Assembly: GCA_027340875.1 (NCBI GenBank)
Contig: DAIENX010000007.1
Coordinates: 96,001 to 160,000, forward strand
Direction: 5' to 3'
DNA length: 64,000 nucleotides
Source: Elusimicrobiota bacterium
Lineage (GTDB): Bacteria; Elusimicrobiota; Elusimicrobia; Elusimicrobiales; UBA9959
The notes below the pieces were generated by a model. The model made no database searches, had not been told where the DNA came from, and saw only the letters and a list, made by a program, of their open reading frames with translations. Both the position numbers and the translations under genes were made by a program. Of the stretch, positions 1 to 64,000 are shown one piece after another (the first letter of the stretch is position 1; each line of letters starts with the position of its first letter).

Positions 1-456
1 GTCGGTGACGCGGTGGCTGCCGCGCACGGCCAACAACGCCTTCAGTATGCCGTCATGGGTCACGCCCTGCGCGGTCAGCAGGGCCTGGGCCGGGTCTCCG
101 GAAGACTTGGCTATGGCCAGGAACAGATGCTCCGTAGAGGCGAACTCGTCCTTGAAAACGACCATCTCCCTCTGCGCTTCATCCAGCACTTTCTTATAGG
201 CAAGGGAGAGGTACCGTTCTCCGCCGCTGACCTTGGGCAGCCCCTCGCAGCCGCGCACGGCGGCCGCTGCCAGGGCCTCGGGGCTCGCGCCCAGCTTGCG
301 GACCACGTCGGGGATCAGGCCTTCGGCCTGGGACAACAGGGCGAGCAGCAGATGAAGCGGCTCTACCTGCTGGTTGCCGAAGCGCCCGGCCTCGGCTTCC
401 GAGGCCTGTACCGCCTCCTGCGCCTTGATGGTGAACTTGTCGAACCTTATGCTCAT
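1..456 (-). CDS. clpB: ATP-dependent chaperone ClpB, N-terminal part (runs off window start)
   Basis: Not in the ORF track. Manual translation from ATG at 456 begins MSIRFDKFTIKAQEAVQASEAEAGRFGNQQVEPLHLLLALL and later reads DEFASTEHLFLAI...ALLAVRGSHRVTD, the double Clp-N domain typical of ClpB. SD GGAGGGG upstream. Confidence 0.9.
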   Translation of the reverse strand, partial: MSIRFDKFTIKAQEAVQASEAEAGRFGNQQVEPLHLLLALLSQAEGLIPDVVRKLGASPEALAAAAVRGCEGLPKVSGGERYLSLAYKKVLDEAQREMVVFKDEFASTEHLFLAIAKSSGDPAQALLTAQGVTHDGILKALLAVRGSHRVTD

Positions 457-542
457 GGCCCCTCCCTTACCCGGGGCGCCGACCGACTGTTCTGGGATAT
501 TCGCGGCCGGAAGGCCCGGGAACTTAAAGGTATTTCATTTAT

Positions 543-571
543 AGTATAAATAACTAGCAGTCATTTGTCAA
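543..571 (-). promoter_or_regulatory. sigma70-type promoter for clpB
   Basis: Minus strand TTGACA (571-566)-17 bp-TATACT (548-543), overlapping the CIRCE repeat. Confidence 0.75.
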
Positions 572-583
572 GACTGCTAGTTA
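551..583. promoter_or_regulatory. CIRCE-like operator (HrcA site) upstream of clpB
   Basis: Perfect 12-bp inverted repeat TAACTAGCAGTC-N9-GACTGCTAGTTA. The core CTAGCAGTC-N9-GACTGCTAG resembles CIRCE (TTAGCACTC-N9-GAGTGCTAA). Confidence 0.85.
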
Positions 584-626
584 TCATCTAGACCAGCTTA
601 CTCCATAGTTGGTAAGATGGGTTTAA

Positions 627-1397
627 ATGAGACAACTCATCCTCTGCCTGCTTTTAGCTTCCGCCTGCCCGCCGCCGGCCGCCGCCGGGGCCCCGGCGCA
701 GACCTCCGCGGAGGTCAAGGCCCTGCTCGAAAAGGTGGACCGCCTCTACCGCAGCTCCCGCTCCTACGCCGAGATCGAGATGGAGGTGCTGACCCCGGAC
801 TGGAAGCGCACGCTCTCGATGGACTTCTGGACCGAAGGCCTGGACAAGACCTTCATCCGCATCAACGCCCCGGCGCGCGACGCCGGCGCGGCCACGCTGC
901 GCAAGGGCAACGAGATGTGGAACTACTTCCCGAAGATAAACAAGGTGATGAAGGTCCCGCCGTCGATGATGCTGGGCTCCTGGATGGGCTCCGACTTCAC
1001 CAACGACGACCTGGTGAAGGAAAGCACGCTGATGGACGACTACACCGGCGACTTCTTCATCCCCGCCAAACCCGACCCGGCCTACTACTATATCCGCCTC
1101 ACCCCGAAGAAGGAGACCGTTTCGCTCTGGGCGGCGATAGAGCTGACCGTGGCGAAGGACACGCTGCTGCCCAGCCTTGAGCAGTATTTCGACGAAAAAG
1201 GCCGACTCCAGCGCACGATGGAGTTCTCTGATATTGCCGATATGGGCGGCCGGAAGCTGCCGAAGGTCATGAAGATGCTGCCGGTCTCCAACCCCGGCCA
1301 TAGCACCACGATACGCTACATCAAGGCGGAATTCGACGGGAAGCTGCCGGCCGACACCTTCTCGCTGCGCAACCTGCAGCGCGTCAGGGTTAAATAA
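627..1397 (+). CDS. Outer membrane lipoprotein-sorting protein (LolA-like)
   Basis: Signal peptide; motifs LRKGNEMWNYFP and SWMGSDFTNDDL; first gene of an ABC operon. Confidence 0.8.
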   Translation: MRQLILCLLLASACPPPAAAGAPAQTSAEVKALLEKVDRLYRSSRSYAEIEMEVLTPDWKRTLSMDFWTEGLDKTFIRINAPARDAGAATLRKGNEMWNYFPKINKVMKVPPSMMLGSWMGSDFTNDDLVKESTLMDDYTGDFFIPAKPDPAYYYIRLTPKKETVSLWAAIELTVAKDTLLPSLEQYFDEKGRLQRTMEFSDIADMGGRKLPKVMKMLPVSNPGHSTTIRYIKAEFDGKLPADTFSLRNLQRVRVK

Positions 1398-2614
1398 TGC
1401 TGATCTTCCGGATGGCCCTGCGCAACCTGCTGCGCAACCGGCGCCGGACGCTGCTGACCGGGCTGATGATGGCCGGCGGCTTCACGCTGTTCTCGGCCAC
1501 GCTGGCCCTCTCCGACGGCACCTACGGCTCCATCATAGACATGTTCACCCGCAGCCGCACCGGCCACGCGCAGGTACACGCCAAAGGTTACCTGGAAAAG
1601 CCCTCCTTGTACCGCTCCATCTCCGGCCTGGACCGCGTAGGCCGGGTGCTGGACGGACAGAAGGTGGTCCGGGCCTGGACCCCGCGCGTCTACACCCCGG
1701 CGCTGGCCTTCGCCGGCTCAAAGACCGTAGGCGCGCAGGTAATGGGCATAGACCCGGCGCGCGAGCGCAAGGCCATGCGCCTGGAATCCCAGCTGGCGGA
1801 AGGCGCTTTCATCCCTGACAAGCTCTCCGACGGCGCGGTCATAAGCGCCCGCCTCGCCTCGGCGCTCAACCTGAAGCCCGGCGACGAGTTCTCGCTGATA
1901 GGCCAGGGCGCCGACGGCTCCATAGCCAACGACAACTTCCGGGTGGCCGGCGTCCTGTCGGCCACCGAATCCTCCTTCGAAGGGCCGTGGTGCCTGCTGC
2001 ACATAGGCAAGGCCCGCGAGTTCCTGGCGCTGGGCGACAAGGCCCACGAGATAGCGCTGGTATTCACCGACTACCGCAAGGCCCGCGAGGACGCGGCCAT
2101 CGTCGGCGCGGCCCTCGCGGACCCGGCGCTGGACGTAGAGCCGTGGCAGGTGACTGAGAAGGAGTTCTACCAGGCTATGCTGCTCGACAAGAAGGGCGGC
2201 GACATCACCAACTTCATCATAATGTGCATCGTGGCGGTCGGCGTGCTGAACACCATATTGATGGCGGTGCTGGAGCGCACGCGCGAGTACGGCGTGCTGA
2301 AGGCGCTGGGCACACGCCCCGCTTTCATCTTCTGGCTTATCATGGCCGAGGTAACGCTGCTGGCCATAGCCGCCGCGGCGGCGGGGGCGCTTTTCTCGCT
2401 GGGGCTGAACCACTACCTCTCCGTCCACGGCATACCGATACCCGAGCCCATCAGCTACGGCGGCGTGAAGTTCACCAAGATGATCTCGTCGATCACCGCC
2501 TTCTCCTTCATCCGGCCCGCCTACACCGTGCTGGCGGCGGCTCTGATAGTAGGCGTATTCCCGGCGCTGAAGGCAGCGCGCGTGACGCCCATAAAGGCGC
2601 TGGGGAGCCGCTGA
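1397..2614 (+). CDS. ABC transporter permease, FtsX/LolC-E/MacB-like
   Basis: ALRNLLRNRRRT N-terminus, large periplasmic domain, ERTREYGVLKALG motif. Confidence 0.9.
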   Translation: MLIFRMALRNLLRNRRRTLLTGLMMAGGFTLFSATLALSDGTYGSIIDMFTRSRTGHAQVHAKGYLEKPSLYRSISGLDRVGRVLDGQKVVRAWTPRVYTPALAFAGSKTVGAQVMGIDPARERKAMRLESQLAEGAFIPDKLSDGAVISARLASALNLKPGDEFSLIGQGADGSIANDNFRVAGVLSATESSFEGPWCLLHIGKAREFLALGDKAHEIALVFTDYRKAREDAAIVGAALADPALDVEPWQVTEKEFYQAMLLDKKGGDITNFIIMCIVAVGVLNTILMAVLERTREYGVLKALGTRPAFIFWLIMAEVTLLAIAAAAAGALFSLGLNHYLSVHGIPIPEPISYGGVKFTKMISSITAFSFIRPAYTVLAAALIVGVFPALKAARVTPIKALGSR

Positions 2615-3834
2615 TGTTCTACCTGAAGCTCGCCTGGCGCAACAACCTGCGCAACAAGCGCAGGACCTTCCTGGCGGCGCTCGCCGTGGGACTTGGCCTG
2701 GCCGCGCTGATCTTCACCGACGCCATCTCGGTAGGCATGCTGAAGGGACTGATAGACACGGCCACCGGCACTTTCATGGGGCAGGCCCAGATACACCGCA
2801 AGGGCTTCATGGACACGATGGACTCGGACCTGCAGGTGGCCGGCGGGCCGCGCCTGCTGGCGGAGCTGACGGCCGACCCGCTGGTGGCGCGCGCCGCGCC
2901 GCGGGCCGTCGCGTTCGCGATGATAGCCTCTCCGTCCAACTCCGGCTCGGTACTGCTCTACGGCCTGGACCCGGAGGCCGAGCGCGGCGTCTCCCGCCTG
3001 GACCGGACCGTAAGGACCGGCGACTTCCTGAAAGAGGACGGCGACACGGTGGTGATAGGCGCGAAGCTGGCCGACACGCTGGGCGTGGAGCTGGGCGACA
3101 AGGTGGTCCTGACGGCCGCCGCGGCCGGAGGCGGGGACCTGGCTCAGGCCCTGTTCCGCGTGGGCGGGATAATGAACTCGGGCTCGCGCGCGATGGATTC
3201 CAATTTCGCTTTCATCAGGCTGGACCGGGCGCAGAAGCTGCTGAACCTGCGCGGCGGCTTCCACGAAATAGCGGTGGCATTCAAGGACCTCCGGACGGCC
3301 GAGGACAAGAGTCTCAAATTCTGGAGCAGTTACGGCGGCGGCGGCAACGAGGCCAAGGGCTGGCCGGAACTGGTGCCGGAGCTCGCGGCCGCGAAGAGCA
3401 TGTCGGCCTTCGGCATCTTCATCACGGCGGTGATACTGTCCGGCATAGTCGCGCTTGGCATCATGAACACTCTGTTCATGTCGCTCTACGAGCGCATGTT
3501 CGAGTTCGGGGTGCTGCGCGCGCTGGGCACGCGGCCCTGGCGGATGGGGCTGATGATAGTGAGCGAGGCCGGCGCGCTGTCCCTGATAAGCTCCGTGGTC
3601 GGCATGGCCATCGGCCTGCTCGCCTGCCGGCTGGTGGGCATACACGGGCTGGACTATACCGGCGTGGACTACGCCGGCATAACGATGCTCGAGCCCATCC
3701 GCCCGATGTTCCGGGCGCTGCAGTACTGGCTGTACCCGGCGGCGCTCTTCGTCTTCACGCTGCTCGTCAGCCTTTACCCGGCCGTCTACGCCGCCCGCAT
3801 GAACCCCATCAACGCCATGCGGAGGAGCCTGTGA
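2614..3834 (+). CDS. ABC transporter permease, FtsX/LolC-E/MacB-like (second paralogue)
   Basis: Start at the TGATG overlap (MFYLKLAWRNNLRNKRRT); ERMFEFGVLRALG motif. Confidence 0.9.
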   Translation: MFYLKLAWRNNLRNKRRTFLAALAVGLGLAALIFTDAISVGMLKGLIDTATGTFMGQAQIHRKGFMDTMDSDLQVAGGPRLLAELTADPLVARAAPRAVAFAMIASPSNSGSVLLYGLDPEAERGVSRLDRTVRTGDFLKEDGDTVVIGAKLADTLGVELGDKVVLTAAAAGGGDLAQALFRVGGIMNSGSRAMDSNFAFIRLDRAQKLLNLRGGFHEIAVAFKDLRTAEDKSLKFWSSYGGGGNEAKGWPELVPELAAAKSMSAFGIFITAVILSGIVALGIMNTLFMSLYERMFEFGVLRALGTRPWRMGLMIVSEAGALSLISSVVGMAIGLLACRLVGIHGLDYTGVDYAGITMLEPIRPMFRALQYWLYPAALFVFTLLVSLYPAVYAARMNPINAMRRSL

Positions 3835-3965
3835 GGCCGCCGCGGGGACGGAACGCAAAACACGGCGTCGGCCACACCGTGGCCGCGCCTCGACACTCGG
3901 CCTCGTCGCTTACGCAAGCCTCGGCCTCCGCGACGGTTTTGCTTATCCGCTCCCCGCGTCGACCT
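3835..3965 (-). repeat. Structured palindromic intergenic element, copy A (REP/MITE-like family)
   Basis: Long terminal stem CGCGGGGA..GCAAAAC / GTTTTGC..TCCCCGCG and internal hairpin GGCCACACCGTGGCC. Its reverse complement aligns with 27549-27697 and 4859-4992. Confidence 0.75.
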
Positions 3966-4114
3966 CTCCACCAATGCACAAATCACAATTGAAATCCGCA
4001 GTAATACTTATCGCAGAGGCGATTGCTAGGGATATAATCGGTTTGTGGTATTCTTAATGTTTTATCACATCTCGTATGATAAGCTCATACCAAAATTTGG
4101 CTGAGGACACTTTT

Positions 4115-4540
4115 ATGCGATTTTTATTAATTGGACTCTTGCTTTCATTATCGGGATGCAGTCGAATTGAATTTTATCGTACCTGGAACGGCACACAGCC
4201 TATACCAACTGAACGGGAACGAAACGAATACATTAGACAGAATACGACGTTACCTCAAGACATTAAAGAAAAGATTCTATCCGGCAAAGCTGCACAAGGC
4301 ATGACTGAGGCAGATGTCGTGGCCATTTTTGGCAAACCGTGCGGGCGCTATGAAACAGGAACCGGGTATACCCGGTGGGACTACAATTACAACGAAAATG
4401 GATTTATGTCCTCCGGGACGTGTTATAACGAAAGCAATCAAAGTGTTTATTTCAAAGAAACCAAAGTTGCCTTTGCTAATAAAAAAGACTTCCAGGATTT
4501 TCTGAAGGATGAAGAGGATAGGGAAAAAAACGAAAATTAA
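4115..4540 (+). CDS. AT-rich lipoprotein, SmpA/OmlA(BamE)-like domain; 5' half of a possibly frameshifted gene
   Basis: SD GAGGA, lipobox LSGC, motif ILSGKAAQGMTEADVVAIFGKP. Much lower GC than the flanks. Confidence 0.7.
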   Translation: MRFLLIGLLLSLSGCSRIEFYRTWNGTQPIPTERERNEYIRQNTTLPQDIKEKILSGKAAQGMTEADVVAIFGKPCGRYETGTGYTRWDYNYNENGFMSSGTCYNESNQSVYFKETKVAFANKKDFQDFLKDEEDREKNEN

Positions 4541-4769
4541 GAAGAAAAAAGAATACATAAAGCGAAAAGGGTTAGATAAAACCTCTGCGGACAACATCCT
4601 GAACGGGAAAGTATCTCTAGGAATGTCGAGCGAAGACGTTGAGATATCGTGGGGAAAACCCAGAGACATCAATCGCACTGTTGGCGCTTGGGGCGTGCAT
4701 GAACAATGGATTTACGGTGACACCTATCTCTACTTTGAGAATGGAAAATTAACTAGTTGGCAAGATTAA
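4509..4769 (+). CDS. AT-rich SmpA/OmlA-like domain ORF; likely the 3' half of the upstream lipoprotein (+1 frame)
   Basis: ILNGKVSLGMSSEDVEISWGKP..EQWIYG..YLYFENGKL repeats the upstream domain. Overlaps it across an A7 run at 4524-4530. Confidence 0.6.
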   Translation: MKRIGKKTKIKKKKEYIKRKGLDKTSADNILNGKVSLGMSSEDVEISWGKPRDINRTVGAWGVHEQWIYGDTYLYFENGKLTSWQD

Positions 4770-4858
4770 TTTAAACAACAATTCAATTGTTGTAAGTTAG
4801 CGTTTTATTATTGCGTGGTTATGCATAAGAGTCGCTGTGAAGTCACAAGCACTCAGGA

Positions 4859-4992
4859 GGGGCGGGCGGCGGTATGGGTCCGGCGGGCCGTCGCGGACCG
4901 AAGCCGCTTGCGCAGCGCGGCGAGGGAGTGACGAGGGGCGAGCACGGTGTGCGAGACCCCGTGCCCGACGGACCCATACTCCGACAAGCCCC
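4859..4992 (+). repeat. Structured palindromic intergenic element, copy B
   Basis: Stem GGTATGGGTCCGGCGGGC / GCCCGACGGACCCATACT. Inner sequence CCGTCGCGGA..GCTTGCG..GAGTG.CGAGG..CACGGTGTG..GAC.CCGTG is shared with the reverse complement of copy A. Confidence 0.7.
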
Positions 4993-5028
4993 GACTTCGC
5001 ATCTCGCGGCACTTGAGGACTGTTTTTT

Positions 5029-5724
5029 ATGGAAAAAGACAATGTGATAGAGACCAAAGGGGTCACGAAGACCTACCAGAGCGGGGAGGTGAAGGTGCAC
5101 GCGCTGCACCCGGTGGACCTCGTCATCGCCCGCGGCGAGTTCACCGCCATAGCCGGCCCCAGCGGCTCCGGCAAGACCACGCTCCTCAACATCATCAGCG
5201 GCCTCGACAACCCCAGCTCCGGCAGGATCCGCCTCGCCGGCCGCGAAATAAGCTCGATGAGCCAGTCCGAGCTCTCGGATTTCCGCCGCGACCACATAGG
5301 CTTCATCTTCCAGGCCTACAACCTCATACCCGTCCTCACCGTCGGCGAGAACATAGAGTACGTGATGCTGCTGCGCGGCGTGCCCGCCGGCGAGCGCGCC
5401 GACAGAGTAAGACGCATCCTCGACGAGGTAGGCCTCTCCGGCAAGCAGGGCCGCTTCCCGTCACAGCTTTCCGGCGGCCAGCAGCAGCGCGTCGCCATAG
5501 CCCGCGCGATGGTCTCCGGCCCGGACATCATCCTCGCCGACGAGCCCACCGCGAACCTCGACTCCGCCACCGGCGGCGCGCTGATGGACATGATGCGCGA
5601 GCTCAACGAGAAGCGCGGCATGACCTTCCTGTTCTCCACCCACGACAGAATGATAATGGACAAGTCCACGCGCCTGGTAACCCTTAAGGACGGCCGCGTG
5701 GAATCGGACACCGTTAAGAAATGA
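5029..5724 (+). CDS. ABC transporter ATP-binding protein (LolD/MacB-like)
   Basis: Walker A GPSGSGKT, signature LSGGQQQRV, Walker B ILADEPTANLD. Confidence 0.95.
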   Translation: MEKDNVIETKGVTKTYQSGEVKVHALHPVDLVIARGEFTAIAGPSGSGKTTLLNIISGLDNPSSGRIRLAGREISSMSQSELSDFRRDHIGFIFQAYNLIPVLTVGENIEYVMLLRGVPAGERADRVRRILDEVGLSGKQGRFPSQLSGGQQQRVAIARAMVSGPDIILADEPTANLDSATGGALMDMMRELNEKRGMTFLFSTHDRMIMDKSTRLVTLKDGRVESDTVKK

Positions 5725-6950
5725 GGAACCTTCTTGCGGCTCTGGCCCTGCTGCTGCCCGCCATCCCGGCTGGCGCGGCCGACCTGTCGCTCAAGGGTTT
5801 CCTCAAGACCTACCTGTATTCCACCGAGCCGGCCGCGGTGCGCGGCCTGCCCGGCCAGCCGGATGGCGCGTACGCCGCCAGCGAGACAAAGCTGCGGCTG
5901 AAGACCTACTGGGACAGTGGCGGTCCCCTTAAGGCCGAGGCCGCCTACGAGCTGATCTACGACTCCCGGGAAAAGGCACTGGCCGCCGCCAGGCCGTTAA
6001 CGGCCGGCTACGGCTACCGCGTCTCCGACCCCTCCCCCGTACTCGCTCCGGCCGCCGGAGGCGAGAGTTCCTCCGCCGCGCTGCTCCAGAACCTGGACCG
6101 GGCCTTCGTCACCTGGTCGCCGGCCGCTTTCGACCTGTACGCCGGCCGCCAGCCGCTGGCCTTCGGCTCCGGCCGCACCGTCAACCCCACGGACGTGCTG
6201 GCCCCTTACCCTTACGGCACCATAGACACCGAGGAGCGCCGCGGGGTGGACGCCCTCAGGCTCAAGCGGCCCCTTGGCGAGATGGGCGAGCTGGACGCCG
6301 GCTGGCTGCCGGGAAAGGACTGGTCCCGGAGCGATAGCGCGGCCTTCCTGCGGGCGCGGGACACCATCGGCCGGAACGACCTCACGGTCATAACCGCGGC
6401 CTTCCGCGGCAACCTGATGGCCGGCGGGGACCTGGAGCGCGACATAGGCGGCGCCACTTTCCGCGCCGAGGCGGCCCAGGTCTGGGCCGGCAGCTTACAG
6501 AACCGCCTGCCCGGCGACGACTTCTTCCGGCTGACCGCGGGAGCGGAGTACAACTTCCCCCTGCTGGGCGGCCTGGATTCCTGGCTGGAGTACCATTACA
6601 ACGGCGCCGGCAAGGACAAGCCGGCCGATTACCCCTCGCTGGCGGCCAGAACCGCCTACCGGGAGGCCAACGTCTACCTGCTGGGCAGGAACTACCTGTC
6701 CTGCGGGGCGGGGGCCCAGCTTTCCCCGCTGTTCTCGGCCTCAGCCGGCCTTATGGTCAACCTTGGGGACGGGTCCCTCTATGCCCTGCCCTCCGCGGAG
6801 TGGAACGCCGCCGAGAACCTATATCTCTCGGCGGGAGCGCTGCTGCCGTCCGGGCCGGGAGCCCGCCTCAGCGGCCTGGCCGCCCGCCCCGCCTCAGAGT
6901 TCGGGCTGTATGACAGGTCCCTCTACCTCTCCCTGAGGAAGTACTTCTAG
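5721..6950 (+). CDS. Putative outer membrane beta-barrel protein
   Basis: Signal peptide, LDRAFV..AGRQ..FG..NPTD motif, C-terminal LRKYF; last gene of the ABC operon. Confidence 0.7.
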   Translation: MRNLLAALALLLPAIPAGAADLSLKGFLKTYLYSTEPAAVRGLPGQPDGAYAASETKLRLKTYWDSGGPLKAEAAYELIYDSREKALAAARPLTAGYGYRVSDPSPVLAPAAGGESSSAALLQNLDRAFVTWSPAAFDLYAGRQPLAFGSGRTVNPTDVLAPYPYGTIDTEERRGVDALRLKRPLGEMGELDAGWLPGKDWSRSDSAAFLRARDTIGRNDLTVITAAFRGNLMAGGDLERDIGGATFRAEAAQVWAGSLQNRLPGDDFFRLTAGAEYNFPLLGGLDSWLEYHYNGAGKDKPADYPSLAARTAYREANVYLLGRNYLSCGAGAQLSPLFSASAGLMVNLGDGSLYALPSAEWNAAENLYLSAGALLPSGPGARLSGLAARPASEFGLYDRSLYLSLRKYF

Positions 6951-7079
6951 GGCCGCAGGCCGTTTTTCCGCGCTTTAGGGCCTTTATTTATTATAAAATA
7001 CAGGAATAGTGGCGGGACGCCCCCCAAAAAGGGCCTCCGGTCACAGGTTTTCATATTCAAATGTAAGGCAGGAAAGCTA

Positions 7080-7940
7080 ATGGCGAATAAAGTTCTGGCG
7101 GAAATAGGCGTGATCGGCGGTACCGGCCTGTACGCCATGCAGGAACTTAAGATCCTCCGGGAGATAAAGGTCAAAACCCCCTTCGGCGACCCCTCGGACA
7201 AGATAATCCTGGGCTCCATCTCCGGCATCAAGGTAGCCTTCCTCCCGCGCCACGGCCGCAAGCACCACCTGCTCCCGGGAGAGATAAACCAGCGCGCCAA
7301 CATGTGGGCGCTCAAGTCCATAGGCGTGAAGACCATCATCTCCGCCAGCGCGGTAGGCTCGCTCAAGGAAAAGCTGGCCCCCACCCATTTCGTCTTCCCC
7401 GACCAGTTCGTCGACAGGACCAAGGGCCGCCCCTCCACCTTCTTCGGCGGCGGCATAGTCGGCCACGTGCCCATGGCCGAGCCGTTCTGCATGGGCGTCT
7501 CCGACATGATATACAAGGAAGCCGTGAAACTGGGCATCAAGGCCCACAAGGGCGGTACCTATATCTGCATGGAGGGCCCCGGCTTCTCCACCAAGGCCGA
7601 GTCCGAATTCCATCGCAAGATGGGCTACGACATCATCGGCATGACGATGGCCACCGAGGCGAAGCTCGCCCGCGAGGCCGGCTTCCACTACGCTCCCGTC
7701 TCGCTGGTCACCGATTACGACTGCTGGAAGGAAGGCGAGGAAGTGGACCAGCACCAGGTCTCCGAGACCATGCACAAGAACATAGGCAATATCCGCCGCC
7801 TGCTGGTGAAGATACTGCCGCTGGTGGCCGAGGCCGGCTGCCGCAACGGCTGCCCGTCCTTCTCGAAGAACTCTTTGCTGACGCACCGGGAGAACTTCCC
7901 TCCGAAGACCTACAAGAAACTGAAGCTGATACTGGGATAA
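7080..7940 (+). CDS. mtnP: S-methyl-5'-thioadenosine phosphorylase
   Basis: IGVIGGTG, FLPRHGRKH, SAVGSL, MEGPGFSTKAES and VTDYDCW motifs. Confidence 0.92.
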   Translation: MANKVLAEIGVIGGTGLYAMQELKILREIKVKTPFGDPSDKIILGSISGIKVAFLPRHGRKHHLLPGEINQRANMWALKSIGVKTIISASAVGSLKEKLAPTHFVFPDQFVDRTKGRPSTFFGGGIVGHVPMAEPFCMGVSDMIYKEAVKLGIKAHKGGTYICMEGPGFSTKAESEFHRKMGYDIIGMTMATEAKLAREAGFHYAPVSLVTDYDCWKEGEEVDQHQVSETMHKNIGNIRRLLVKILPLVAEAGCRNGCPSFSKNSLLTHRENFPPKTYKKLKLILG

Positions 7941-7944
7941 GACA

Positions 7945-8385
7945 ATGGCCAAGAAGACAGCAGGGAAAAAAGAGCGCGGGAACTGGAAGCTGCGCCTGAT
8001 AGAGGCGGCCAAGTCGGCGCAGAAGAAGGCCTACTGCCCCTATTCCCGCTACCCCGTCGGCGCGGCGGTGCTGACCGATTCCGGCAGGCTCTACACCGGC
8101 TGCAACGTGGAGAACGCCTCGTTCGGGCTGGCGATGTGCGCGGAGCGGGTGGCCATCTTCAAGGCCGTCAGCCACGGCGACAAGAAGATCAAGGCCGTCT
8201 GCGTGGCGGCCAAGTCCGCCAAGCCCTGCGGCGCCTGCCGGCAGGTGATAATAGAGTTCGCCCCCAAGGACGCGGACATAATCTACGTGGACTGGTTCCC
8301 GATGGCCAAGAAGCAGAAAGTTACCTACACCAAGGCCGGCAAACTGCTGCCGCAGGCCTTCGACCCGTCGGAAGCGGGATTGTAA
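7945..8385 (+). CDS. cdd: Cytidine deaminase
   Basis: AYCPYSRYPVGAA, GCNVENASFG, CAERVA and PCGACRQ motifs. Confidence 0.95.
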   Translation: MAKKTAGKKERGNWKLRLIEAAKSAQKKAYCPYSRYPVGAAVLTDSGRLYTGCNVENASFGLAMCAERVAIFKAVSHGDKKIKAVCVAAKSAKPCGACRQVIIEFAPKDADIIYVDWFPMAKKQKVTYTKAGKLLPQAFDPSEAGL

Positions 8386-8405
8386 AATTTACTGGAGGTG
8401 CATTT

Positions 8406-8783
8406 ATGGACGTCAAGACCCTTACTAAGATCACCAAGTGGATGGAATCCACCGACCTAGAGGAGATAACCTGGAGGAGCGGGGACGACAAGATCTCGCT
8501 GAAGCTCAACAACAACCCGGAGCACAACGCCTCGATCTCCTCGTCGATGGAGCCCGTGCTCTCCCCTTCCATAGGCATATTCCGCTTCGCCCGCCCTGGC
8601 AAGACCAACCATCTGAAGGAGGGCTCCTCCATGAAGTCCGGCCAGGAGCTCGGCGTGGTGGAGGTGGGCAAGGAATTCAAGAGCGTGCAGGCGCCCGCGA
8701 ACGGCCTGCTGAAGATCATCTCGATCTCCGACGGCAAGCCGGTGGAATACGGCCAGCCGTTGTTCTTCTTCGAGCCCAAGTAA
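8406..8783 (+). CDS. accB: Biotin carboxyl carrier protein-like (degenerate biotinylation motif)
   Basis: SD GGAGG; SPSIGIF and DGKPVEYGQPLF match BCCP; EAMKM replaced by EVGKE; accC lies two genes downstream. Confidence 0.7.
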   Translation: MDVKTLTKITKWMESTDLEEITWRSGDDKISLKLNNNPEHNASISSSMEPVLSPSIGIFRFARPGKTNHLKEGSSMKSGQELGVVEVGKEFKSVQAPANGLLKIISISDGKPVEYGQPLFFFEPK

Positions 8784-8834
8784 GCTACGCCCACCGCCCC
8801 GGCCCCCCCGCGGCCGGGCGCCGGGCGCCCATAC

Positions 8835-10526
8835 ATGACCTCCAAGCCATCGACAATCAAGTGTCCGAAGTGCGGCAGCCAGCCGAACATCATCACCGAC
8901 ACCTGCATGAACTGCGGCTCGAAGCTGGAGAAGATCTGCGGCGAGTGCGGCGCAGCCGTGGCGGTGGAGAAGAACTACTGCGACAAATGCGGCTCGCTGC
9001 TGGCCCTGCAGCCGCCGCCAAGGCCCGATGCCCCGGGAACCCCTCCGCCGCCGCCCGCTCCGGAAAAAAGGGGATTCAGCCTGGAGATGGAATCCATCCA
9101 GGACACCGTATCCGAGAGGGCGACCTCCTTCCGCCGCAAGGTGGACACCGGGCCCGCTCCGGCAGGTCCGGCCGCCCCGCCGCCGCCCGCTTCCAAACCG
9201 GCCGCCTCGGGACGCTCGTCCAAGGGAGGAGGCAGCGTGCTCAGCCCGGATTCCGCCCGCCTGATGAAACAGGCGCCTCTGCCGCGGCCGGTCAGGCCCC
9301 CCATGCTCAAGAAAGTGACCGGCGCGCTGGTCACGGTCCTGCTGCTGGGCGTGCTGAGCGCCATACTCTACATGATAGCCGCGCCGTCGCTGCCAAAGCT
9401 GCGCCTGATAATGACGGCCAAGGCCTACCTCTCCGACATCTCAGAGGGCAAGTTCGAGAAGGCCTACTCGCTGCTCTCGACCAATTCCAAGGCGGCCTGC
9501 TCGCTAGAGGAATACCTCAAGAACAGCTCCGACTACTACGCTAAGGCCCCCGCCTGGCAGTTCAAGGACGTAGAGGTCTTCGCAATGACCAGCGATTCGG
9601 CGATGATCCGCTACATGCTCAAGGAGGGGAACGGGGAGTGGAAGTACGACTTCATCTCCTTCGTGCGCGAGAACAACCGCTGGACCCGCCCCTACATCTG
9701 GGTGCTGTTCCAGCCCATAGACGACGCGCTTAAGCGCCACGACTTTCCGCAGGCCCTGTTCCTGGCGCAGAAACTTTACCTTACCGATCCGGTGGATCCC
9801 CGCACCTCCGGCTATCTCTGCGACGCCGAGTTCTTCATGGGCCTGCACGAGAAGGCCGTGGATTCCTGTAAGCGCATGATAGACAACGCGGCCATCTACC
9901 CGGTTGGCTATACCAGCGCGGAACTGTTCCAGTACAACTCCCATTACGCCGACAGCCTGCGCTTCCTGCAGCGCGACCGGGTGGCCCTCCAGGAGTACGA
10001 CAAGCTGCTCAAATGGCCCGGCGCCACCTCCGACCAGCTCTGCCCGGTGCACCTGAACCGCGCCGATTCATTCGTCTACCTGAAGGAGTACGACCGCGCC
10101 CTCAGGGAACTGATGGACGCCTCCAGCCTCTGCACGCAGAGCCCGGCCAAGGAGTCCACGCGGACCAGGCTTTACTATATGAGCGGTTCCGCCGGCCCGG
10201 CAGCCGTGGCCTTCGCCCAAAAATCCCGCTTCCAGCCCGGCCAGCCGCCGATAGGAGAGGCGCGCAGCAAGGAGCTGGCGGATCTGAAGGCAAAGCTGGG
10301 CCCGAGGAACGCCAGGCTCCTGCCCAAGGACCAGTGGATGGCCGTGCACGTGGCGGGCCCCGAATACCGCGTCTTCCTGCGCCAGGAGGGCATCAACCTC
10401 AGGACGAAGAAGTCCGAGACGCAGACCCTTTACACTTTCCTGGTAAACCTCTGGACCGGCAGGGCGACCGTGGAGAAGGCCCCCGGCCAGGATAAGCCCG
10501 GAGAAGTATCTCCGGACGGCAAATAG
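8835..10526 (+). CDS. Hypothetical membrane protein: double zinc ribbon, Pro-rich linker, TM, NTF2-like and TPR-like regions
   Basis: Four CxxC motifs at the N-terminus, one TM segment, helical repeats. Confidence 0.7.
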   Translation: MTSKPSTIKCPKCGSQPNIITDTCMNCGSKLEKICGECGAAVAVEKNYCDKCGSLLALQPPPRPDAPGTPPPPPAPEKRGFSLEMESIQDTVSERATSFRRKVDTGPAPAGPAAPPPPASKPAASGRSSKGGGSVLSPDSARLMKQAPLPRPVRPPMLKKVTGALVTVLLLGVLSAILYMIAAPSLPKLRLIMTAKAYLSDISEGKFEKAYSLLSTNSKAACSLEEYLKNSSDYYAKAPAWQFKDVEVFAMTSDSAMIRYMLKEGNGEWKYDFISFVRENNRWTRPYIWVLFQPIDDALKRHDFPQALFLAQKLYLTDPVDPRTSGYLCDAEFFMGLHEKAVDSCKRMIDNAAIYPVGYTSAELFQYNSHYADSLRFLQRDRVALQEYDKLLKWPGATSDQLCPVHLNRADSFVYLKEYDRALRELMDASSLCTQSPAKESTRTRLYYMSGSAGPAAVAFAQKSRFQPGQPPIGEARSKELADLKAKLGPRNARLLPKDQWMAVHVAGPEYRVFLRQEGINLRTKKSETQTLYTFLVNLWTGRATVEKAPGQDKPGEVSPDGK

Positions 10527-10543
10527 TTGATCTTGGAGGCAAT

Positions 10544-11902
10544 ATGTTCAAGAAAGTACTGATCGCCAACCGCGGCGAGATAGCGGTACGGGTGATACGC
10601 ACCCTGCGCGAGATGGGCGTAAGCTCGGTGGCGGTGTACTCCGAGGCCGACCGCTCCTCCCTGCACGTCCGGCTGGCGGACGAGGCGGTCTGCATAGGCC
10701 CGGCCATAGCCAAGGAGAGCTACCTCAGCATACCGGCCATCATCTCCGCCGCCACGGTCACCGGCGCCGACGCCATACACCCCGGCTACGGCTTCCTGTC
10801 CGAGAACGCGGACTTCTCCGCCGCCTGCCGCGACAACGGTCTCGCGTTCATCGGGCCGTCCCCCAAGTCCATACAGCAGCTGGGCCACAAGGCCGAGGCC
10901 CGCAAGGTGGCCATGAAGGCCGGCGTGCCCGTGACCCCGGGCACCAAAGAATGCGTGGGCAGGAACTTCAAGAGCGAGGCCGAGAAGATCGGCTTCCCGC
11001 TGATGATCAAGGCAGCCGCCGGCGGCGGCGGCAAGGGCATCCGCATCGTGCGCGAGGAGTCCCAGCTGGAGAAGGAAATGACGATGGCCTCCAGCGAGGC
11101 CAAGGCCGCCTTCGGCAACGGCGAGGTCTATTTCGAGAAGTACATCGAGCTGCCGCGCCACATAGAAGTGCAGTTCGCGCGCGACACGCACGGCCACACG
11201 CTGGCCTTCCCGGAGCGCGACTGCTCCATACAGCGCCGTCATCAGAAGCTGGTGGAGGAATCCCCCTCGCCTGCGGTGGACAAGAAACTGCGCGAGAAGC
11301 TGGAGGAGGCCGCCGTTAAGCTGGCCAACGCCGCCAACTACGTGGGCGTGGGCACCGTGGAATTCCTGCTGACGCAGACCGGCGAGTTCTATTTCATGGA
11401 GGTCAACACGCGCCTGCAGGTCGAGCACCCGGTCACCGAGTTCATCACCGGCTTCGACCTGGTGCGCGAGCAGCTGCTGGCCGCCTCCGGGGAGAGCCTC
11501 TCCTACACGGCCTCCCACAGCGTGCCGTACCGCGGCCACGCGATAGAGCACCGCGTCAACGCCGAGGATTTCTCCAGGAACTTCCTGCCGTCCGTGGGCC
11601 GGGTAGAGGAGTGGCTCGTCCCCGGCGGCCCCGGCATACGGGTGGACACGCACGTCTATTCCGGCTACAACCTCCCTATCTATTACGACAGCATGCTGGC
11701 CAAACTGATAGTCTGGGACCAGACCCGCGAGCTGGCGGTCGCCAGGTCGGCCAGGGCCCTGAGGGACTTCAAGGTCTCCGGCATAAAGACCACGATAGAC
11801 GCCCACCGCCTGATAGTGCAGAGCGAGGGCTTCAAGACCGGCAAGACCGACACCGGCTTCATGGAACGCCTGCTCGCTCCCGCGGAGGCCGCCGGCAAGT
11901 AG
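10544..11902 (+). CDS. accC: Acetyl-CoA carboxylase biotin carboxylase subunit
   Basis: KKVLIANRGEIA, HPGYGFLSEN, GGGGKGIR, ERDCSIQRRHQK and EVNTRLQVEHPVTE motifs. Confidence 0.97.
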   Translation: MFKKVLIANRGEIAVRVIRTLREMGVSSVAVYSEADRSSLHVRLADEAVCIGPAIAKESYLSIPAIISAATVTGADAIHPGYGFLSENADFSAACRDNGLAFIGPSPKSIQQLGHKAEARKVAMKAGVPVTPGTKECVGRNFKSEAEKIGFPLMIKAAAGGGGKGIRIVREESQLEKEMTMASSEAKAAFGNGEVYFEKYIELPRHIEVQFARDTHGHTLAFPERDCSIQRRHQKLVEESPSPAVDKKLREKLEEAAVKLANAANYVGVGTVEFLLTQTGEFYFMEVNTRLQVEHPVTEFITGFDLVREQLLAASGESLSYTASHSVPYRGHAIEHRVNAEDFSRNFLPSVGRVEEWLVPGGPGIRVDTHVYSGYNLPIYYDSMLAKLIVWDQTRELAVARSARALRDFKVSGIKTTIDAHRLIVQSEGFKTGKTDTGFMERLLAPAEAAGK

Positions 11903-12370
11903 ATGCGCACCACCGGCAAAATAGTCCCTCTCAAGAAGGCGCTGGCACTGCGGGCCGCGCTCAGGAAGGCGGGCAGGATGGCGGTCTTCACCAACGGCTG
12001 CTTCGACCTGCTGCACGCCGGACATATCTATTCTATCGAAAAGGCCCGCTCTTTCGGGGATTTCCTCTTCCTCGGCCTCAATTCCGACGCTTCGGTGCGC
12101 CGCCTCAAGGGCCCCGCCCGTCCGATCAATAAGGCGCGGGACAGGGCTCTGGTGCTGGCCGCCCTGCAGGCCGTGGACGCCGTGGTCGTATTCGGAGAAG
12201 ATACCCCCCTGAAGCTGATAAAAGCCCTCAGGCCTGACGTGCTGGTAAAAGGCGCGGATTATACCAACGGTACCGTCGTGGGAGCCGAGTATGCCGGCAT
12301 GGTAAGGCTGGTACCCCTGCTGAAGGGACGCTCGACCACCGCGCTGGCCAGGAAACTCTGCCGCTCCTGA
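11903..12370 (+). CDS. rfaE2: D-glycero-beta-D-manno-heptose 1-phosphate adenylyltransferase (RfaE/HldE domain II)
   Basis: VFTNGCFDLLHAGH, GLNSDASVRRLKGPARP and LVKGADY motifs. Confidence 0.9.
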   Translation: MRTTGKIVPLKKALALRAALRKAGRMAVFTNGCFDLLHAGHIYSIEKARSFGDFLFLGLNSDASVRRLKGPARPINKARDRALVLAALQAVDAVVVFGEDTPLKLIKALRPDVLVKGADYTNGTVVGAEYAGMVRLVPLLKGRSTTALARKLCRS

Positions 12371-12427
12371 CCCCCATTTTTTCCCCTAAAGCTCCCCCCA
12401 ATTTAATAAAATATGACGATATTACCT

Positions 12428-13636
12428 ATGACCGACATTTTCGACAAGTGCCGCAGCTTCACCATCGCCCGCCAGCTCATCGAGTCGGGCATCTACCCCT
12501 ATTTCAAGGAACTCGAGTCCGAACAGGCCCCGGAAGTGACCATACAGGGCAAGAAGTTCATCATGTTCGGCTCCAACAACTACCTGGGTCTCGCGAACGA
12601 CCCCCGCATGAAGCAGGCCGCCATAGACGCGGTCAAGAAGTACGGGACCGGCGTGGCCGGCTCGCGCTTCCTGAACGGCAACACCGTGCTGCACACGGAC
12701 CTGGAAAAGAAGCTGGCCGCCTTCAAAGGCCGCGAGGCCGCCCTGATCTACGCCACCGGCTACCAGATGAACCTGGGCGTGGTCAGCGCCCTGGTCGGCA
12801 AGGGAGATTTCGCGGTGGTCGACAAGCTTGACCACGCCAGCATCCTGGACGGCTGCCGCCTGTCGCACGGCGAGGTGCGCCGCTTCAAGCACAACAATCC
12901 CGCCGACCTGGACCGCGTCCTGAAGGACATCGGCCCCGGCCACGGCAAGCTGGTCATAGTGGACGGCGTCTTCTCTATGGAAGGCGACATCTCCCCCGTC
13001 CCGGAGATCTCCAAGGTCTGCAAGAAGCACGGCGCGCGCCTGATGGTGGACGACGCGCACGCCACCGGCGTGCTCGGCAAGCACGGCCACGGCACTATGG
13101 AGCATTTCGGCCTCACCAGCAAGGACGTGGACCTGGTGGTAGGCACCTGCTCGAAGTCCTTCGCCTCGGTAGGCGGCTTCGTGGTGGGCGACGAGGACAT
13201 CATCCACTACATCCAGCACGTTTCCCGCTCGATGATCTTCTCGGCGGCCCTGCCGCCCTCCTCGGTGGCCTCCATCGCAAAGGCCATAGACATCATCCAG
13301 GAAGAACCCCAGCGCATCAGAAAGCTCTGGGACAACTCCGCCTACCTGATGAAGCGCTTCAAGGCCCTCGGCCTCAACACCGGCGAGACCGCCACCCCGA
13401 TCATCCCGGTCATCATCGGCGACAACGAGAAGACCTTCATGCTTTGGCGCATGCTCTACGACAACGGCCTGTTCACCAACCCGGTGGTCAGCCCGGCCGT
13501 GCCCCCAAAGCGGTCGCTCTTGCGCGTAGTGGTCACGGCCACACATACCCGTGAGCAGCTGGACAACGCGCTGGACATCTTCGAAGGCTGCGTCAGGAAG
13601 GTCATAAAGACCAGGCCTGCCCACGCGGCCAAATAG
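12428..13636 (+). CDS. spt: Alpha-oxoamine synthase, serine palmitoyltransferase-like (alternative start 12413)
   Basis: GIYPYF, MFGSNNYLGL, GSRFLNG, DGVFSMEGD, DDAH, PLP lysine in GTCSKSFASVGGF, SRSMIFSAA. Confidence 0.7.
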   Translation: MTDIFDKCRSFTIARQLIESGIYPYFKELESEQAPEVTIQGKKFIMFGSNNYLGLANDPRMKQAAIDAVKKYGTGVAGSRFLNGNTVLHTDLEKKLAAFKGREAALIYATGYQMNLGVVSALVGKGDFAVVDKLDHASILDGCRLSHGEVRRFKHNNPADLDRVLKDIGPGHGKLVIVDGVFSMEGDISPVPEISKVCKKHGARLMVDDAHATGVLGKHGHGTMEHFGLTSKDVDLVVGTCSKSFASVGGFVVGDEDIIHYIQHVSRSMIFSAALPPSSVASIAKAIDIIQEEPQRIRKLWDNSAYLMKRFKALGLNTGETATPIIPVIIGDNEKTFMLWRMLYDNGLFTNPVVSPAVPPKRSLLRVVVTATHTREQLDNALDIFEGCVRKVIKTRPAHAAK

Positions 13637-13648
13637 ACGGGCCCAGCC

Positions 13649-14761
13649 ATGCCCGCCGAAATAAGGGAAATACCCGAGAGCGACCTCGGCCTGTTCGTAG
13701 ACTACCCGTATAACCTGTTCAGGGACAACCCTTTCTGGGCCGCCGACCTCAAAAAGGACGTCGCGCACCTGCTGCATACCGGCCACCCCTTCTGGCGGCA
13801 CGGCGAACGCAAGATGTTCATGGCCTGCAGGGACGGCCGCCCGGTCGGGCGCATAGCCGCCATAGTCAACCACGCCTACAACAATTTCCACGGCGACCGC
13901 ACCGGCTTCTTCGGCTTCTTCGACTGCGAGGACGACAAGGAGGCCGCGGCGCAGCTGTTCTCGGCCGCCGGGGCCTGGCTTAAGGCCCGCGGCATGGACT
14001 GCTCGATAGGACCGGTCAATCCCTCAACCAACGAGACCTGCGGCATGCTCTCGGAAGGCTTCGACTTCCCCCCCGTGGTCATGATGCCGTACAATCCGCC
14101 TTATTACCTCGCGCTGGCCGAGACGGCCGGCTACGGCAAGGCCAAGGACCTCTACGCCTACAATTACGAGACGGCCAACGGGTTCCCGGAGCGCTTCGAC
14201 AAGATACTGTCACGCATGACCCGGGACGGCAAGGTCACCGTCCATTTCGCCGACGTCAAGGACATCAACGGGGCGCTGGGCGAGGTCAAGGACGTCTACA
14301 ACTCGGCCTGGGAGAAGAACTGGGGCTTCGTGCCGATGACCGACGAGGAACTCGACGACATGGCGGCGGCCTTCAAGCCGGTGCTGAAGCCGGAATACCT
14401 CTTCTTCGCGCGCTACGAGGGCAAGCCCGCCGCCTTCTGCCTGATGCTGCCCGACTTCAACATAGCCCTGAAGCCGGTCCGCGGCTCCCTCAATCCGCTC
14501 AACATACTGCCCTTCCTCTACCGGTTCACCTACAAGCTCGACCGCGGCCGCATGCTCACCCTGGGGGTAAAGAAGGAATTCCGGGGAAAGGGCATAGAGC
14601 TGCTGCTGATAAAACAGGCCCTCCTCTCGGCCAAAAAGCTGGGCTGGAAGTCCGCCGAACTCTCCTGGACGCTCGAGAACAACGAGCTTATCAACAACAC
14701 CATCGAAGCTATAGGCGGCAAACTCTACCGCAAGTACCGCATCTACCGCAAGGACCTGTAA
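13649..14761 (+). CDS. Tandem-GNAT N-acyltransferase (YghO/bacterial ceramide synthase-like)
   Basis: 370 aa; VGRIAA, GFFGFFDC, MMPYNPPYY, AWEKNWGFVP and ELSWTLENN motifs; 12 bp downstream of the spt-like gene. Confidence 0.75.
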   Translation: MPAEIREIPESDLGLFVDYPYNLFRDNPFWAADLKKDVAHLLHTGHPFWRHGERKMFMACRDGRPVGRIAAIVNHAYNNFHGDRTGFFGFFDCEDDKEAAAQLFSAAGAWLKARGMDCSIGPVNPSTNETCGMLSEGFDFPPVVMMPYNPPYYLALAETAGYGKAKDLYAYNYETANGFPERFDKILSRMTRDGKVTVHFADVKDINGALGEVKDVYNSAWEKNWGFVPMTDEELDDMAAAFKPVLKPEYLFFARYEGKPAAFCLMLPDFNIALKPVRGSLNPLNILPFLYRFTYKLDRGRMLTLGVKKEFRGKGIELLLIKQALLSAKKLGWKSAELSWTLENNELINNTIEAIGGKLYRKYRIYRKDL

Positions 14762-14837
14762 GGGCTGCCCGGCCAGGGGGGCGCGGGTTTAATCATTTTG
14801 TAATCATTTCTTAACCACCGCGGGGTATAATAATACC

Positions 14838-16049
14838 ATGCGTTTTTCCGATCTGAAGAAGCTGAAGGAGGAGTCGGCGACGCCCAGAGCGAGGAAGCTG
14901 CCACCCCCTCCGCCGCCGCCCGCCGAAGAAAGGACGGCCTTCGAGGCGCGCTGCGAGGAACACGCCGAGCCCCCCGAACCGGCACCGGCCGCTCCGGAGA
15001 AGCCGCCGGCCCGCGAAGCCGCGCCGCCGGAACCGGCGAAACCGCCGGAGCGCCCCACGTCGCAGGAGAAGAAGGCCGGAAAGAAGCCGTACCGCGAGCT
15101 GGAGGCCGAGGCCAGGGAGGCGTATTCGCGCCTGCTGCGCCAGGCCGCCCAGTACCTGAAAGCTTCGGACGAAGAATATACCGAGAAGTACGAATCCATC
15201 ATCGCGCTGGCTTCCGCGACCGTCAACGCGCTGAGGGAGAACCCGGTCCTGCTGGGGCTGACGGCCTACTCCACCGCGGACGACTACCTGCGCGGACATA
15301 CCGCCAACACCTTCGTGCTCTCCCTGGCGATGGGCATGGAGGCCGGTCTCGACCAGCAGGAGCTGGGCCTGCTCGGCTTCTGCGCCATGGCCCACGACGC
15401 CGGGATGACCAGCTTCTCCGCCCTTTACAACACCCCGGGCCGGCTGGGAGAGCCGGAACTCGCGGAAATGACGCTGCACGCCGAGGCCGGAGCCGCGAAG
15501 CTGGACCGGATAGTGGACCTGGACTACAAGGTCAAGGACCGGGCCCGCCGCATAGTGCTGCAGGTCCACGAGCGCAGCGACGGATCCGGCTACCCGGACA
15601 GGCTTTCCAGCGAGGAGATAGACCCGCTGGCCCAGATCATAGGAATAGCCGACGCCTACGAGGCAATGTCCCATCAGCGGCCGTGGCGGGACGCGCTCCC
15701 GCCGCATGAGGCGGTCAGGGAGCTCATCGAGAAGGAAGGCCGCGGTTTCAACGCCAGGCCGGTCAAGCTGCTGCTGGCCTGCCTGTCGATGTATCCCCCC
15801 GGCTCTCTCATAGTCCTCTCCACCGGCGAGACGGCCCGCGTACTGATGCCCAACCGCGGCCTGCTGACCAAACCGCTGGTGGAGATACTGCTGCGCCAGG
15901 ACCTGACTCCGGCCGAAGGCCAGCTGGCCGACCTGAAGGAGCACCCGCTGGTCTCGATAGAACATCCTATCACTCCGTCCGAACTGAAGGGGCGCAACCA
16001 GAAATGCGCGGCCAAGGCGGAACTCGCGCGTTGGTGGGTGGACTGGTAG
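14838..16049 (+). CDS. HD-GYP domain protein
   Basis: AHDAG, VHERSDGSGYP, IADAYEAM..RPWR and YPPGS motifs; Pro/Glu-rich N-terminus. Confidence 0.85.
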   Translation: MRFSDLKKLKEESATPRARKLPPPPPPPAEERTAFEARCEEHAEPPEPAPAAPEKPPAREAAPPEPAKPPERPTSQEKKAGKKPYRELEAEAREAYSRLLRQAAQYLKASDEEYTEKYESIIALASATVNALRENPVLLGLTAYSTADDYLRGHTANTFVLSLAMGMEAGLDQQELGLLGFCAMAHDAGMTSFSALYNTPGRLGEPELAEMTLHAEAGAAKLDRIVDLDYKVKDRARRIVLQVHERSDGSGYPDRLSSEEIDPLAQIIGIADAYEAMSHQRPWRDALPPHEAVRELIEKEGRGFNARPVKLLLACLSMYPPGSLIVLSTGETARVLMPNRGLLTKPLVEILLRQDLTPAEGQLADLKEHPLVSIEHPITPSELKGRNQKCAAKAELARWWVDW

Positions 16050-16056
16050 GCGGACC

Positions 16057-16464
16057 ATGCAGAAGAGACAGCTGCTGCTGATAGAGGACGAAGGCTACGT
16101 GATCTCCCGCATACAGGAGATCCTCTCCGCTTTCCCCTACATCGAGGTCACGCGCACCGACGACGCCGAGCGGGCCCGCGCGCTGCTCGACGAAAAGCCT
16201 TTCGACGTGGTCATCGCCGACGTATATCTGCGCGGCGCCTCCGGGCTGGAGTTCTCGTTCAAGGCCCTGCAGAAGAACAAGGACGTCTGCGTCATACTGA
16301 TAACCGGCATAGACAACGCCGACATGGCCGCCAAGGCCGTCAAGGAAGGAGCTTTCGATTTCGTGATAAAGCCGCCCGGGCTGGAGCGGCTGGCCAGCAT
16401 GCTCAGGATGCTGGAGCTGGTGAAAGGACTAAGACCGCCGGAGGACGGCGGCCAGCAGCCCTAG
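16057..16464 (+). CDS. Single-domain response regulator receiver
   Basis: LIEDE, VIAD, ILITG and GAFDFVIKP motifs. Confidence 0.9.
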   Translation: MQKRQLLLIEDEGYVISRIQEILSAFPYIEVTRTDDAERARALLDEKPFDVVIADVYLRGASGLEFSFKALQKNKDVCVILITGIDNADMAAKAVKEGAFDFVIKPPGLERLASMLRMLELVKGLRPPEDGGQQP

Positions 16465-17280
16465 GAAGCGCCTGGCGTAGCTGAAAGCGGAGGCGGAACC
16501 GTAGCGGCGCTCCATGAAGCGCCTGTCCGGCACGGCGTACCGCGCCAGCAGGGACGGGCGCAGCAGCACCGGCAGCAGGTATTCCAGAGCACGAGAACGC
16601 CGCAGGGCGGCCCTTTCGAAGAGGGCCGCTTTTATCTTTTCCGCGCCTCTGGGCCGCAGCTCCTCCAGGGCCCGCTCCGGCACCCGGCACGGCCCCGCGG
16701 CCAGACGTCTTACCGCCGGCCATACCGCCGGGCGTATGCCGTAGAGGTTGGACTTGCGCGAGACCCCGGCCCAGAACTTTTCCCCGTCCCCCGGAGCGCT
16801 CATTGCCAGCCGGGCGCAGTCCTCTATGGCGCGCGCGGTGAGTTCGCCGTGATGCAGCAGCGGATGGACGGCGGCGTGCAGGAAGAGGTCCTCCCTGTTC
16901 AGGGCCAGCCCCCCGGGGCCAGGCTCCAGGCCCCAGCTGAAAAGGCCATCCGTGTCCCTGATATGCCAGAGGCCGGTATGCACGTCTATGACGGCGGGCG
17001 GAGCCTCTCCGGCCGAAGGACGGACCCAGGCGTCGGCGCTGTTGGGCATTGGCCGGTAGCCAAGCTCCCTGAGCGCGCCCTCGAAAGCCTCCAGGTCCGC
17101 CGGCCTGACCAGGACGTCAGCGTCCGTCATGCCGCGCTCGCCCGGCTGGTAGAGCCCCAGCTCCAGCAGCGCCGCGCCTTTCAGCGCGGCCACCTCCACT
17201 CCGGCTTTGGCGGCGGCGTCGCGGGCCTCCTCGAAGGCCCCGAGCAGCAGTATGTCCCTGGCAGCCGAAGTCCGGTCCAT
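16429..17280 (-). CDS. Nucleotidyltransferase family protein (NTP_transf_5-like)
   Basis: LKGAAL..LY..GERGMTDADVLV, IDVH and LFLHAAVH motifs. Confidence 0.75.
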   Translation of the reverse strand: MDRTSAARDILLLGAFEEARDAAAKAGVEVAALKGAALLELGLYQPGERGMTDADVLVRPADLEAFEGALRELGYRPMPNSADAWVRPSAGEAPPAVIDVHTGLWHIRDTDGLFSWGLEPGPGGLALNREDLFLHAAVHPLLHHGELTARAIEDCARLAMSAPGDGEKFWAGVSRKSNLYGIRPAVWPAVRRLAAGPCRVPERALEELRPRGAEKIKAALFERAALRRSRALEYLLPVLLRPSLLARYAVPDRRFMERRYGSASAFSYARRFLGLLAAVLRRS

Positions 17281-17283
17281 CGC

Positions 17284-17601
17284 CTAATCCCAGCGTTCCT
17301 TCTTCTCTCCCGTAGGGTGCACCTCGGTAACGGAGTCGAACTTCACGCCGTAGACTCGGCGGCCCTTGTCCTGCCGCGTCCAGACCACCTCGCCGTGGGC
17401 CTCGAGCGCGCCCCGGCCCAGCAGGCGCAGCCTGGCCCTGAGCTTCTCCCCCTTCCGGAACTCCCTGTCGGAGGAGAAGGCTATGCCGCTGGCCGAGACG
17501 TCGGAAAGACGCCCGGTGGCCGTAAGGCGGCCGTCCTCGTCCAGAAGCTCCACGACCGAATCGTGCCTGTTCCTCTCCGCCCGTCTCTGTTCCCTGCCCA
17601 T
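17284..17601 (-). CDS. PilZ domain protein
   Basis: SD GGAGGA; RxxxR (RRAER) and DxSxxG (DVSASG); GEVVW..YGVKF. Confidence 0.9.
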   Translation of the reverse strand: MGREQRRAERNRHDSVVELLDEDGRLTATGRLSDVSASGIAFSSDREFRKGEKLRARLRLLGRGALEAHGEVVWTRQDKGRRVYGVKFDSVTEVHPTGEKKERWD

Positions 17602-17730
17602 GCTTCCTCCTGTCCCAGACCCCGCTCCCATTCTATAATATGTCGGCCGGCGCGGCGCAGGTCCCGTTATTTTTATAATATAATACAAGTGGGCGCAAGG
17701 CGCTCTATCTTGGGGATCCGGGGACGTTTT

Positions 17731-18081
17731 ATGAAGATACTGGTCGTTGACGACAATCTCTTGACCAGGAGCATGATCAGGGACCTGCTCAGCGAGATGG
17801 GCCACGAGGTGGTAGGGGAGGCCGAGAACGGCGATGAGGCCATACGGCTGTTCCGCGAGCTCGAGCCGGATCTGACGCTGCTCGACATGATCATGCCCGG
17901 CAAGACGGGCCTGGAGACGCTGCAGGAGATAAAGGCGATGGACCAGGCTGCCCGGGTGATAATGGTAACGGCCGTGCAGCAGGAATCTCTCAGCACTCAA
18001 TTACTGACTGCCGGCGCCGCCGCCGTGCTGCACAAGCCGTTCATGTACGGCGACCTCGAGGAAGTGCTTAAGACGCTCTGA
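17731..18081 (+). CDS. CheY-like response regulator
   Basis: MKILVVDD, VVGEAENG, LLDMIMP, MVTA and KPF motifs. Confidence 0.9.
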   Translation: MKILVVDDNLLTRSMIRDLLSEMGHEVVGEAENGDEAIRLFRELEPDLTLLDMIMPGKTGLETLQEIKAMDQAARVIMVTAVQQESLSTQLLTAGAAAVLHKPFMYGDLEEVLKTL

Positions 18082-18084
18082 ACC

Positions 18085-18654
18085 ATGCCGCAGAACCCCC
18101 CCTTGGACGTGCTGGCGCAGCAGGGCCTGGAGAAATGCCTCTCCAGGCTGTCGCGCATCTCCACCGGAGAATGGCGGGCTGCGATGGTTTCCGCCGGTCA
18201 CGGCAAGCCGCGCGACGTGATAGCGCGCTACGCCGCCGCCGGCGCGCACGCCGTCTTCCTCCGCCTTACCGACATCCCCGTATATTCCATCATGCTGGTC
18301 AGCCCCGGCGACATCGAATGCGTCTCCCGCGGCTTCACCGGCCATTCCTTCCCGCGGTCGGAGAAGACCTCGCTGGCGGAAGAGATCATGCTGACCGAGC
18401 TGGGCAACATCATGCTCAACTCGCTGGTGAACTCCCTGCTCAACGCCGTCAACAGGAGCGCGATGCCGGACCTGCCCGAGTTCATCGAAGGCGGGTACGG
18501 CGACATAGAGAAAGCCCTCGCCGCCAAGCTGCCGCTGGACAAGCCCTGCCGACTGATCTCCGCCGCCGTCAGCCTTCGCTGCGAGGGCCTGGCTTCCTGG
18601 ACCATGCACGCCTTCGTCCCCGAAGAGCTGGCGGCCCAGATAGAGCGCCCCTAA
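18085..18654 (+). CDS. CheC-like phosphatase
   Basis: ELGNIMLNS (ExxN) motif; directly follows the CheY-like gene. Confidence 0.65.
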   Translation: MPQNPPLDVLAQQGLEKCLSRLSRISTGEWRAAMVSAGHGKPRDVIARYAAAGAHAVFLRLTDIPVYSIMLVSPGDIECVSRGFTGHSFPRSEKTSLAEEIMLTELGNIMLNSLVNSLLNAVNRSAMPDLPEFIEGGYGDIEKALAAKLPLDKPCRLISAAVSLRCEGLASWTMHAFVPEELAAQIERP

Positions 18655-18696
18655 GGCCGGCCGGACGCCTCGCGCGCCGTACCGCCGCCTCCATTT

Positions 18697-19995
18697 ATGC
18701 ATAAACTTTACTACCCGGAAGACAAGCTCCCGCTTTCGCGCCTCGTGCCAATGGGTATGCAGCACGTGGTCGCGATGTTCGGCGCCACGGTGCTGGCCCC
18801 GATACTGATGGGGTTCAACCCGCAGACGGCCATCTTTTTCTCCGGTGTCGGCACGCTGATCTTCATAGCGGCCACCCGCGCCAAGGTCCCGAGCTACCTC
18901 GGCTCCTCCTTCGCTTTTATAGGTCCGGTGCTGGCCGTGACCGGCGGCAGCCCGGCCAACATCCCCTACGCGCTCTCCGGCATAGCCGCGGCCGCGGTGC
19001 TCTACGCTGCGGCCGCGGCCGTCACGATGCGCTGGGGCTCCTCCTGGATAGACAGGTTGATGCCGCCAATAGTCACCGGCGCGGTGGTGGCCATCATCGG
19101 CCTGAACCTTTCCTCGTCGGCGGTCTCCAACTTCATAAACAGCGACTTCGTTCTCGGCGGCCGGGCCGACGCGCTGAACCTGCTGGTCGCCGCCGTGACC
19201 TTCGCCGTGGCGGCCGCGGTCTCGCTGTACCTGCGCGGCTTCCTGCGCCTGCTGCCGATACTGACCGGCGTGGTGGCCGGCTACGCCCTCGCCTTCTTCC
19301 TCGGCCTGATAGGCCTGGAGCAGCTGGCCGCCGTGCGTTCCGCGCCGTGGCTGGGCCTGCCGCCCTTCACCGCGCCGGTGTTCAGCTGGCAGGCCGTGCT
19401 GGTGATAGCCCCTGTCTTCGTGGTGCTGGTGGCCGAGAACAAGGGCCACCTCGAGGCCATAGGCGGCTACATGAAGCGCGACATGAACAAACACCTGGGC
19501 CGCGCCTACCTCGGCGACGCGCTGGCGTCGTTCGTGTCCGCCATGGGCGGCGGCACGCCGCAGACCACCTACGCCGAGAACATGGGCGTGATGGCCATCA
19601 CGCGCGTCTTCAGCGTCTACAATTTCATCGCCGCGGCCTGCATAGCCCTGCTGCTCGGGCTCTGCCCTAAGTTCGGCGCGGTGATACAGTCCATCCCGGC
19701 GCCGGTGCTGGGCGGCGTGACCGTGATACTGTACGGCCTGATAGCGCTGATGGGCGTTAAGATCTGGCTGGACGCCAAGGTGGACTTCTGCTCGCACAAG
19801 AACCTGATAATAGCGGGCTCCTCCATCATCCTCGCCACCGGCCTCGGCGTGAAGGGTTTCACCGTGGCCGGGATAAATATAGCCGGCATAGCCTTCGGCA
19901 CCGTGCTGGCCGTGCTGCTGCACCTGCTGTTCTCGTTCGGCGGCGAGGACCCGCAGGACGACGCCGCATGCGACTGCTCCCCGGAGGTGAAATAG
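18697..19995 (+). CDS. uraA: NCS2 family nucleobase (uracil/xanthine) permease
   Basis: QHVVAMFGATVLAP, YLGSSFAF and TTYAENMGV motifs. Confidence 0.85.
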   Translation: MHKLYYPEDKLPLSRLVPMGMQHVVAMFGATVLAPILMGFNPQTAIFFSGVGTLIFIAATRAKVPSYLGSSFAFIGPVLAVTGGSPANIPYALSGIAAAAVLYAAAAAVTMRWGSSWIDRLMPPIVTGAVVAIIGLNLSSSAVSNFINSDFVLGGRADALNLLVAAVTFAVAAAVSLYLRGFLRLLPILTGVVAGYALAFFLGLIGLEQLAAVRSAPWLGLPPFTAPVFSWQAVLVIAPVFVVLVAENKGHLEAIGGYMKRDMNKHLGRAYLGDALASFVSAMGGGTPQTTYAENMGVMAITRVFSVYNFIAAACIALLLGLCPKFGAVIQSIPAPVLGGVTVILYGLIALMGVKIWLDAKVDFCSHKNLIIAGSSIILATGLGVKGFTVAGINIAGIAFGTVLAVLLHLLFSFGGEDPQDDAACDCSPEVK

Positions 19996-19996
19996 C

Positions 19997-21370
19997 ATGC
20001 CGTCAGGCTTCTTCTCGCTCTACCGTCCCGCCCCGTTCGCCAAGCCGCTCCCGGAAAACGAAGTCCCCGGCGCCTACCGCCGCCTGCGCTGGCAGGTGAT
20101 GCTGTCGATCTTCGCCGGCTATACTTTCTTCTACTTCGTCCGCAACAGCTTCTCGCTGGCCAAACCCTACCTGATAAAGCTTTATGGCATGAGCAAGGGC
20201 GACGTCGGCTTCATCGCCACCGGCCTCGCGGTGGCCTACGGCCTGAGCAAGTTCATAATGGGCAACGTCTCGGACCGCTCCAACCCGCGCTATTTCATGG
20301 CCACCGGGCTGCTGGCCTCCGGCCTGGTCAACCTGATCTTCCCCAGCTTCGCCGGTTCGGTGACGGTTATGTTCGCGCTGTGGTTCGTCAACGGCTGGGC
20401 GCAGGGCATGGGCTGGCCCCCCTGCGCGCGCACGCTGACGCACTGGTTCAGCGACGGGGAGCGCGGCAGGATCTTCGCCGTCTGGAACCTGGCGCACAAC
20501 CTGGGCGGCGGGCTGGTGGGCCCCATAGTGAACGGCGCGCTGGCGCTGGCGGCCGTCATGGCGGCAGGGGCCGCTCTCGGCGGCGGCCTCACGCTGAAGC
20601 TGGTCTTCTACGTGCCGGCGCTGCTGGCCATAGGCATGGGCCTGCTGCTGCTTGTTTTCCTGCGCGACACGCCGCAGTCCTGCGGCCTGCCCTCCATAGA
20701 GGATCACAAGAACGACCACCCCGACACCGGCGTGGCCGATCCGGAGAAGGAGCTGACCGCGCGGGAGATCCTCTTCAATTTCGTCCTGAACAACAAGCCG
20801 CTGTGGATAATAGCCGTGGCCAACATCTTCATCTACGTCGTGCGCTACGGCGTGCTCAACTGGGCGCCCACTTATCTCACCACCGTAAAAGCCTGCCCGG
20901 CCGACACCTCGCGCTGGCTGTTCTTCCTCTATGAAGTGGCGGGCATACCCGGGACGCTGCTGGCCGGCTGGGCGTCGGACCGTCTCTTCGGCGGCCGCCG
21001 CAGCCCGGTCTCGTTCATCTTCATGGTGCTGGTCACAGCCGCCGTCTGGGTGTACTGGAAGAACCCGGCCGGGCATTTCCTGGTGGACTCGGCCTGCCTG
21101 TTCACCATCGGCTTCCTGATCTACGGGCCCGTGATGCTGATAGGCGTAAGCGCGGTGGACCTGGTGCCCAAGAAGGCCGCCGGCACCGCGGCCGGTTTCA
21201 CCGGCTTCTTCGGCTATGTCTTCGGCGCCGTCATCGCCGAGCTGGGGCTCGGGAAGATAGTGGACCGCTGGGGCTGGGACGGCGGCTTCGCGCTGCTGCT
21301 GGCCGCCTGCGTCATCTCTATGGCGCTGTTCGCGGCCACCTGGAAGATGCACCACAAGGCGGACAGGTAG
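19997..21370 (+). CDS. glpT: Glycerol-3-phosphate:Pi antiporter (OPA/MFS)
   Basis: SDRSNPRYF, QGMGWPPC, WNLAHNLGGG, RDTPQSCGLP, YGPVMLIG and PKKAAGTAAGFTG motifs. Confidence 0.85.
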   Translation: MPSGFFSLYRPAPFAKPLPENEVPGAYRRLRWQVMLSIFAGYTFFYFVRNSFSLAKPYLIKLYGMSKGDVGFIATGLAVAYGLSKFIMGNVSDRSNPRYFMATGLLASGLVNLIFPSFAGSVTVMFALWFVNGWAQGMGWPPCARTLTHWFSDGERGRIFAVWNLAHNLGGGLVGPIVNGALALAAVMAAGAALGGGLTLKLVFYVPALLAIGMGLLLLVFLRDTPQSCGLPSIEDHKNDHPDTGVADPEKELTAREILFNFVLNNKPLWIIAVANIFIYVVRYGVLNWAPTYLTTVKACPADTSRWLFFLYEVAGIPGTLLAGWASDRLFGGRRSPVSFIFMVLVTAAVWVYWKNPAGHFLVDSACLFTIGFLIYGPVMLIGVSAVDLVPKKAAGTAAGFTGFFGYVFGAVIAELGLGKIVDRWGWDGGFALLLAACVISMALFAATWKMHHKADR

Positions 21371-21372
21371 CC

Positions 21373-22110
21373 ATGACCCACCTGCTGCTCTGCTGCGCGG
21401 CGGCGCTGCTCTCCGCGCTCCCCGCCGCGGCTGCCGGGCAGGCCGCCGTACATTTCAAAACGTCCGACGGCTGCTCCCTAGAGGCTTTTTACCTGGCCCC
21501 CTCCAGCGGCGCTTACGTTTTCGTCAACGTGCACGGCCTCGGCTCCGACAAGAACGAATGGGCCCCGTTCCAGAAGGAACTGGAGAAACGGGGCATTGGC
21601 TATTTGTCGCTGGACCTGCGGGGCCACGGGAAGAGCAGGGCTTGCCGGGGAAAGGCCGCCGACTACAGGAATTTCTCGGCTGAGGATTGGGCGGCCGCTT
21701 CCAAGGATATCGAGGCGGCCTCCGCCTGGCTTGAGAAAAAAGGCCTGCCGGCCGGCCGCCAGATATTCTGCGGCGCCAGCGTAGGCGCCAACCTGGCGTT
21801 GAAAGCCGCGGCCGAGGGAAAGACGAAGCCTGCGGCGCTGGTGCTGCTGTCGGCGGGGCTGGAGTACGCCGGCGTCAGGGCCGACGCTTATCTGCCGCGC
21901 GCGCCGAAGCGCGTGCTGCTGCTGGCCTCCGAGAACGATCCCTACGCCTGGCGCAGCGCGCTGCTGTTCAGCGAGCGGGCCGGCGGATACGGGCTGAAGC
22001 TTTCCGCGCTGGACGGCGGCGCCGGACACGGCGTGAACATGTTCAAGACCCCGGGGGTCGCGGAAAAGGTCATAGACTGGGCCAAGAGCACGGAGACCGC
22101 GCAACGATGA
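21373..22110 (+). CDS. Secreted alpha/beta hydrolase
   Basis: Signal peptide, VHGLG, DLRGHGKS, nucleophile elbow GASVG, GHG. Confidence 0.85.
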   Translation: MTHLLLCCAAALLSALPAAAAGQAAVHFKTSDGCSLEAFYLAPSSGAYVFVNVHGLGSDKNEWAPFQKELEKRGIGYLSLDLRGHGKSRACRGKAADYRNFSAEDWAAASKDIEAASAWLEKKGLPAGRQIFCGASVGANLALKAAAEGKTKPAALVLLSAGLEYAGVRADAYLPRAPKRVLLLASENDPYAWRSALLFSERAGGYGLKLSALDGGAGHGVNMFKTPGVAEKVIDWAKSTETAQR

Positions 22111-22964
22111 AAGAGAACAAGCACATAGGTAGGGACCTTGAGGACCCGGAGCGTCGCTTCGACCGCCTGACCCGCCTGGTGGGGCCGGAGGCGCTGCAGA
22201 AGCTGCGCCGCTCCCACGTGATGGTGATCGGGCTGGGGGGCGTAGGCTCCTGGGCCGCAGAGGGCGTGACGCGCTCCGCCGTCGGCCGCGTCACGGTGAT
22301 AGATTTCGACACCGTCTGCATCAGGAACTTCAACAGGCAGCTCCAGGCCCTGAGCGGCACCGTGGGCAGGGAGAAGGCCCCGCTCCTGGCCGAGCGCCTG
22401 CGCCTGGTAAACCCGGAGGCCAGGATAGACGCCATAACCAAGCCTTTCAGCGAGGAGACCTGCGGGGAGCTGATGCTGGAGCGGCCGGACTTCGTGATAG
22501 ACGCCATCGACCACATCACCTCCAAGTGCTACCTGATAAACTACTGCCGCGAGCGCGGCATACCGCTGATAGTTTCCACCGGCTCCGGCGGCCGCTTCGA
22601 CCCCACGAAGGTGCGCGTGACGGACCTGGGGCTCACCGAGCTGGATCCACTGGCCCGCGCCGTGCGCAAGATCCTGCGCGACAAGTACTCCTTCCCCAGG
22701 AAGGGGAAGTTCGGAGTGAGGGCCGTCTGCACGATAGAGCCGCCGCGCCGACCGCACGAAGGCGTGGAACTGTCCGACTGCAAGGCCGGCTGCCTCTGCC
22801 CGCAGGGCGAGAACCCGTTCCAGTGCTGCACCAAGAAGAGCGTGGTGCTGGGCACGGCCTGTTTCCTAACCTCGGTGTTCGGGATGACCTGCGCCGCGGA
22901 AGCGGTCAGGCATATCTGCGAGGGTCCGGCCAAGCCGGAGCCCCCGGCCTCTCACCTGGTCTAG
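22107..22964 (+). CDS. tcdA: tRNA threonylcarbamoyladenosine dehydratase (ThiF family)
   Basis: GLGGVGSWAAE, NFNRQ, IDAID..KC.LI and DPLARAVRK motifs. Confidence 0.85.
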   Translation: MKENKHIGRDLEDPERRFDRLTRLVGPEALQKLRRSHVMVIGLGGVGSWAAEGVTRSAVGRVTVIDFDTVCIRNFNRQLQALSGTVGREKAPLLAERLRLVNPEARIDAITKPFSEETCGELMLERPDFVIDAIDHITSKCYLINYCRERGIPLIVSTGSGGRFDPTKVRVTDLGLTELDPLARAVRKILRDKYSFPRKGKFGVRAVCTIEPPRRPHEGVELSDCKAGCLCPQGENPFQCCTKKSVVLGTACFLTSVFGMTCAAEAVRHICEGPAKPEPPASHLV

Positions 22965-22968
22965 AAGT

Positions 22969-23712
22969 TCAGCGCTTTCCGGAAAGGAACCTGGCGGCAT
23001 TGGCGACGGAGAGTTCCGCCATGTCTTCGGCGGAGCGCCCCAGTACCGCGGCCGATATCTCCACCACCTCCGCCACCCCGGCCGGCCCCGACCGCCAGCC
23101 GGGAGCGTCGCCTTCCGGAGACTCGGTCTCGAAGAGCAGCCTCTCGGGCGGCACCGCCGCCAGGGCCGCCTTCAGCTTCTCTCGCCTGGGGTCCTTCAGC
23201 TCCCCGCCGAAGGAAAAATACCCGCCGAGCTCCGCGAAGGCCTTCACAATCTCTGGCGAGCCCCCGTAGGCGTGCAGCATGAAACACGACAGCCCGGCAG
23301 CGCTCAGCAGCTCCAGCAACCGCCCCCAGCTTTTGACGCAGTGGATCACCGCCGGGCGGCCGAACTGTCGGGCCAGCTCCAGCTGGGCCAGGAAGTCCCT
23401 CTCCTGCCCAGCCGCGCCCTTCGCCCCGTCCAGGCCTATTTCTCCCACGCAGGCGGCCGGCACCCTGCGCAGGAACTCCTCCAGGCGGTACTGCCAGCCA
23501 TCCTCGGCGCTGAACCACGGGTGGAGGCCGAAGGCCGGGACCACTCCCGGATATCTGCCGGACAGCTCGAGCACCTTGCCCCAGTCCTCCGGGCTGGTGC
23601 CGCAGCAGAGCATGCCGGCAACGCCCGCCGAGGAGGCCGCCGCCATGGCCGCGGCCTCCTCGGCGTCGGCGGCGTAGTTCTGCAGGTGGTTGTGGGCGTC
23701 GAAGTACTTCAT
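22969..23712 (-). CDS. TatD family hydrolase
   Basis: DAHNH, FGLHPW, VGEIGLD, IHCVK and LLFETESP motifs. Confidence 0.88.
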   Translation of the reverse strand: MKYFDAHNHLQNYAADAEEAAAMAAASSAGVAGMLCCGTSPEDWGKVLELSGRYPGVVPAFGLHPWFSAEDGWQYRLEEFLRRVPAACVGEIGLDGAKGAAGQERDFLAQLELARQFGRPAVIHCVKSWGRLLELLSAAGLSCFMLHAYGGSPEIVKAFAELGGYFSFGGELKDPRREKLKAALAAVPPERLLFETESPEGDAPGWRSGPAGVAEVVEISAAVLGRSAEDMAELSVANAARFLSGKR

Positions 23713-24854
23713 TTCTTCCCCTGCTTCGTATAGCCGAAGTACATATTGATCTTTCCGGATATGCCGGGGGCGGGCTTGAAGGAATGCTCCCTGGGGTATT
23801 CCATCGCCGGACTGATCTCGCCGAACATCCAGCCGTTGTAAAGGTTGCGCCGGTAGGCCAGCACCACGGCGTAGAGCTCGGCCCTGTTGTACGGCACCGT
23901 GACCGAATGCAGCTGCAGGGCCAGTCCGACGGAATCCAGCCTGCCCACCTGCTTCACCACGGCCACCGACTCGAAGATGTCGATCTTCCTGGCCAGCGTG
24001 GTCTTCTCCGCGCTGGAGTTTATCGAGAGGGTCGCCCTCCTGGGAAGGGCGCGGGAGAAATAAACGCCTCCGGAAAGTTCCAGCCACGGGTCGGAGAACC
24101 AGCCGGCCTGCGTGAACACTATCGAGCGCCAGGCGCCCCAGAAATCGGCCTGCGCGCCAACCCGGAACTTGGCGAAGATCCTGTAGATCCGGCTTCTGGA
24201 GAGCATGAGCCTGCTACCCACGTGCAGGTCCTGCCTGAAGTGGCGGCCGGAGAACAGGCTGTACTTGCCGCCCAGCGTAGTGCCCTCGGAAGGGGTCTGG
24301 CCGCGCGCTATGCGCTCCTCGGAGGCCGACACAGAACCGTCCTCCGCCGGGGCGTGCTCTATGATCAGCTTGAGCCTGTGCAGGGTACTGGGCATATCTA
24401 TGCGCATGTCTGCCCGCGGCTCGTTCTTCAGCGGCATGTAGCGCCCCACCACCGACCTAAAGCTCAGATTCATGGAGGTTTTGTTAGCGGAAGTCGCCTC
24501 CTGGCCGGAGATCAGTTTGTCTATGCCGGTGAAAAGGGAATTGAAGATCGACAGCCCCGGGCTGACCTCGTCGAGGAACAGCACCGGCCGGTGCGTATCG
24601 CTGGAAAGCTCAACTTCCGCCGGGACGGTGGAAACTTCGAGTCCGGACGGCGCTCCCGAAGAAAGCGCCGGCGCCGCCGGCGCCGGAAGGTCCTCCAGCC
24701 CGGCGCCAGACACGGAGACGGTGGAGATCTCCGCGGTCGAAGCGGCGTCTCCGGGAAAGGCCTCGTCCCGGGCCCTCGCCGGTCCGGGCAGGACGGCGGC
24801 CAGCAGCGCGGTCAGCGCTAAGAGCGTCGCATGGTTAGGGCGGGATCCTTTCAT
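23709..24854 (-). CDS. Hypothetical exported, probably outer membrane beta-barrel protein
   Basis: Signal peptide and alternating amphipathic strands in the C-terminal half; overlaps both neighbours. Confidence 0.6.
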   Translation of the reverse strand: MKGSRPNHATLLALTALLAAVLPGPARARDEAFPGDAASTAEISTVSVSGAGLEDLPAPAAPALSSGAPSGLEVSTVPAEVELSSDTHRPVLFLDEVSPGLSIFNSLFTGIDKLISGQEATSANKTSMNLSFRSVVGRYMPLKNEPRADMRIDMPSTLHRLKLIIEHAPAEDGSVSASEERIARGQTPSEGTTLGGKYSLFSGRHFRQDLHVGSRLMLSRSRIYRIFAKFRVGAQADFWGAWRSIVFTQAGWFSDPWLELSGGVYFSRALPRRATLSINSSAEKTTLARKIDIFESVAVVKQVGRLDSVGLALQLHSVTVPYNRAELYAVVLAYRRNLYNGWMFGEISPAMEYPREHSFKPAPGISGKINMYFGYTKQGKK

Positions 24855-27424
24855 CAGTCCACGGTTATGGATTTGCTGACGTTCTTGGGCGAGTCGGGGT
24901 GCACGCCGTGGTCCTGTATGCCGAGGCGGTCCAGGAAGTCCATCTTGCGCACGCTCATCTCCATCGCCAGCAGCTGCAGCGCCACCGACGACGTGAAGAA
25001 CACCAGCAGGTCGTCTCCGGTCCTGGGCAGCGCCACGTAGCCGTGGCGGTAGGTCTTGGAGTACATGGAAGGCACGCTCTTCTGCGCGGCCTCGCGCAGC
25101 AGCCTGTCCTCCTCGGCCAGCACGTAAATATTGGCGCCGCGTATCTTGTGCGTGTTTATCTGCGAGATGGTCAGGTTCACGTCGCGCGAGTTGGGACCGG
25201 TGACGAACACCAACGGGTAGTTCGTGTACATGCTCTCGAAGAAGTTGTGCTTTTTGAAGATATCGGAGAACAGCTCCGCCTCGGCCAGACTGAGGCCGGC
25301 CGGCTTGCGGTCGAAGAAGGCGTAGCCGGAAACGGCGTGGAAGACGCGGGACAGGCTTTCCGGAGCCAGGCTCTTGCCGCCGCGGCCCACGGCGTACTTT
25401 ATCATGTCGGCGAACTTGTCGGTCAGGGCGCCCACGCCCTCCATGCCGAAGATCGTGTTCACTCCGAGTATGGTATTGGGGCCGTGCTTGAACTCCGGGG
25501 ACTCGAAGCCCTCGGTGTGGTTGAGCACAACCTCGCGCACCTTGAGGGCGCCCTCTCGCGCTATGCCCTGCATGCCGGTGGCAAGAATATGCACGCTGGG
25601 CTCCAGATAGAGGTCCTGGGCGGCCTGCTGCACGGCGTCGCGCGTGTTGTTGATGGTCTCCTCTATCAGCTCCGGCACCCGGTAGAGGTTGTCGGCGTAC
25701 TTCCTCAGCCCGGACGAGCGCGCCATGTCCCGGTCCTCCGCGGCCAGCCTCTCGCCCAGCCGGAGGGCCAGTAGGTAGAGGATAAGCAGCTGGTTGACGA
25801 AACTCTTCGTAGCGGGCACGGCTATCTCCGGGCCGCAGTAAAGCGGGATGCAGACATCCGATTTCTCCAGCGCTATCGTGGAGTTGACGTTGTTCACTAT
25901 GTTCAGGAACGAGACCTTCCGGCCCGAGGCCTTCACCTGGTTGAGCACGTCTATCAGGTCCTTTGTCTCGCCGCTCTGGCTGATGCCGATGACGACGTCC
26001 CCGTCGCGCACGGAGCTAAGGCACTGCGCGCGGAAATCCCCCGGCAGGCAGGCCGTGACGGCCGTGCCCGCCATGCGGTTAAAGAAAACGGCAGCGCACC
26101 GGGCCGCGTTGTACGAGGTGCCACAGGCCACGAAATAGGCGGCGCGCCCTTTCCTCCGGCAGGAGGCGAGCCGCGCGCAGAACTCCCGTACCCGGGAGCG
26201 GATGTCCTCTATTTCGTCCACCATGAACAGGGCGTCAGCGAACTTTATCGATTGGCCGCATTCGGCGGAGCCGCACAGGGAGCGCAGCTCCACGAAGAAG
26301 TCCGCCATCGAGGACTCCGGCGCCATGGAGGCCAGCGGCAGGCGGCAGGCACGGGCATACTCGAGGGCTTTCTTCATAGACCGGCAGCCGAAGAAGGAAG
26401 CGGCCTCTTTCTTGAAGACAGCCGCGTCCGTGATGGCGGCCAGCCGCGTCACGCGGGACTTCAGGTCCTTAACGAAGGGCTTGTCCTTGCGGGCGGCCTG
26501 GCGGGCCAGATCGGTGAGCGGGGAGCGGTCGGCGAAATAGGCCAGGACCTTGGAGGCCGCGGCGGACTCGCTGAAGATCTCCTGCTCCATGAAATAACGG
26601 AACGGCTTCCGGAGGCCGGTCTCCTCGACGCGCAGGTGACTGCGCAGTTTTTCCTTCTTGATGGGCCGGCCGGTGCGCAGGCTGAAGAACTCCGCCTTCT
26701 GCGGCGTGTACAGCGCGAACTCGTCCTCCTTGATGGGGTAGAGCATCTTGGTCATCGACAGCACGCTCGCGAGGTCCGACGAGGCTATTGTGAACGGGCC
26801 GTGCGCGTCGTCCACGCCGGCGCCCATGTAGAGGCTGCTGCCGGCCTTTATGCAGGCCATCAGCTCGGTGACCGGGTCCACCACCACGGCGGCGAAGGAA
26901 CCCGTGGTCTTTTTGGCCGCGGCGAGTATCGCTTTCTTCAGCGCGTCGTGGCGGGCCTTCCTGTTCCTGTGGTCCTTGAGCCTTTTAAGCTCTATCGCGA
27001 AATAATGCTCCACGGTGTGCACCAGCATCTCGCCGTCGTTGTCGCTCTTCACGTCGTGGCCGGTGGAGACCAGCCATTCCTTCAGCTGGTCGCAGTTGGT
27101 GATGTTGCCGTTATGGGCGCCGTAGAGATGGGTGTGGCAGCGCGCGTCGTGCGGCTGGGCGTTCTCCTTCGTGACCACTCCGAACGTGGCCCAGCGCACC
27201 TGGCCGCAGAAGAGCTTTCCGGAGAGGCGGTCTATGCCCAGCTTCCTGGTTATTACACTGGGCGCGCCCACGTCCTTCTTGAGCGTGACGCGGCCGGCGG
27301 AATCCTGTATCAGCGCGCCGGTGGAGTCGTAGCCGCGGTACTCCAGCATCCGCAGCAGGCGCGAAGCCTCCACCCCGAGGTCTTCCCTGTCCTTAGCGCA
27401 AGTTAAGCCTATCACTCCGCACAT
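24854..27424 (-). CDS. glmS: Glutamine-fructose-6-phosphate transaminase, elongated variant (856 aa)
   Basis: MCG start, EYRGYDS, RWAT, HNG, SQSGETKD, GPEIAVPATKSF, EGALK, EFKHGP and PKNVSKSITVD motifs. Confidence 0.88.
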   Translation of the reverse strand: MCGVIGLTCAKDREDLGVEASRLLRMLEYRGYDSTGALIQDSAGRVTLKKDVGAPSVITRKLGIDRLSGKLFCGQVRWATFGVVTKENAQPHDARCHTHLYGAHNGNITNCDQLKEWLVSTGHDVKSDNDGEMLVHTVEHYFAIELKRLKDHRNRKARHDALKKAILAAAKKTTGSFAAVVVDPVTELMACIKAGSSLYMGAGVDDAHGPFTIASSDLASVLSMTKMLYPIKEDEFALYTPQKAEFFSLRTGRPIKKEKLRSHLRVEETGLRKPFRYFMEQEIFSESAAASKVLAYFADRSPLTDLARQAARKDKPFVKDLKSRVTRLAAITDAAVFKKEAASFFGCRSMKKALEYARACRLPLASMAPESSMADFFVELRSLCGSAECGQSIKFADALFMVDEIEDIRSRVREFCARLASCRRKGRAAYFVACGTSYNAARCAAVFFNRMAGTAVTACLPGDFRAQCLSSVRDGDVVIGISQSGETKDLIDVLNQVKASGRKVSFLNIVNNVNSTIALEKSDVCIPLYCGPEIAVPATKSFVNQLLILYLLALRLGERLAAEDRDMARSSGLRKYADNLYRVPELIEETINNTRDAVQQAAQDLYLEPSVHILATGMQGIAREGALKVREVVLNHTEGFESPEFKHGPNTILGVNTIFGMEGVGALTDKFADMIKYAVGRGGKSLAPESLSRVFHAVSGYAFFDRKPAGLSLAEAELFSDIFKKHNFFESMYTNYPLVFVTGPNSRDVNLTISQINTHKIRGANIYVLAEEDRLLREAAQKSVPSMYSKTYRHGYVALPRTGDDLLVFFTSSVALQLLAMEMSVRKMDFLDRLGIQDHGVHPDSPKNVSKSITVD

Positions 27425-27548
27425 GCAAGCACCTCGCCCTCAGATTGACGACAATAAATAATAGCATTATCCTCGCGCCAGGTGCCCCCGGGATAATTTG
27501 TTAATATCTTATTTAGTTCTTTCAGGGATCGCGTGGGCACACGCCAGC

Positions 27549-27697
27549 GGGCGACGCGGGGACCGGGTTAGCAAAACCTTCATGCGTGGAGCGAAGCGAC
27601 ACTTTCTTGCGCGAGGCTTGCACCGCGCCGAGCCCGAATGATGAGCGAGGCCACGGTGTGGCCGAACGCGTTTTGCGTTCCGGTCCACGTGGCGCCC
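27549..27697 (+). repeat. Structured palindromic intergenic element, copy C
   Basis: CGACGCGGGGACCGGGTTAGCAAAACC...GGCCACGGTGTGGCCGA...GTTTTGCGTTCCG aligns with the reverse complement of 3835-3965. Confidence 0.75.
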
Positions 27698-27765
27698 CGG
27701 AGACAAACCCCGATTGCCCGCGTTAAACCCGGAAGCGCCGTCTTATTATTCTTACCGGAGGGAAC

Positions 27766-28638
27766 ATGAAGAGACTTCTTTTCGTAGTTATCGCCTGCGC
27801 GGCGTCCTCGGCCTCGGCGGCGGGCCCGCTGGTGCACGGTCACCGCGGCAGCCGCGGCACCGTGCCGGAGAACACTATACCGGCCTTCGAGGCCGCCCTG
27901 ATGGCCGGGGCCGACGTGCTGGAGATGGACATGAACGTCACCAAGGACGACGTCATCGTGATCTCCCACGAACCCAACGTCACTCCGGAGCGCTGCACGG
28001 GACCGGAAGGCGCGAAGCTGGAAAAGCCAGTGCCCATCCGCTCGCTAACGCTGGATGAGCTCAAGAAATACGACTGCGGCGCGCTGCAGAACCCCAGATT
28101 CCCGCGCCAGATACCGGTGCCAGGCACGCCCATGCCCACTTTGGACGAGGTCTTCTCTATGGTGGAGAAGTCCGGCTACGAGACCGCGCCGAAGGCCGAG
28201 TTCAACATAGAGACCAAGATCTTCCCCTGGGCCCCGGAGCTCTCCCCCGCCCCCGCCAAGTTCGCCGAGCTGGTGGTCAAGGAAGTCAGAAAGCACCGCA
28301 TGGAGAAGCGCGTGATAGTGCAGTCCTTCGACGTGCGCACGCTGCGCGAGATAAAGAAGCAGGCGCCGCAGATCCGGACCTCGCAGCTCACCGGCGAGGA
28401 CCTGCTAAACATCGTGCCGGCCCTGAAGGCCGACAGGACCGACATCTGGAGCCCGAACATGTCGTGGGTGACGGCCGAGGCCGTGAAGGAAGCTCACGCC
28501 GCAGGCATACTGGTGGCTCCGTGGACCGTGAACGATCCAAAGATATGGGACCTGGCCATCGCCGCGGGCGTGGACGCCATCATCACCGACTATCCCGCCG
28601 ACCTGGTGGACTACCTGCAGGCCAAGAAGCTGCGCTGA
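27766..28638 (+). CDS. glpQ: Glycerophosphodiester phosphodiesterase
   Basis: Signal peptide; GHRG..PENT, LEMD, NIETK, QSFD, WTVND and IITDYP motifs. Confidence 0.9.
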   Translation: MKRLLFVVIACAASSASAAGPLVHGHRGSRGTVPENTIPAFEAALMAGADVLEMDMNVTKDDVIVISHEPNVTPERCTGPEGAKLEKPVPIRSLTLDELKKYDCGALQNPRFPRQIPVPGTPMPTLDEVFSMVEKSGYETAPKAEFNIETKIFPWAPELSPAPAKFAELVVKEVRKHRMEKRVIVQSFDVRTLREIKKQAPQIRTSQLTGEDLLNIVPALKADRTDIWSPNMSWVTAEAVKEAHAAGILVAPWTVNDPKIWDLAIAAGVDAIITDYPADLVDYLQAKKLR

Positions 28639-28663
28639 CCCTGAGAAGGCAGGATTTTTTTGG

Positions 28664-28704
28664 AAAAAACAAGAACCGCGCTTTAGGCGCGGTTCTTGTT
28701 TTTT
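28664..28704. terminator. Bidirectional intrinsic terminator
   Basis: AAAAAACAAGAACCGCGC-TTTAG-GCGCGGTTCTTGTTTTTT between convergent genes. Confidence 0.9.
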
Positions 28705-28714
28705 AAGACGACGG

Positions 28715-29305
28715 TCAGGGCCGGCCTTTGAAACTTCTGGCAACTTTTTCGAAGACCTTCAGGTTCGGGGCGAACTCTTCCCTGGGGGCGCTGAAACGTA
28801 CGACGTAGAAACCGGACTTGGCCGGCAGGACGTAGATCTTCTCCTTCAGGGCCACGCTCTCGTCGGACTTGCTCTCGGGGTGCAGGAACTCGAGCGTCTC
28901 GCTGGACAGCTCGAAGCCCTTCCTGTCGTTCAGCCGGATGTTCTTTACCGGCGCGTAATTCTCCCTGCTGGTTTTTGTCTCTCCCGCAACATTGCGTGAA
29001 TTACGCTTTATGTAGTCCCTGTAATCGTTAAAATCCTCGTTGTCCTTGGAATAATAAGAAATGAATATCGCGATCGGAGCTTTAGCGGATTTAGGCGCAA
29101 CCAATTCTATCTCGTATATCTTATACTCCTCGTCCTGGTCCTTGTCCCGTTTCAGCTCCCAGCTCTCCGGCACCAGGCAGGAGAAATGTCCGCCCTCCAT
29201 GGAATAGGGCTTGTACTGCTCCGCGCGGGCCTTCGGCTGCGCCCCGGCCAAGGACGGAGAGGCCATGAAGGCAAGGAGGCTCAGGTTCAGCAAGGCGTTC
29301 TTCAT
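28715..29305 (-). CDS. Hypothetical secreted protein (possibly PsbP/DcrB-like fold)
   Basis: Signal peptide; FSCLVPESW near the start and FEKVARSF at the end. Confidence 0.65.
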   Translation of the reverse strand: MKNALLNLSLLAFMASPSLAGAQPKARAEQYKPYSMEGGHFSCLVPESWELKRDKDQDEEYKIYEIELVAPKSAKAPIAIFISYYSKDNEDFNDYRDYIKRNSRNVAGETKTSRENYAPVKNIRLNDRKGFELSSETLEFLHPESKSDESVALKEKIYVLPAKSGFYVVRFSAPREEFAPNLKVFEKVARSFKGRP

Positions 29306-31044
29306 ATGGTCAATGGCGGCACGGCCGCGCCGGCCGAGGCTGTGCCGCGCTCCAGCGCTTTCAGGCTTTTGCGGCCCTGCCTGTCCGAGGCGGCGTAACG
29401 GCTCCTGTACGTACCCAGGTTGGACAGGTCCCCCTGTATTTTAACAAGTACCGGCGTCTGTATCTCTTTTACCGAGTAGGCCAGCTCCTCCGGGGACATC
29501 TCCAGCGTCTCGGAAAGGCTTAGGCCTCCTGAGTCCAGGGCGGATTTTTCAGCCGCGGGCATGGTCTCGCGGCGCTCCAACTCCGAGGTTACAGCGCCCA
29601 GAACATGGGCGGCCGCGGTGGACAGCGATGGCAGCCCGGCGGAATATAATTGTCGCACTGTAATCGCGAATCCTTTGGAACCCCGCTTCTGGTACTGCGT
29701 GCCGACATCCATCTTTTTGGCGGCATACGAAGAAAATTCCCTGCTGGAGGTAAGAATATCCTTGAATTTCCGGTCTTTCTGCATTTTCTCCGTCGTATAC
29801 AGCCCCTCCAGCGACATGGCCTCTATCTCATTCTCCTGCACCTGCGGCAGGTATATGCCACGTGAGACGGCCCAGTCGGCCTGCATCTTGTGGGCGGACT
29901 CGTAGACCACGGCCGGGGACATGTACTTGGCTATCTCCGCCACCTGCTCCGGACTGCGCATCAGCGAGTCCGCCGTGTAGCCCTTCACCCGCATGTACTG
30001 CTGTATGGTCTCCGAGTCCAGCACTATGCCGCCGGTGGAGGCGTCGTAGCGGGAATAGGCCCCCTGCACGGGGGCCACGGTTATCTTCAGCCCGCCGGGG
30101 AAGGCGGAAAGCGCGCGGGCTCCGGCCTGCGTGCCGGAGAGCTCTTTCGTCACCGCGGTATTGAGCATGCCGCCCAAGAGCTGGCGCTGCTGGTAAGGCA
30201 GCACCTCGCCCGGCAGCGAGGAACGCGCGGAGTTTATCTTGTTCTTCAGGTCCTGGCTCACGGCGATATCGCTGTTGTCGAACATGTTGCCCAACAGGTA
30301 GAGCTGGTCGTCGAAGGACTTGCCAGAGAGCTGGCTCAGTTGCGCCGGAGACAGGGCCCCGGAGTTCTTCACCTGGATCAGCGCCGCCGCCACCGCCACG
30401 CGGTCCTTCTCGGCCGCAAGGCGCTCGTCGTTGTAGATCAGGAAGGACGGGTCGCGCGCTATCAGCTTCTCTATCACCGCGTTGCGCTCGCGCAGCACCA
30501 TGCCTTCCCAGTTGGCCTTTGTTATGTTCTGCCAGCCGGCCTGGCCCCATTTCATCGTGCGGGTGTCGGTCATCGTGCCGAAGACGACCTCCCACTGCCT
30601 TATGGCCTTCCTCACGGCGGCCTTTTTGGCGGCCGGGTACCTGGGCGCGTACCGGACCAGCCAGGAGAGCAGCTTCTCCGGCTCCGGCCCCACGCCGAGC
30701 AGCGAAAGCGGCTTCTCCACGTCAATGCGGATGGCGAGAGATTTGTTGAGCTGGTTGACCTTGGCGTCGTCCCAGTCCATGTTCAGCAGGTCCTTGAGGT
30801 CCTTGAGCGCCTCGGCCTTGCCCAGCAGCTCCGCGCTCTTGCGCGGGTCGGCCTGGGCCAGCTCGCGGGCCTCGCCGTCCCTCAGGTAAGCGGCCGCGGC
30901 GGCGGGATTGGCGCTGGCTATGGCCAGCTCGTAGGCGGCCAGCCTGTCGGCGGGGTCGCCCTCGGCGGCTCCGGCCCGCAGGCCGCAAACCAGCAGGACC
31001 GCGGCTGTGGCGGTTATGCGGGCGGTCCTGGCGGCGGCGCTCAT
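29302..31044 (-). CDS. Hypothetical secreted protein with degenerate zincin-like motif
   Basis: Signal peptide; VVYESAHKMQ followed by ENEIEA. Confidence 0.65.
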   Translation of the reverse strand: MSAAARTARITATAAVLLVCGLRAGAAEGDPADRLAAYELAIASANPAAAAAYLRDGEARELAQADPRKSAELLGKAEALKDLKDLLNMDWDDAKVNQLNKSLAIRIDVEKPLSLLGVGPEPEKLLSWLVRYAPRYPAAKKAAVRKAIRQWEVVFGTMTDTRTMKWGQAGWQNITKANWEGMVLRERNAVIEKLIARDPSFLIYNDERLAAEKDRVAVAAALIQVKNSGALSPAQLSQLSGKSFDDQLYLLGNMFDNSDIAVSQDLKNKINSARSSLPGEVLPYQQRQLLGGMLNTAVTKELSGTQAGARALSAFPGGLKITVAPVQGAYSRYDASTGGIVLDSETIQQYMRVKGYTADSLMRSPEQVAEIAKYMSPAVVYESAHKMQADWAVSRGIYLPQVQENEIEAMSLEGLYTTEKMQKDRKFKDILTSSREFSSYAAKKMDVGTQYQKRGSKGFAITVRQLYSAGLPSLSTAAAHVLGAVTSELERRETMPAAEKSALDSGGLSLSETLEMSPEELAYSVKEIQTPVLVKIQGDLSNLGTYRSRYAASDRQGRKSLKALERGTASAGAAVPPLTI

Positions 31045-31045
31045 A

Positions 31046-32320
31046 TCACTTAAGCCTCTCCCTCATCATATCGAGCAGATAATCGTCCCAGAGCGAGTCG
31101 GCCGCGAAGGCCAGGCGCTCGTAATTGTCGGAGGCGTAACGCAGGTCCGGAATGTAGACGGCCAGGCCGTTGGCGGCCGTATAGGGATCGCCGTCCGGCG
31201 GCGGTCCGGCCGGCAGAGCCCCGGAGCGTATCAGCAGCGCGCCGGAAATATAGTTCCTCAGCGCCGCGCCCGCGACCCTGACCCGCCCGCCCGCCCTGGG
31301 AGAAGCGTCGACCTTGTCTATGTAATCCACGAGGTCCTTCGAGTCCTTGTTGGAAAAATGCGAAACGGAATCGGTCAGGGTTTTATCGGACGCCGCGGCC
31401 AGGGCCGCCGGGTCGGAACGGATGGCGGAAACCCAGTTGTCCAGCGCCTTTACGAAGGTTGGCAGGGCCGCCGTGCGTACGGCCGAGAGCGTGGCGTTAT
31501 CGCTGCAGCTGGCGATGTACTCGTCCACGATGAGAGCGCCCAGCCGCTCCGCGTTCATGGAGGGGTTCGCGGCAAGGCGCCGGAGTATGGGGGCGTAGGG
31601 ATAGCCGGCATCGGATATGGTCTCCTCGGAGCCCACCACTACGGACGCGGCGTTCCTTAACTCGTAGGCCACTTCGGCCATCTGCATGCGGCAGGCGTCG
31701 GTGGCGAAAACGTCTATCTTGCGGCCAGCGGCGCGGCTTATCTCCTCCATGGCGCGCCCCAGCGAATCGATCTCGATATGGTTCCTGCTGACGTCGTCGA
31801 AGGAGATCCCCTGGAGGCCCGCGCCGTGGTTCCAGACCACCACCGCCAGCTTCCTGGCCGGGTAGAGGCGCAGGCCGCGCCTGGCGAAGCGCACCAGGTT
31901 GGCCGCGCTGCCCATGTCGGAGTCGTTGGAGGAATAGATCACCGGCGAGGTTATCTCCTCAGGGTCCTCGTCGCGGGTTATGTAGAGGGTCTTGGTTCCG
32001 CGCTGGAACCGCAGGTTGGAGTCGTCGTCGGACCCCATCAGCCCGTATTCCGCCAGCACCGCGACCTTATCGGTGGAGCCGACGGCCTCCATCTCGTTGA
32101 TATCCTTCTCGGCGTCCCCCAACATGCCGAGGTCGTTCACCCCGTTGATGAAAACCAGCACCAGCCATTCCCTTTCGGCCGGGACCGCGGCGGCCGCGGG
32201 GGACGGCGCGGAAACCGAGGCCGGGGACGGCAGCGTCAAAGCGCCGAAAGGCGCGTCCTCTGCGACGAGCCCGGTACTTAACGCGGCCAGCGCCGCCAGG
32301 GTAAGCCACAACCGTTTCAT
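31046..32320 (-). CDS. Clostripain-family (C11) cysteine peptidase
   Basis: EWLVLVFINGVNDL, DINEME.VGS, catalytic WNHGAG and TDACRM, VGSEET. Confidence 0.88.
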   Translation of the reverse strand: MKRLWLTLAALAALSTGLVAEDAPFGALTLPSPASVSAPSPAAAAVPAEREWLVLVFINGVNDLGMLGDAEKDINEMEAVGSTDKVAVLAEYGLMGSDDDSNLRFQRGTKTLYITRDEDPEEITSPVIYSSNDSDMGSAANLVRFARRGLRLYPARKLAVVVWNHGAGLQGISFDDVSRNHIEIDSLGRAMEEISRAAGRKIDVFATDACRMQMAEVAYELRNAASVVVGSEETISDAGYPYAPILRRLAANPSMNAERLGALIVDEYIASCSDNATLSAVRTAALPTFVKALDNWVSAIRSDPAALAAASDKTLTDSVSHFSNKDSKDLVDYIDKVDASPRAGGRVRVAGAALRNYISGALLIRSGALPAGPPPDGDPYTAANGLAVYIPDLRYASDNYERLAFAADSLWDDYLLDMMRERLK

Positions 32321-32479
32321 ATATATAGTTTCCACTATCGTTTGACTTTAATCAAAGGTCCAAAGACCCGGCGCGCAATAGGACTTAGGTCCTACCTGGC
32401 GGCGACATATCCTGGAGGGTCGACGGTCCTAATTAATAGTATAGGCCTTTATCTTGACTTGTCAAGGGCCGGGGACGGT

Positions 32480-32938
32480 TCAGAAGCCGGCGTACTTGCG
32501 CACGCTGACCATTCTGGCGTAATAGTATGGATTATATACAGAATCGATGTGCACCCCGTTGCTGAACGAGGCATGAACGAAGAAGCCCTTGCCCACATAG
32601 ATGCCCACGTGGTCCACGCGCGGGGTGCCGGGGTTCTTCATGGCGAAGAAGATCAGGTCGCCCGGCAGGACGGAGGCGGGCGGAAGGCGCTTCGTCTGGG
32701 CGAACTGCTCTGCCGAAACGCGCGGCAGGTAAAGCCCGGCCCGGGCGTAGACCAGCTTGGCGAAGGCGGAGCAGTCCATGCCGGTATCCGGGTGCATTCC
32801 CCCCCAGAGGTACGGGGTGTTCAGGTACGTCATGGTCTCGCGCACCACGCCGGCGCGGGCCTCGGCTATCGTCGCGGCGCGGGCCGACACGGCGACCGAC
32901 AGCAGCAAAGCGGCCAGCGCGGGTTTCAGGAGCCTCAT
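32480..32938 (-). CDS. NlpC/P60 family cell-wall peptidase
   Basis: PYLWGG, DCSAF, LPRVS, PGDLIFF, HVGIY and FVHAS motifs. Confidence 0.93.
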   Translation of the reverse strand: MRLLKPALAALLLSVAVSARAATIAEARAGVVRETMTYLNTPYLWGGMHPDTGMDCSAFAKLVYARAGLYLPRVSAEQFAQTKRLPPASVLPGDLIFFAMKNPGTPRVDHVGIYVGKGFFVHASFSNGVHIDSVYNPYYYARMVSVRKYAGF

Positions 32939-32972
32939 TTTTGTATTATATAACAAGTCGCCAGATATATCG

Positions 32973-33695
32973 ATGAGAACCGCGTTCCTCTCCCTGATAC
33001 TGCTGACCCTGCCGCTGGCCCAGCCGCGCGCGGCCGGCCTGCCCGACCTGAAAAGCCAGGACGCCTGGACCGACAAGGAGAAGAAGGAGTTCCTGGACTA
33101 CCTCAAGACCAGCCAGCCTATGCCGGCCGGCCAGGTAAAAAGCGTGGCGCACATCTCAAACGGGGTCTCTACGGTCCCGCGGAAGCCGGCCTTCGCCTCG
33201 CTGGCGCTGCAATCCGAGGCTTTGGTCATCAACCTCGGCGGCGGGAAAGCAAAGACCGAGACCTCCTACCCCGGACCGAAGCTGCTGGCAGGAGGCCACC
33301 TGTTCTCCTGGGTGCGCTATTACACCGGCCTCAAGTACAACAGCATGGGCCAGGACAGGCTGGACGGAGGACGCTCCCGCATCTCCCACCTGGAGATACC
33401 GGCCGGACTCGAGCTGGCGCTGATACCGCTCGGCACGCCGCAGACCCGCTACGTGCTGCTGCGCGGAGGGGTCTCGGCCCACCGCTTCTCCTCTTCCGCC
33501 CGAAATACGGCTTTCGCCGCCCCGCTGCTGGGCTGGCACCCGGCCTGGAACCTGGGACTGGGCTATGAATGGCAGTTCGACAATTCGCGCTGGCGCTTCC
33601 ACTCGCTGGCCGAAGGCTACCGCTCCTTCGCCCGCTCGGGGAAGACCTCCTTCTCCGGCCTAGGCCTGACGGCCGGCTTCGTCTACACTTTCTGA
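32973..33695 (+). CDS. Putative outer membrane beta-barrel protein
   Basis: Signal peptide, amphipathic strands, C-terminal AGFVYTF. Confidence 0.7.
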   Translation: MRTAFLSLILLTLPLAQPRAAGLPDLKSQDAWTDKEKKEFLDYLKTSQPMPAGQVKSVAHISNGVSTVPRKPAFASLALQSEALVINLGGGKAKTETSYPGPKLLAGGHLFSWVRYYTGLKYNSMGQDRLDGGRSRISHLEIPAGLELALIPLGTPQTRYVLLRGGVSAHRFSSSARNTAFAAPLLGWHPAWNLGLGYEWQFDNSRWRFHSLAEGYRSFARSGKTSFSGLGLTAGFVYTF

Positions 33696-33701
33696 GCCCG
33701 G

Positions 33702-34247
33702 TTATTCCGGGAAGTGCTTCTTCGCGCAGTCGGGGCAGATCCCGTGCGAGAAGCGTATGGGGGAATTCTTCGCTATATAGGACGTCAGCGTCTCATAGGC
33801 CTCGTCGTCGCGGCGTATACGGCCGCAATAGGAACAGATAGGGATAATGGACTTCAGCGTGCCTATCTCGGTGTTCATGCTCAGAATGCGCTGCGCCACC
33901 CTCAGACGCACCCTCAGCAGGTCCTTATCGGGCGGCTTCTGCATGTAATCGTCGGCGCCGGCGTCCATCGCCTCCATGAAATTTATGTTCCCGAGCTTGC
34001 TGCCGGTAAGGATTATGAAGTACACGTATTGCCTGGCAGCGTCGGCACGCACCTTCCTTATCAGCTCCAGCCCTGAAAGCCCCGGCATTATCCAGTCGCA
34101 GACGGCCACCAGTATCTCCCTGTCGGAAAGCGCCACCAGAGCCTCCGTGCCGTTGGAAGCGTAGACCGGCTTATGCCCGCACAGCTCCACTATCCGTCCC
34201 GCCACCATCCTGCTGGCGCTATCGTCATCAGCTATGAGTATCTTCAT
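33702..34247 (-). CDS. Response regulator with C-terminal Cys/His-rich domain
   Basis: MKILIADDD, DWIMPG, GADDYMQKP; tail IPICSYC...FSHGICPDC. Confidence 0.88.
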   Translation of the reverse strand: MKILIADDDSASRMVAGRIVELCGHKPVYASNGTEALVALSDREILVAVCDWIMPGLSGLELIRKVRADAARQYVYFIILTGSKLGNINFMEAMDAGADDYMQKPPDKDLLRVRLRVAQRILSMNTEIGTLKSIIPICSYCGRIRRDDEAYETLTSYIAKNSPIRFSHGICPDCAKKHFPE

Positions 34248-34400
34248 TAGATATCCCCCTGGAGGCCTATAATAGCATAATGGGCTTCCGCCTTGGACCG
34301 GTCCCGAGGACTCGCGCGGGGGCAAACCCGTCTTTCGCGGCGGCCCTATGAAACTTTTTCGCCTTCCCCGCATCTCATTGGTGCAGGAAAGGAGAAAAGC

Positions 34401-35753
34401 ATGGACCTGAAGAAGCTTCCGCTGGCTACAATACTGATACTCCCCCTCGCCGCCTACGCCAGGGCGGGCCTGACGCTGGAGCAGGCCGTGGACCGCGGGT
34501 TAAAAGTCGACAATGTGATAAGAACGGAGGCCGCCAGGGTGAGCGGGGCCAAGGCCGGTCTTAAGCAGGCCAGGATGAGCCGCTTCGGCGGGCTGAAGCT
34601 CAAGGGCATGTATACCGACGGGAACGACCCGGTCTACGCTTTCGCCACGGCGATGAAGCAGGGCACTTTCGGCATGGCCTCCCTGGCCACGATAAACGAC
34701 CCGGACCCGGCGCGCAACTACATGGCAGGCGTGGAGGCCGGGGTCCCGCTGTTCACCGGCTTCGCCATTTCCAACGCGGAAAAGATGGGAAAGCTCGGCG
34801 TAGAGGCGGCCGAGGCCGGCTACGCCCGCGCCAACTCGGGCATAACCTTCAAGATAGCCTACCAGTGGATGATGGTCCTGCTGCGCGCCCGGCTGGCCGG
34901 CCTGGCCGCCGACAGCGTCGCGGCGGCGGAAACCGAGCTCAAGACCGCCCAGATGCTCAAGGACAAGGGCATGGTGCTGGGCTCGGACTATTACGGCGCC
35001 GAGGCCATACTTTCCACGCTGCGCGGCTACAAACTGGAGTGGGACAAGGCGCTGGAGCTGGAGAAGGAGAAGCTGGGTATAGCGGTAGGCCTGCCCGGCG
35101 GGGCCGAGGTTTCCGGCGAGCTGCGCGACCCGGGCTACCCCGCCCTCGACCGGGGCCGGCTCGAGGACGGAGCCGCCGGCCGCAAGGACGTGCTGGCCCT
35201 GCGCAAGATGGCGCAGATCTCCAGGACGGCCGAGAAGATGCAGGAGAACTCCGTGCTGCCGGTAGTGGAGGCGTTCGGCTCCTGGGAGACCAATTCGGAG
35301 AGCCTTTCCGATTTCAAGGGCAACCGCATGCTCGGCCTGCGCCTGACCATGCCCATAGGCGACCCCGCCTGGTTCGCCAGGCGCGACGGCGCCAGGGCCG
35401 AGGCCTCCATGGCCTCCAGCCGCGCCGACGAAGCCGATAAGCAGGCCGCCGTAGAGCTGTCGGAAGCCCTCAACAATTACAGCTCCGCGCTCGAGACCCT
35501 GCCGGTCACGAAGGAGACCGTGGAGAAGGCCAAGCAGTCCCTGGAGCTGTTCCGCCCGCTGTACCGCCAGGGCCGCCAGAGCGTTCTGGAGGTGCTGCGC
35601 GCGCAGGCCAGCGTGCTGCAGGCCGAGGCCGCCTACTACCAGGACCTTTTCAAGCTGAACCTCTACCATGCGCAGGCCCTGCTGGCCTCGGAGACGCTGG
35701 ACGCCGCCGCGGTCAAGGACATCTCCGGCAGGCTGTCCGCAGGGAACTATTAG
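34401..35753 (+). CDS. TolC family outer membrane efflux protein
   Basis: SD AGGAG; LTLEQAV, PLFTG, YRQG..SVLEVLRAQ; upstream of an RND permease. Confidence 0.88.
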   Translation: MDLKKLPLATILILPLAAYARAGLTLEQAVDRGLKVDNVIRTEAARVSGAKAGLKQARMSRFGGLKLKGMYTDGNDPVYAFATAMKQGTFGMASLATINDPDPARNYMAGVEAGVPLFTGFAISNAEKMGKLGVEAAEAGYARANSGITFKIAYQWMMVLLRARLAGLAADSVAAAETELKTAQMLKDKGMVLGSDYYGAEAILSTLRGYKLEWDKALELEKEKLGIAVGLPGGAEVSGELRDPGYPALDRGRLEDGAAGRKDVLALRKMAQISRTAEKMQENSVLPVVEAFGSWETNSESLSDFKGNRMLGLRLTMPIGDPAWFARRDGARAEASMASSRADEADKQAAVELSEALNNYSSALETLPVTKETVEKAKQSLELFRPLYRQGRQSVLEVLRAQASVLQAEAAYYQDLFKLNLYHAQALLASETLDAAAVKDISGRLSAGNY

Positions 35754-35785
35754 CCGCAAAGCCCCGCTTGAACCGCAGGGACGGA

Positions 35786-35952
35786 CGGGCGTTCTTCCAC
35801 GAACCCGTTGCGGAAGGGGGGGCCCCGTACTTTAAGACAAAGCGGGGATCGAGGAGAGGAGACCGGAAATTTCAGGCCCGCGGCGGGACCAAAGTACGGG
35901 GGGAAACCGACGCAAGGGTTTCCATCTTCCAGGGTTCGCGGAAGAACGCCCG
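35786..35952. repeat. Long imperfect inverted repeat between tolC and the RND gene
   Basis: CGGGCGTTCTTCCACGAACCC / GGGTTCGCGGAAGAACGCCCG outer arms; inner arms CCCCGTACTTT / AAAGTACGGGG. Confidence 0.7.
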
Positions 35953-36026
35953 GACAGCCAGACGGAACAAAAATACGCGTCGGACGACAGGACCCCGACG
36001 GAAACCTTAGAACATCGGAGCGACAA

Positions 36027-39000
36027 ATGCAGAACCCAGAACACAAGTACGGCATGGCCGGGCGCATAGCGGAGAGCTTCATAGGCTCCCGCCTCACCCC
36101 CATCCTGATAATAACCTTCATCCTGCTCGGCGTCTTCTCGACGTTCAAGCTGCCGCGCGAGGAGGAACCGCAGATCAACGTGCCCATGTTCGACATCATG
36201 GTGCCGTTCTACGGCGCGGCGCCCAAGGAGATAGAGAAGCACCTCGTCGAAGTGGGCGAGCGCAAGCTCTGGGAGATACCCGGCGTAGAGTACATCTACT
36301 CGATGGCCCAGCCCAACTTCGCGATGTTCACCGTGCGCTTCAAGGTGGGCACTTCCCCCGAGACCGCGGCCAACCTGATCTACACCAAGACGCTCGACAA
36401 CAAGGACATCTTCCCGCGCGGCACCGGAGAGCCGCTGATCAAGTTCCGCGCTATCGACGACGTGCCCGTGCTGGCGCTGACGCTCTGGGGCAGGGACAAG
36501 AGCGGCTACGACCTGCGCCGCGTAGCGGCCAGGATACAGACCGAGATCAACTCCGTCCAGAACGTCTCCGAGACGCGCATCATCGGCGGCCACAAGCGGC
36601 AGTTCATAGTGCATTTCGACCCGGTCTCCATCGCGCGCCACCGCCTGACCCCGCCGATGCTGGCCGGCATCATCAAGATGTCCAACGCCAACCTGCCCGC
36701 CGGGCACTACAACAAGGGCGATACCGTCCTGCTGGCCCAGACCGACGCCTTCGTCCGCAGCGCCGAGGACCTCCGCAACATCGTGGTCGGCGTCTACGAC
36801 GGCAAGCCGGTGCGCCTCTCCGAGGTCGCCGACATCGCCGACGGCCCCGACGAGGAGGAGCGCTCCGTCACGATGCTGCAGGGCCCCGCCTCCAGCTCCA
36901 AGGCCGGTCCGTCCGACGCGGTAACCCTCTCCGTGGCCAAGCGCCGCGGCGCCAACGCCACCGAGGTGGCCCGCGAGATACTCTCCCGCGTAGAGGCCAT
37001 GAAAGGAAAGGAGATACCCGACGGCGTCAGCCTGACCGTCACGCGCAACTACGGCGAGACCGCCAAGGCCAAGTCCGACGAGCTGATCTACCACATGCTG
37101 CTGGCCACGCTGTCGGTCACCGTGCTGATAGCCCTTACGCTGGGCCTGCGCGAGGCCGCCGTAGTGCTGGTGGCCATCCCGGTCACGCTGGCGCTGACGA
37201 TGCTGGTCTACTTCCTGTACGGCTACACGCTGAACCGCATCACGCTGTTCGCGCTGATCTTCTCCATCGGCATCCTGGTCGACGACGCGATAGTCGTGGT
37301 GGAGAACATCAACCGCCACTGCATGCTCCACAGGAAGAACTCGCTGTTCCGGAACATCCTGAACGCGGTGGACGAGGTGGGCAATCCCACGATACTCGCG
37401 ACCTGGACCGTGATAGCCTCGATACTCCCGATGGCCTTCGTGCGCGGCCTGATGGGCCCCTACATGCGTCCGATACCGATAGGCGCCTCCGTCGCGATGC
37501 TGTTCTCGCTCGGCGTGGCCTTCGCCTTCACGCCGTGGCTGTACGCCAAGGTGGTGGAGAAATGGCCGCTGAAGCACCACGGCCACGGCAGGGAGGGCGC
37601 GCTGGACCGCTGGTACCGCGGCCTGATGAAGAAGCTGATCTATAAGCCGGCCGCGGGCAGGCAGTTCCTGCTCTTCACCGCGCTGCTGCTGGCCGGGGCG
37701 CTGGCGATGGTCGCCTTCAGGCTGGTCATCTTCAAGACGCTGCCGTTCGACAACAAGAACGAGTTCCAGGTCATCATCAACATGCCGGAAAGCTCGTCGC
37801 TGGCGCGCACCGAGAAGGCCGCGAAGGAGATGGCGGCCTACCTCTCCACCGTGCCGGAGGTCCGCGACCTGCAGGTCTACGCCGGCACCTCCGCGCCGTA
37901 CAACTTCAACGGCCTGGTGCGCCACTACTTCCTGCGGCGCGAGCCCTACCAGGCCGACATACAGGTCAATCTCTCCGACAAGCACGAGCGCAGGCGCCAG
38001 AGCCACGACATCGCGCTGGCGGCCAGGCCGAAGCTCAAGGAGATAGCGGACTCCTACGGCGCCCGCGTGCAGGTGGCCGAGGTGCCGCCCGGCCCGCCGG
38101 TGCTGGCCACGATGCTGGTGGAGGTCTACGACCCCAACCCCAAGAACCAGCGCGCGCTGGCCGAGGAGATAAAGAACCTGCTCCGGAAGTCCGACGGCAT
38201 AGTGGACGTGGATTCCTACATACCCGACGACCAGCCGATAACCCGCCTGGAGGTGGACCGCCAGAAGGCCACGCTCAACGGCATAGCGGCGGCGGACATA
38301 GTGCAGACCGCGGCCATGTCCCTCTCCGGCGCGGACATAGACTCGGCGCACGTGGAGGACGAGAACGAGGCGGTCGACATCAGGCTGCGCCTCTCGCCGG
38401 AGAAGCGCCGCGAGCTGTCCACGCTCAAGGAGATAAAGTTCTTCTCCCCCAACGGCACCGCGATACCGATGGCCAGTTTCGTCAAGGCCGAGAACGGGCT
38501 CGAGAACCAGCCCATCTACCGCAAGAACCTGCAGCGCGTGGCGTACGTCACGGCCGACATAGCCGGCGGCACCGAAAGCCCGGTCTACGCCGTGCTCGAC
38601 CTCAAGAAGAAGATAGACGAGCTCTCCCGGGCGCGCGGCGCGGAGATAAAGCAGTACTTCACGCGCCAGCCCGACAGCGCCTCCGAGACCGCGATCAAGT
38701 GGGACGGCGAGTGGCAGATAACCTACGAGGTGTTCAGGGACCTCGGCCTCGCGTTCGCGATGGTGCTGGTGCTCATCTACATCCTCGTCGTGGCCTGGTT
38801 CGAGGATTTCCTGACGCCGTTCATCATCATGGCCGCGATACCTATGGCGCTGATAGGCATCATACCGGCGCACTGGGCGATGCGCGCCTTCTTCACGGCC
38901 ACGTCGATGATAGGCTTTATCGCGTCGGCGGGCATCGTCGTGCGCAACTCCATCATCCTGGTGGACTTCATCAATCTGAAGGTGAGAGAGGGTATGGAAC

Positions 39001-39278
39001 TGAGGGAGGCCGTGATAGAGGCCGGCGTGGTCAGGTTCAGGCCTATGCTGCTGACCGCGCTGGCCGTCATAGTCGGCGCCGGCGTCATACTCTTCGACCC
39101 TATCTTCCAGGGCCTGGCCATCTCGCTGATAGCCGGGCAGATAGCGGCCACGCTGCTTTCGCGCGTCGCCGTGCCGGTGCTGTACTACCTGGCCTTCGCG
39201 GGCCGGGAGCACCGTCTGAAGCCCGCAGCCGCCGAGCCCGAGGTCCGCGAGGAACTGCTCGGCGCGACCGGGGAATAA
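36027..39278 (+). CDS. RND family efflux permease (AcrB/CusA-like)
   Basis: PREEEPQI, GILVDDAIVVVEN, GIVVRNSIILVDF and RFRPMLLT motifs; SD GGAG before ATG 36027. Confidence 0.93.
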   Translation: MQNPEHKYGMAGRIAESFIGSRLTPILIITFILLGVFSTFKLPREEEPQINVPMFDIMVPFYGAAPKEIEKHLVEVGERKLWEIPGVEYIYSMAQPNFAMFTVRFKVGTSPETAANLIYTKTLDNKDIFPRGTGEPLIKFRAIDDVPVLALTLWGRDKSGYDLRRVAARIQTEINSVQNVSETRIIGGHKRQFIVHFDPVSIARHRLTPPMLAGIIKMSNANLPAGHYNKGDTVLLAQTDAFVRSAEDLRNIVVGVYDGKPVRLSEVADIADGPDEEERSVTMLQGPASSSKAGPSDAVTLSVAKRRGANATEVAREILSRVEAMKGKEIPDGVSLTVTRNYGETAKAKSDELIYHMLLATLSVTVLIALTLGLREAAVVLVAIPVTLALTMLVYFLYGYTLNRITLFALIFSIGILVDDAIVVVENINRHCMLHRKNSLFRNILNAVDEVGNPTILATWTVIASILPMAFVRGLMGPYMRPIPIGASVAMLFSLGVAFAFTPWLYAKVVEKWPLKHHGHGREGALDRWYRGLMKKLIYKPAAGRQFLLFTALLLAGALAMVAFRLVIFKTLPFDNKNEFQVIINMPESSSLARTEKAAKEMAAYLSTVPEVRDLQVYAGTSAPYNFNGLVRHYFLRREPYQADIQVNLSDKHERRRQSHDIALAARPKLKEIADSYGARVQVAEVPPGPPVLATMLVEVYDPNPKNQRALAEEIKNLLRKSDGIVDVDSYIPDDQPITRLEVDRQKATLNGIAAADIVQTAAMSLSGADIDSAHVEDENEAVDIRLRLSPEKRRELSTLKEIKFFSPNGTAIPMASFVKAENGLENQPIYRKNLQRVAYVTADIAGGTESPVYAVLDLKKKIDELSRARGAEIKQYFTRQPDSASETAIKWDGEWQITYEVFRDLGLAFAMVLVLIYILVVAWFEDFLTPFIIMAAIPMALIGIIPAHWAMRAFFTATSMIGFIASAGIVVRNSIILVDFINLKVREGMELREAVIEAGVVRFRPMLLTALAVIVGAGVILFDPIFQGLAISLIAGQIAATLLSRVAVPVLYYLAFAGREHRLKPAAAEPEVREELLGATGE

Positions 39279-39292
39279 TCGAGGAGAATAAA

Positions 39293-39484
39293 ATGAAACT
39301 CAATGACGCGTTAAGGCTGCTGGCCGGGTTCATGGTGCTGCTGAGCGCGGCGCTCACGGTCTACGTGAACGGCAGCTTCATCTGGCTGACGGTGTTCGTG
39401 GGGGCCAACCTGCTGCAGTCGGCCTTCACCAAGTGGTGCCCGGCGATCTGGTTCTTCCGGAAGCTGGGTCTGAAGGAATGCTGA
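39293..39484 (+). CDS. DUF2892 (YgaP-like) small membrane protein
   Basis: LRLLAG, FVGANLLQSAFTKWCP; SD GAGGAG. Confidence 0.85.
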   Translation: MKLNDALRLLAGFMVLLSAALTVYVNGSFIWLTVFVGANLLQSAFTKWCPAIWFFRKLGLKEC

Positions 39485-39496
39485 GGAAACGCAAAC

Positions 39497-39661
39497 ATGA
39501 TGAAAGAGGAAAAGAAGAAAGAACCCGCGACAGGGAAATACGTATACGACAGGAATACGGGAAAAGTCGTGAAGGTGTCGGACCGGGCGAGCGCGACGAA
39601 GAAAGATGCGGCGCCCTCCTTTCCGTCCTGCGGGACTGGCGGCTGCTGCTGCGGAAACTGA
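39497..39661 (+). CDS. Small Cys-rich protein (54 aa), not in ORF track
   Basis: SD GAGGA; MMKEEKKKEPATGKYVYDRNTGKVVKVSDRASATKKDAAPSFPSCGTGGCCCGN. Confidence 0.6.
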   Translation: MMKEEKKKEPATGKYVYDRNTGKVVKVSDRASATKKDAAPSFPSCGTGGCCCGN

Positions 39662-39678
39662 GCTAGGCCCGCGGGGCC

Positions 39679-40335
39679 TCAGCGCAGCAGCTCGGCCGCG
39701 AAAGCCTTGGCTTCCTCTATGAAGCCCGGCCACTCGCCGGGCGATAGCAGGCCGCGCTGTTTTATCAGCAGCAGGAACCCCGGCGCTCCCTGCACCATCA
39801 GCCCGAGGTTCTGCTCGAACCAGGCTGCGCGGCGGGAGCCGAAGAAGGCGCGCACGCGCTCCTCGTCGGGGCCGGTCAGCCTGTACTTGTCCGAGAAGAG
39901 CGGGAACTCGGGCAGGTCTATGTCCTTGAAGCCTATCATCTCCCCGAGCTTATACATCAGCGTCTCCGGCTTCAGGTCGAAGCGCGGGATGTCGCCGCCG
40001 CAGGCCATCAGGGCCACGGTGTGCCTGCGGACGCTCCGGCTTTTCCCGGAGCCGATGGTGTAGCTGTAGTCGAACAACTTGACGGCGCCGTGCTGCGACT
40101 GGACCTCCACCATATTGAACGCGCGCCTGGAACGGCCCAGCGAAAAAAGCTCCAGGCCGGCCGCCGCCAGCGCGGCGGGGTCCGGGCCTTCCTGCGCAAA
40201 GATCAGCCCCATCGACGCCGCCATGGCCTCGATGTCCTTACGGCGCTTCCACACAAGGTACAGGGATCCGCCTCCGAAAACCGCCGCTATCACGAGGAAT
40301 ATAACGACCGGATGCGTTCCGAGCAGATCTTGCAT
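39679..40335 (-). CDS. Hypothetical membrane-anchored protein
   Basis: N-terminal TM followed by KRRK; GFKDIDL..FSDKY motif. Confidence 0.7.
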   Translation of the reverse strand: MQDLLGTHPVVIFLVIAAVFGGGSLYLVWKRRKDIEAMAASMGLIFAQEGPDPAALAAAGLELFSLGRSRRAFNMVEVQSQHGAVKLFDYSYTIGSGKSRSVRRHTVALMACGGDIPRFDLKPETLMYKLGEMIGFKDIDLPEFPLFSDKYRLTGPDEERVRAFFGSRRAAWFEQNLGLMVQGAPGFLLLIKQRGLLSPGEWPGFIEEAKAFAAELLR

Positions 40336-40607
40336 CAGTTCCCCCCCGTCTTGTTGAGGTCCAGGCTGTCCAGGTTGGTCTTTTCCGTCTTCTCGTAGAG
40401 CTCTTTGGCGGCCTTGGCCTTGGAGATCTGGTCCACCTGGCCGCGCAGATAATTACCCGCGGCCGTAGCCGGCGGCTTCTCGGCCGGAGCGGCCGCCTGC
40501 GCCGGCTCGGCCTTCGGCTGCGGCACCTGCTCAGGCTGCTTCTTCTTGCAGGCCGCGGCTAAGAGCAGCGCCGGCACCAGCCACGCCATAAGCGATCTGT
40601 TCGTCAT
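40335..40607 (-). CDS. Small lipoprotein
   Basis: Lipobox LAAAC followed by KKK and a Pro/Ala-rich linker. Confidence 0.7.
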   Translation of the reverse strand: MTNRSLMAWLVPALLLAAACKKKQPEQVPQPKAEPAQAAAPAEKPPATAAGNYLRGQVDQISKAKAAKELYEKTEKTNLDSLDLNKTGGN

Positions 40608-40616
40608 GTCCCCCCC

Positions 40617-41642
40617 TTAAAGGTCTATGAGATGTTCAGCTATCTGCACCGAATTAAGGGCAGCGCCCTTGTAAAGGTTGTCGGATACCACCCAGAGCTG
40701 GAACTCGCGCGGCGAGGTCTTGGAGCGGCGCAGGCGGCCGGAGTAGACTATGTCGGTCCTGTGGCCGTTCTCCAGCGGCGTCGGGTAGTTCTCTGGTTCG
40801 GGCAGGAACTTCAGCCCCGGGGTCCTGGCGAACTCCCGCCTGATATCGGCGAGGCCGCAGGGCCTTGAAGTGGTGAACCAGAGCGCCAGGGAATGCCCGC
40901 GCAGCACCGGCACGCGCACCGAGGTCACGCTGATGCGCAGGCGCGGAGCGCCCAGTATCTTTTTCAGCTCCGCCTCCACCTTGTTCTCCTCGCCGGTATT
41001 CCCTTCCGCGTCGAAGCCGCCAACCTGCGGGAAAAGATTGAAGGCTATCGGCCGGGGAAAGCCCTTTCCCTTGAGGCGCGGCACGGAACCTTTCCGGAGA
41101 TAACCGCGCAGCTCCTCTTCCAGCTCAGTCATCGCGGCCTTTCCGGCCCCGGAGACTGCCTGATAGGTGGCCATGCGCAGCTCGGAGAGGCCGTAGCGCC
41201 TGTGCACCCCCGCCAGCGCCACCGCGGCGCCGGTCAGCGTGCAGTTGGGACCGGCGATAAGGCGCCTCGAAGACTTCAGCTCGCCGCCGTTCACCTCCGG
41301 GATCACCAGCGGCACTTTCGGGGAGAGCCGGAACTGCGAGGAATCGTCTACGCACCAGACCCCCTCGGCCGCCAGCCGCGGGGCGAACTTCTCCGAGACT
41401 TCCTCGTTAGAGACGAAAAAAACGATATCGGCCCGCTTCAGGGCCCCGAAGGACGGGGCCGAGCAGGCGTAGCGCCTGCCGCGGAACCTTACGTATGCGG
41501 CCCTGCGGCCGGAGTTGAAGGCGTACAGCTCGGCGACCGGGAAGCGCCGGCTCTCCAGCAGGCCCAGCAGCTCCCCCCCCACCATGCCAGAGGCCCCCAC
41601 CACCGCCACGTCGAACTTTCCGGATCCCTTCTTTCCGTTCAT
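40617..41642 (-). CDS. asd: Aspartate-semialdehyde dehydrogenase
   Basis: VVGASGMVG, PLVIPEVN, PNCT, YQAVSGAG, RVPVLRGHS and DNLYKGAALN motifs. Confidence 0.95.
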   Translation of the reverse strand: MNGKKGSGKFDVAVVGASGMVGGELLGLLESRRFPVAELYAFNSGRRAAYVRFRGRRYACSAPSFGALKRADIVFFVSNEEVSEKFAPRLAAEGVWCVDDSSQFRLSPKVPLVIPEVNGGELKSSRRLIAGPNCTLTGAAVALAGVHRRYGLSELRMATYQAVSGAGKAAMTELEEELRGYLRKGSVPRLKGKGFPRPIAFNLFPQVGGFDAEGNTGEENKVEAELKKILGAPRLRISVTSVRVPVLRGHSLALWFTTSRPCGLADIRREFARTPGLKFLPEPENYPTPLENGHRTDIVYSGRLRRSKTSPREFQLWVVSDNLYKGAALNSVQIAEHLIDL

Positions 41643-42697
41643 TCCGATGCGTCCCCTTCGCCGGCGGGCTGTTCCGGAGCAGGCTGCTCCGGCGCCGCCT
41701 GCTTCATGGGCGGGATGGTTATCTCCTTGGAATAGCCCACGTTCTCCAGGCTGTCAACGGCGGCCGCCCTCAGGTAGAACATATCCGCGGATATCCCGTC
41801 CCGGGCGAAGGTCCAGAAATACGGGGCCCTGAAGAAATATCTGGTCACCCGCTGCCAGTCGAACTTGTCGTAGGAGACCTCCAGCCAGGCCGCGCGCACG
41901 TCCTCGCCTATGGCCGAGAAGGAGACGTTTATCTCCGTGGAGGTGAGCTCGGCGGCGAAGCCCTTGATGAAGACGCGGTACTCGTTGAACGGCACGAGCT
42001 TCACGGCCATAGCCGGCTTTATGCCGGAGATCGGGGTCTCCAGCACGCCGTCGCCCGAAGGCGCGTTGCCCCTGATGGAGCGGTTGACCCAGACGTTCTC
42101 CTCGCCGCCGCCGCTCATCGCGGCCGCTATTATCGGGGAGCTGGACGCCGAGACGAAGTAGCGGGAAGAGGACCAGAGCGCGAGATAGTTGTCCTTGTCC
42201 CCGGAGACGCGGGACAGCGGGACCTCGGCCCAGACCCACCGGGAGGAGTCCACACCGTCGAGGGAATCGTTCGGCAGCGGCTCCCGCGGCAGGTCGGCCG
42301 CCTCGGCCAGGAAATAGGTGTGGTCCGAGCTGAACGTCGGGGCCTGGTTCACCGCCATGTAGATCTTGCCGGGTATCGGCTCGGGGTCCCAGGAATAGGG
42401 CCACGACATGATCTTCGCGCGGCCGAGCTTGGCCCCGACGTACGCCTTCGCGTAGCCGGCGGTGGGTATCGGCGGCAGCTTGACGATCCAGCAGTTGTTG
42501 TAGCCGACGTACCAGTCCGCGTGGAAGCCGCCGTCGGCGTAGAGATAGTAGCGCCCGAGGTTGCGCTCCGGGGCGAAGTACGCGGGCACGAAGGCCTTCG
42601 GGCCCGCGGAGAATACCGGCCCGCCCTCGGCGGCCGCCGGCGCGGCGGGCGCGGCGAGCAGCGCGGCGAGCAGCAGAGTCTTAGCCAGGCGTGCCAT
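41639..42697 (-). CDS. Hypothetical secreted beta-rich protein
   Basis: Signal peptide, aromatic-rich sequence, Ig-like C-terminus (YLRAAAVDSLEN). Confidence 0.65.
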   Translation of the reverse strand: MARLAKTLLLAALLAAPAAPAAAEGGPVFSAGPKAFVPAYFAPERNLGRYYLYADGGFHADWYVGYNNCWIVKLPPIPTAGYAKAYVGAKLGRAKIMSWPYSWDPEPIPGKIYMAVNQAPTFSSDHTYFLAEAADLPREPLPNDSLDGVDSSRWVWAEVPLSRVSGDKDNYLALWSSSRYFVSASSSPIIAAAMSGGGEENVWVNRSIRGNAPSGDGVLETPISGIKPAMAVKLVPFNEYRVFIKGFAAELTSTEINVSFSAIGEDVRAAWLEVSYDKFDWQRVTRYFFRAPYFWTFARDGISADMFYLRAAAVDSLENVGYSKEITIPPMKQAAPEQPAPEQPAGEGDASE

Positions 42698-42700
42698 GTG

Positions 42701-43573
42701 TTACTTTTTTATTATTCGTGTTACCCTGTCGAGATCGTCGAAGGAGAAGTAATGCACGACGATCCGGCCGTTCTGCGGGCCGGGGCCGGGGCAGACCTCG
42801 ACCTTCGTGCCGAGCGTCTTCTCCAGCTCCGATTCCAGGGCCAGCACCTCGGGGGTGCGCCTGGAGCCGCCCCGCGGGGCCTTCGCGGCGCGCGGCCTGT
42901 CCTTGTGGAAGCCCTGCGCGAAGCCCTCCACGTCCCTGACGGTCAGCTTCTCGCTGATGATCCGCTGGTAGAATTCCCTTCTCTTGGAAGAATCGGGGAT
43001 GGAGATGAGCGCCCGCGCATGCCCCTCCGTGATGGCGCCGGACTGTATGCCCTGGCGGATATCGGCGTCCAGCTCGAGCAGGCGCAGCGTGTTGGAGACG
43101 GCCGCGCGGGATTTCCCCACCCGGGCCGCGATGTCGGCCTGGGAAACGCTGAAACTGTCCATCAGCTGGCGGTAGGCCATGGCGGTGTCCACCGCATTGA
43201 GGTCCTCCCGCTGTATGTTCTCTATCAGGGAAAGCCCCAGCTTCTGCTCGTCGCTCAGGTCCTTCCTTATTATAGCGTCTATCTCAGCCAGGCCGGCCAG
43301 TTTGCAGGCCCGGAGCCGGCGCTCGCCGGCCAGCACGGTGTACTGCCCGTCGCCGTTATTCCTCCAGACGGTAATAGGCTGCAGCAGCCCGCCGGACTTT
43401 ATGGACTCGGCAAGCTCGGCCAGCTTCTCCTCGTCGAAGATCCTGCGGGGCTGATAAGGGTTCGGAATGATGGCGCCCACCGGGATCTTCTGCACCATGT
43501 CCCCGGAAATATCGTTGTCCCGCACTTTCGTTATAAGCGAATCTATGCCCCTGCCTAATGCCTTCCTGCTCAT
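42701..43573 (-). CDS. parB: Chromosome partitioning protein ParB
   Basis: RKALGRGI, PNPYQPR, AGERRLRA, ENIQREDLN and HTH GKSRAAVSNTLRLL. Confidence 0.96.
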   Translation of the reverse strand: MSRKALGRGIDSLITKVRDNDISGDMVQKIPVGAIIPNPYQPRRIFDEEKLAELAESIKSGGLLQPITVWRNNGDGQYTVLAGERRLRACKLAGLAEIDAIIRKDLSDEQKLGLSLIENIQREDLNAVDTAMAYRQLMDSFSVSQADIAARVGKSRAAVSNTLRLLELDADIRQGIQSGAITEGHARALISIPDSSKRREFYQRIISEKLTVRDVEGFAQGFHKDRPRAAKAPRGGSRRTPEVLALESELEKTLGTKVEVCPGPGPQNGRIVVHYFSFDDLDRVTRIIKK

Positions 43574-43610
43574 TGAATATTCTCCTTAAAATACAAAGCT
43601 TTTTTCTATA

Positions 43611-44450
43611 CTAGCCGCCCAGGTCATACTCCATCTCCGCTTCCTCGTTGACATAGAGGTCGGAGTTCTTGTAGCGGGAGATATCCACGCCGCGGCGGGC
43701 CAGGAATTCCAGCGCCAGCTCCTTGTACGCCAGGGCGCCGCGGGAGCTGGGGTCATAGACGAAGATAGGCTGGCCGTAGCTCGGGGCCTCGGCCAGGCGG
43801 ACGTTCCTGGGGATAACGGTCTTGTACAGTTTCTCCCCGTAGTATCTGGCTATCTCCTCTTTCACCTGGTTGGCGAGGTTTATCCTCGAATCGAACATGG
43901 TTATGACGCCGCCGTCTATCTTCAGGCCGGGATTAAGGGCCACTTTTATTTTTTCGACGGTGTTCATGAAGTAGGCCAGGCCCTCCATGGCGTAATATTC
44001 GCACTGCACGGGCGTGATCACGGAATCGGAGGCATTGAGCGCATTAACGGTCAGCAGCCCGAGCGACGGAGGGCAGTCTATAACGATGAACTTGTACATC
44101 CCCCTCACCTTATCCAGGGCTCTCTTCAGGACGGCCTCCCGGGAAAGCACCCCGACCAGCTCTATCTCGGCGCCGGCGAGGTTGTGGCTGGTGGGAACGA
44201 TGTCCAGCCACTCCACGGAGGTCTGGTGTATAGCCGCCTCCACCGGGGCCCTCCCGCTCAGCACGTCGTAGATATTCTTGTTGTTCTTGGTGATGTCCAC
44301 GCCCAGGCCCGACGTGGAATTACTCTGCGGGTCGAAGTCTATCAGCAGCGTTTCATAGTCGAAAGCGGCCAGGGCCACCGCCAGGTTGATTGCCGTGGTG
44401 GTCTTCCCTACGCCGCCCTTCTGGTTGGCTACTGCCACTATTTCTGACAT
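43611..44450 (-). CDS. parA: Chromosome partitioning ATPase ParA/Soj
   Basis: ANQKGGVGKTTT, IDCPPSLG, QCEYYAMEG and IPRNVRLAEAPS motifs. Confidence 0.96.
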   Translation of the reverse strand: MSEIVAVANQKGGVGKTTTAINLAVALAAFDYETLLIDFDPQSNSTSGLGVDITKNNKNIYDVLSGRAPVEAAIHQTSVEWLDIVPTSHNLAGAEIELVGVLSREAVLKRALDKVRGMYKFIVIDCPPSLGLLTVNALNASDSVITPVQCEYYAMEGLAYFMNTVEKIKVALNPGLKIDGGVITMFDSRINLANQVKEEIARYYGEKLYKTVIPRNVRLAEAPSYGQPIFVYDPSSRGALAYKELALEFLARRGVDISRYKNSDLYVNEEAEMEYDLGG

Positions 44451-44477
44451 ATCAGCTCCGTTCCTTCCGCGCGCCCT

Positions 44478-44637
44478 GTTTTCACGTGAAACGTTCCTGC
44501 GCCGCGGTATCCACAATTCTATAGATTTGGGCCATCCGTGTCAACTGTACGCCGGTTTGGCCGCTGTTTTCACGTGAAACACCCCCTCCCGCCCGCTTCA
44601 TGGTATTTTGGGCGGGGGTCTGTTTTCACGTGAAAAC
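44478..44637. promoter_or_regulatory. Cluster of three parS-like sites
   Basis: GTTTTCACGTGAAACG (44478-44493), GTTTTCACGTGAAACA (44566-44581) and GTTTTCACGTGAAAAC (44622-44637), versus consensus TGTTTCACGTGAAACA; immediately upstream of parA. Confidence 0.85.
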
Positions 44638-44642
44638 CGCCC

Positions 44643-44939
44643 CTACCCCATTCTCTTGGCCGCTTCCGCGGCATCGATATCCCCGCGCTCCAGATCTTCC
44701 AATATCTTTGAAAGTTTTTCGCGCCTGTGCCGCCCCTGGGAGAACTTGTGCCCCCACCACTGCCGCCCGAAAAGAGCGTCCCATATAGACATAAGACCGA
44801 CGGCCACTATTATGACGGGCCAGTCGCGCCCAAAATGGAACGACAGGCTGATATACCCCAGGTTGTGCGCCCATATCAGGGCGCCGGCGCCGGCGATAAT
44901 AATTCCCCAGAAGAACTTCCTCATGCTGAATGCGAGCAT
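44643..44939 (-). CDS. Small membrane protein (DUF5668/LiaF-like TM plus SHOCT-like tail)
   Basis: FFWGIIIAG..NLG..DWPVIIVAVGL; tail ILEDLERGDIDAAEA. Confidence 0.65.
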   Translation of the reverse strand: MLAFSMRKFFWGIIIAGAGALIWAHNLGYISLSFHFGRDWPVIIVAVGLMSIWDALFGRQWWGHKFSQGRHRREKLSKILEDLERGDIDAAEAAKRMG

Positions 44940-44950
44940 TGTCTCCCCCT

Positions 44951-45316
44951 TTATTCTATGAATATCTCCACTTTGTCCCCGCCATCCTGAACATCCACTA
45001 TCTTCATGGGCGTCTGCTGCTCTATAGCCTCCTGTATGCGCCCCAGGTCGACGTTGTAGCCCTTCCCCTCCAGCTTGGACCTTATCTTCCCCTCTATGAA
45101 AGGAAGCATGAACTTCGCCCAGCCCAGCGGCACGTTCACGTTCACTTTGGGCTCCGACGTCCCCCCCTCGTACACGCGTATCCGGAGCGCCCGCCCCTTA
45201 CCGGCCTCCGGCGCCGGCGACGAAGCCTCCAGCGCCTCCAGCAGCGACATGGCTTCCGCGGTGCCGATCTTCTTCTCCTCCAGCAGCTTCAATATGCGCA
45301 TCTTCTCTTCGTTCAT
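44951..45316 (-). CDS. SHOCT-like domain protein
   Basis: EEKMRILKLLEEKKI..EA..LLEAL, LRIRV, KVNVNVPL and DKVEIFIE motifs. Confidence 0.75.
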   Translation of the reverse strand: MNEEKMRILKLLEEKKIGTAEAMSLLEALEASSPAPEAGKGRALRIRVYEGGTSEPKVNVNVPLGWAKFMLPFIEGKIRSKLEGKGYNVDLGRIQEAIEQQTPMKIVDVQDGGDKVEIFIE

Positions 45317-45325
45317 AACCCCTCC

Positions 45326-45694
45326 TTATGACTCAAGACCCTTCAACAGCCCGACGGCTTCCTGCGCGGAGATCTCCCCCCGCTCAAGCCTTGAAACTAT
45401 CTCCAGCCTGCGCTTCTTGGCCTCGGCCCGCAGGCTTCCCAGTCCGAGCCGGTTCAGCAGGGCATCCAGCCTTCCCTTGACCGTAGGATAGGAGATATTA
45501 AGCTGCCTCTCCACCTCCTTGATATTTCCCCGGGCGGACAAAAAGACCCGCAGGAAATTTTCATCCTCTTTGGAAAGCAGGGCAAAAACCGGCAGCTCGA
45601 AGTTGCCCTTGATGGTGGTATGGCAGTCACCGCAACCAAGCTCAGTTACGACCACCTTTCCGCCGCAAGAAGGACATTTATTAGGAATATTCAT
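45326..45694 (-). CDS. DUF2089 family zinc-ribbon/HTH protein
   Basis: CPSCG..L.C.DC.T.IKGNF, GNIKEVERQLNISYPTVK and LERGEISAQEA motifs. Confidence 0.88.
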   Translation of the reverse strand: MNIPNKCPSCGGKVVVTELGCGDCHTTIKGNFELPVFALLSKEDENFLRVFLSARGNIKEVERQLNISYPTVKGRLDALLNRLGLGSLRAEAKKRRLEIVSRLERGEISAQEAVGLLKGLES

Positions 45695-45743
45695 ATATTC
45701 AATTTACACATTAATATTTTCAATATTTTATTTCACTATTCAA

Positions 45744-45772
45744 ATTATAACAGAACATATTTAAAATGTCAA
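45744..45772 (-). promoter_or_regulatory. Consensus sigma70 promoter of the DUF2089 operon
   Basis: Minus strand TTGACA (45772-45767)-17 bp-TATAAT (45749-45744). Confidence 0.8.
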
Positions 45773-45781
45773 GGCCAAAAT

Positions 45782-45820
45782 AAAAAACCGCCCTCCTTAT
45801 ATTAAACATAAGGAAGGCGG
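45782..45820 (-). terminator. Intrinsic terminator
   Basis: Hairpin CCGCC.TCCTTAT / ATAAGGA.GGCGG followed by a T run on the minus strand. Confidence 0.7.
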
Positions 45821-45835
45821 CAGAAAACCAGGTCT

Positions 45836-46951
45836 TTAGCCTACTTTCGAAGCCAGCAACGACACCTGCTCAAGAATTTTTTTCACATCCTCCGTTCTCA
45901 CGCACCCTTCCCGGGTGAAAGAGAACTTGAACTCTCCGCCCTCCAGGGACATCCCGGTAAAACCGGCGGCATCGGAAAAGATTCCCGGCTCGCGCCTGGC
46001 GGGGGGGAGGATGCGCATGGCCTCGCCGGGCCTGTCGCAGCGCACGTCGTAAAAATCCCAGTGCGGCACGTCGGGAACGCGGGGGAGAGAGCCGAACGAG
46101 ACCCCCAGCGCGTTCTCGGGCTTCACCGAGAGCCTGAGGCCCGACGAATTCGGACAGCGGCAGAGCACCTGCAGCATGAAGCTGGGCGGCGCGCCCCTGC
46201 TCGAGGCGCGCTGGTCCACGTCGAAGAACACCTCCAGGCCGTTCATGAAGCCCTTGGAATCATAGATCCCGTCGCCGGAGCCGGCGTCGACGAAGCCGAG
46301 CTTGGCGCCGATAGCGCGCCCCTCGCCGCTGCGCTGGCGCGACATGCCGAAATACGCCCCGGCCATCCCGACGATCAGCCCCAGGAGCCCCAAAACGCCG
46401 TAAGGACGGCTATTCTCCGGCGAGAAAGCCCCTGCCGCAATGAACACGCCCAGGAATATGCCGCCGATCACCAGAAGAAAGGAGAACAGCGCCAGAGCCC
46501 CGTAAAGGACGTTGGAACGGACCGCGGGAGTGCCGTACAGCAGTTTGCCGCCTATAACGACGAGCACGCCCAGCGGGATAAGGGAAAAGGTCGATACGGA
46601 ATAGGTGTTCACGCCGTTGGGCCCCGCGAAGAAGGCCGCGGCTCCGCCCAGGACCATCAGCGCGCCCGTCAGGTACACCCAGGAAGGCGCCTCGGCGGGC
46701 ACTTCGACGCCCATCAGCTCGGGAAGGAGGGTCTCGTCCTCCCCGGAGGGAGGGGGCGGCGGCGCGCCCGACGGAAGAGACCGCTCCTCATCCCGGCCGA
46801 TGAAGGGGGAAACCACGAACAGCACCCCTCCGAGGACCATCAGGGCGAAGGACAGGTAGAACAAAGAGTTCCCGGGGTAATAACGCTCAAGCCTGAAGCC
46901 TATCACGGAGGCCACGAGGAGGGGAAAACCGGCCTTACGAAGCACCTTCAT
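45836..46951 (-). CDS. Hypothetical multi-pass membrane protein
   Basis: About six hydrophobic segments plus a soluble C-terminal domain. Confidence 0.65.
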   Translation of the reverse strand: MKVLRKAGFPLLVASVIGFRLERYYPGNSLFYLSFALMVLGGVLFVVSPFIGRDEERSLPSGAPPPPPSGEDETLLPELMGVEVPAEAPSWVYLTGALMVLGGAAAFFAGPNGVNTYSVSTFSLIPLGVLVVIGGKLLYGTPAVRSNVLYGALALFSFLLVIGGIFLGVFIAAGAFSPENSRPYGVLGLLGLIVGMAGAYFGMSRQRSGEGRAIGAKLGFVDAGSGDGIYDSKGFMNGLEVFFDVDQRASSRGAPPSFMLQVLCRCPNSSGLRLSVKPENALGVSFGSLPRVPDVPHWDFYDVRCDRPGEAMRILPPARREPGIFSDAAGFTGMSLEGGEFKFSFTREGCVRTEDVKKILEQVSLLASKVG

Positions 46952-46976
46952 GAGCAGATTATATCAGCCGGCGGGG

Positions 46977-47006
46977 AAAAAAGAAAGGCCCGGTCTCCCG
47001 GGCCTT
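46977..47006 (-). terminator. Intrinsic terminator
   Basis: AAGGCCCGG-TCTC-CCGGGCCTT with a T-rich tail on the minus strand, after the 47027-47293 gene. Confidence 0.7.
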
Positions 47007-47026
47007 GGCGCCAAGCGCGCGCGGGC

Positions 47027-47293
47027 TTAGAACCCGCCGGAGCCGCCGGAACCGTCCGGATCGGAGCCGCCGCCGGAATCGTCGCTCCCGCCGCCGCAGC
47101 CGCCGTCGTCGGTGGAGTCGTCCGGCCCGCCGTTCCCTCCGTCATCATCGTAGCCGTCGGGATCCCCGGAGCCGGTGCCGTCGGGCGTGGAGCCGGCCGC
47201 GAAAGCCGCCGGGCAGAGCGGGCCCGTCAGGACAGCGAAGCCGCCCAGAACGACCGCCAGAGTCATCAGAACCGCCGCAAAAAGTTTCCTCAT
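47027..47293 (-). CDS. Small secreted Gly/Asp/Ser-rich protein
   Basis: SD GGAGG, signal peptide, low-complexity acidic tail, own terminator. Confidence 0.7.
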   Translation of the reverse strand: MRKLFAAVLMTLAVVLGGFAVLTGPLCPAAFAAGSTPDGTGSGDPDGYDDDGGNGGPDDSTDDGGCGGGSDDSGGGSDPDGSGGSGGF

Positions 47294-47399
47294 ATACCCT
47301 CCAGTCAGGAAATGTTAGCAAACCGCCGGCCCGCGCCGCATTGACCTAGGACAGGTCTCAGCGGGCCCTGTCAATGGAGACACGCTCCGGAAACGGCCG

Positions 47400-47669
47400 C
47401 TAATCCCAGCCCATGGAATCCATCTCTTTGTCCGACGTAAAAGCGGCCTGGGAGGCCTCTGGTTCTGTTTTTCCCGGCGCGGAGGGGGGGAGCGGCCCGG
47501 GCGCGGAGGCGGCGGACGCCGTCCCCGCCAGCGCGGAGGCCGGCACCGCCCAGTTCCTCCCTACGCGTATGGCCGGCATGCTGCCCGCCTTGACGCGCTT
47601 AAAAACGGCGATGCGGCTGACGCCCAGCAAAGCGGCAGCCTCGGGAATAGAGTAGTACTCCCTTGCCAT
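47400..47669 (-). CDS. Excisionase-family (HTH_17-like) DNA-binding protein
   Basis: YYSIPEAAALLGVSRIAVFKRVKAGSMPAIRVGRNWAVP. Confidence 0.85.
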   Translation of the reverse strand: MAREYYSIPEAAALLGVSRIAVFKRVKAGSMPAIRVGRNWAVPASALAGTASAASAPGPLPPSAPGKTEPEASQAAFTSDKEMDSMGWD

Positions 47670-47678
47670 CCTTCAGAT

Positions 47679-47757
47679 ATTAACTTATGTTAACCTTAAT
47701 TTCAATAAAAAAAATCAACATCAACCCTTGCCAGCAATCTAGTTAACTTTAGTTAAC
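47679..47757. promoter_or_regulatory. Pair of TTAAC-N4-GTTAAC palindromic operators
   Basis: ATTAACTTATGTTAAC (47679-47694) and GTTAACTTTAGTTAAC (47742-47757). Confidence 0.6.
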
Positions 47758-47846
47758 CAGAAAATAAGGGCCCGCCATACCGTCACCAGCCCGCACCGCG
47801 CGCAGGAGAAAATGCCCCAGGCCGAAAAATTTATATACTATGAGCG

Positions 47847-48839
47847 ATGCGTATCCTTATATTAGGAGGCACCCGCTTCTTCGGAAGGGAAACGGCGATA
47901 CGCCTGCAGAAAGCCGGCCACGAGGTAACGGTGTTCTCCCGCCGCGTCCCGGTGGACGGCCTGCCGCTGGACATACGCCAGGCCAGGGGGGACCGCGCGG
48001 TGGAGATAGACCTCAACCGCATGGCCGTGGAGCCCTGGGACGCCATAATAGACAACATCTGCTACAGCGGCGAGGACGCGCAAAAGGCCGTAAAGGTATT
48101 CAGCGGGAGGACCGGCATATACCTGTTCACCTCCTCAGCCTCGGTATACCCGATCTTCGAGGGAGCGGTTTCGCCGTACCGCGAGAACCTGACGGACCTG
48201 CTGCGCCTGAAGGAACCGCTCAAGGAGAAATACGCCTACGGCCTCGGCAAGCTCGCCGCCGAAAGGGAGTTCCTGAAGGCTTTCGCCGAGAAGAAGTTCC
48301 CGGCCGTCGTGGTCCGGCCGCCAATAGTCATCGGCCCGGGAGACCCGACGCTCCGGGCCTATTCCTACTGGCTGCGGCTGGCCGACGGCGGGCCGCTGCT
48401 GCTGCCCGGCTCCTATTTCCGCAGCCGCTACGTGTTCTCCCGGGACCTGGCCGGGGCCATAGAGACGCTGATCGGTTCCGCCGGGCATTGCGGCAGGGTC
48501 TTCAACATCGCCGGAGCGGAACAGCTGACGCTGGAGGATTTCGCCAGGATCTCCGCCCGGATAATGCATAAGGACGCGGAGCTGCTCTGCCCGGACCACG
48601 CCTGGCTGAAGGAGCGGGGCTTCGACTTCTCGGCCTCGCCGTTCTCTTCGGGCGGGGACTTCGTGCAGGACATCTCGCTGGCCGAAAAGGAGCTGGGCTG
48701 GAGCCCGACTCCGGCGGCGGAGTGGATAGAGGAAACGATACACTGGCAGCTGTTCAGCTACACCGGCCCGGCGCCGAAGAACTACGCCGGCCGCAAGCGG
48801 GAGCTGGAACTGGCCGCTGAATGGAAGGCAAGGACATGA
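47847..48839 (+). CDS. NAD-dependent epimerase/dehydratase family protein
   Basis: ILGGTRFFG, FTSSASVY, YGLGK (YxxxK) and VRPP..IGPGD motifs. Confidence 0.88.
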   Translation: MRILILGGTRFFGRETAIRLQKAGHEVTVFSRRVPVDGLPLDIRQARGDRAVEIDLNRMAVEPWDAIIDNICYSGEDAQKAVKVFSGRTGIYLFTSSASVYPIFEGAVSPYRENLTDLLRLKEPLKEKYAYGLGKLAAEREFLKAFAEKKFPAVVVRPPIVIGPGDPTLRAYSYWLRLADGGPLLLPGSYFRSRYVFSRDLAGAIETLIGSAGHCGRVFNIAGAEQLTLEDFARISARIMHKDAELLCPDHAWLKERGFDFSASPFSSGGDFVQDISLAEKELGWSPTPAAEWIEETIHWQLFSYTGPAPKNYAGRKRELELAAEWKART

Positions 48840-49435
48840 CCACCACCGAAAGAGCGGGAAAGATAAAGATATTCCTGATGGACGTGGACGGGGTGCTGAC
48901 GGACGGGAAGATGTACTACGTCCCCGGCCCGCGGGGGATGATAGAGTTCAAGGGTTTCCACTCGCTGGACGGCATAGGACTGCGCCTGCTGAACCAGTTC
49001 GGGGTGCTGACCGGCGTGATCACCGGACGCGAGTCGCCCTCCACCGAGGAGCGCGCGGCGGGCCTCGGCATGTCCTACGCCTACCAGGGCTTCCTGTCCA
49101 AGGTGGAGCCGCTGCGGAAAATACTCGAGGATACCGGCCTCAAGCCCGAGAACGTGGCCTACATGGGGGACGATCTCACAGACCTGCCGGTGCTGCGGCT
49201 GGCGGGGCTGCCCTGCGCGCCCGCGAACGCGATACAGGAGGTGAAGAGGGCCTCCCGCCTCGTCACGAAGCGCGAAGGCGGAGCCGGCGCCGTGCGCGAA
49301 GTCTGCGATCTCATACTCAGGAGCCAGGGGCGCTGGGCGGAGGTGATGCGCTGCGTGGAGACGGCCCACTGGCCGCCGGTTCGCGGCGCCGGCCTGAAGA
49401 TAGTGCGCCAGTCCGGGAAAAGGGGGAAGAAATGA
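48836..49435 (+). CDS. kdsC: 3-deoxy-D-manno-octulosonate 8-phosphate phosphatase
   Basis: [25 protein letters not shown] and GGAGAVRE motifs. Confidence 0.9.
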
Positions 49436-49887
49436 AGCTGCTCTGCGGCGCCGCGCTGGCGCTGGCACTGGCCGGGCCGGCCGCTGCCTCGTTCGACGAA
49501 TGGGAACCCGAGGCCTCCCAGCAGGCCGACGAGGCCCAGGCCGGGGAGGAGGACGGCGCCCAGCCGCTTCTCCAGGAGAGCGGAGAGGACCTGGCTGATT
49601 TCGTCACCGACTACATACGCAAGGACATACAGCTCAAAGGGGCCTTCTTCATCGAGGACAAGGCCGCGAAGAAGGTCCTGAAGCTTTCGCTGCTGGCCGT
49701 AGGAACGGAGACCTCCGACGGAGAGAACGGCTCCAGGGCCGTTACCGCGCGCTTCAAGGACGCCGGCGGCGCGGAGTTCTCGGTGCTGTTCTGGCTGCGG
49801 GACGCGCCGTGGGGCGGCCTGGACATCTTCAGGCTCGAGCTTAAAGCCTCCAAGCCGGCGCCCGCCGCCGGGAAGGGGAAAAGATGA
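49432..49887 (+). CDS. Hypothetical secreted protein
   Basis: Signal peptide; overlaps both neighbours by 4 bp. Confidence 0.65.
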   Translation: MKLLCGAALALALAGPAAASFDEWEPEASQQADEAQAGEEDGAQPLLQESGEDLADFVTDYIRKDIQLKGAFFIEDKAAKKVLKLSLLAVGTETSDGENGSRAVTARFKDAGGAEFSVLFWLRDAPWGGLDIFRLELKASKPAPAAGKGKR

Positions 49888-50570
49888 AGGGGCAGTTCCT
49901 GACGGCTTTCGGGGCCGGGCTGGCCTCCTTCTTCTCCCCGTGCATACTGCCGCTGCTGCCGGCCTACCTCTCGATGCTCTCGGGCTTCTCCGCCGGCGAG
50001 ATAACGCGCGGCGACGCGAAGGTGTCCGTGAAGAAAGTAATGGGCAACGCCGCGCTCTTCGTGACCGGCTTCACGCTGGCCTTCGCCGGCCTGGGCGCGG
50101 CGGCCTCGGGCATAGGCGCGCTGCTGTACGACTACAAGTACGTCCTGATGAAGGTCTTCGGCGTGGTCATGGTGCTGCTCGGCGCGCACATGACCGGCCT
50201 GCTGAACCTGAACTTCCTCAACTATGAGAAGCGCCTTTCCACCCGGGGACTGGCGCAGGGCCCCGTGGGCTCCTTCCTGGCCGGCTTCGCCTTCGCGCTG
50301 GGCTGGTCGCCGTGCATAGGGCCCATGCTCGCCTTCATCCTCGGCATGGCCGCTGCCTCCGGCACCGCCGCCAAGGGAGTGGCGCTGCTGCTGGTCTATT
50401 CCGCCGGCCTGGCCGTCCCGCTGCTGGCGGCGGCGGCCCTGACCGCCGAGTTCTTCTCCTTCATAGCGCGCTGGCGCGGGGCGATGCGCTGGGTGGAAGT
50501 GGGCGCGGGGGTGGTGCTCGCCGCTGCCGGCGTGCTGCTGTTCCTGGACAAGCTGATGGTTATGGGTTAA
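49884..50570 (+). CDS. ccdA: Cytochrome c biogenesis / thiol-disulfide transporter CcdA
   Basis: SFFSPCILPLLPAY and GWSPCIGP motifs. Confidence 0.92.
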   Translation: MKGQFLTAFGAGLASFFSPCILPLLPAYLSMLSGFSAGEITRGDAKVSVKKVMGNAALFVTGFTLAFAGLGAAASGIGALLYDYKYVLMKVFGVVMVLLGAHMTGLLNLNFLNYEKRLSTRGLAQGPVGSFLAGFAFALGWSPCIGPMLAFILGMAAASGTAAKGVALLLVYSAGLAVPLLAAAALTAEFFSFIARWRGAMRWVEVGAGVVLAAAGVLLFLDKLMVMG

Positions 50571-50586
50571 GTTCCGCGGCGGACCT

Positions 50587-51162
50587 TCAGGAGAATTTCC
50601 TGGAGCCGGGTTTCACCACCGGGGTTCCGGAAGCGCAGAGCGGGCATTTGTCAGGCTGATAGGCAGTCAGGCCCAGCCTTAGCAGGCTCAGCGCCGGGAA
50701 CGGCAAAGTCCTTTCGCCCATCCGGTTTATCACCGACATGGCTCCGATAGTTTCGGCGCCGGCGGCGGCGGCGACCGCGGCCGTCTCCAGCGTGGACTTC
50801 CCGGTGGTGAAGACGTCCTCCACGATGACGATCCGCGCGCCCTTCTTCAGCGAGAACCCGCGGCGCAGCGTCATCAGGTTGTTCTCCCTCTCCGTGAAGA
50901 TGAAATCCACGCCGAACGCGCGGGCCACCTCGTGCCCGATGATCAGGCCGCCCATAGCCGGGGAAAGGACCAGGTCCGGCCTGGCCCCGCTCCAGCCTGC
51001 TGCCAGCGCGGCCCCCATGCGCCCGGCCCAGGCCGGGTTCTTGAGCGCCAACGCGCACTGGACGTAATTGGGGCTGTGCAGCCCGGAGGAGAGCAGGAAG
51101 TGCCCCTCGAGGAAGGCGCCCGAAGAGGCCAGATAGCTCCTGAGTTCTTCCTCGTCTATCAT
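50587..51162 (-). CDS. pyrE: Orotate phosphoribosyltransferase
   Basis: GHFLLSSGLHS, PAMGG and VEDVFTTGKS motifs; follows pyrF. Confidence 0.95.
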   Translation of the reverse strand: MIDEEELRSYLASSGAFLEGHFLLSSGLHSPNYVQCALALKNPAWAGRMGAALAAGWSGARPDLVLSPAMGGLIIGHEVARAFGVDFIFTERENNLMTLRRGFSLKKGARIVIVEDVFTTGKSTLETAAVAAAAGAETIGAMSVINRMGERTLPFPALSLLRLGLTAYQPDKCPLCASGTPVVKPGSRKFS

Positions 51163-51836
51163 TTCAGGTCCTCCAGTATGCCCGCCGCGGCCGCGGCCGG
51201 ATCCCCGGCCGCTATTATCGGGCGCCCCACTACTATGAAATCCGAGCCGGCCTCCCTGGCCGCCGCCGGCGTGACCGCGCGCTTCTGGTCGTCGCCCAGC
51301 GCGGCGGGCCTGATGCCGGGGGTGATCAGCTTGATGCCCGCCCCGTGGAGCTTCCTGAGCTGGCCGGCCTCCAGCGGCGAGCAGACAACGCCGTCGGCGC
51401 CGCTATCCAGGCCGAGGGCCGCCAGGTTCCTGACGGTCTTGGCTATGCCGCAGCGGTAGCCGGCGCGGAACAGGCCGTACTCGTCGAAGCTGGTCAGCAC
51501 CGTGATGCCCCAGAGCTTCGGGCGCTTCTCGAGCTCCGCGCAGGCCTTCACCATCTCCGCGCCGCCGGAAAGATGCAGCGAGACGGAGTAGACGCCCATC
51601 GCGGCGGCGTTGCGCACGGCGCCTTTTACGGTGTTGGGGATGTCGTGGAACTTGAGGTCCAGGAAGACGCGCCCGCCGTGCTTGTGGACGAGGTCCACCG
51701 CCGCGGGCCCCTCCGCGGTGAACAGCACCGAACCTATCTTGAAGAACTTCACGCGCCCCTCGAGCTTCCGCAGAAGCGTCTCGGCGGACTTCAGCGTGTC
51801 CGTGTCCAGCGCGGCTATCAGTTCGGTCTTGTGCAT
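51159..51836 (-). CDS. pyrF: Orotidine-5'-phosphate decarboxylase
   Basis: FLDLKFHDIPNTV, TVLTS, TPGIRP, DDQKR and VVGRPI motifs. Confidence 0.96.
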   Translation of the reverse strand: MHKTELIAALDTDTLKSAETLLRKLEGRVKFFKIGSVLFTAEGPAAVDLVHKHGGRVFLDLKFHDIPNTVKGAVRNAAAMGVYSVSLHLSGGAEMVKACAELEKRPKLWGITVLTSFDEYGLFRAGYRCGIAKTVRNLAALGLDSGADGVVCSPLEAGQLRKLHGAGIKLITPGIRPAALGDDQKRAVTPAAAREAGSDFIVVGRPIIAAGDPAAAAAGILEDLK

Positions 51837-51881
51837 AGGGGGAGCGGATTAATTATATAAAATCGCCCGCCTCCCCGCCGG

Positions 51882-52928
51882 CTAATCCCGGGAACCGGGG
51901 CGCCAGCCGCTGCGGCGGAGATGGTCGAGTATCTCCTTGACTATGAACGGCCCCTCGTAGACGAGGCCGGAGTAGACCTGCACCAGGTCCGCGCCCAGGC
52001 GCAGCTTCTCCCTAGCGCTCGGGCCGTCGAAAATGCCGCCGGATCCTATGATGGGGACGCGGCCCTTCACCAGCGCGGCGGTCTTGGCCAGCACCGCGCT
52101 GGAAAGCTCCCTGAGGGGGCGGCCGCTGAGGCCTCCCTCGTACGCCTTCCAGCGCTGCGGCACGGCCGCCCGGTCCACCGTGGTGTTGGTGGCTATCAGC
52201 CCGAACCCTTTCTCCACGGCCAGCGCCGCGGCGCCCTCGAGATCGGCGTCCTCCAGGTCGGGGGCTATCTTGACGAAGAAAGGCTTGGTCTTTTTGCAGC
52301 CGGCCGCGAAGTCGAGCATCGGCTCCACGAGCCGGCGCAGCTTCTCCCCGCGGTGCAGCGAACGCAGCTGCAGCGTGTTGGGCGAGCTGATGTTGACGGC
52401 GAAATAGTCGCCGAACTCGTACATCACCTTCAGCGTCTCCAGGTAGTTCCTGGGGGCGTCCTCGAGGGAGCAGTCGGCGTTCTTGCCCACGCTGATGCCC
52501 ACCGGCACAGGAAGCGGCAGCAGCTTCTCCAGCGACTTGGCCGCGGCCCAGGCGCCGGAGTTATTGAAGCCCATGCGGTTGATTATGGCCCCGTCGTCGC
52601 GCAGCCTGAACAGGCGCGGCTTGGGATTGCCGGGCTGCGGCCGCAGCGTGACCGTGCCGAGCTCGAGGAAACCGAAACCGAGGCCGGCGAGGAAGCGGGC
52701 GGCCTCGCAGTTCTTGTCGAAGCCGGCCGCCAGGCCCACCGGGTTGCGGAACTTCAGCCCGGCCGCGCGCACCGGCATGTCGGCCGAGCGCGTCAGGAAG
52801 CGGAGCACGGAGTTGAACAGCTCGACGTGCTGCGTCGAGCGCGCGGTCCTGATAAGCGAGTCGTGGACCAGCTCCGGGTTGAGAGCGAAGAGTATGCGCC
52901 TTACAAGCTTCCGGTAGAGGAATCCCAT
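51882..52928 (-). CDS. pyrD: Quinone-dependent (class 2) dihydroorotate dehydrogenase
   Basis: NPVGLAAGFDKN, PQPGNPKPRLFRL, INRMGFN, NISSPNT and GGLSG motifs. Confidence 0.95.
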   Translation of the reverse strand: MGFLYRKLVRRILFALNPELVHDSLIRTARSTQHVELFNSVLRFLTRSADMPVRAAGLKFRNPVGLAAGFDKNCEAARFLAGLGFGFLELGTVTLRPQPGNPKPRLFRLRDDGAIINRMGFNNSGAWAAAKSLEKLLPLPVPVGISVGKNADCSLEDAPRNYLETLKVMYEFGDYFAVNISSPNTLQLRSLHRGEKLRRLVEPMLDFAAGCKKTKPFFVKIAPDLEDADLEGAAALAVEKGFGLIATNTTVDRAAVPQRWKAYEGGLSGRPLRELSSAVLAKTAALVKGRVPIIGSGGIFDGPSAREKLRLGADLVQVYSGLVYEGPFIVKEILDHLRRSGWRPGSRD

Positions 52929-52964
52929 AGCAGTCCTACAATTCTAGCAAATGACGGGAACCGT

Positions 52965-54236
52965 TCAGCGGGAAGAGAAGACGACATTCCCGGCGAGGAC
53001 GGTCAGCGCCGGCCAGCCGCTCAGCCGCCGGCCCACGTAGGGGGAATTGGACGAGCGCGAGACGAACGAGGAAGGCACGCGCCTGACGGAGGAAGGGTCC
53101 AGCACCGTCACGTCCGCGTCGAAGCCGGCGGCCAGCCTGCCCTTGCGCGCGAGACCGAGCAGCCCGGCCGGGTTGAGCGACGTGAGCGCGGCCAGGCGCT
53201 TCTTCGGCAGCCCGTTGGCCCGCACGAGGACGGTCACGCACAGGGGCGCCAGCGTCTCGAGGCCGATTATGCCGAACGGCGCGCGGGCGAGCCCGCGGGC
53301 CTTCAGCGCGGCCTCGTGCGGGGCGTGGTCGGTGGCGATAACGTCAATGGTGCCGTCGAGAACGGCGCCCAGCACCGCGTCCCTGTCGGCGGGGGAGCGC
53401 AGCGGCGGCTTCATCTTGAAGGAGGCGTCGTCCTTCCTTATGTCCGAGTCGCTCAGCGTGAAATAATGAGGGCAGGTCTCGCCGGTCACCTTCCAGCCGC
53501 AGGCTTTGGCCGCCCGCAGCGCGGCAACGGAGGAGGCCAGGCTCAGGTGCTGCAGGTGTATGGGCCCTGCGGCGGAAGCGGCGAGGAGGTCGGCCAGCAC
53601 CGCGTTCAGCTCGGCCGCCGGCGGTATGCCGGGCACGCCGAGCCGCCGCGAGGCGGGCCCCTCGTTTATCGCTCCGGCGCCGGTCCTGGAAAAGTCCTCC
53701 GAGTGGTTCAGCAGCGGCGTCCCGAGCGCGGCGGCGGAACGTATGAGCCCCGGCAGCAGCCGCGGCGGTATGGCGGAGCCGTCGTCGGTGAACGCCGCGG
53801 CGCCGGCCTTCTTCAGCGCCGCCAGGCGCGAAGGCGAACGCCCGGCACGGCCCGAGGTGGCCGCGGCGGAAAAATAGAGGTTGGCCGGCAGGCCGGCGGC
53901 CCTGGCCCTGTACCTGCGCAGCAGAGCCGGCGAGTCCATCGGCGGTGAGGTGTTAGGCATCAGCAAAGCCGAAGTAACGCCGCCGGCCGCTGCGGCCGCC
54001 GCGGCGCTGGCCAGCGTCTCGGCTGCCTCGGCCCCGGGCTCCCTGGCATGCACGTGCAGGTCCACGAAGCCCGGGAAGACCCAGAGGCCGGACGCGTCGA
54101 ACTCCCGGCAGCCGGCGGGGGGGCGTATCCTGCCGCCGGCGCGGACTATGCCGGATCCGGAAAGCAGCAGGTCGCCCCGCCTCTCTCCGGAGACCGGGTC
54201 CACCAGCAGGCCGTTCTTTATCAGGAGACCGCTCAT
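52965..54236 (-). CDS. pyrC: Dihydroorotase
   Basis: DLHVHAREPG, MPNTSP, FTDDG, KMKPPLR and ATDHAPH motifs. Confidence 0.93.
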   Translation of the reverse strand: MSGLLIKNGLLVDPVSGERRGDLLLSGSGIVRAGGRIRPPAGCREFDASGLWVFPGFVDLHVHAREPGAEAAETLASAAAAAAAGGVTSALLMPNTSPPMDSPALLRRYRARAAGLPANLYFSAAATSGRAGRSPSRLAALKKAGAAAFTDDGSAIPPRLLPGLIRSAAALGTPLLNHSEDFSRTGAGAINEGPASRRLGVPGIPPAAELNAVLADLLAASAAGPIHLQHLSLASSVAALRAAKACGWKVTGETCPHYFTLSDSDIRKDDASFKMKPPLRSPADRDAVLGAVLDGTIDVIATDHAPHEAALKARGLARAPFGIIGLETLAPLCVTVLVRANGLPKKRLAALTSLNPAGLLGLARKGRLAAGFDADVTVLDPSSVRRVPSSFVSRSSNSPYVGRRLSGWPALTVLAGNVVFSSR

Positions 54237-54892
54237 TTAACCGGGCTGGTCCGGGCGGGCAGGCCCGCGGCCGGAGAGCTCTCTATGGTGACCTGCCGGG
54301 GGCCGAAAGAGCTGTCGCTCTCCCGGTACGCGACCAGTTGCAGCCCCGCCAGCAGCAGCAGCGTAGCCCAGACGACGTGCAGCGCCCGCTTAGGGCTGAA
54401 GCCGTGGGCGGTCTTGGCCAGCACCGCCAGCAGCAGCGCTCCGCCGATGGCCGAATGCCTCGCCAGCACCTCGCGCCAGGCGGCCTCGTTCACGCGGCTG
54501 GCCATCATGAAGTACAGGCACGCGGCGAAAGCCAGCAGGCCGAGGAAGGTCGTCTGCCAGCCGCCGCCCTCACGGCCGACGGCCACCCTTGTCAGCAGGC
54601 TCAAGCCCGCGCCGGTGAAGAGGCAGGCGAAAGCGATGAACAGATAGAAGCCGCGCCGCAGGTTCAGCGCGGCGGAAAGCTGCTCCAGGCTGCCGCCGCC
54701 CGGGTAGGCCACCATCACGGCCAGCATGGCCACCCCGGATATGGCCAGCGCGAAGCCGGCGGCCAGCGCGGCCCCGCGGCCCTTGTTGTCCAGGGCGTAG
54801 GCCTCGGCGGCGCCGAGCAGTATCAGGGCCGCGCCCTGCAGCGAGTGTATCAGGTTGGAAGCGCGGGTGAAATCAGCGTAATCTATGGTCAT
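54233..54892 (-). CDS. Hypothetical integral membrane protein
   Basis: About six TM segments; overlaps both neighbours. Confidence 0.65.
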   Translation of the reverse strand: MTIDYADFTRASNLIHSLQGAALILLGAAEAYALDNKGRGAALAAGFALAISGVAMLAVMVAYPGGGSLEQLSAALNLRRGFYLFIAFACLFTGAGLSLLTRVAVGREGGGWQTTFLGLLAFAACLYFMMASRVNEAAWREVLARHSAIGGALLLAVLAKTAHGFSPKRALHVVWATLLLLAGLQLVAYRESDSSFGPRQVTIESSPAAGLPARTSPVK

Positions 54893-55275
54893 TTCTTCTT
54901 GCCACGCCGGGTCGGCCCGGAAAGATAGAAATACAGACCGGAGACGCCGGTGCCGATGAACAGCAGCCAGAGCGGGCTGGAAAGGCCCGGCGCTCCGGAG
55001 ACCGGAACCTCGGGAGCTGGGGCTGAAGCCGGCTCAGGAGCGGGTGTCTTCGCGGCCTCTTTCTCCGGCTTGGGCTCCGCCTGCCTCATGGCCGCGCGCG
55101 TTTTGCCGGCCGCGGACGTCGCTGGAGGCAATGGCTCCCGCAGCGAGGCGGCGACGAACGGGGAGGTCCGCTTGGAGCCCGCGGAACAGGCGTCGGCGCT
55201 CTTCGCGCAGCCGGGATCCGCGGCGCGCAGCGCGGGAGCGGCCAGCAGCAGGGCGAGGATAAGCGTAGTTTTCAT
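54889..55275 (-). CDS. Small exported protein with C-terminal membrane anchor
   Basis: Signal peptide, CxxxxxxC, Pro/Ala-rich linker, C-terminal TM then RRGKKK. Confidence 0.65.
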   Translation of the reverse strand: MKTTLILALLLAAPALRAADPGCAKSADACSAGSKRTSPFVAASLREPLPPATSAAGKTRAAMRQAEPKPEKEAAKTPAPEPASAPAPEVPVSGAPGLSSPLWLLFIGTGVSGLYFYLSGPTRRGKKK

Positions 55276-55826
55276 GGCTTGTTGTAGGAGGAGAACTGGT
55301 CTTTGGTCTTGCGCGGACGCGGGGCGGGGTTTTCGGCCGGGTAGCCTACCGAGATGAGCACCTGTATGCGGCGCCCGGGACCTACGCCCAGGGCTTTGCC
55401 GGCCGCCTTAGCGTTGAACCAGCCCAGCCAGCAGGTCCCCAGCCCCTGCTCCGCGGCGGCCAGCACGAAATGCTCGGCGGAGATTCCGACGTCTACCAGA
55501 CGGAAATTGGTGTCCTGCACCTGGTTGCCGAGCCAGGCTGTCAGCTTCCCGGTGTCCGAGACCACGGCGACCATTACGGGCGCCTTGGCGGCGAACTTGC
55601 AGGCGGCGTAGACCCCGCTGAAAGCGGCCGCGCAGAACTTCTCCTTCAGGACGGGCTCGTCTATCACGACGAAGCGGCAGGGCTGGGCGTTGCAGGCCGA
55701 CGGGGCCAGCCTGGCGGCCTCCAGGCAGATGTCCAGCTTCGCCCTCTCCACGGGGGCGGGACTATAGCTGCGGATGCTGCGGCGCGCGGCCGCGAGCGCC
55801 AGGAAGGGGGAACGCTGCATTCCCAT
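55272..55826 (-). CDS. Nitroreductase family protein (alternative start 55820)
   Basis: RRSIRSY, ARLAPSACNAQP, GLGTCWLG and VGYP motifs. Confidence 0.92.
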   Translation of the reverse strand: MGMQRSPFLALAAARRSIRSYSPAPVERAKLDICLEAARLAPSACNAQPCRFVVIDEPVLKEKFCAAAFSGVYAACKFAAKAPVMVAVVSDTGKLTAWLGNQVQDTNFRLVDVGISAEHFVLAAAEQGLGTCWLGWFNAKAAGKALGVGPGRRIQVLISVGYPAENPAPRPRKTKDQFSSYNKP

Positions 55827-55870
55827 ATTTTATAATATAGCGTGGCCTTATTGGCCGGGAGGCTAGCGCT

Positions 55871-56209
55871 ATGAACGACTGGAAGGACAACGTGGATTTC
55901 GCGATGACCGTGTGCGACGCCGAGGGGAAGATAACGCTGATGAACGCCAAGGCCGCCGCCACCTTCGCCAAGAGCGGCGGCGCGGAGCTGGTGGGCAAAA
56001 GCCTGCTCGACTGCCACCCGGAACCTTCGAAGACGAAGCTTAAAGACCTGCTCTCCTCTCCGCGGCTCAACGCCTACACGATAGAGAAGAACGGCGTGAA
56101 GAAGCTTATCTACCAGGCGCCGGTGATGGAGGGAGGAAAGCTCGCCGGCATAGTGGAACTCTCGCTGCCGCTGCCCGCCGAAATGCCGCACTTCGTCCGA
56201 AAACCCTGA
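55871..56209 (+). CDS. Stand-alone PAS domain protein
   Basis: SD GGAGG; TVCDAEGKITLMN, LVGKSLLDCHP and YTIEKNG.KKLIYQ motifs. Confidence 0.8.
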   Translation: MNDWKDNVDFAMTVCDAEGKITLMNAKAAATFAKSGGAELVGKSLLDCHPEPSKTKLKDLLSSPRLNAYTIEKNGVKKLIYQAPVMEGGKLAGIVELSLPLPAEMPHFVRKP

Positions 56210-56242
56210 TGCCGGCAACGCCGACCGGCGCAGTTTCCAGGA

Positions 56243-58018
56243 TCAGAGCGCGCCGGAGCGCTGGAAGCGGCGGGCCAGGTCGGCGCCGGAGAGGAAGAAC
56301 AGCGTAGGGCGCCCGTGCGGGCAGTGGAAACTGTCTTTCGTCCCGCGCAGGTCCTCCATCAGGCGCAGCGCCTCCTGCGGCTTCACGAAGTCGTGCGCCT
56401 TTATCGACTTCTTGCAGGCCATCGTGGCTATGATGTTTCGCTTCATGTCCTCGGCGGCCTTCTCGGGCTCGCCCAGCACCTCGGACAGGTAGCCCAAAAA
56501 CTCCGCGAAGGCGGGCTGCGTGAAATAGAACAGCGCAGGGGCCGCGCGCAGCAGCGCCACCGCCGGGCCGCGCTGCTCCACCTCGAAGCCGGCACTCTTC
56601 AGCCAGTCCTTCCACTTGAGCACCGTCTCCATCTGGGAGCGGGAAAGCTCGGTCTCCAGCGGCACCAGCAGCGGCTGCACCTTGACCGAGCCCTTGTCGA
56701 ACTCCCCCAGGTACTTCTCGAACAGCACGCGCTCCTGCGCGGCGTGCTGGTCCACCACCAGCAGGCCGGCGTCGGTCTCGAAGAGCAGGTAGCTCTTGGC
56801 CAGCTGGCCCAGGTAGGAGAGGTCGTGGGCGCGCCAGTCTGCCGCTGCGGGAGCGGCACCCGCCGCGGGTCCCGCGGGAACGGAAGAGGCCGCGTCGAAC
56901 AGACCGCCGGTCTCCGCGGCCGCGGACGGGGCGGCGCCGGCCTCGCGGTAGGCCGGCACGTCGGGAGCGGAAAAAGGTTTCGCGCCGGCTTCGGGGGCCA
57001 GGGCCACGGCGGCGGTCTGCTTCGAAAGGAGCTCCTCGTAGACGCAGCCGGAGACGGTCTTGAAGATCTCGTTCTCCGACGAGAACTTCACGTCCCGCTT
57101 CTGCGGGTGGATGTTGGCGTCGAAAGCGCCCGGGTCCAGCTCCACGAACAGCGCGCAGGCTGGATGGCGGCCGGTCAGCATGTGGCCGTAGCCGCGGTAG
57201 AGGGCCTGCCGCAGCAGCGCCGAGGAGACGGGGCGGCGGTTGACGAAAAAGTGCTGGTTGACGCGCGTGGAGGCCAGCGCGTCCGGCCTGGACACCAGGC
57301 CGTAGACGGCCATGCCCGGGGTCTTGCTCTCCACGCGGGCCAGGCCGCCGTAGACGCCTTTGCCGAAGATGACCGCCGCGCGGTTCTTGAGGTTCTCCCA
57401 CATGCCCCCGGGCAGGGAAGGCAGATCGAGGATCCCGGCGCCGTCTATAACCAGGCGGAAAGAGACGCCGGGGCTGGCCAGCGCGGCCTCTTCCACCGCG
57501 CGTATCAGGTGCGAGCGCTCCGCCGCGTCGCTCTTCATGAACTTGGCCCGGGCCGGCGTGTTGAAGAACAGGTCCGCGGCCTCTATCGTGGTGCCTTTCA
57601 CCGGGGGGGCCGGCAGCTCGGCGATCACCTTCCCTCCCTCGCCCTCTATCGAATAGCCGGAATCCGCGCCGGCCTTGAAGGAGGTCAGCTTCAGCCTGGA
57701 CACCGCGAAGACGGAATAAAGGGCCTCGCCGCGGAAGCCGAAAGTGGCCAGCGAGTAGAGGTCGTCGAAGGCGCCGAGCTTGCTGGTGGCGTGACGGCCC
57801 AGCGCCAGCCGCAGGTCCTCGCGGTCCATGCCGCGCCCGTCGTCGTGCACGCGGATCAGGCCGCGGCCGGCCTTTTTTATCTCGATATCCACGCGCGAGG
57901 CGCCTGCGTCCAGGGAGTTCTCTATCAGCTCCTTGAGCACCGAGGCGGGACGCTCGATGACCTCGCCGGCGGCGATCTTGGACACCACATCTTCGGGCAG
58001 CACTTTTATCTCTGGCAT
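56243..58018 (-). CDS. mutL: DNA mismatch repair endonuclease MutL
   Basis: IAAGEVIERP, HATSK, GFRGEAL, DQHAAQERV, ACK and CPHGRP motifs. Confidence 0.97.
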   Translation of the reverse strand: MPEIKVLPEDVVSKIAAGEVIERPASVLKELIENSLDAGASRVDIEIKKAGRGLIRVHDDGRGMDREDLRLALGRHATSKLGAFDDLYSLATFGFRGEALYSVFAVSRLKLTSFKAGADSGYSIEGEGGKVIAELPAPPVKGTTIEAADLFFNTPARAKFMKSDAAERSHLIRAVEEAALASPGVSFRLVIDGAGILDLPSLPGGMWENLKNRAAVIFGKGVYGGLARVESKTPGMAVYGLVSRPDALASTRVNQHFFVNRRPVSSALLRQALYRGYGHMLTGRHPACALFVELDPGAFDANIHPQKRDVKFSSENEIFKTVSGCVYEELLSKQTAAVALAPEAGAKPFSAPDVPAYREAGAAPSAAAETGGLFDAASSVPAGPAAGAAPAAADWRAHDLSYLGQLAKSYLLFETDAGLLVVDQHAAQERVLFEKYLGEFDKGSVKVQPLLVPLETELSRSQMETVLKWKDWLKSAGFEVEQRGPAVALLRAAPALFYFTQPAFAEFLGYLSEVLGEPEKAAEDMKRNIIATMACKKSIKAHDFVKPQEALRLMEDLRGTKDSFHCPHGRPTLFFLSGADLARRFQRSGAL

Positions 58019-58041
58019 AGGAAGATTTTATCAATTCCGGC

Positions 58042-58782
58042 TCAGCCCAGCATCCGGTTGCCCATCATCACCAGGTTCACCATGGCGTGCATCATCACGT
58101 TGACCGGCAGCCGCCGCTCCTTCTCGTAGACCCAGCAGAAATACAGGCCTACCGGCAGCATCAGCGGGGCGGCCGCGCCGTGGAAGAGCGCGAAAAAGGC
58201 CGCCGAGCAGCCGGCGCTGTACCAGAAGCCGCGGGAGGCGCGCAGCGAGGCGAAGAGGACGCGCCTGAAGAAGAGCTCCTCGGCCAGCGGGCCGAGCGCG
58301 CAGGCCGTCAGCAGCGACGGCAGCAGCCGCCACGGCGAGACCGCCGCCACCTTGCGCAGGATCACGCCCTCGCGCGCGGCCGGCGCGGAGACAGGCTGCA
58401 GCAGCGTTTTCATGCCGTGATCGCCCAGCAGCAGCCAGAGGCCGGACAGGACCACGGCGATGGCGGCGGCGAGCAGCACGTAGCCGCCGAAATATTTCAG
58501 GGCCTTGAGCAGGTCGTCCGGGAATTTCCGCTTCCAGTCCGCCAGCGCCGTCCGCCAGTCGGCGCCGAGGCGCGCCAGCAGCGCGGCGGAGGCGGCGGCG
58601 GTGCCCAGCATCGCCGGGGCTATGGACTCCAGGGGGGTGAAGCGCAGGCGCAGCAGCTCCTCCGCCAGGGCGGGCAGGGCGGAGAGCACGGCGTGCAGGA
58701 AGACTATGAAGGCGGAGAATGCCAGCAGGCGCACGCCGTCGCGGCACGTGGCCGCGCCGCCGAAAGGGTCGTTAGCCTCCAT
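58042..58782 (-). CDS. CPBP (CAAX/Abi) intramembrane protease
   Basis: PLAEELFFR, FALFH and HAMVN motifs. Confidence 0.88.
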   Translation of the reverse strand: MEANDPFGGAATCRDGVRLLAFSAFIVFLHAVLSALPALAEELLRLRFTPLESIAPAMLGTAAASAALLARLGADWRTALADWKRKFPDDLLKALKYFGGYVLLAAAIAVVLSGLWLLLGDHGMKTLLQPVSAPAAREGVILRKVAAVSPWRLLPSLLTACALGPLAEELFFRRVLFASLRASRGFWYSAGCSAAFFALFHGAAAPLMLPVGLYFCWVYEKERRLPVNVMMHAMVNLVMMGNRMLG

Positions 58783-58798
58783 GCCCGGGGGTCCCGGC

Positions 58799-59962
58799 TC
58801 AGGGCCGCGGGGCGGGGGCCTGGCCGGCCTTGGCTATGTAATCCAGCGCGTAGGTATAGCCGCCGAGCTCGCCGGTGACGGCTGAGCCGACCACCGGCAG
58901 GCCGGCCGCCTCGAAGGCCGCGGCCTTGTCCTGCATGGCTTTCCTGGCGTCCTTGTCAAAGGTGAAGGTCTCCTGGGCCTGGTAGGTCTCCACGGCGGCG
59001 GACTGCACCACCCCGGAGTGCTGGTAGAAGTTCTGCACCAGGAAATCCACGCCGTAGGAATAATCGCCGCCGACCGGCCTGGACACGGAGGAGAGCGGCG
59101 GCACGCCGGCTTTCCGGAACAGCGGCTCGGCGGCCTTGCCGGCGGCCAGCGCGTTCTTCTCGAACGGGAAGGTCTCCCTGGCGTCGTAGCGGAGCACGGA
59201 GTACTGCGGCCTGGGGGCGGCTTTGCCGGTCTTGACCGCGTATTCCACCTGCACGGCATAATCCCCGTCGGGGCGGCTCACGGCCTTGCCGCGTATCGCG
59301 GGCACGCCGGCCTGCCTGAAAAGGGACAGGTAGTAGGCGATGTTCTTCTTGGCCTCGCTCTCGAAGGTGAACTTGCCGCCGGTGTACTCCCTGAACTTGA
59401 CGTCGTATTCCGGAGCCCGCTGCAGCACGTCGGTCACCAGGTAGTCCACGGCGAAGGCGCCGTCGCCGCCGGAATCGTAGGTATAGGAGCCGACCACGGA
59501 CAGCCTGGCCGCGCGGAAGGCGGCGGCGCAGTCGTTCATCGCGGCCGCGGCGCTCTGCGAGGGCCAGTATGAGGAACCGTTATCGTAGGTCGCCACCAGC
59601 ACGGCCGGCGGCAGCGCGGCCCCGGCCTTGACCGTCGGGATGTAATCTATCGCGAAGCTGTAATCGCTGCCGGCGGGAACGACCCGGCCGCCCAGGGTGG
59701 CGATGCCGGCGGCGTTGAGGTCCCGTATGCGGGCTTCCATCGCGGGTTTCGCCTGGCTCTCGAAACTGAAGGTCTCGTCGGTAGTATAGGCCGCTATCTG
59801 GACGCCGGGAGGGATCACCGGCGGCTGGCCGTGCGGAACCGGCACCGCCGGCTGGGCGCCGTGCACGCTGCCGGCGGTATATGAGTTCAGGACGAAATCC
59901 TGCGAGAAGGACGGCGTCGCCAGGACAAAAAAGGATATTGCGGCGGCTACTGTGTTCAGCAT
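58799..59962 (-). CDS. Secreted protein with five tandem ~60-aa repeats
   Basis: SD GGAGG, signal peptide MLNTVAAAISFFVLATPSFS; repeat consensus Y...ETF.FE..A..A.......F..AG..........GDY....DY. Confidence 0.75.
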   Translation of the reverse strand: MLNTVAAAISFFVLATPSFSQDFVLNSYTAGSVHGAQPAVPVPHGQPPVIPPGVQIAAYTTDETFSFESQAKPAMEARIRDLNAAGIATLGGRVVPAGSDYSFAIDYIPTVKAGAALPPAVLVATYDNGSSYWPSQSAAAAMNDCAAAFRAARLSVVGSYTYDSGGDGAFAVDYLVTDVLQRAPEYDVKFREYTGGKFTFESEAKKNIAYYLSLFRQAGVPAIRGKAVSRPDGDYAVQVEYAVKTGKAAPRPQYSVLRYDARETFPFEKNALAAGKAAEPLFRKAGVPPLSSVSRPVGGDYSYGVDFLVQNFYQHSGVVQSAAVETYQAQETFTFDKDARKAMQDKAAAFEAAGLPVVGSAVTGELGGYTYALDYIAKAGQAPAPRP

Positions 59963-60043
59963 TGTGCCTCCCTGTACCCTTAAATTATAATAATTACGCG
60001 CCGGCAGGTCATGGGCCAATAGGCCATGCCGCCGGTAGGCCGT

Positions 60044-60454
60044 ATGGACAAGAACAGGAACTGGCTCGATTACTTCTACTACGCGGCGCCAGCCTGGTTG
60101 CTGCTGGAGACCTTTTTCTGGCCCAACTTCAGGGCCGGCGCCGTGACCGGCGGCTCCTTCTGGGGGAACCTGGCCTTCTACTCGGCCGAGGGCGGGCTGG
60201 GGGCCGCGCTCTATTTCCACCTGCCCTACGCCAGGCCGGCCGCGCTCCTGGAGAACGCGGCGCTGGTAGTGGTCTATATGAAGTTCATCCTGTTCGCGCC
60301 GTGGGACATAGCGGCGAACATCGCCGACCCGGGAGCGGGAGAGGCCGCCTCGGCCTACGCCGCCGCGCTGCCCGGCGCGCTGTACTCCTGCTGCCACGTG
60401 ATGCTACGGCTGCGCTCGGAACTGGACCGCCGCGGCGGAAAGTTCAATCCTTGA
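60044..60454 (+). CDS. Hypothetical membrane protein
   Basis: Several hydrophobic segments; fills the gap between the repeat protein gene and mutS. Confidence 0.6.
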   Translation: MDKNRNWLDYFYYAAPAWLLLETFFWPNFRAGAVTGGSFWGNLAFYSAEGGLGAALYFHLPYARPAALLENAALVVVYMKFILFAPWDIAANIADPGAGEAASAYAAALPGALYSCCHVMLRLRSELDRRGGKFNP

Positions 60455-63020
60455 GCCGCTTCTTCCAGTCGCTTATCACGGAGAGAGCCTGCAGCGGCGT
60501 CATGTTGTCGGCGTCGCACATCTTCAGCTCGTCGAGCACCGGATGGCCGGAGAAGATTGGCAGCAGCGGCGTCTGGTTCTCGTCCCTGGACTCCACCTGG
60601 ATGTTCCCCTTCGTCTCCAGCGCGCGCAGGATCTCCCTGGCGCGCGCTATCGCGCTCTCCGGCAGGCCGGCCAGCTGGGCCACGTGGATGCCGTAGGACT
60701 TGTCGGCGGGTCCGTTCGAGATCTTATGCAGGAAGACGACCTCGGTCTTGCCGAGGGCGTTGGTCCATTCCTTCACGGCGATGTTGCAGTTCTTGATGCC
60801 GGCGAACTTCTCGGCCAGCTCGGTCAGCTCGAAATAATGGGTGGCGAACAGCACCTTGGGGCCGCCCTCCGGCTTGTAGAGGTGCTCCACCACCGCCCAG
60901 GCTATCGAGATGCCGTCGAACGTGGAGGTGCCGCGGCCGACCTCGTCGAGAAGTATCAGGCTCTTCGGGGTGGCCAGGCGCATGATGGCCGAGGTCTCGC
61001 GCATCTCCACCATGAACGTGGATTCGCCGCGCGCCATGCGGTCCTGCGCGCCTATCCGGGTCATGATGCGGTCCACCACGCCTATCTCGGCGGCGCGGGC
61101 CGGCACGAAAGAGCCGATCTGCGCCATGATCACCGCCACGGCGGCCTGGCGCAGGTAGACGCTCTTGCCGCTCATGTTGGGCCCGGTCAGTATGATCACG
61201 CGGGCGTCGGAATTCCCTATCTCCAGGTCGTTCGGGACGAAGGTCCCCGCGGGCAGGAAGCGCTCTACCGCCGGGTGGCGCCCCTCCTCTATCCTGAGGA
61301 CGTCGCCGGAATTCACCCTGGGGCGGGAGAACTCGTAGCGCACCGCGCTCTCGGCCAGCGCGTAGAAGACGTCCAGCTCTGCCGCGCCGTTGGCGAAGGT
61401 CTTCAGCTCGCCGAGAGAGGCCTTCACCTTTTCCCGCAGGGCGCAGAAGAGATGCGTCTCCAGCTTGGACATCTTCTCCTCGGCGCCGAGGATCTTGTTC
61501 TCGAGGGTCTTCAGGTCCTCGGTTATGTAGCGCTCGGCGTTGACCAGCGTCTGCTTGCGCACGAAATAATGGGGTACCTTCTGCGACTGCGCCTTGGAGA
61601 CCTCGATGTAGTAGCCGAAGACGCTGTTGTAGCCCACTTTCAGGGTGGGGATGCCTGTCTTCTCCTTCTCCCTCAGCTCGATGTCGGTCAGCAGTTTCTG
61701 GCTGTCGCGGCGGACCAGGCGCAGCTCGTCGAGATCGTCGCTGTAGGCCTCGCGTATGACTCCGCCGTCGGACAGCCGCGCGGGCGGGTTCTCCGCCAGC
61801 GCGCGCTCGAGCTCCGCCCGCAGGCCGTTAAGCGCGTGAGAGGCGGCGTCCAGGCGCGCGGCCAGTTCCGGAGCGCGCTCGAAGAAGCCGGCGGAGCTGA
61901 GCAGCAGCTTCAGGCGCGGCAGCTGCGTAAGGGCCTTGCGCACGGCGCCGAGGTCGCGCGGGGAGGCGGAAAGGTTTATCACCCGGCCAAGCAGGCGCTC
62001 GACGTCGGGCACCTGGGAGAGGATGTCGCCCAGCTGCTCGCGCGCCTCGCGGTTCTCGGCCAGGAAGGCGGTGAAGTCCTGGCGGGAATGTATCTCGCGC
62101 AGGTCCGTCAGCGGCTCCAGCAGCCAGCGGCGCAGCATCCGCGAGCCCATCGAAGTGCGGCACAGGTCCAGCACGCCCCAGAGCGTCTTGGAGTCGTCGC
62201 CGTCGGGAGAGGAGACAAGCTCCAGCGTCTTGATCGCGGACTCGTCGAGCTGCAGGCGGTTGGACGGCTCGTGGTAGGAAGGCGCGAACACCTCCTTCAG
62301 GCCCGGCTGGGTCTGGCGCACGTAGGAGACGGCCCGCAGGGCGGTCTGCATGGCCAGCTTGTGGTTCTGCCACACCGGCTGCGAGGCCCAGTCAGGAGTA
62401 TGGGCGTCCTCGCCGTGGTACTCGGTCAGCGGCACGGAACCGAAGTCCAGCCCCCGCCTCCTTATCTCCTTGATAGTCTTCGGGCCGGCTATTATCTCGG
62501 CCGGAGCTGTCTTGGAGACGTACGAGAGCAGCTGGTACAGGTCCGGGTCGTTGAGGTTCTGCGTGGCCAGGAAATCCCCGGTGGAGGCGTCGAAGGACGC
62601 GAGGCCCCAGCCGACGATGTCCAGCTCCAGCGCCACCAGGTAGCGGCTGGTCCTCGGCTGCAGCAATTCGTCCTCCACCACGGTCCCCGGGGTTATCAGG
62701 CGCACGACCTCGCGCTTGAACAGCTTGGTCTTCTTCGCGTCGCCGGAGGGGGCGACCTGCTCGCAGATGGCCACCTTGTGGCCGGCCGCCAGCAGGCGGG
62801 CGATATAGTTGGTGGCCGAATGGTGCGGCACGCCGCACATCGGCACGCTCTGCCGGGCGGTGAGCGTCAGGCCCAGCTCGGAGCTGGCGGCCTTGGCATC
62901 GTCGAAGAAGAGCTCGTAGAAATCTCCCAGCCTGAAGAACAGCAGCGCGTGGGGATAGGACTTCTTCAGCGCCTGGTACTGCTGCATCAGCGGGGTTTCG
63001 GGTGTTTCAACCTGTGTCAT
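60444..63020 (-). CDS. mutS: DNA mismatch repair protein MutS
   Basis: TPLMQQY, GDFYELF, TGPNMSGKS, STFMVEM, DEVGRGTSTFDG and SYGIHVAQLAG motifs. Confidence 0.98.
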   Translation of the reverse strand: MTQVETPETPLMQQYQALKKSYPHALLFFRLGDFYELFFDDAKAASSELGLTLTARQSVPMCGVPHHSATNYIARLLAAGHKVAICEQVAPSGDAKKTKLFKREVVRLITPGTVVEDELLQPRTSRYLVALELDIVGWGLASFDASTGDFLATQNLNDPDLYQLLSYVSKTAPAEIIAGPKTIKEIRRRGLDFGSVPLTEYHGEDAHTPDWASQPVWQNHKLAMQTALRAVSYVRQTQPGLKEVFAPSYHEPSNRLQLDESAIKTLELVSSPDGDDSKTLWGVLDLCRTSMGSRMLRRWLLEPLTDLREIHSRQDFTAFLAENREAREQLGDILSQVPDVERLLGRVINLSASPRDLGAVRKALTQLPRLKLLLSSAGFFERAPELAARLDAASHALNGLRAELERALAENPPARLSDGGVIREAYSDDLDELRLVRRDSQKLLTDIELREKEKTGIPTLKVGYNSVFGYYIEVSKAQSQKVPHYFVRKQTLVNAERYITEDLKTLENKILGAEEKMSKLETHLFCALREKVKASLGELKTFANGAAELDVFYALAESAVRYEFSRPRVNSGDVLRIEEGRHPAVERFLPAGTFVPNDLEIGNSDARVIILTGPNMSGKSVYLRQAAVAVIMAQIGSFVPARAAEIGVVDRIMTRIGAQDRMARGESTFMVEMRETSAIMRLATPKSLILLDEVGRGTSTFDGISIAWAVVEHLYKPEGGPKVLFATHYFELTELAEKFAGIKNCNIAVKEWTNALGKTEVVFLHKISNGPADKSYGIHVAQLAGLPESAIARAREILRALETKGNIQVESRDENQTPLLPIFSGHPVLDELKMCDADNMTPLQALSVISDWKKRLKD

Positions 63021-63084
63021 ATGGTCAGATAAGGAGGCCCGGCCGCCGCGCGGCCGCCTGAAGATAAGCGCCGGGAACGGCGCG

Positions 63085-64000
63085 CTACTGCCGGGTATAT
63101 TGTATCAAAAGCTCTTCGGCTTCTTTAAGTGTTTTGAGCTTCATGAACGCGCCGCGGGCGCCGGCGGCGCCGGGCAGTCCCTTGAGCCAGTAGCCGACCA
63201 GTTTGCGGGCGCGCGCCAGGCCGTGTTCCTCGCCGTAGATGCCGGCGTTCAGCTCCAGGAAGCGCAGGAAGAGCTTGATGCGGTCGGCGTCCGACGGCGG
63301 AGGGGCGTCCCTGCCGGAAAGTCCGGCCGCTATCTCGGCGAAGACGGCGGGGTTGAAGACCGCGGCCCGGCCCACCGCCACTCCGGCGCAGCCGGCCTCG
63401 AGCATCGCGCGGGCCTGCGCGGCCCCCTCCACGCCGCCGTTGCCGAAAACAGGGACCTTCACCGCGGCCGCGGTAGCGGCCATGTGATCCAGATTGACCG
63501 GACCCGAGTGGAACTGCGAGGCCGGCCGGCCGTGCAGCGTTATCGCCGAGGCCCCGGCCTCCTCGCAGGCGCGGGCGAGCAGCGGCCCCAGGTTGGCGCC
63601 TTCCTCCAGTCCGGTCCTGAACTTCACCGTGACCGGCACCTTCACGCTTTTCACCATGCGCGAGACGATGTCCGCCAACAGCATGGGCGCGCGCATCAGC
63701 TCGGCCCCCGCGCCGGAGCGGCGCACCTTCTTGACCGGGCAGCCGGCGTTCACGTCCACCATGTCGGCCCCGGCGCGTTCGGCGGCCTGGGCGGCCAGCG
63801 CCATCGAGGCCGGGTCGGCCCCGAAGATCTGTATCGCGGCAGGATGCTCCCCGGGGAGCAGCTCCAGCATTTTGAACGACTTCTTGTTGCCGTACTTGAG
63901 GCTTTCGGCCGAGACCATCTCGGTCACGACCAGGCCGGCCCCGCCGCCGGCGGCGAGGATGCGGAAGGCCGCGTTGGTTATGCCGGCCATAGGGGCCAGC
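63085..64000 (-). CDS. dusB: tRNA-dihydrouridine synthase (start lies beyond window end)
   Basis: LAPMAG at the window edge, TEMVS, QIFG, DVNAGCP, TLHGR and GNGG motifs. Confidence 0.9.
   Translation of the reverse strand, partial: LAPMAGITNAAFRILAAGGGAGLVVTEMVSAESLKYGNKKSFKMLELLPGEHPAAIQIFGADPASMALAAQAAERAGADMVDVNAGCPVKKVRRSGAGAELMRAPMLLADIVSRMVKSVKVPVTVKFRTGLEEGANLGPLLARACEEAGASAITLHGRPASQFHSGPVNLDHMAATAAAVKVPVFGNGGVEGAAQARAMLEAGCAGVAVGRAAVFNPAVFAEIAAGLSGRDAPPPSDADRIKLFLRFLELNAGIYGEEHGLARARKLVGYWLKGLPGAAGARGAFMKLKTLKEAEELLIQYTRQ

Follow-up and report, generated by a model that had tools for sequence, protein, structure and literature searches.

A dispersed family of Y-shaped intergenic repeats in an Elusimicrobiota lineage, likely a mobile element recognised as folded single-stranded DNA

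The 64,000-nt stretch of Elusimicrobiota DNA analysed here (the window) contains three copies, A, B and C, of a dispersed, uncatalogued family of intergenic repeats of about 135 nt, whose covarying positions support a rod that terminates in a three-way junction. The repeat is likely mobile and likely contributes to the uptake of new genes, in both cases by way of an enzyme that cuts single strands; it is best read as non-autonomous and REPIN-like, with a trans-acting nuclease that handles it in single-stranded form. How structured repeats without a neighbouring transposase spread (ERIC, bcr1 and, until recently, CGTC repeats) is an open question, and here the fold is defined, the polar junction is mapped and pairs with cargo occur naturally, which gives the search for an enzyme a concrete substrate and a predicted cut site.

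Copies in the window and across the taxonomic family

The initial annotation placed A, B and C correctly, although their extents required revision. Copy A occupies positions 3835 to 3969 on the minus strand, as judged from its fold, its match to a structure-aware model and comparison with the relative G023, where it is 98% identical and diverges from 3969 onward, that is, at its foot, a GGAG at 3969-3966 (minus strand); its 3' end adjoins the stop codon of an ABC permease gene. Copy B starts at its GGAG foot and extends from 4856 to 4992 on the plus strand, followed by a conserved 3' tail of B-type copies (4993-5009, plus) that is common to many copies in relatives. Copy C (27547-27697, plus) is single, lies between divergent glmS-like and glycerophosphodiester phosphodiesterase genes, and carries an inserted 25-nt hairpin module (27586-27610, plus) that recurs in other copies at other positions. 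The model, whose training set included copies A and B, has exactly three matches in the window, at 3849-3948 (minus), 4876-4975 (plus) and 27590-27684 (plus). The outer arms common to A and C, the inner core common to A and B, and the change of flanking pairs from GGCG/CGCC to GGGG/CCCC are as first described. The CAC-GGT-GTG hairpin, which forms the tip of helix P3 (3873-3881, minus, in copy A) and was originally called invariant, is present in the copies and its GGT loop is nearly invariant genome-wide, but the CAC/GTG part also varies across the genome.

Further copies were found well beyond these three: the genome holds 79 matches, 77 of them intergenic, compared with none in the reversed genome, so they are not due to chance, and the repeat occurs in 61 of the 79 other genomes of the taxonomic family. 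A match in G140 was discarded as weak, apparently coding and not recovered by the structured model, and viral contigs gave no match to the one repeat pattern searched. Cores, arms and inserted modules are mosaic among copies, and near-identical copies occur at unrelated loci in G158. Against local GC skew the copies have no replication-strand bias (20/19/16/11), a weak test on short contigs. The earlier failure to recognise a named family is borne out by Rfam, which had no match in the window at the gathering score and none over the element at E values up to 5 in four loci. Among the literature matches listed, at abstract level, we found no published description of the repeat; the supplements of PMC11893778 and PMC3733652, which list repeat-bearing genomes, may be relevant to its novelty. 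Some copies have a 5' end complementary to the final 9-12 nt of tRNA-Gly. A link to this tRNA was considered and set aside, because pairing within the rod accounts for its variation and a copy lies within 300 nt of only 2 of the 44 well-placed tRNA/tmRNA calls.

Fold and strand preference

Structure is conserved over sequence, as originally proposed, with two-sided changes at 21 of 33 pairs among 35 copies and a covariation score of 0.317 versus 0.125 for shuffled alignments (0 of 500 reached 0.317) and at most 0.093 when slid, a comparison that does not amount to a probability because the copies are related. Covariation resolves a rod with sliding tandem G·A pairs and a bulged A. The arms pair within a copy and differ between copies (cognate duplexes -24.9 versus crossed duplexes -12.2 kcal/mol; mean ungapped identity 0.38), and because they do not align, RNAalifold recovered only 14 inner pairs from a wide alignment. 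Intact copies have the tetranucleotide GGAG at the foot, preceded by a variable base, which can also be read as half of a tandem G·A pair.

Folded as DNA, A, B and C give z-scores of -6.3, -3.2 and -3.25 on the strands initially assigned to them and -4.6, -2.1 and -1.3 on the opposite ones, and the GA strand gives the better fold in 66 of the 69 copies compared. Of 62 mismatches in the arms, 43 are A·G, and G·T accounts for only 27 of 777 pairs under RNA parameters. Triloops of the form purine-N-A are stable in DNA but not in RNA, and they make up 44 of the 74 loops parsed in the repeat's own genome. The commonest P2 loop in relatives, however, is GTAA, which suits RNA too and counts against the DNA reading.

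Paired copies, site turnover and foreign DNA at the foot

Close pairs are nearly always arranged back-to-back rather than face-to-face, with ratios of 9:0 in the own genome, 16:0 in G024, 12:0 in G020 (counted from a listing), 19:1 among loci from metagenomes and 12:0 among GTDB loci, sets that may overlap. Fourteen spacers of 44-47 nt, 10 of them from G024, score 21.6 versus 3.6 ± 0.6 when shuffled, and the outer flanks of these pairs are unrelated; in this one lineage, a back-to-back pair is copied as a unit together with its 45-nt spacer, which is shared by ten G024 loci. In G098 the repeated pair is embedded in a longer unit that has inverted repeats of its own, and may therefore be a passenger there; its spacer was rejected as a remnant of an autonomous element, with no longer version in 79 genomes and no GIY similarity. 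We also rejected as a REPtron the pair at C10 of G136, which has no gene between its copies. Most copies in the own genome are single. In G048, 50 pattern matches include no back-to-back pair, which counts against our best explanation.

At one and the same site, relatives differ in the subtype or the orientation of the copy. The A/B site is empty in G008 and holds different copies in G019 and G023, and among 16 G023 sites with a syntenic match, 11 have a different copy in the present genome, three the same allele, one a second repeat family and one no repeat. The same turnover is seen at gltX across the genus; some sites stay occupied throughout it. The same few sites are reused, and replacement often takes the whole intergenic spacer without duplication; a clear target-site duplication was found neither at G024 pair ends nor in most filled/empty comparisons, with possible 5-7 nt repeats at two multi-event sites. 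Contigs of four DNA sequencing runs had no joint at A or B among the joints listed (31 further joints lie outside that listing), and these contigs contained no transposition intermediate.

Flanking DNA with a GC content below 0.47 lies on the 5' side of 22 of 295 copies and on the 3' side of none, cases that include pairs sharing one cargo and so represent fewer independent events; at a cut-off of 0.50 the counts are 27 and 5. This low-GC DNA mostly begins at the foot. Copies A and B bracket one such segment (3970-4855, without strand assignment, GC 0.40) with two foreign ORFs on the plus strand: the first (4115-4540; 141 aa, or 154 aa with an upstream ATG) is lipoprotein-like with a weak, below-cut-off BamE-type domain, and the second (4509-4769; 86 aa) yielded no family. 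The cargo is absent at this site in the four syntenic loci examined in three relatives. Since a pair and its spacer can be copied together, A, B and their cargo are likely a back-to-back pair loaded with two foreign genes. In another family, a diverged homologue of the repeat brackets an AbiTii gene. Like the missing intermediate and the lack of a clear target-site duplication, two further observations count against our best explanation: the window cargo was found only once in the genome and in the loci compared, and only 5 of the genome's 32 low-GC gene clusters touch a copy.

Strand-neutral placement relative to genes, turnover between relatives and polar junctions fit a mobile or recombination element acting at the DNA level. 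We consider it probable that this dispersed repeat is a non-autonomous mobile element seen as folded single-stranded DNA by an enzyme acting in trans, and that A, B and the cargo are one of the back-to-back pairs that are copied as units. One strand folds into the long rod closed by the three-way junction, and the enzyme would cut the DNA at the rod foot or immediately 5' of it. The patterns at the foot suggest that such a break would serve three events: the joining of a second, oppositely oriented copy, the overwriting of a resident copy and the attachment of foreign DNA. More speculatively, and with the odds against it, the rod may be the recognition site of an undescribed single-strand recombination system, in which back-to-back copies form a chromosomal platform for gene capture and exchange, and foreign genes (lipoproteins, AbiTii, STAND NTPase, ORF6N) joined at the foot could be transported as cargo by an enzyme that the host encodes and whose class has not so far been linked to repeats. 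Should foreign genes indeed enter there, the repeat would be a means by which an uncultured lineage gains genes and might lead to a new structure-specific nuclease or recombinase for single strands; otherwise it is simply another lineage-specific repeat.

Known repeat systems, candidate enzymes and rival explanations

The repeat does not appear to belong to the REP, Ssn/SRM, MITE or bcr1 families. Integron attC sites also fold as single-stranded DNA on one specific strand; their sequence varies, they contain bulged bases and foreign genes lie to one side of them, all of which the repeat shares. Unlike attC sites, the repeat has its conserved part internally, no adjacent integrase recognised by eye, no fixed gene orientation and no cassette arrays, its copies being dispersed singly or in pairs. 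It differs from MITEs in lacking conserved terminal inverted repeats shared with an insertion sequence, the arms differing between copies. As outlined in PMC3116915 and 10.1101/2024.10.14.618302, REP, REPIN and BIME elements are extragenic, high-copy, lineage-restricted hairpin repeats with inverted doublets copied as units and sites overwritten by other types, features that the present family shares, in the case of the doublets only in part. However, REP units are palindromes of 20-40 bp, whereas this unit is about 135 nt with a three-way junction and lacks a terminal GT(A/G)G tag; each member folds on itself rather than with a partner, and pairs can hold whole genes. The doublet as a unit is seen in the G024-type pairs; in the own genome single copies prevail, and G048 lacks pairs. 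The NTS/SRM (CGTC) repeats associated with Ssn GIY-YIG nucleases are likewise directional, strand-specific intergenic hairpins, SsnA cutting single strands upstream of the hairpin according to PMC11893778, which matches the 5' polarity of the junctions here, but the CGTC/SRM sequence is absent from our alignment and the fold here is much larger and branched. The repeat also resembles bcr1 of the Bacillus cereus group and ERIC, which PMC3184786 describes as about 130-155 nt, with branched or long hairpins, compensatory changes, non-conserved positions and no known mobiliser, as here; in contrast, bcr1 has 5-bp direct repeats and is transcribed, and ERIC has terminal repeats and a TA duplication; neither kind of repeat was clearly found here, and by these descriptions the present family appears distinct.

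No enzyme candidate stood out among own-genome neighbours or 159 further loci, inspected by eye or BLAST and in a few cases by profile; among neighbours no integrase was recognised by eye, and no insertion sequence with ends like the repeat arms was seen. The initial annotation named a substrate of an HUH nuclease (REP/RAYT or IS200/605-like) as one option beside a recombination site and an ncRNA motif. This option gained no support: none of the 49 Y1_Tnp loci fetched from relatives (out of 218 matches) has a copy beside it, nor does the own-genome locus, whose RAYT is adjoined by its own, unrelated GGTACC palindromes and was rejected as a partner. Mobilisation in trans by the genome's Y1 HUH proteins (RAYT/TIRYT or IS200 TnpA), with the copies as very large REP-like units, would agree with the GGAG at the foot, placed like a REP guide, and with doublets and site overwriting as in REPINs (PMC3116915, 10.1101/2024.10.14.618302); the GGAG is also accounted for as half of a tandem G·A pair. 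Y1_Tnp genes occur in 67 of 80 family genomes, but several element-rich genomes (G021, G048, G003 and G056) gave no match, and we judge this mode of spread quite improbable. A small UPF0213-type GIY-YIG nuclease encoded beside tRNA-Gln, acting like Neisseria SsnA on single strands 5' of the hairpin, looked a strong partner at first. A copy lies 5' of each of the genome's two such genes, which belong to one locus and probably come from two strains; in the genus, 12 of 29 loci carry one upstream and two are flanked on both sides by outward-facing copies, compared with 4 of 29 occupied at guaB. Genus g9 also has copies beside the gene. Each of the five genera with the element, and none of the family's eight genera without it, has orthologues of at least 59% identity, the five genomes that apparently lack the gene being uninformative because their glmU region is unassembled or broken. 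However, this co-occurrence probably reflects a single clade, gltX is occupied more often (20 of 30), no copy adjoins the gene in g6 (0/7), g8 (0/3) or g70 (0/2), and other repeat families occupy the same flanks. The protein matches UPF0213 structures rather than the Ssn type; in G136 the Ssn-like gene is flanked by true CGTC repeats, and the closest homologue of the small protein (47%) has no copy beside it. The small protein is not specially linked to the repeat, and we regard the partnership as unlikely.

A function as RNA is disfavoured and also appears unlikely; in this reading the element belongs to mRNAs or is a small RNA, and it either spreads by way of RNA or is retained because it affects mRNA stability. 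The GA strand folds better under RNA parameters too (64 of 69), the common GTAA loops are of the GNRA type, many copies end at a stop codon 17-31 nt past the core, and the persistently occupied sites would suit such a role. Nevertheless, the GA strand is not preferentially the transcribed one (21 copies sense, 28 antisense, 22 between convergent or divergent genes and eight at contig ends), its orientation flips at one site between relatives, and both the scarcity of G·U pairs and the purine-N-A triloops speak for DNA. A reverse transcriptase, considered as a partner, was not found in the 92%-complete genome. Least probable of these is an element without an enzyme of its own, a fragile hairpin persisting by gene conversion between copies and by homologous swapping of entire intergenic alleles from cell to cell; mosaicism, reuse of sites and whole-spacer replacement are consistent with it, but it does not explain the near-identical copies at unrelated G158 loci, the shared G024 spacers, or the fixed pair orientation and conserved unpaired bases.

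Distribution of the Y-shaped repeat

Three related structured elements, A (3835-3969, minus strand), B (4856-4992, plus strand) and C (27547-27697, plus strand), lie at the places given in the initial annotation, apart from small corrections to their ends, and each folds better than shuffled sequences on the strand named there. All three are copies of one Y-shaped repeat of ~135 nt. As supposed, the repeat belongs to no named Rfam family (0 matches in the window) and has further copies genome-wide: an iterated HMM found 79 in the 2.8-Mb genome and none in the reversed genome used as a control, a count that misses a few copies with large inserts. Counts are slightly inflated because the assembly (contamination 5.5%) holds near-duplicate loci on contigs C73/C108, C6/C51 and C30/C81, which suggest two strains. 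According to a crude gene caller, 77 of the 79 copies are intergenic and adjoin housekeeping genes of all kinds. None of the papers listed in literature searches describes the repeat, which is real and uncatalogued.

Copies occur in all 24 genomes of the window genome's genus, in 61/79 other genomes of the family (five genera with, eight without) and in 0/16 genomes of other families of the same order, and a structured model also identified a homologue in G136, a genome of another family, which is diverged but shares the junction. Among the GTDB pattern matches listed, 78/80 had record titles naming Elusimicrobia or unnamed bacteria; one short Armatimonadota contig carries a true copy, and a Kocuria match is due to chance. 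Viral contigs, searched with one pattern, contained no copy. Unrelated loci in genus g9 (L095, L153-L158, L221) have near-identical copies, several enclosed by a further GC stem differing per locus, suggesting that they arose in a recent burst or inserted into hairpins resembling terminators.

A conserved branched fold

A single strand forms a rod that begins with a foot (5' GGAG) and a variable arm of 25-30 nt and continues through helix P1 into a three-way junction. Tandem G·A pairs in helix P2 slide between subtypes, and this helix also contains a TT bulge and ends in GC-loop-GC; P3 ends in C-GGT-G and contains a bulged A that is invariant. The proposal that structure is kept over sequence holds: two-sided changes occur in 21/33 pairs, with a covariation score above all shuffles and slid controls, both scored on the same 35 copies from which the structure was drawn, and the two arms of a copy pair with each other despite being only 38% alike between copies. 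Arm duplexes reach -24.9 kcal/mol with their own partner vs -12.2 kcal/mol when crossed, the own partner being best in 34/41. Of 62 arm mismatches, 43 are A·G, and G·T accounts for 27 of 777 pairs. The rod-forming strand (GA strand) folds better than its complement in 66/69 copies as DNA and 64/69 as RNA. Of the 74 P2 loops parsed in the window genome, 44 are purine-N-A triloops, and GTAA tetraloops are commonest in relatives; GNA triloops are stable in DNA and are not known to be so in RNA. Extra hairpin modules occur at several insertion positions among copies, including C. Copies are mixed in orientation relative to genes, which argues against a role needing the GA strand in mRNA.

Turnover, paired copies and foreign DNA

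Another genome, G008, has an empty A/B site (8 bp); in G019 and two contigs of G023 the site is filled by other copies or by a second repeat family. One G023 contig carries copy A at 98% identity up to window position 3968, in the foot, beyond which spacer and partner copy are different. Of 19 G023 element clusters examined, 16 have a syntenic match in the window genome, with a different copy at 11, the same allele at three, the second family at one and an empty site at one. The site 3' of gltX is occupied in 20/30 genomes by many subtypes, orientation at a site can flip between relatives, and no clear target duplication was seen at the compared sites. Within one genus, gltX (loci L371-L400) is of two types; ten genes are only ~40% identical to that of the window genome and most of these precede the same downstream gene, suggesting replacement in place. 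A transposase-like gene, judged by eye to be IS256-like (G000:C105:51-1480), takes the place of the 5' half of one copy, as though it had inserted into that copy. At L482 and L509, one copy has the end of a group II intron ~80 nt away on its 5' side and another has an ISL3 transposase on its 3' side.

In nearly every close pair the two 5' feet point towards each other, back-to-back pairs outnumbering face-to-face ones 9:0 in the window genome, 16:0 in G024, 12:0 in G020, 19:1 among metagenome loci and 12:0 among GTDB loci, sets that may overlap; G048 had no back-to-back pair among 50 matches. In G024 and its kin, 14 pairs (four representing one orthologous site) join two arm types across homologous spacers of 44-47 nt (score 21.6 vs 3.6 ± 0.6 for shuffles), and outer flanks differ between loci. 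Five loci of G098 (L561, L565, L568, L569, L570) share a decayed, gene-like 180-nt spacer between back-to-back copies, but there pair and spacer lie inside a ~600 bp unit with its own outer inverted repeats.

After de-duplication, 295 copies had both flanks; flank GC fell below 0.47 on the 5' side in 22 of them and on the 3' side in none (27 vs 5 at a threshold of 0.50), counts that include copies sharing one cargo. This foreign DNA mostly begins no more than a few bases from the foot. Of 32 low-GC gene clusters in the window genome, five adjoin a copy, in every case at its 5' side; the figure for genes overall is 135/2566. Three of 11 low-GC neighbours scanned have families, namely AbiTii, STAND-like NTPase and ORF6N. 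Copies A and B bracket 0.89 kb of GC 0.40 with two ORFs. Where back-to-back pairs are separated by more than 330 nt (eight cases), the enclosed DNA has a GC of 0.39-0.45 in four and 0.51-0.62 in four. A short AT-rich palindrome (4768-4803) follows the second ORF and ends in a GTTAG core, which we take to resemble an attC end faintly.

Possible mechanism and partner enzyme

The repeat has a branched fold specific to one strand; it turns over between genomes, forms oriented pairs, has foreign DNA in a polar position and, in one lineage, is copied as a unit. We somewhat favour a process in which it would be recognised as single-stranded DNA and cut at the foot by a putative trans-acting enzyme, new copies or foreign DNA then being joined there. 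Doublets and overwriting of sites recall REPINs (PMC3116915, 10.1101/2024.10.14.618302) and the polarity is that of the NTS/SsnA system (PMC11893778), but the repeat lacks defining features of both, and likewise of MITEs (PMC3733652, PMC6006769, PMC3184786).

The RAYT or IS200-type partner envisaged initially found no support: the genome's own RAYT-like gene is flanked by unrelated repeats, and none of 49 further Y1_Tnp loci has a copy beside it. That gene, on contig C111, is flanked by three GGTACC palindromes (L001:1422-1444, 2114-2180). No reverse transcriptase was found in the window genome, nor any recurring nuclease among the neighbours of ~200 further copies. Upstream of a small UPF0213 GIY-YIG gene, which mostly sits between tRNA-Gln and glmU, a copy is present at 12 of the 29 loci of the genus. 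This gene tracks the repeat by genus, a co-occurrence that probably reflects one clade. Against a special link, the gltX site is occupied more often and adjacency is absent in three genera. As a positive control, the Ssn-like GIY-YIG gene of G136 (L548, G136:C27:31727-31942) is surrounded by CGTC repeats, not by the Y-shaped repeat. The repeat gives a testable clue to gene capture, and these searches found no partner enzyme.

The second repeat family is rod-shaped, with the core GGGGGCCCCGC and paired variable arms, and has 13 loci (14 hits) in the genome, including a copy split by an insert at window positions 35745-35990 (G000:C65:131789-131941). It occupies the same intergenic sites as the Y-shaped repeat, and the 3' tail is sometimes the same.
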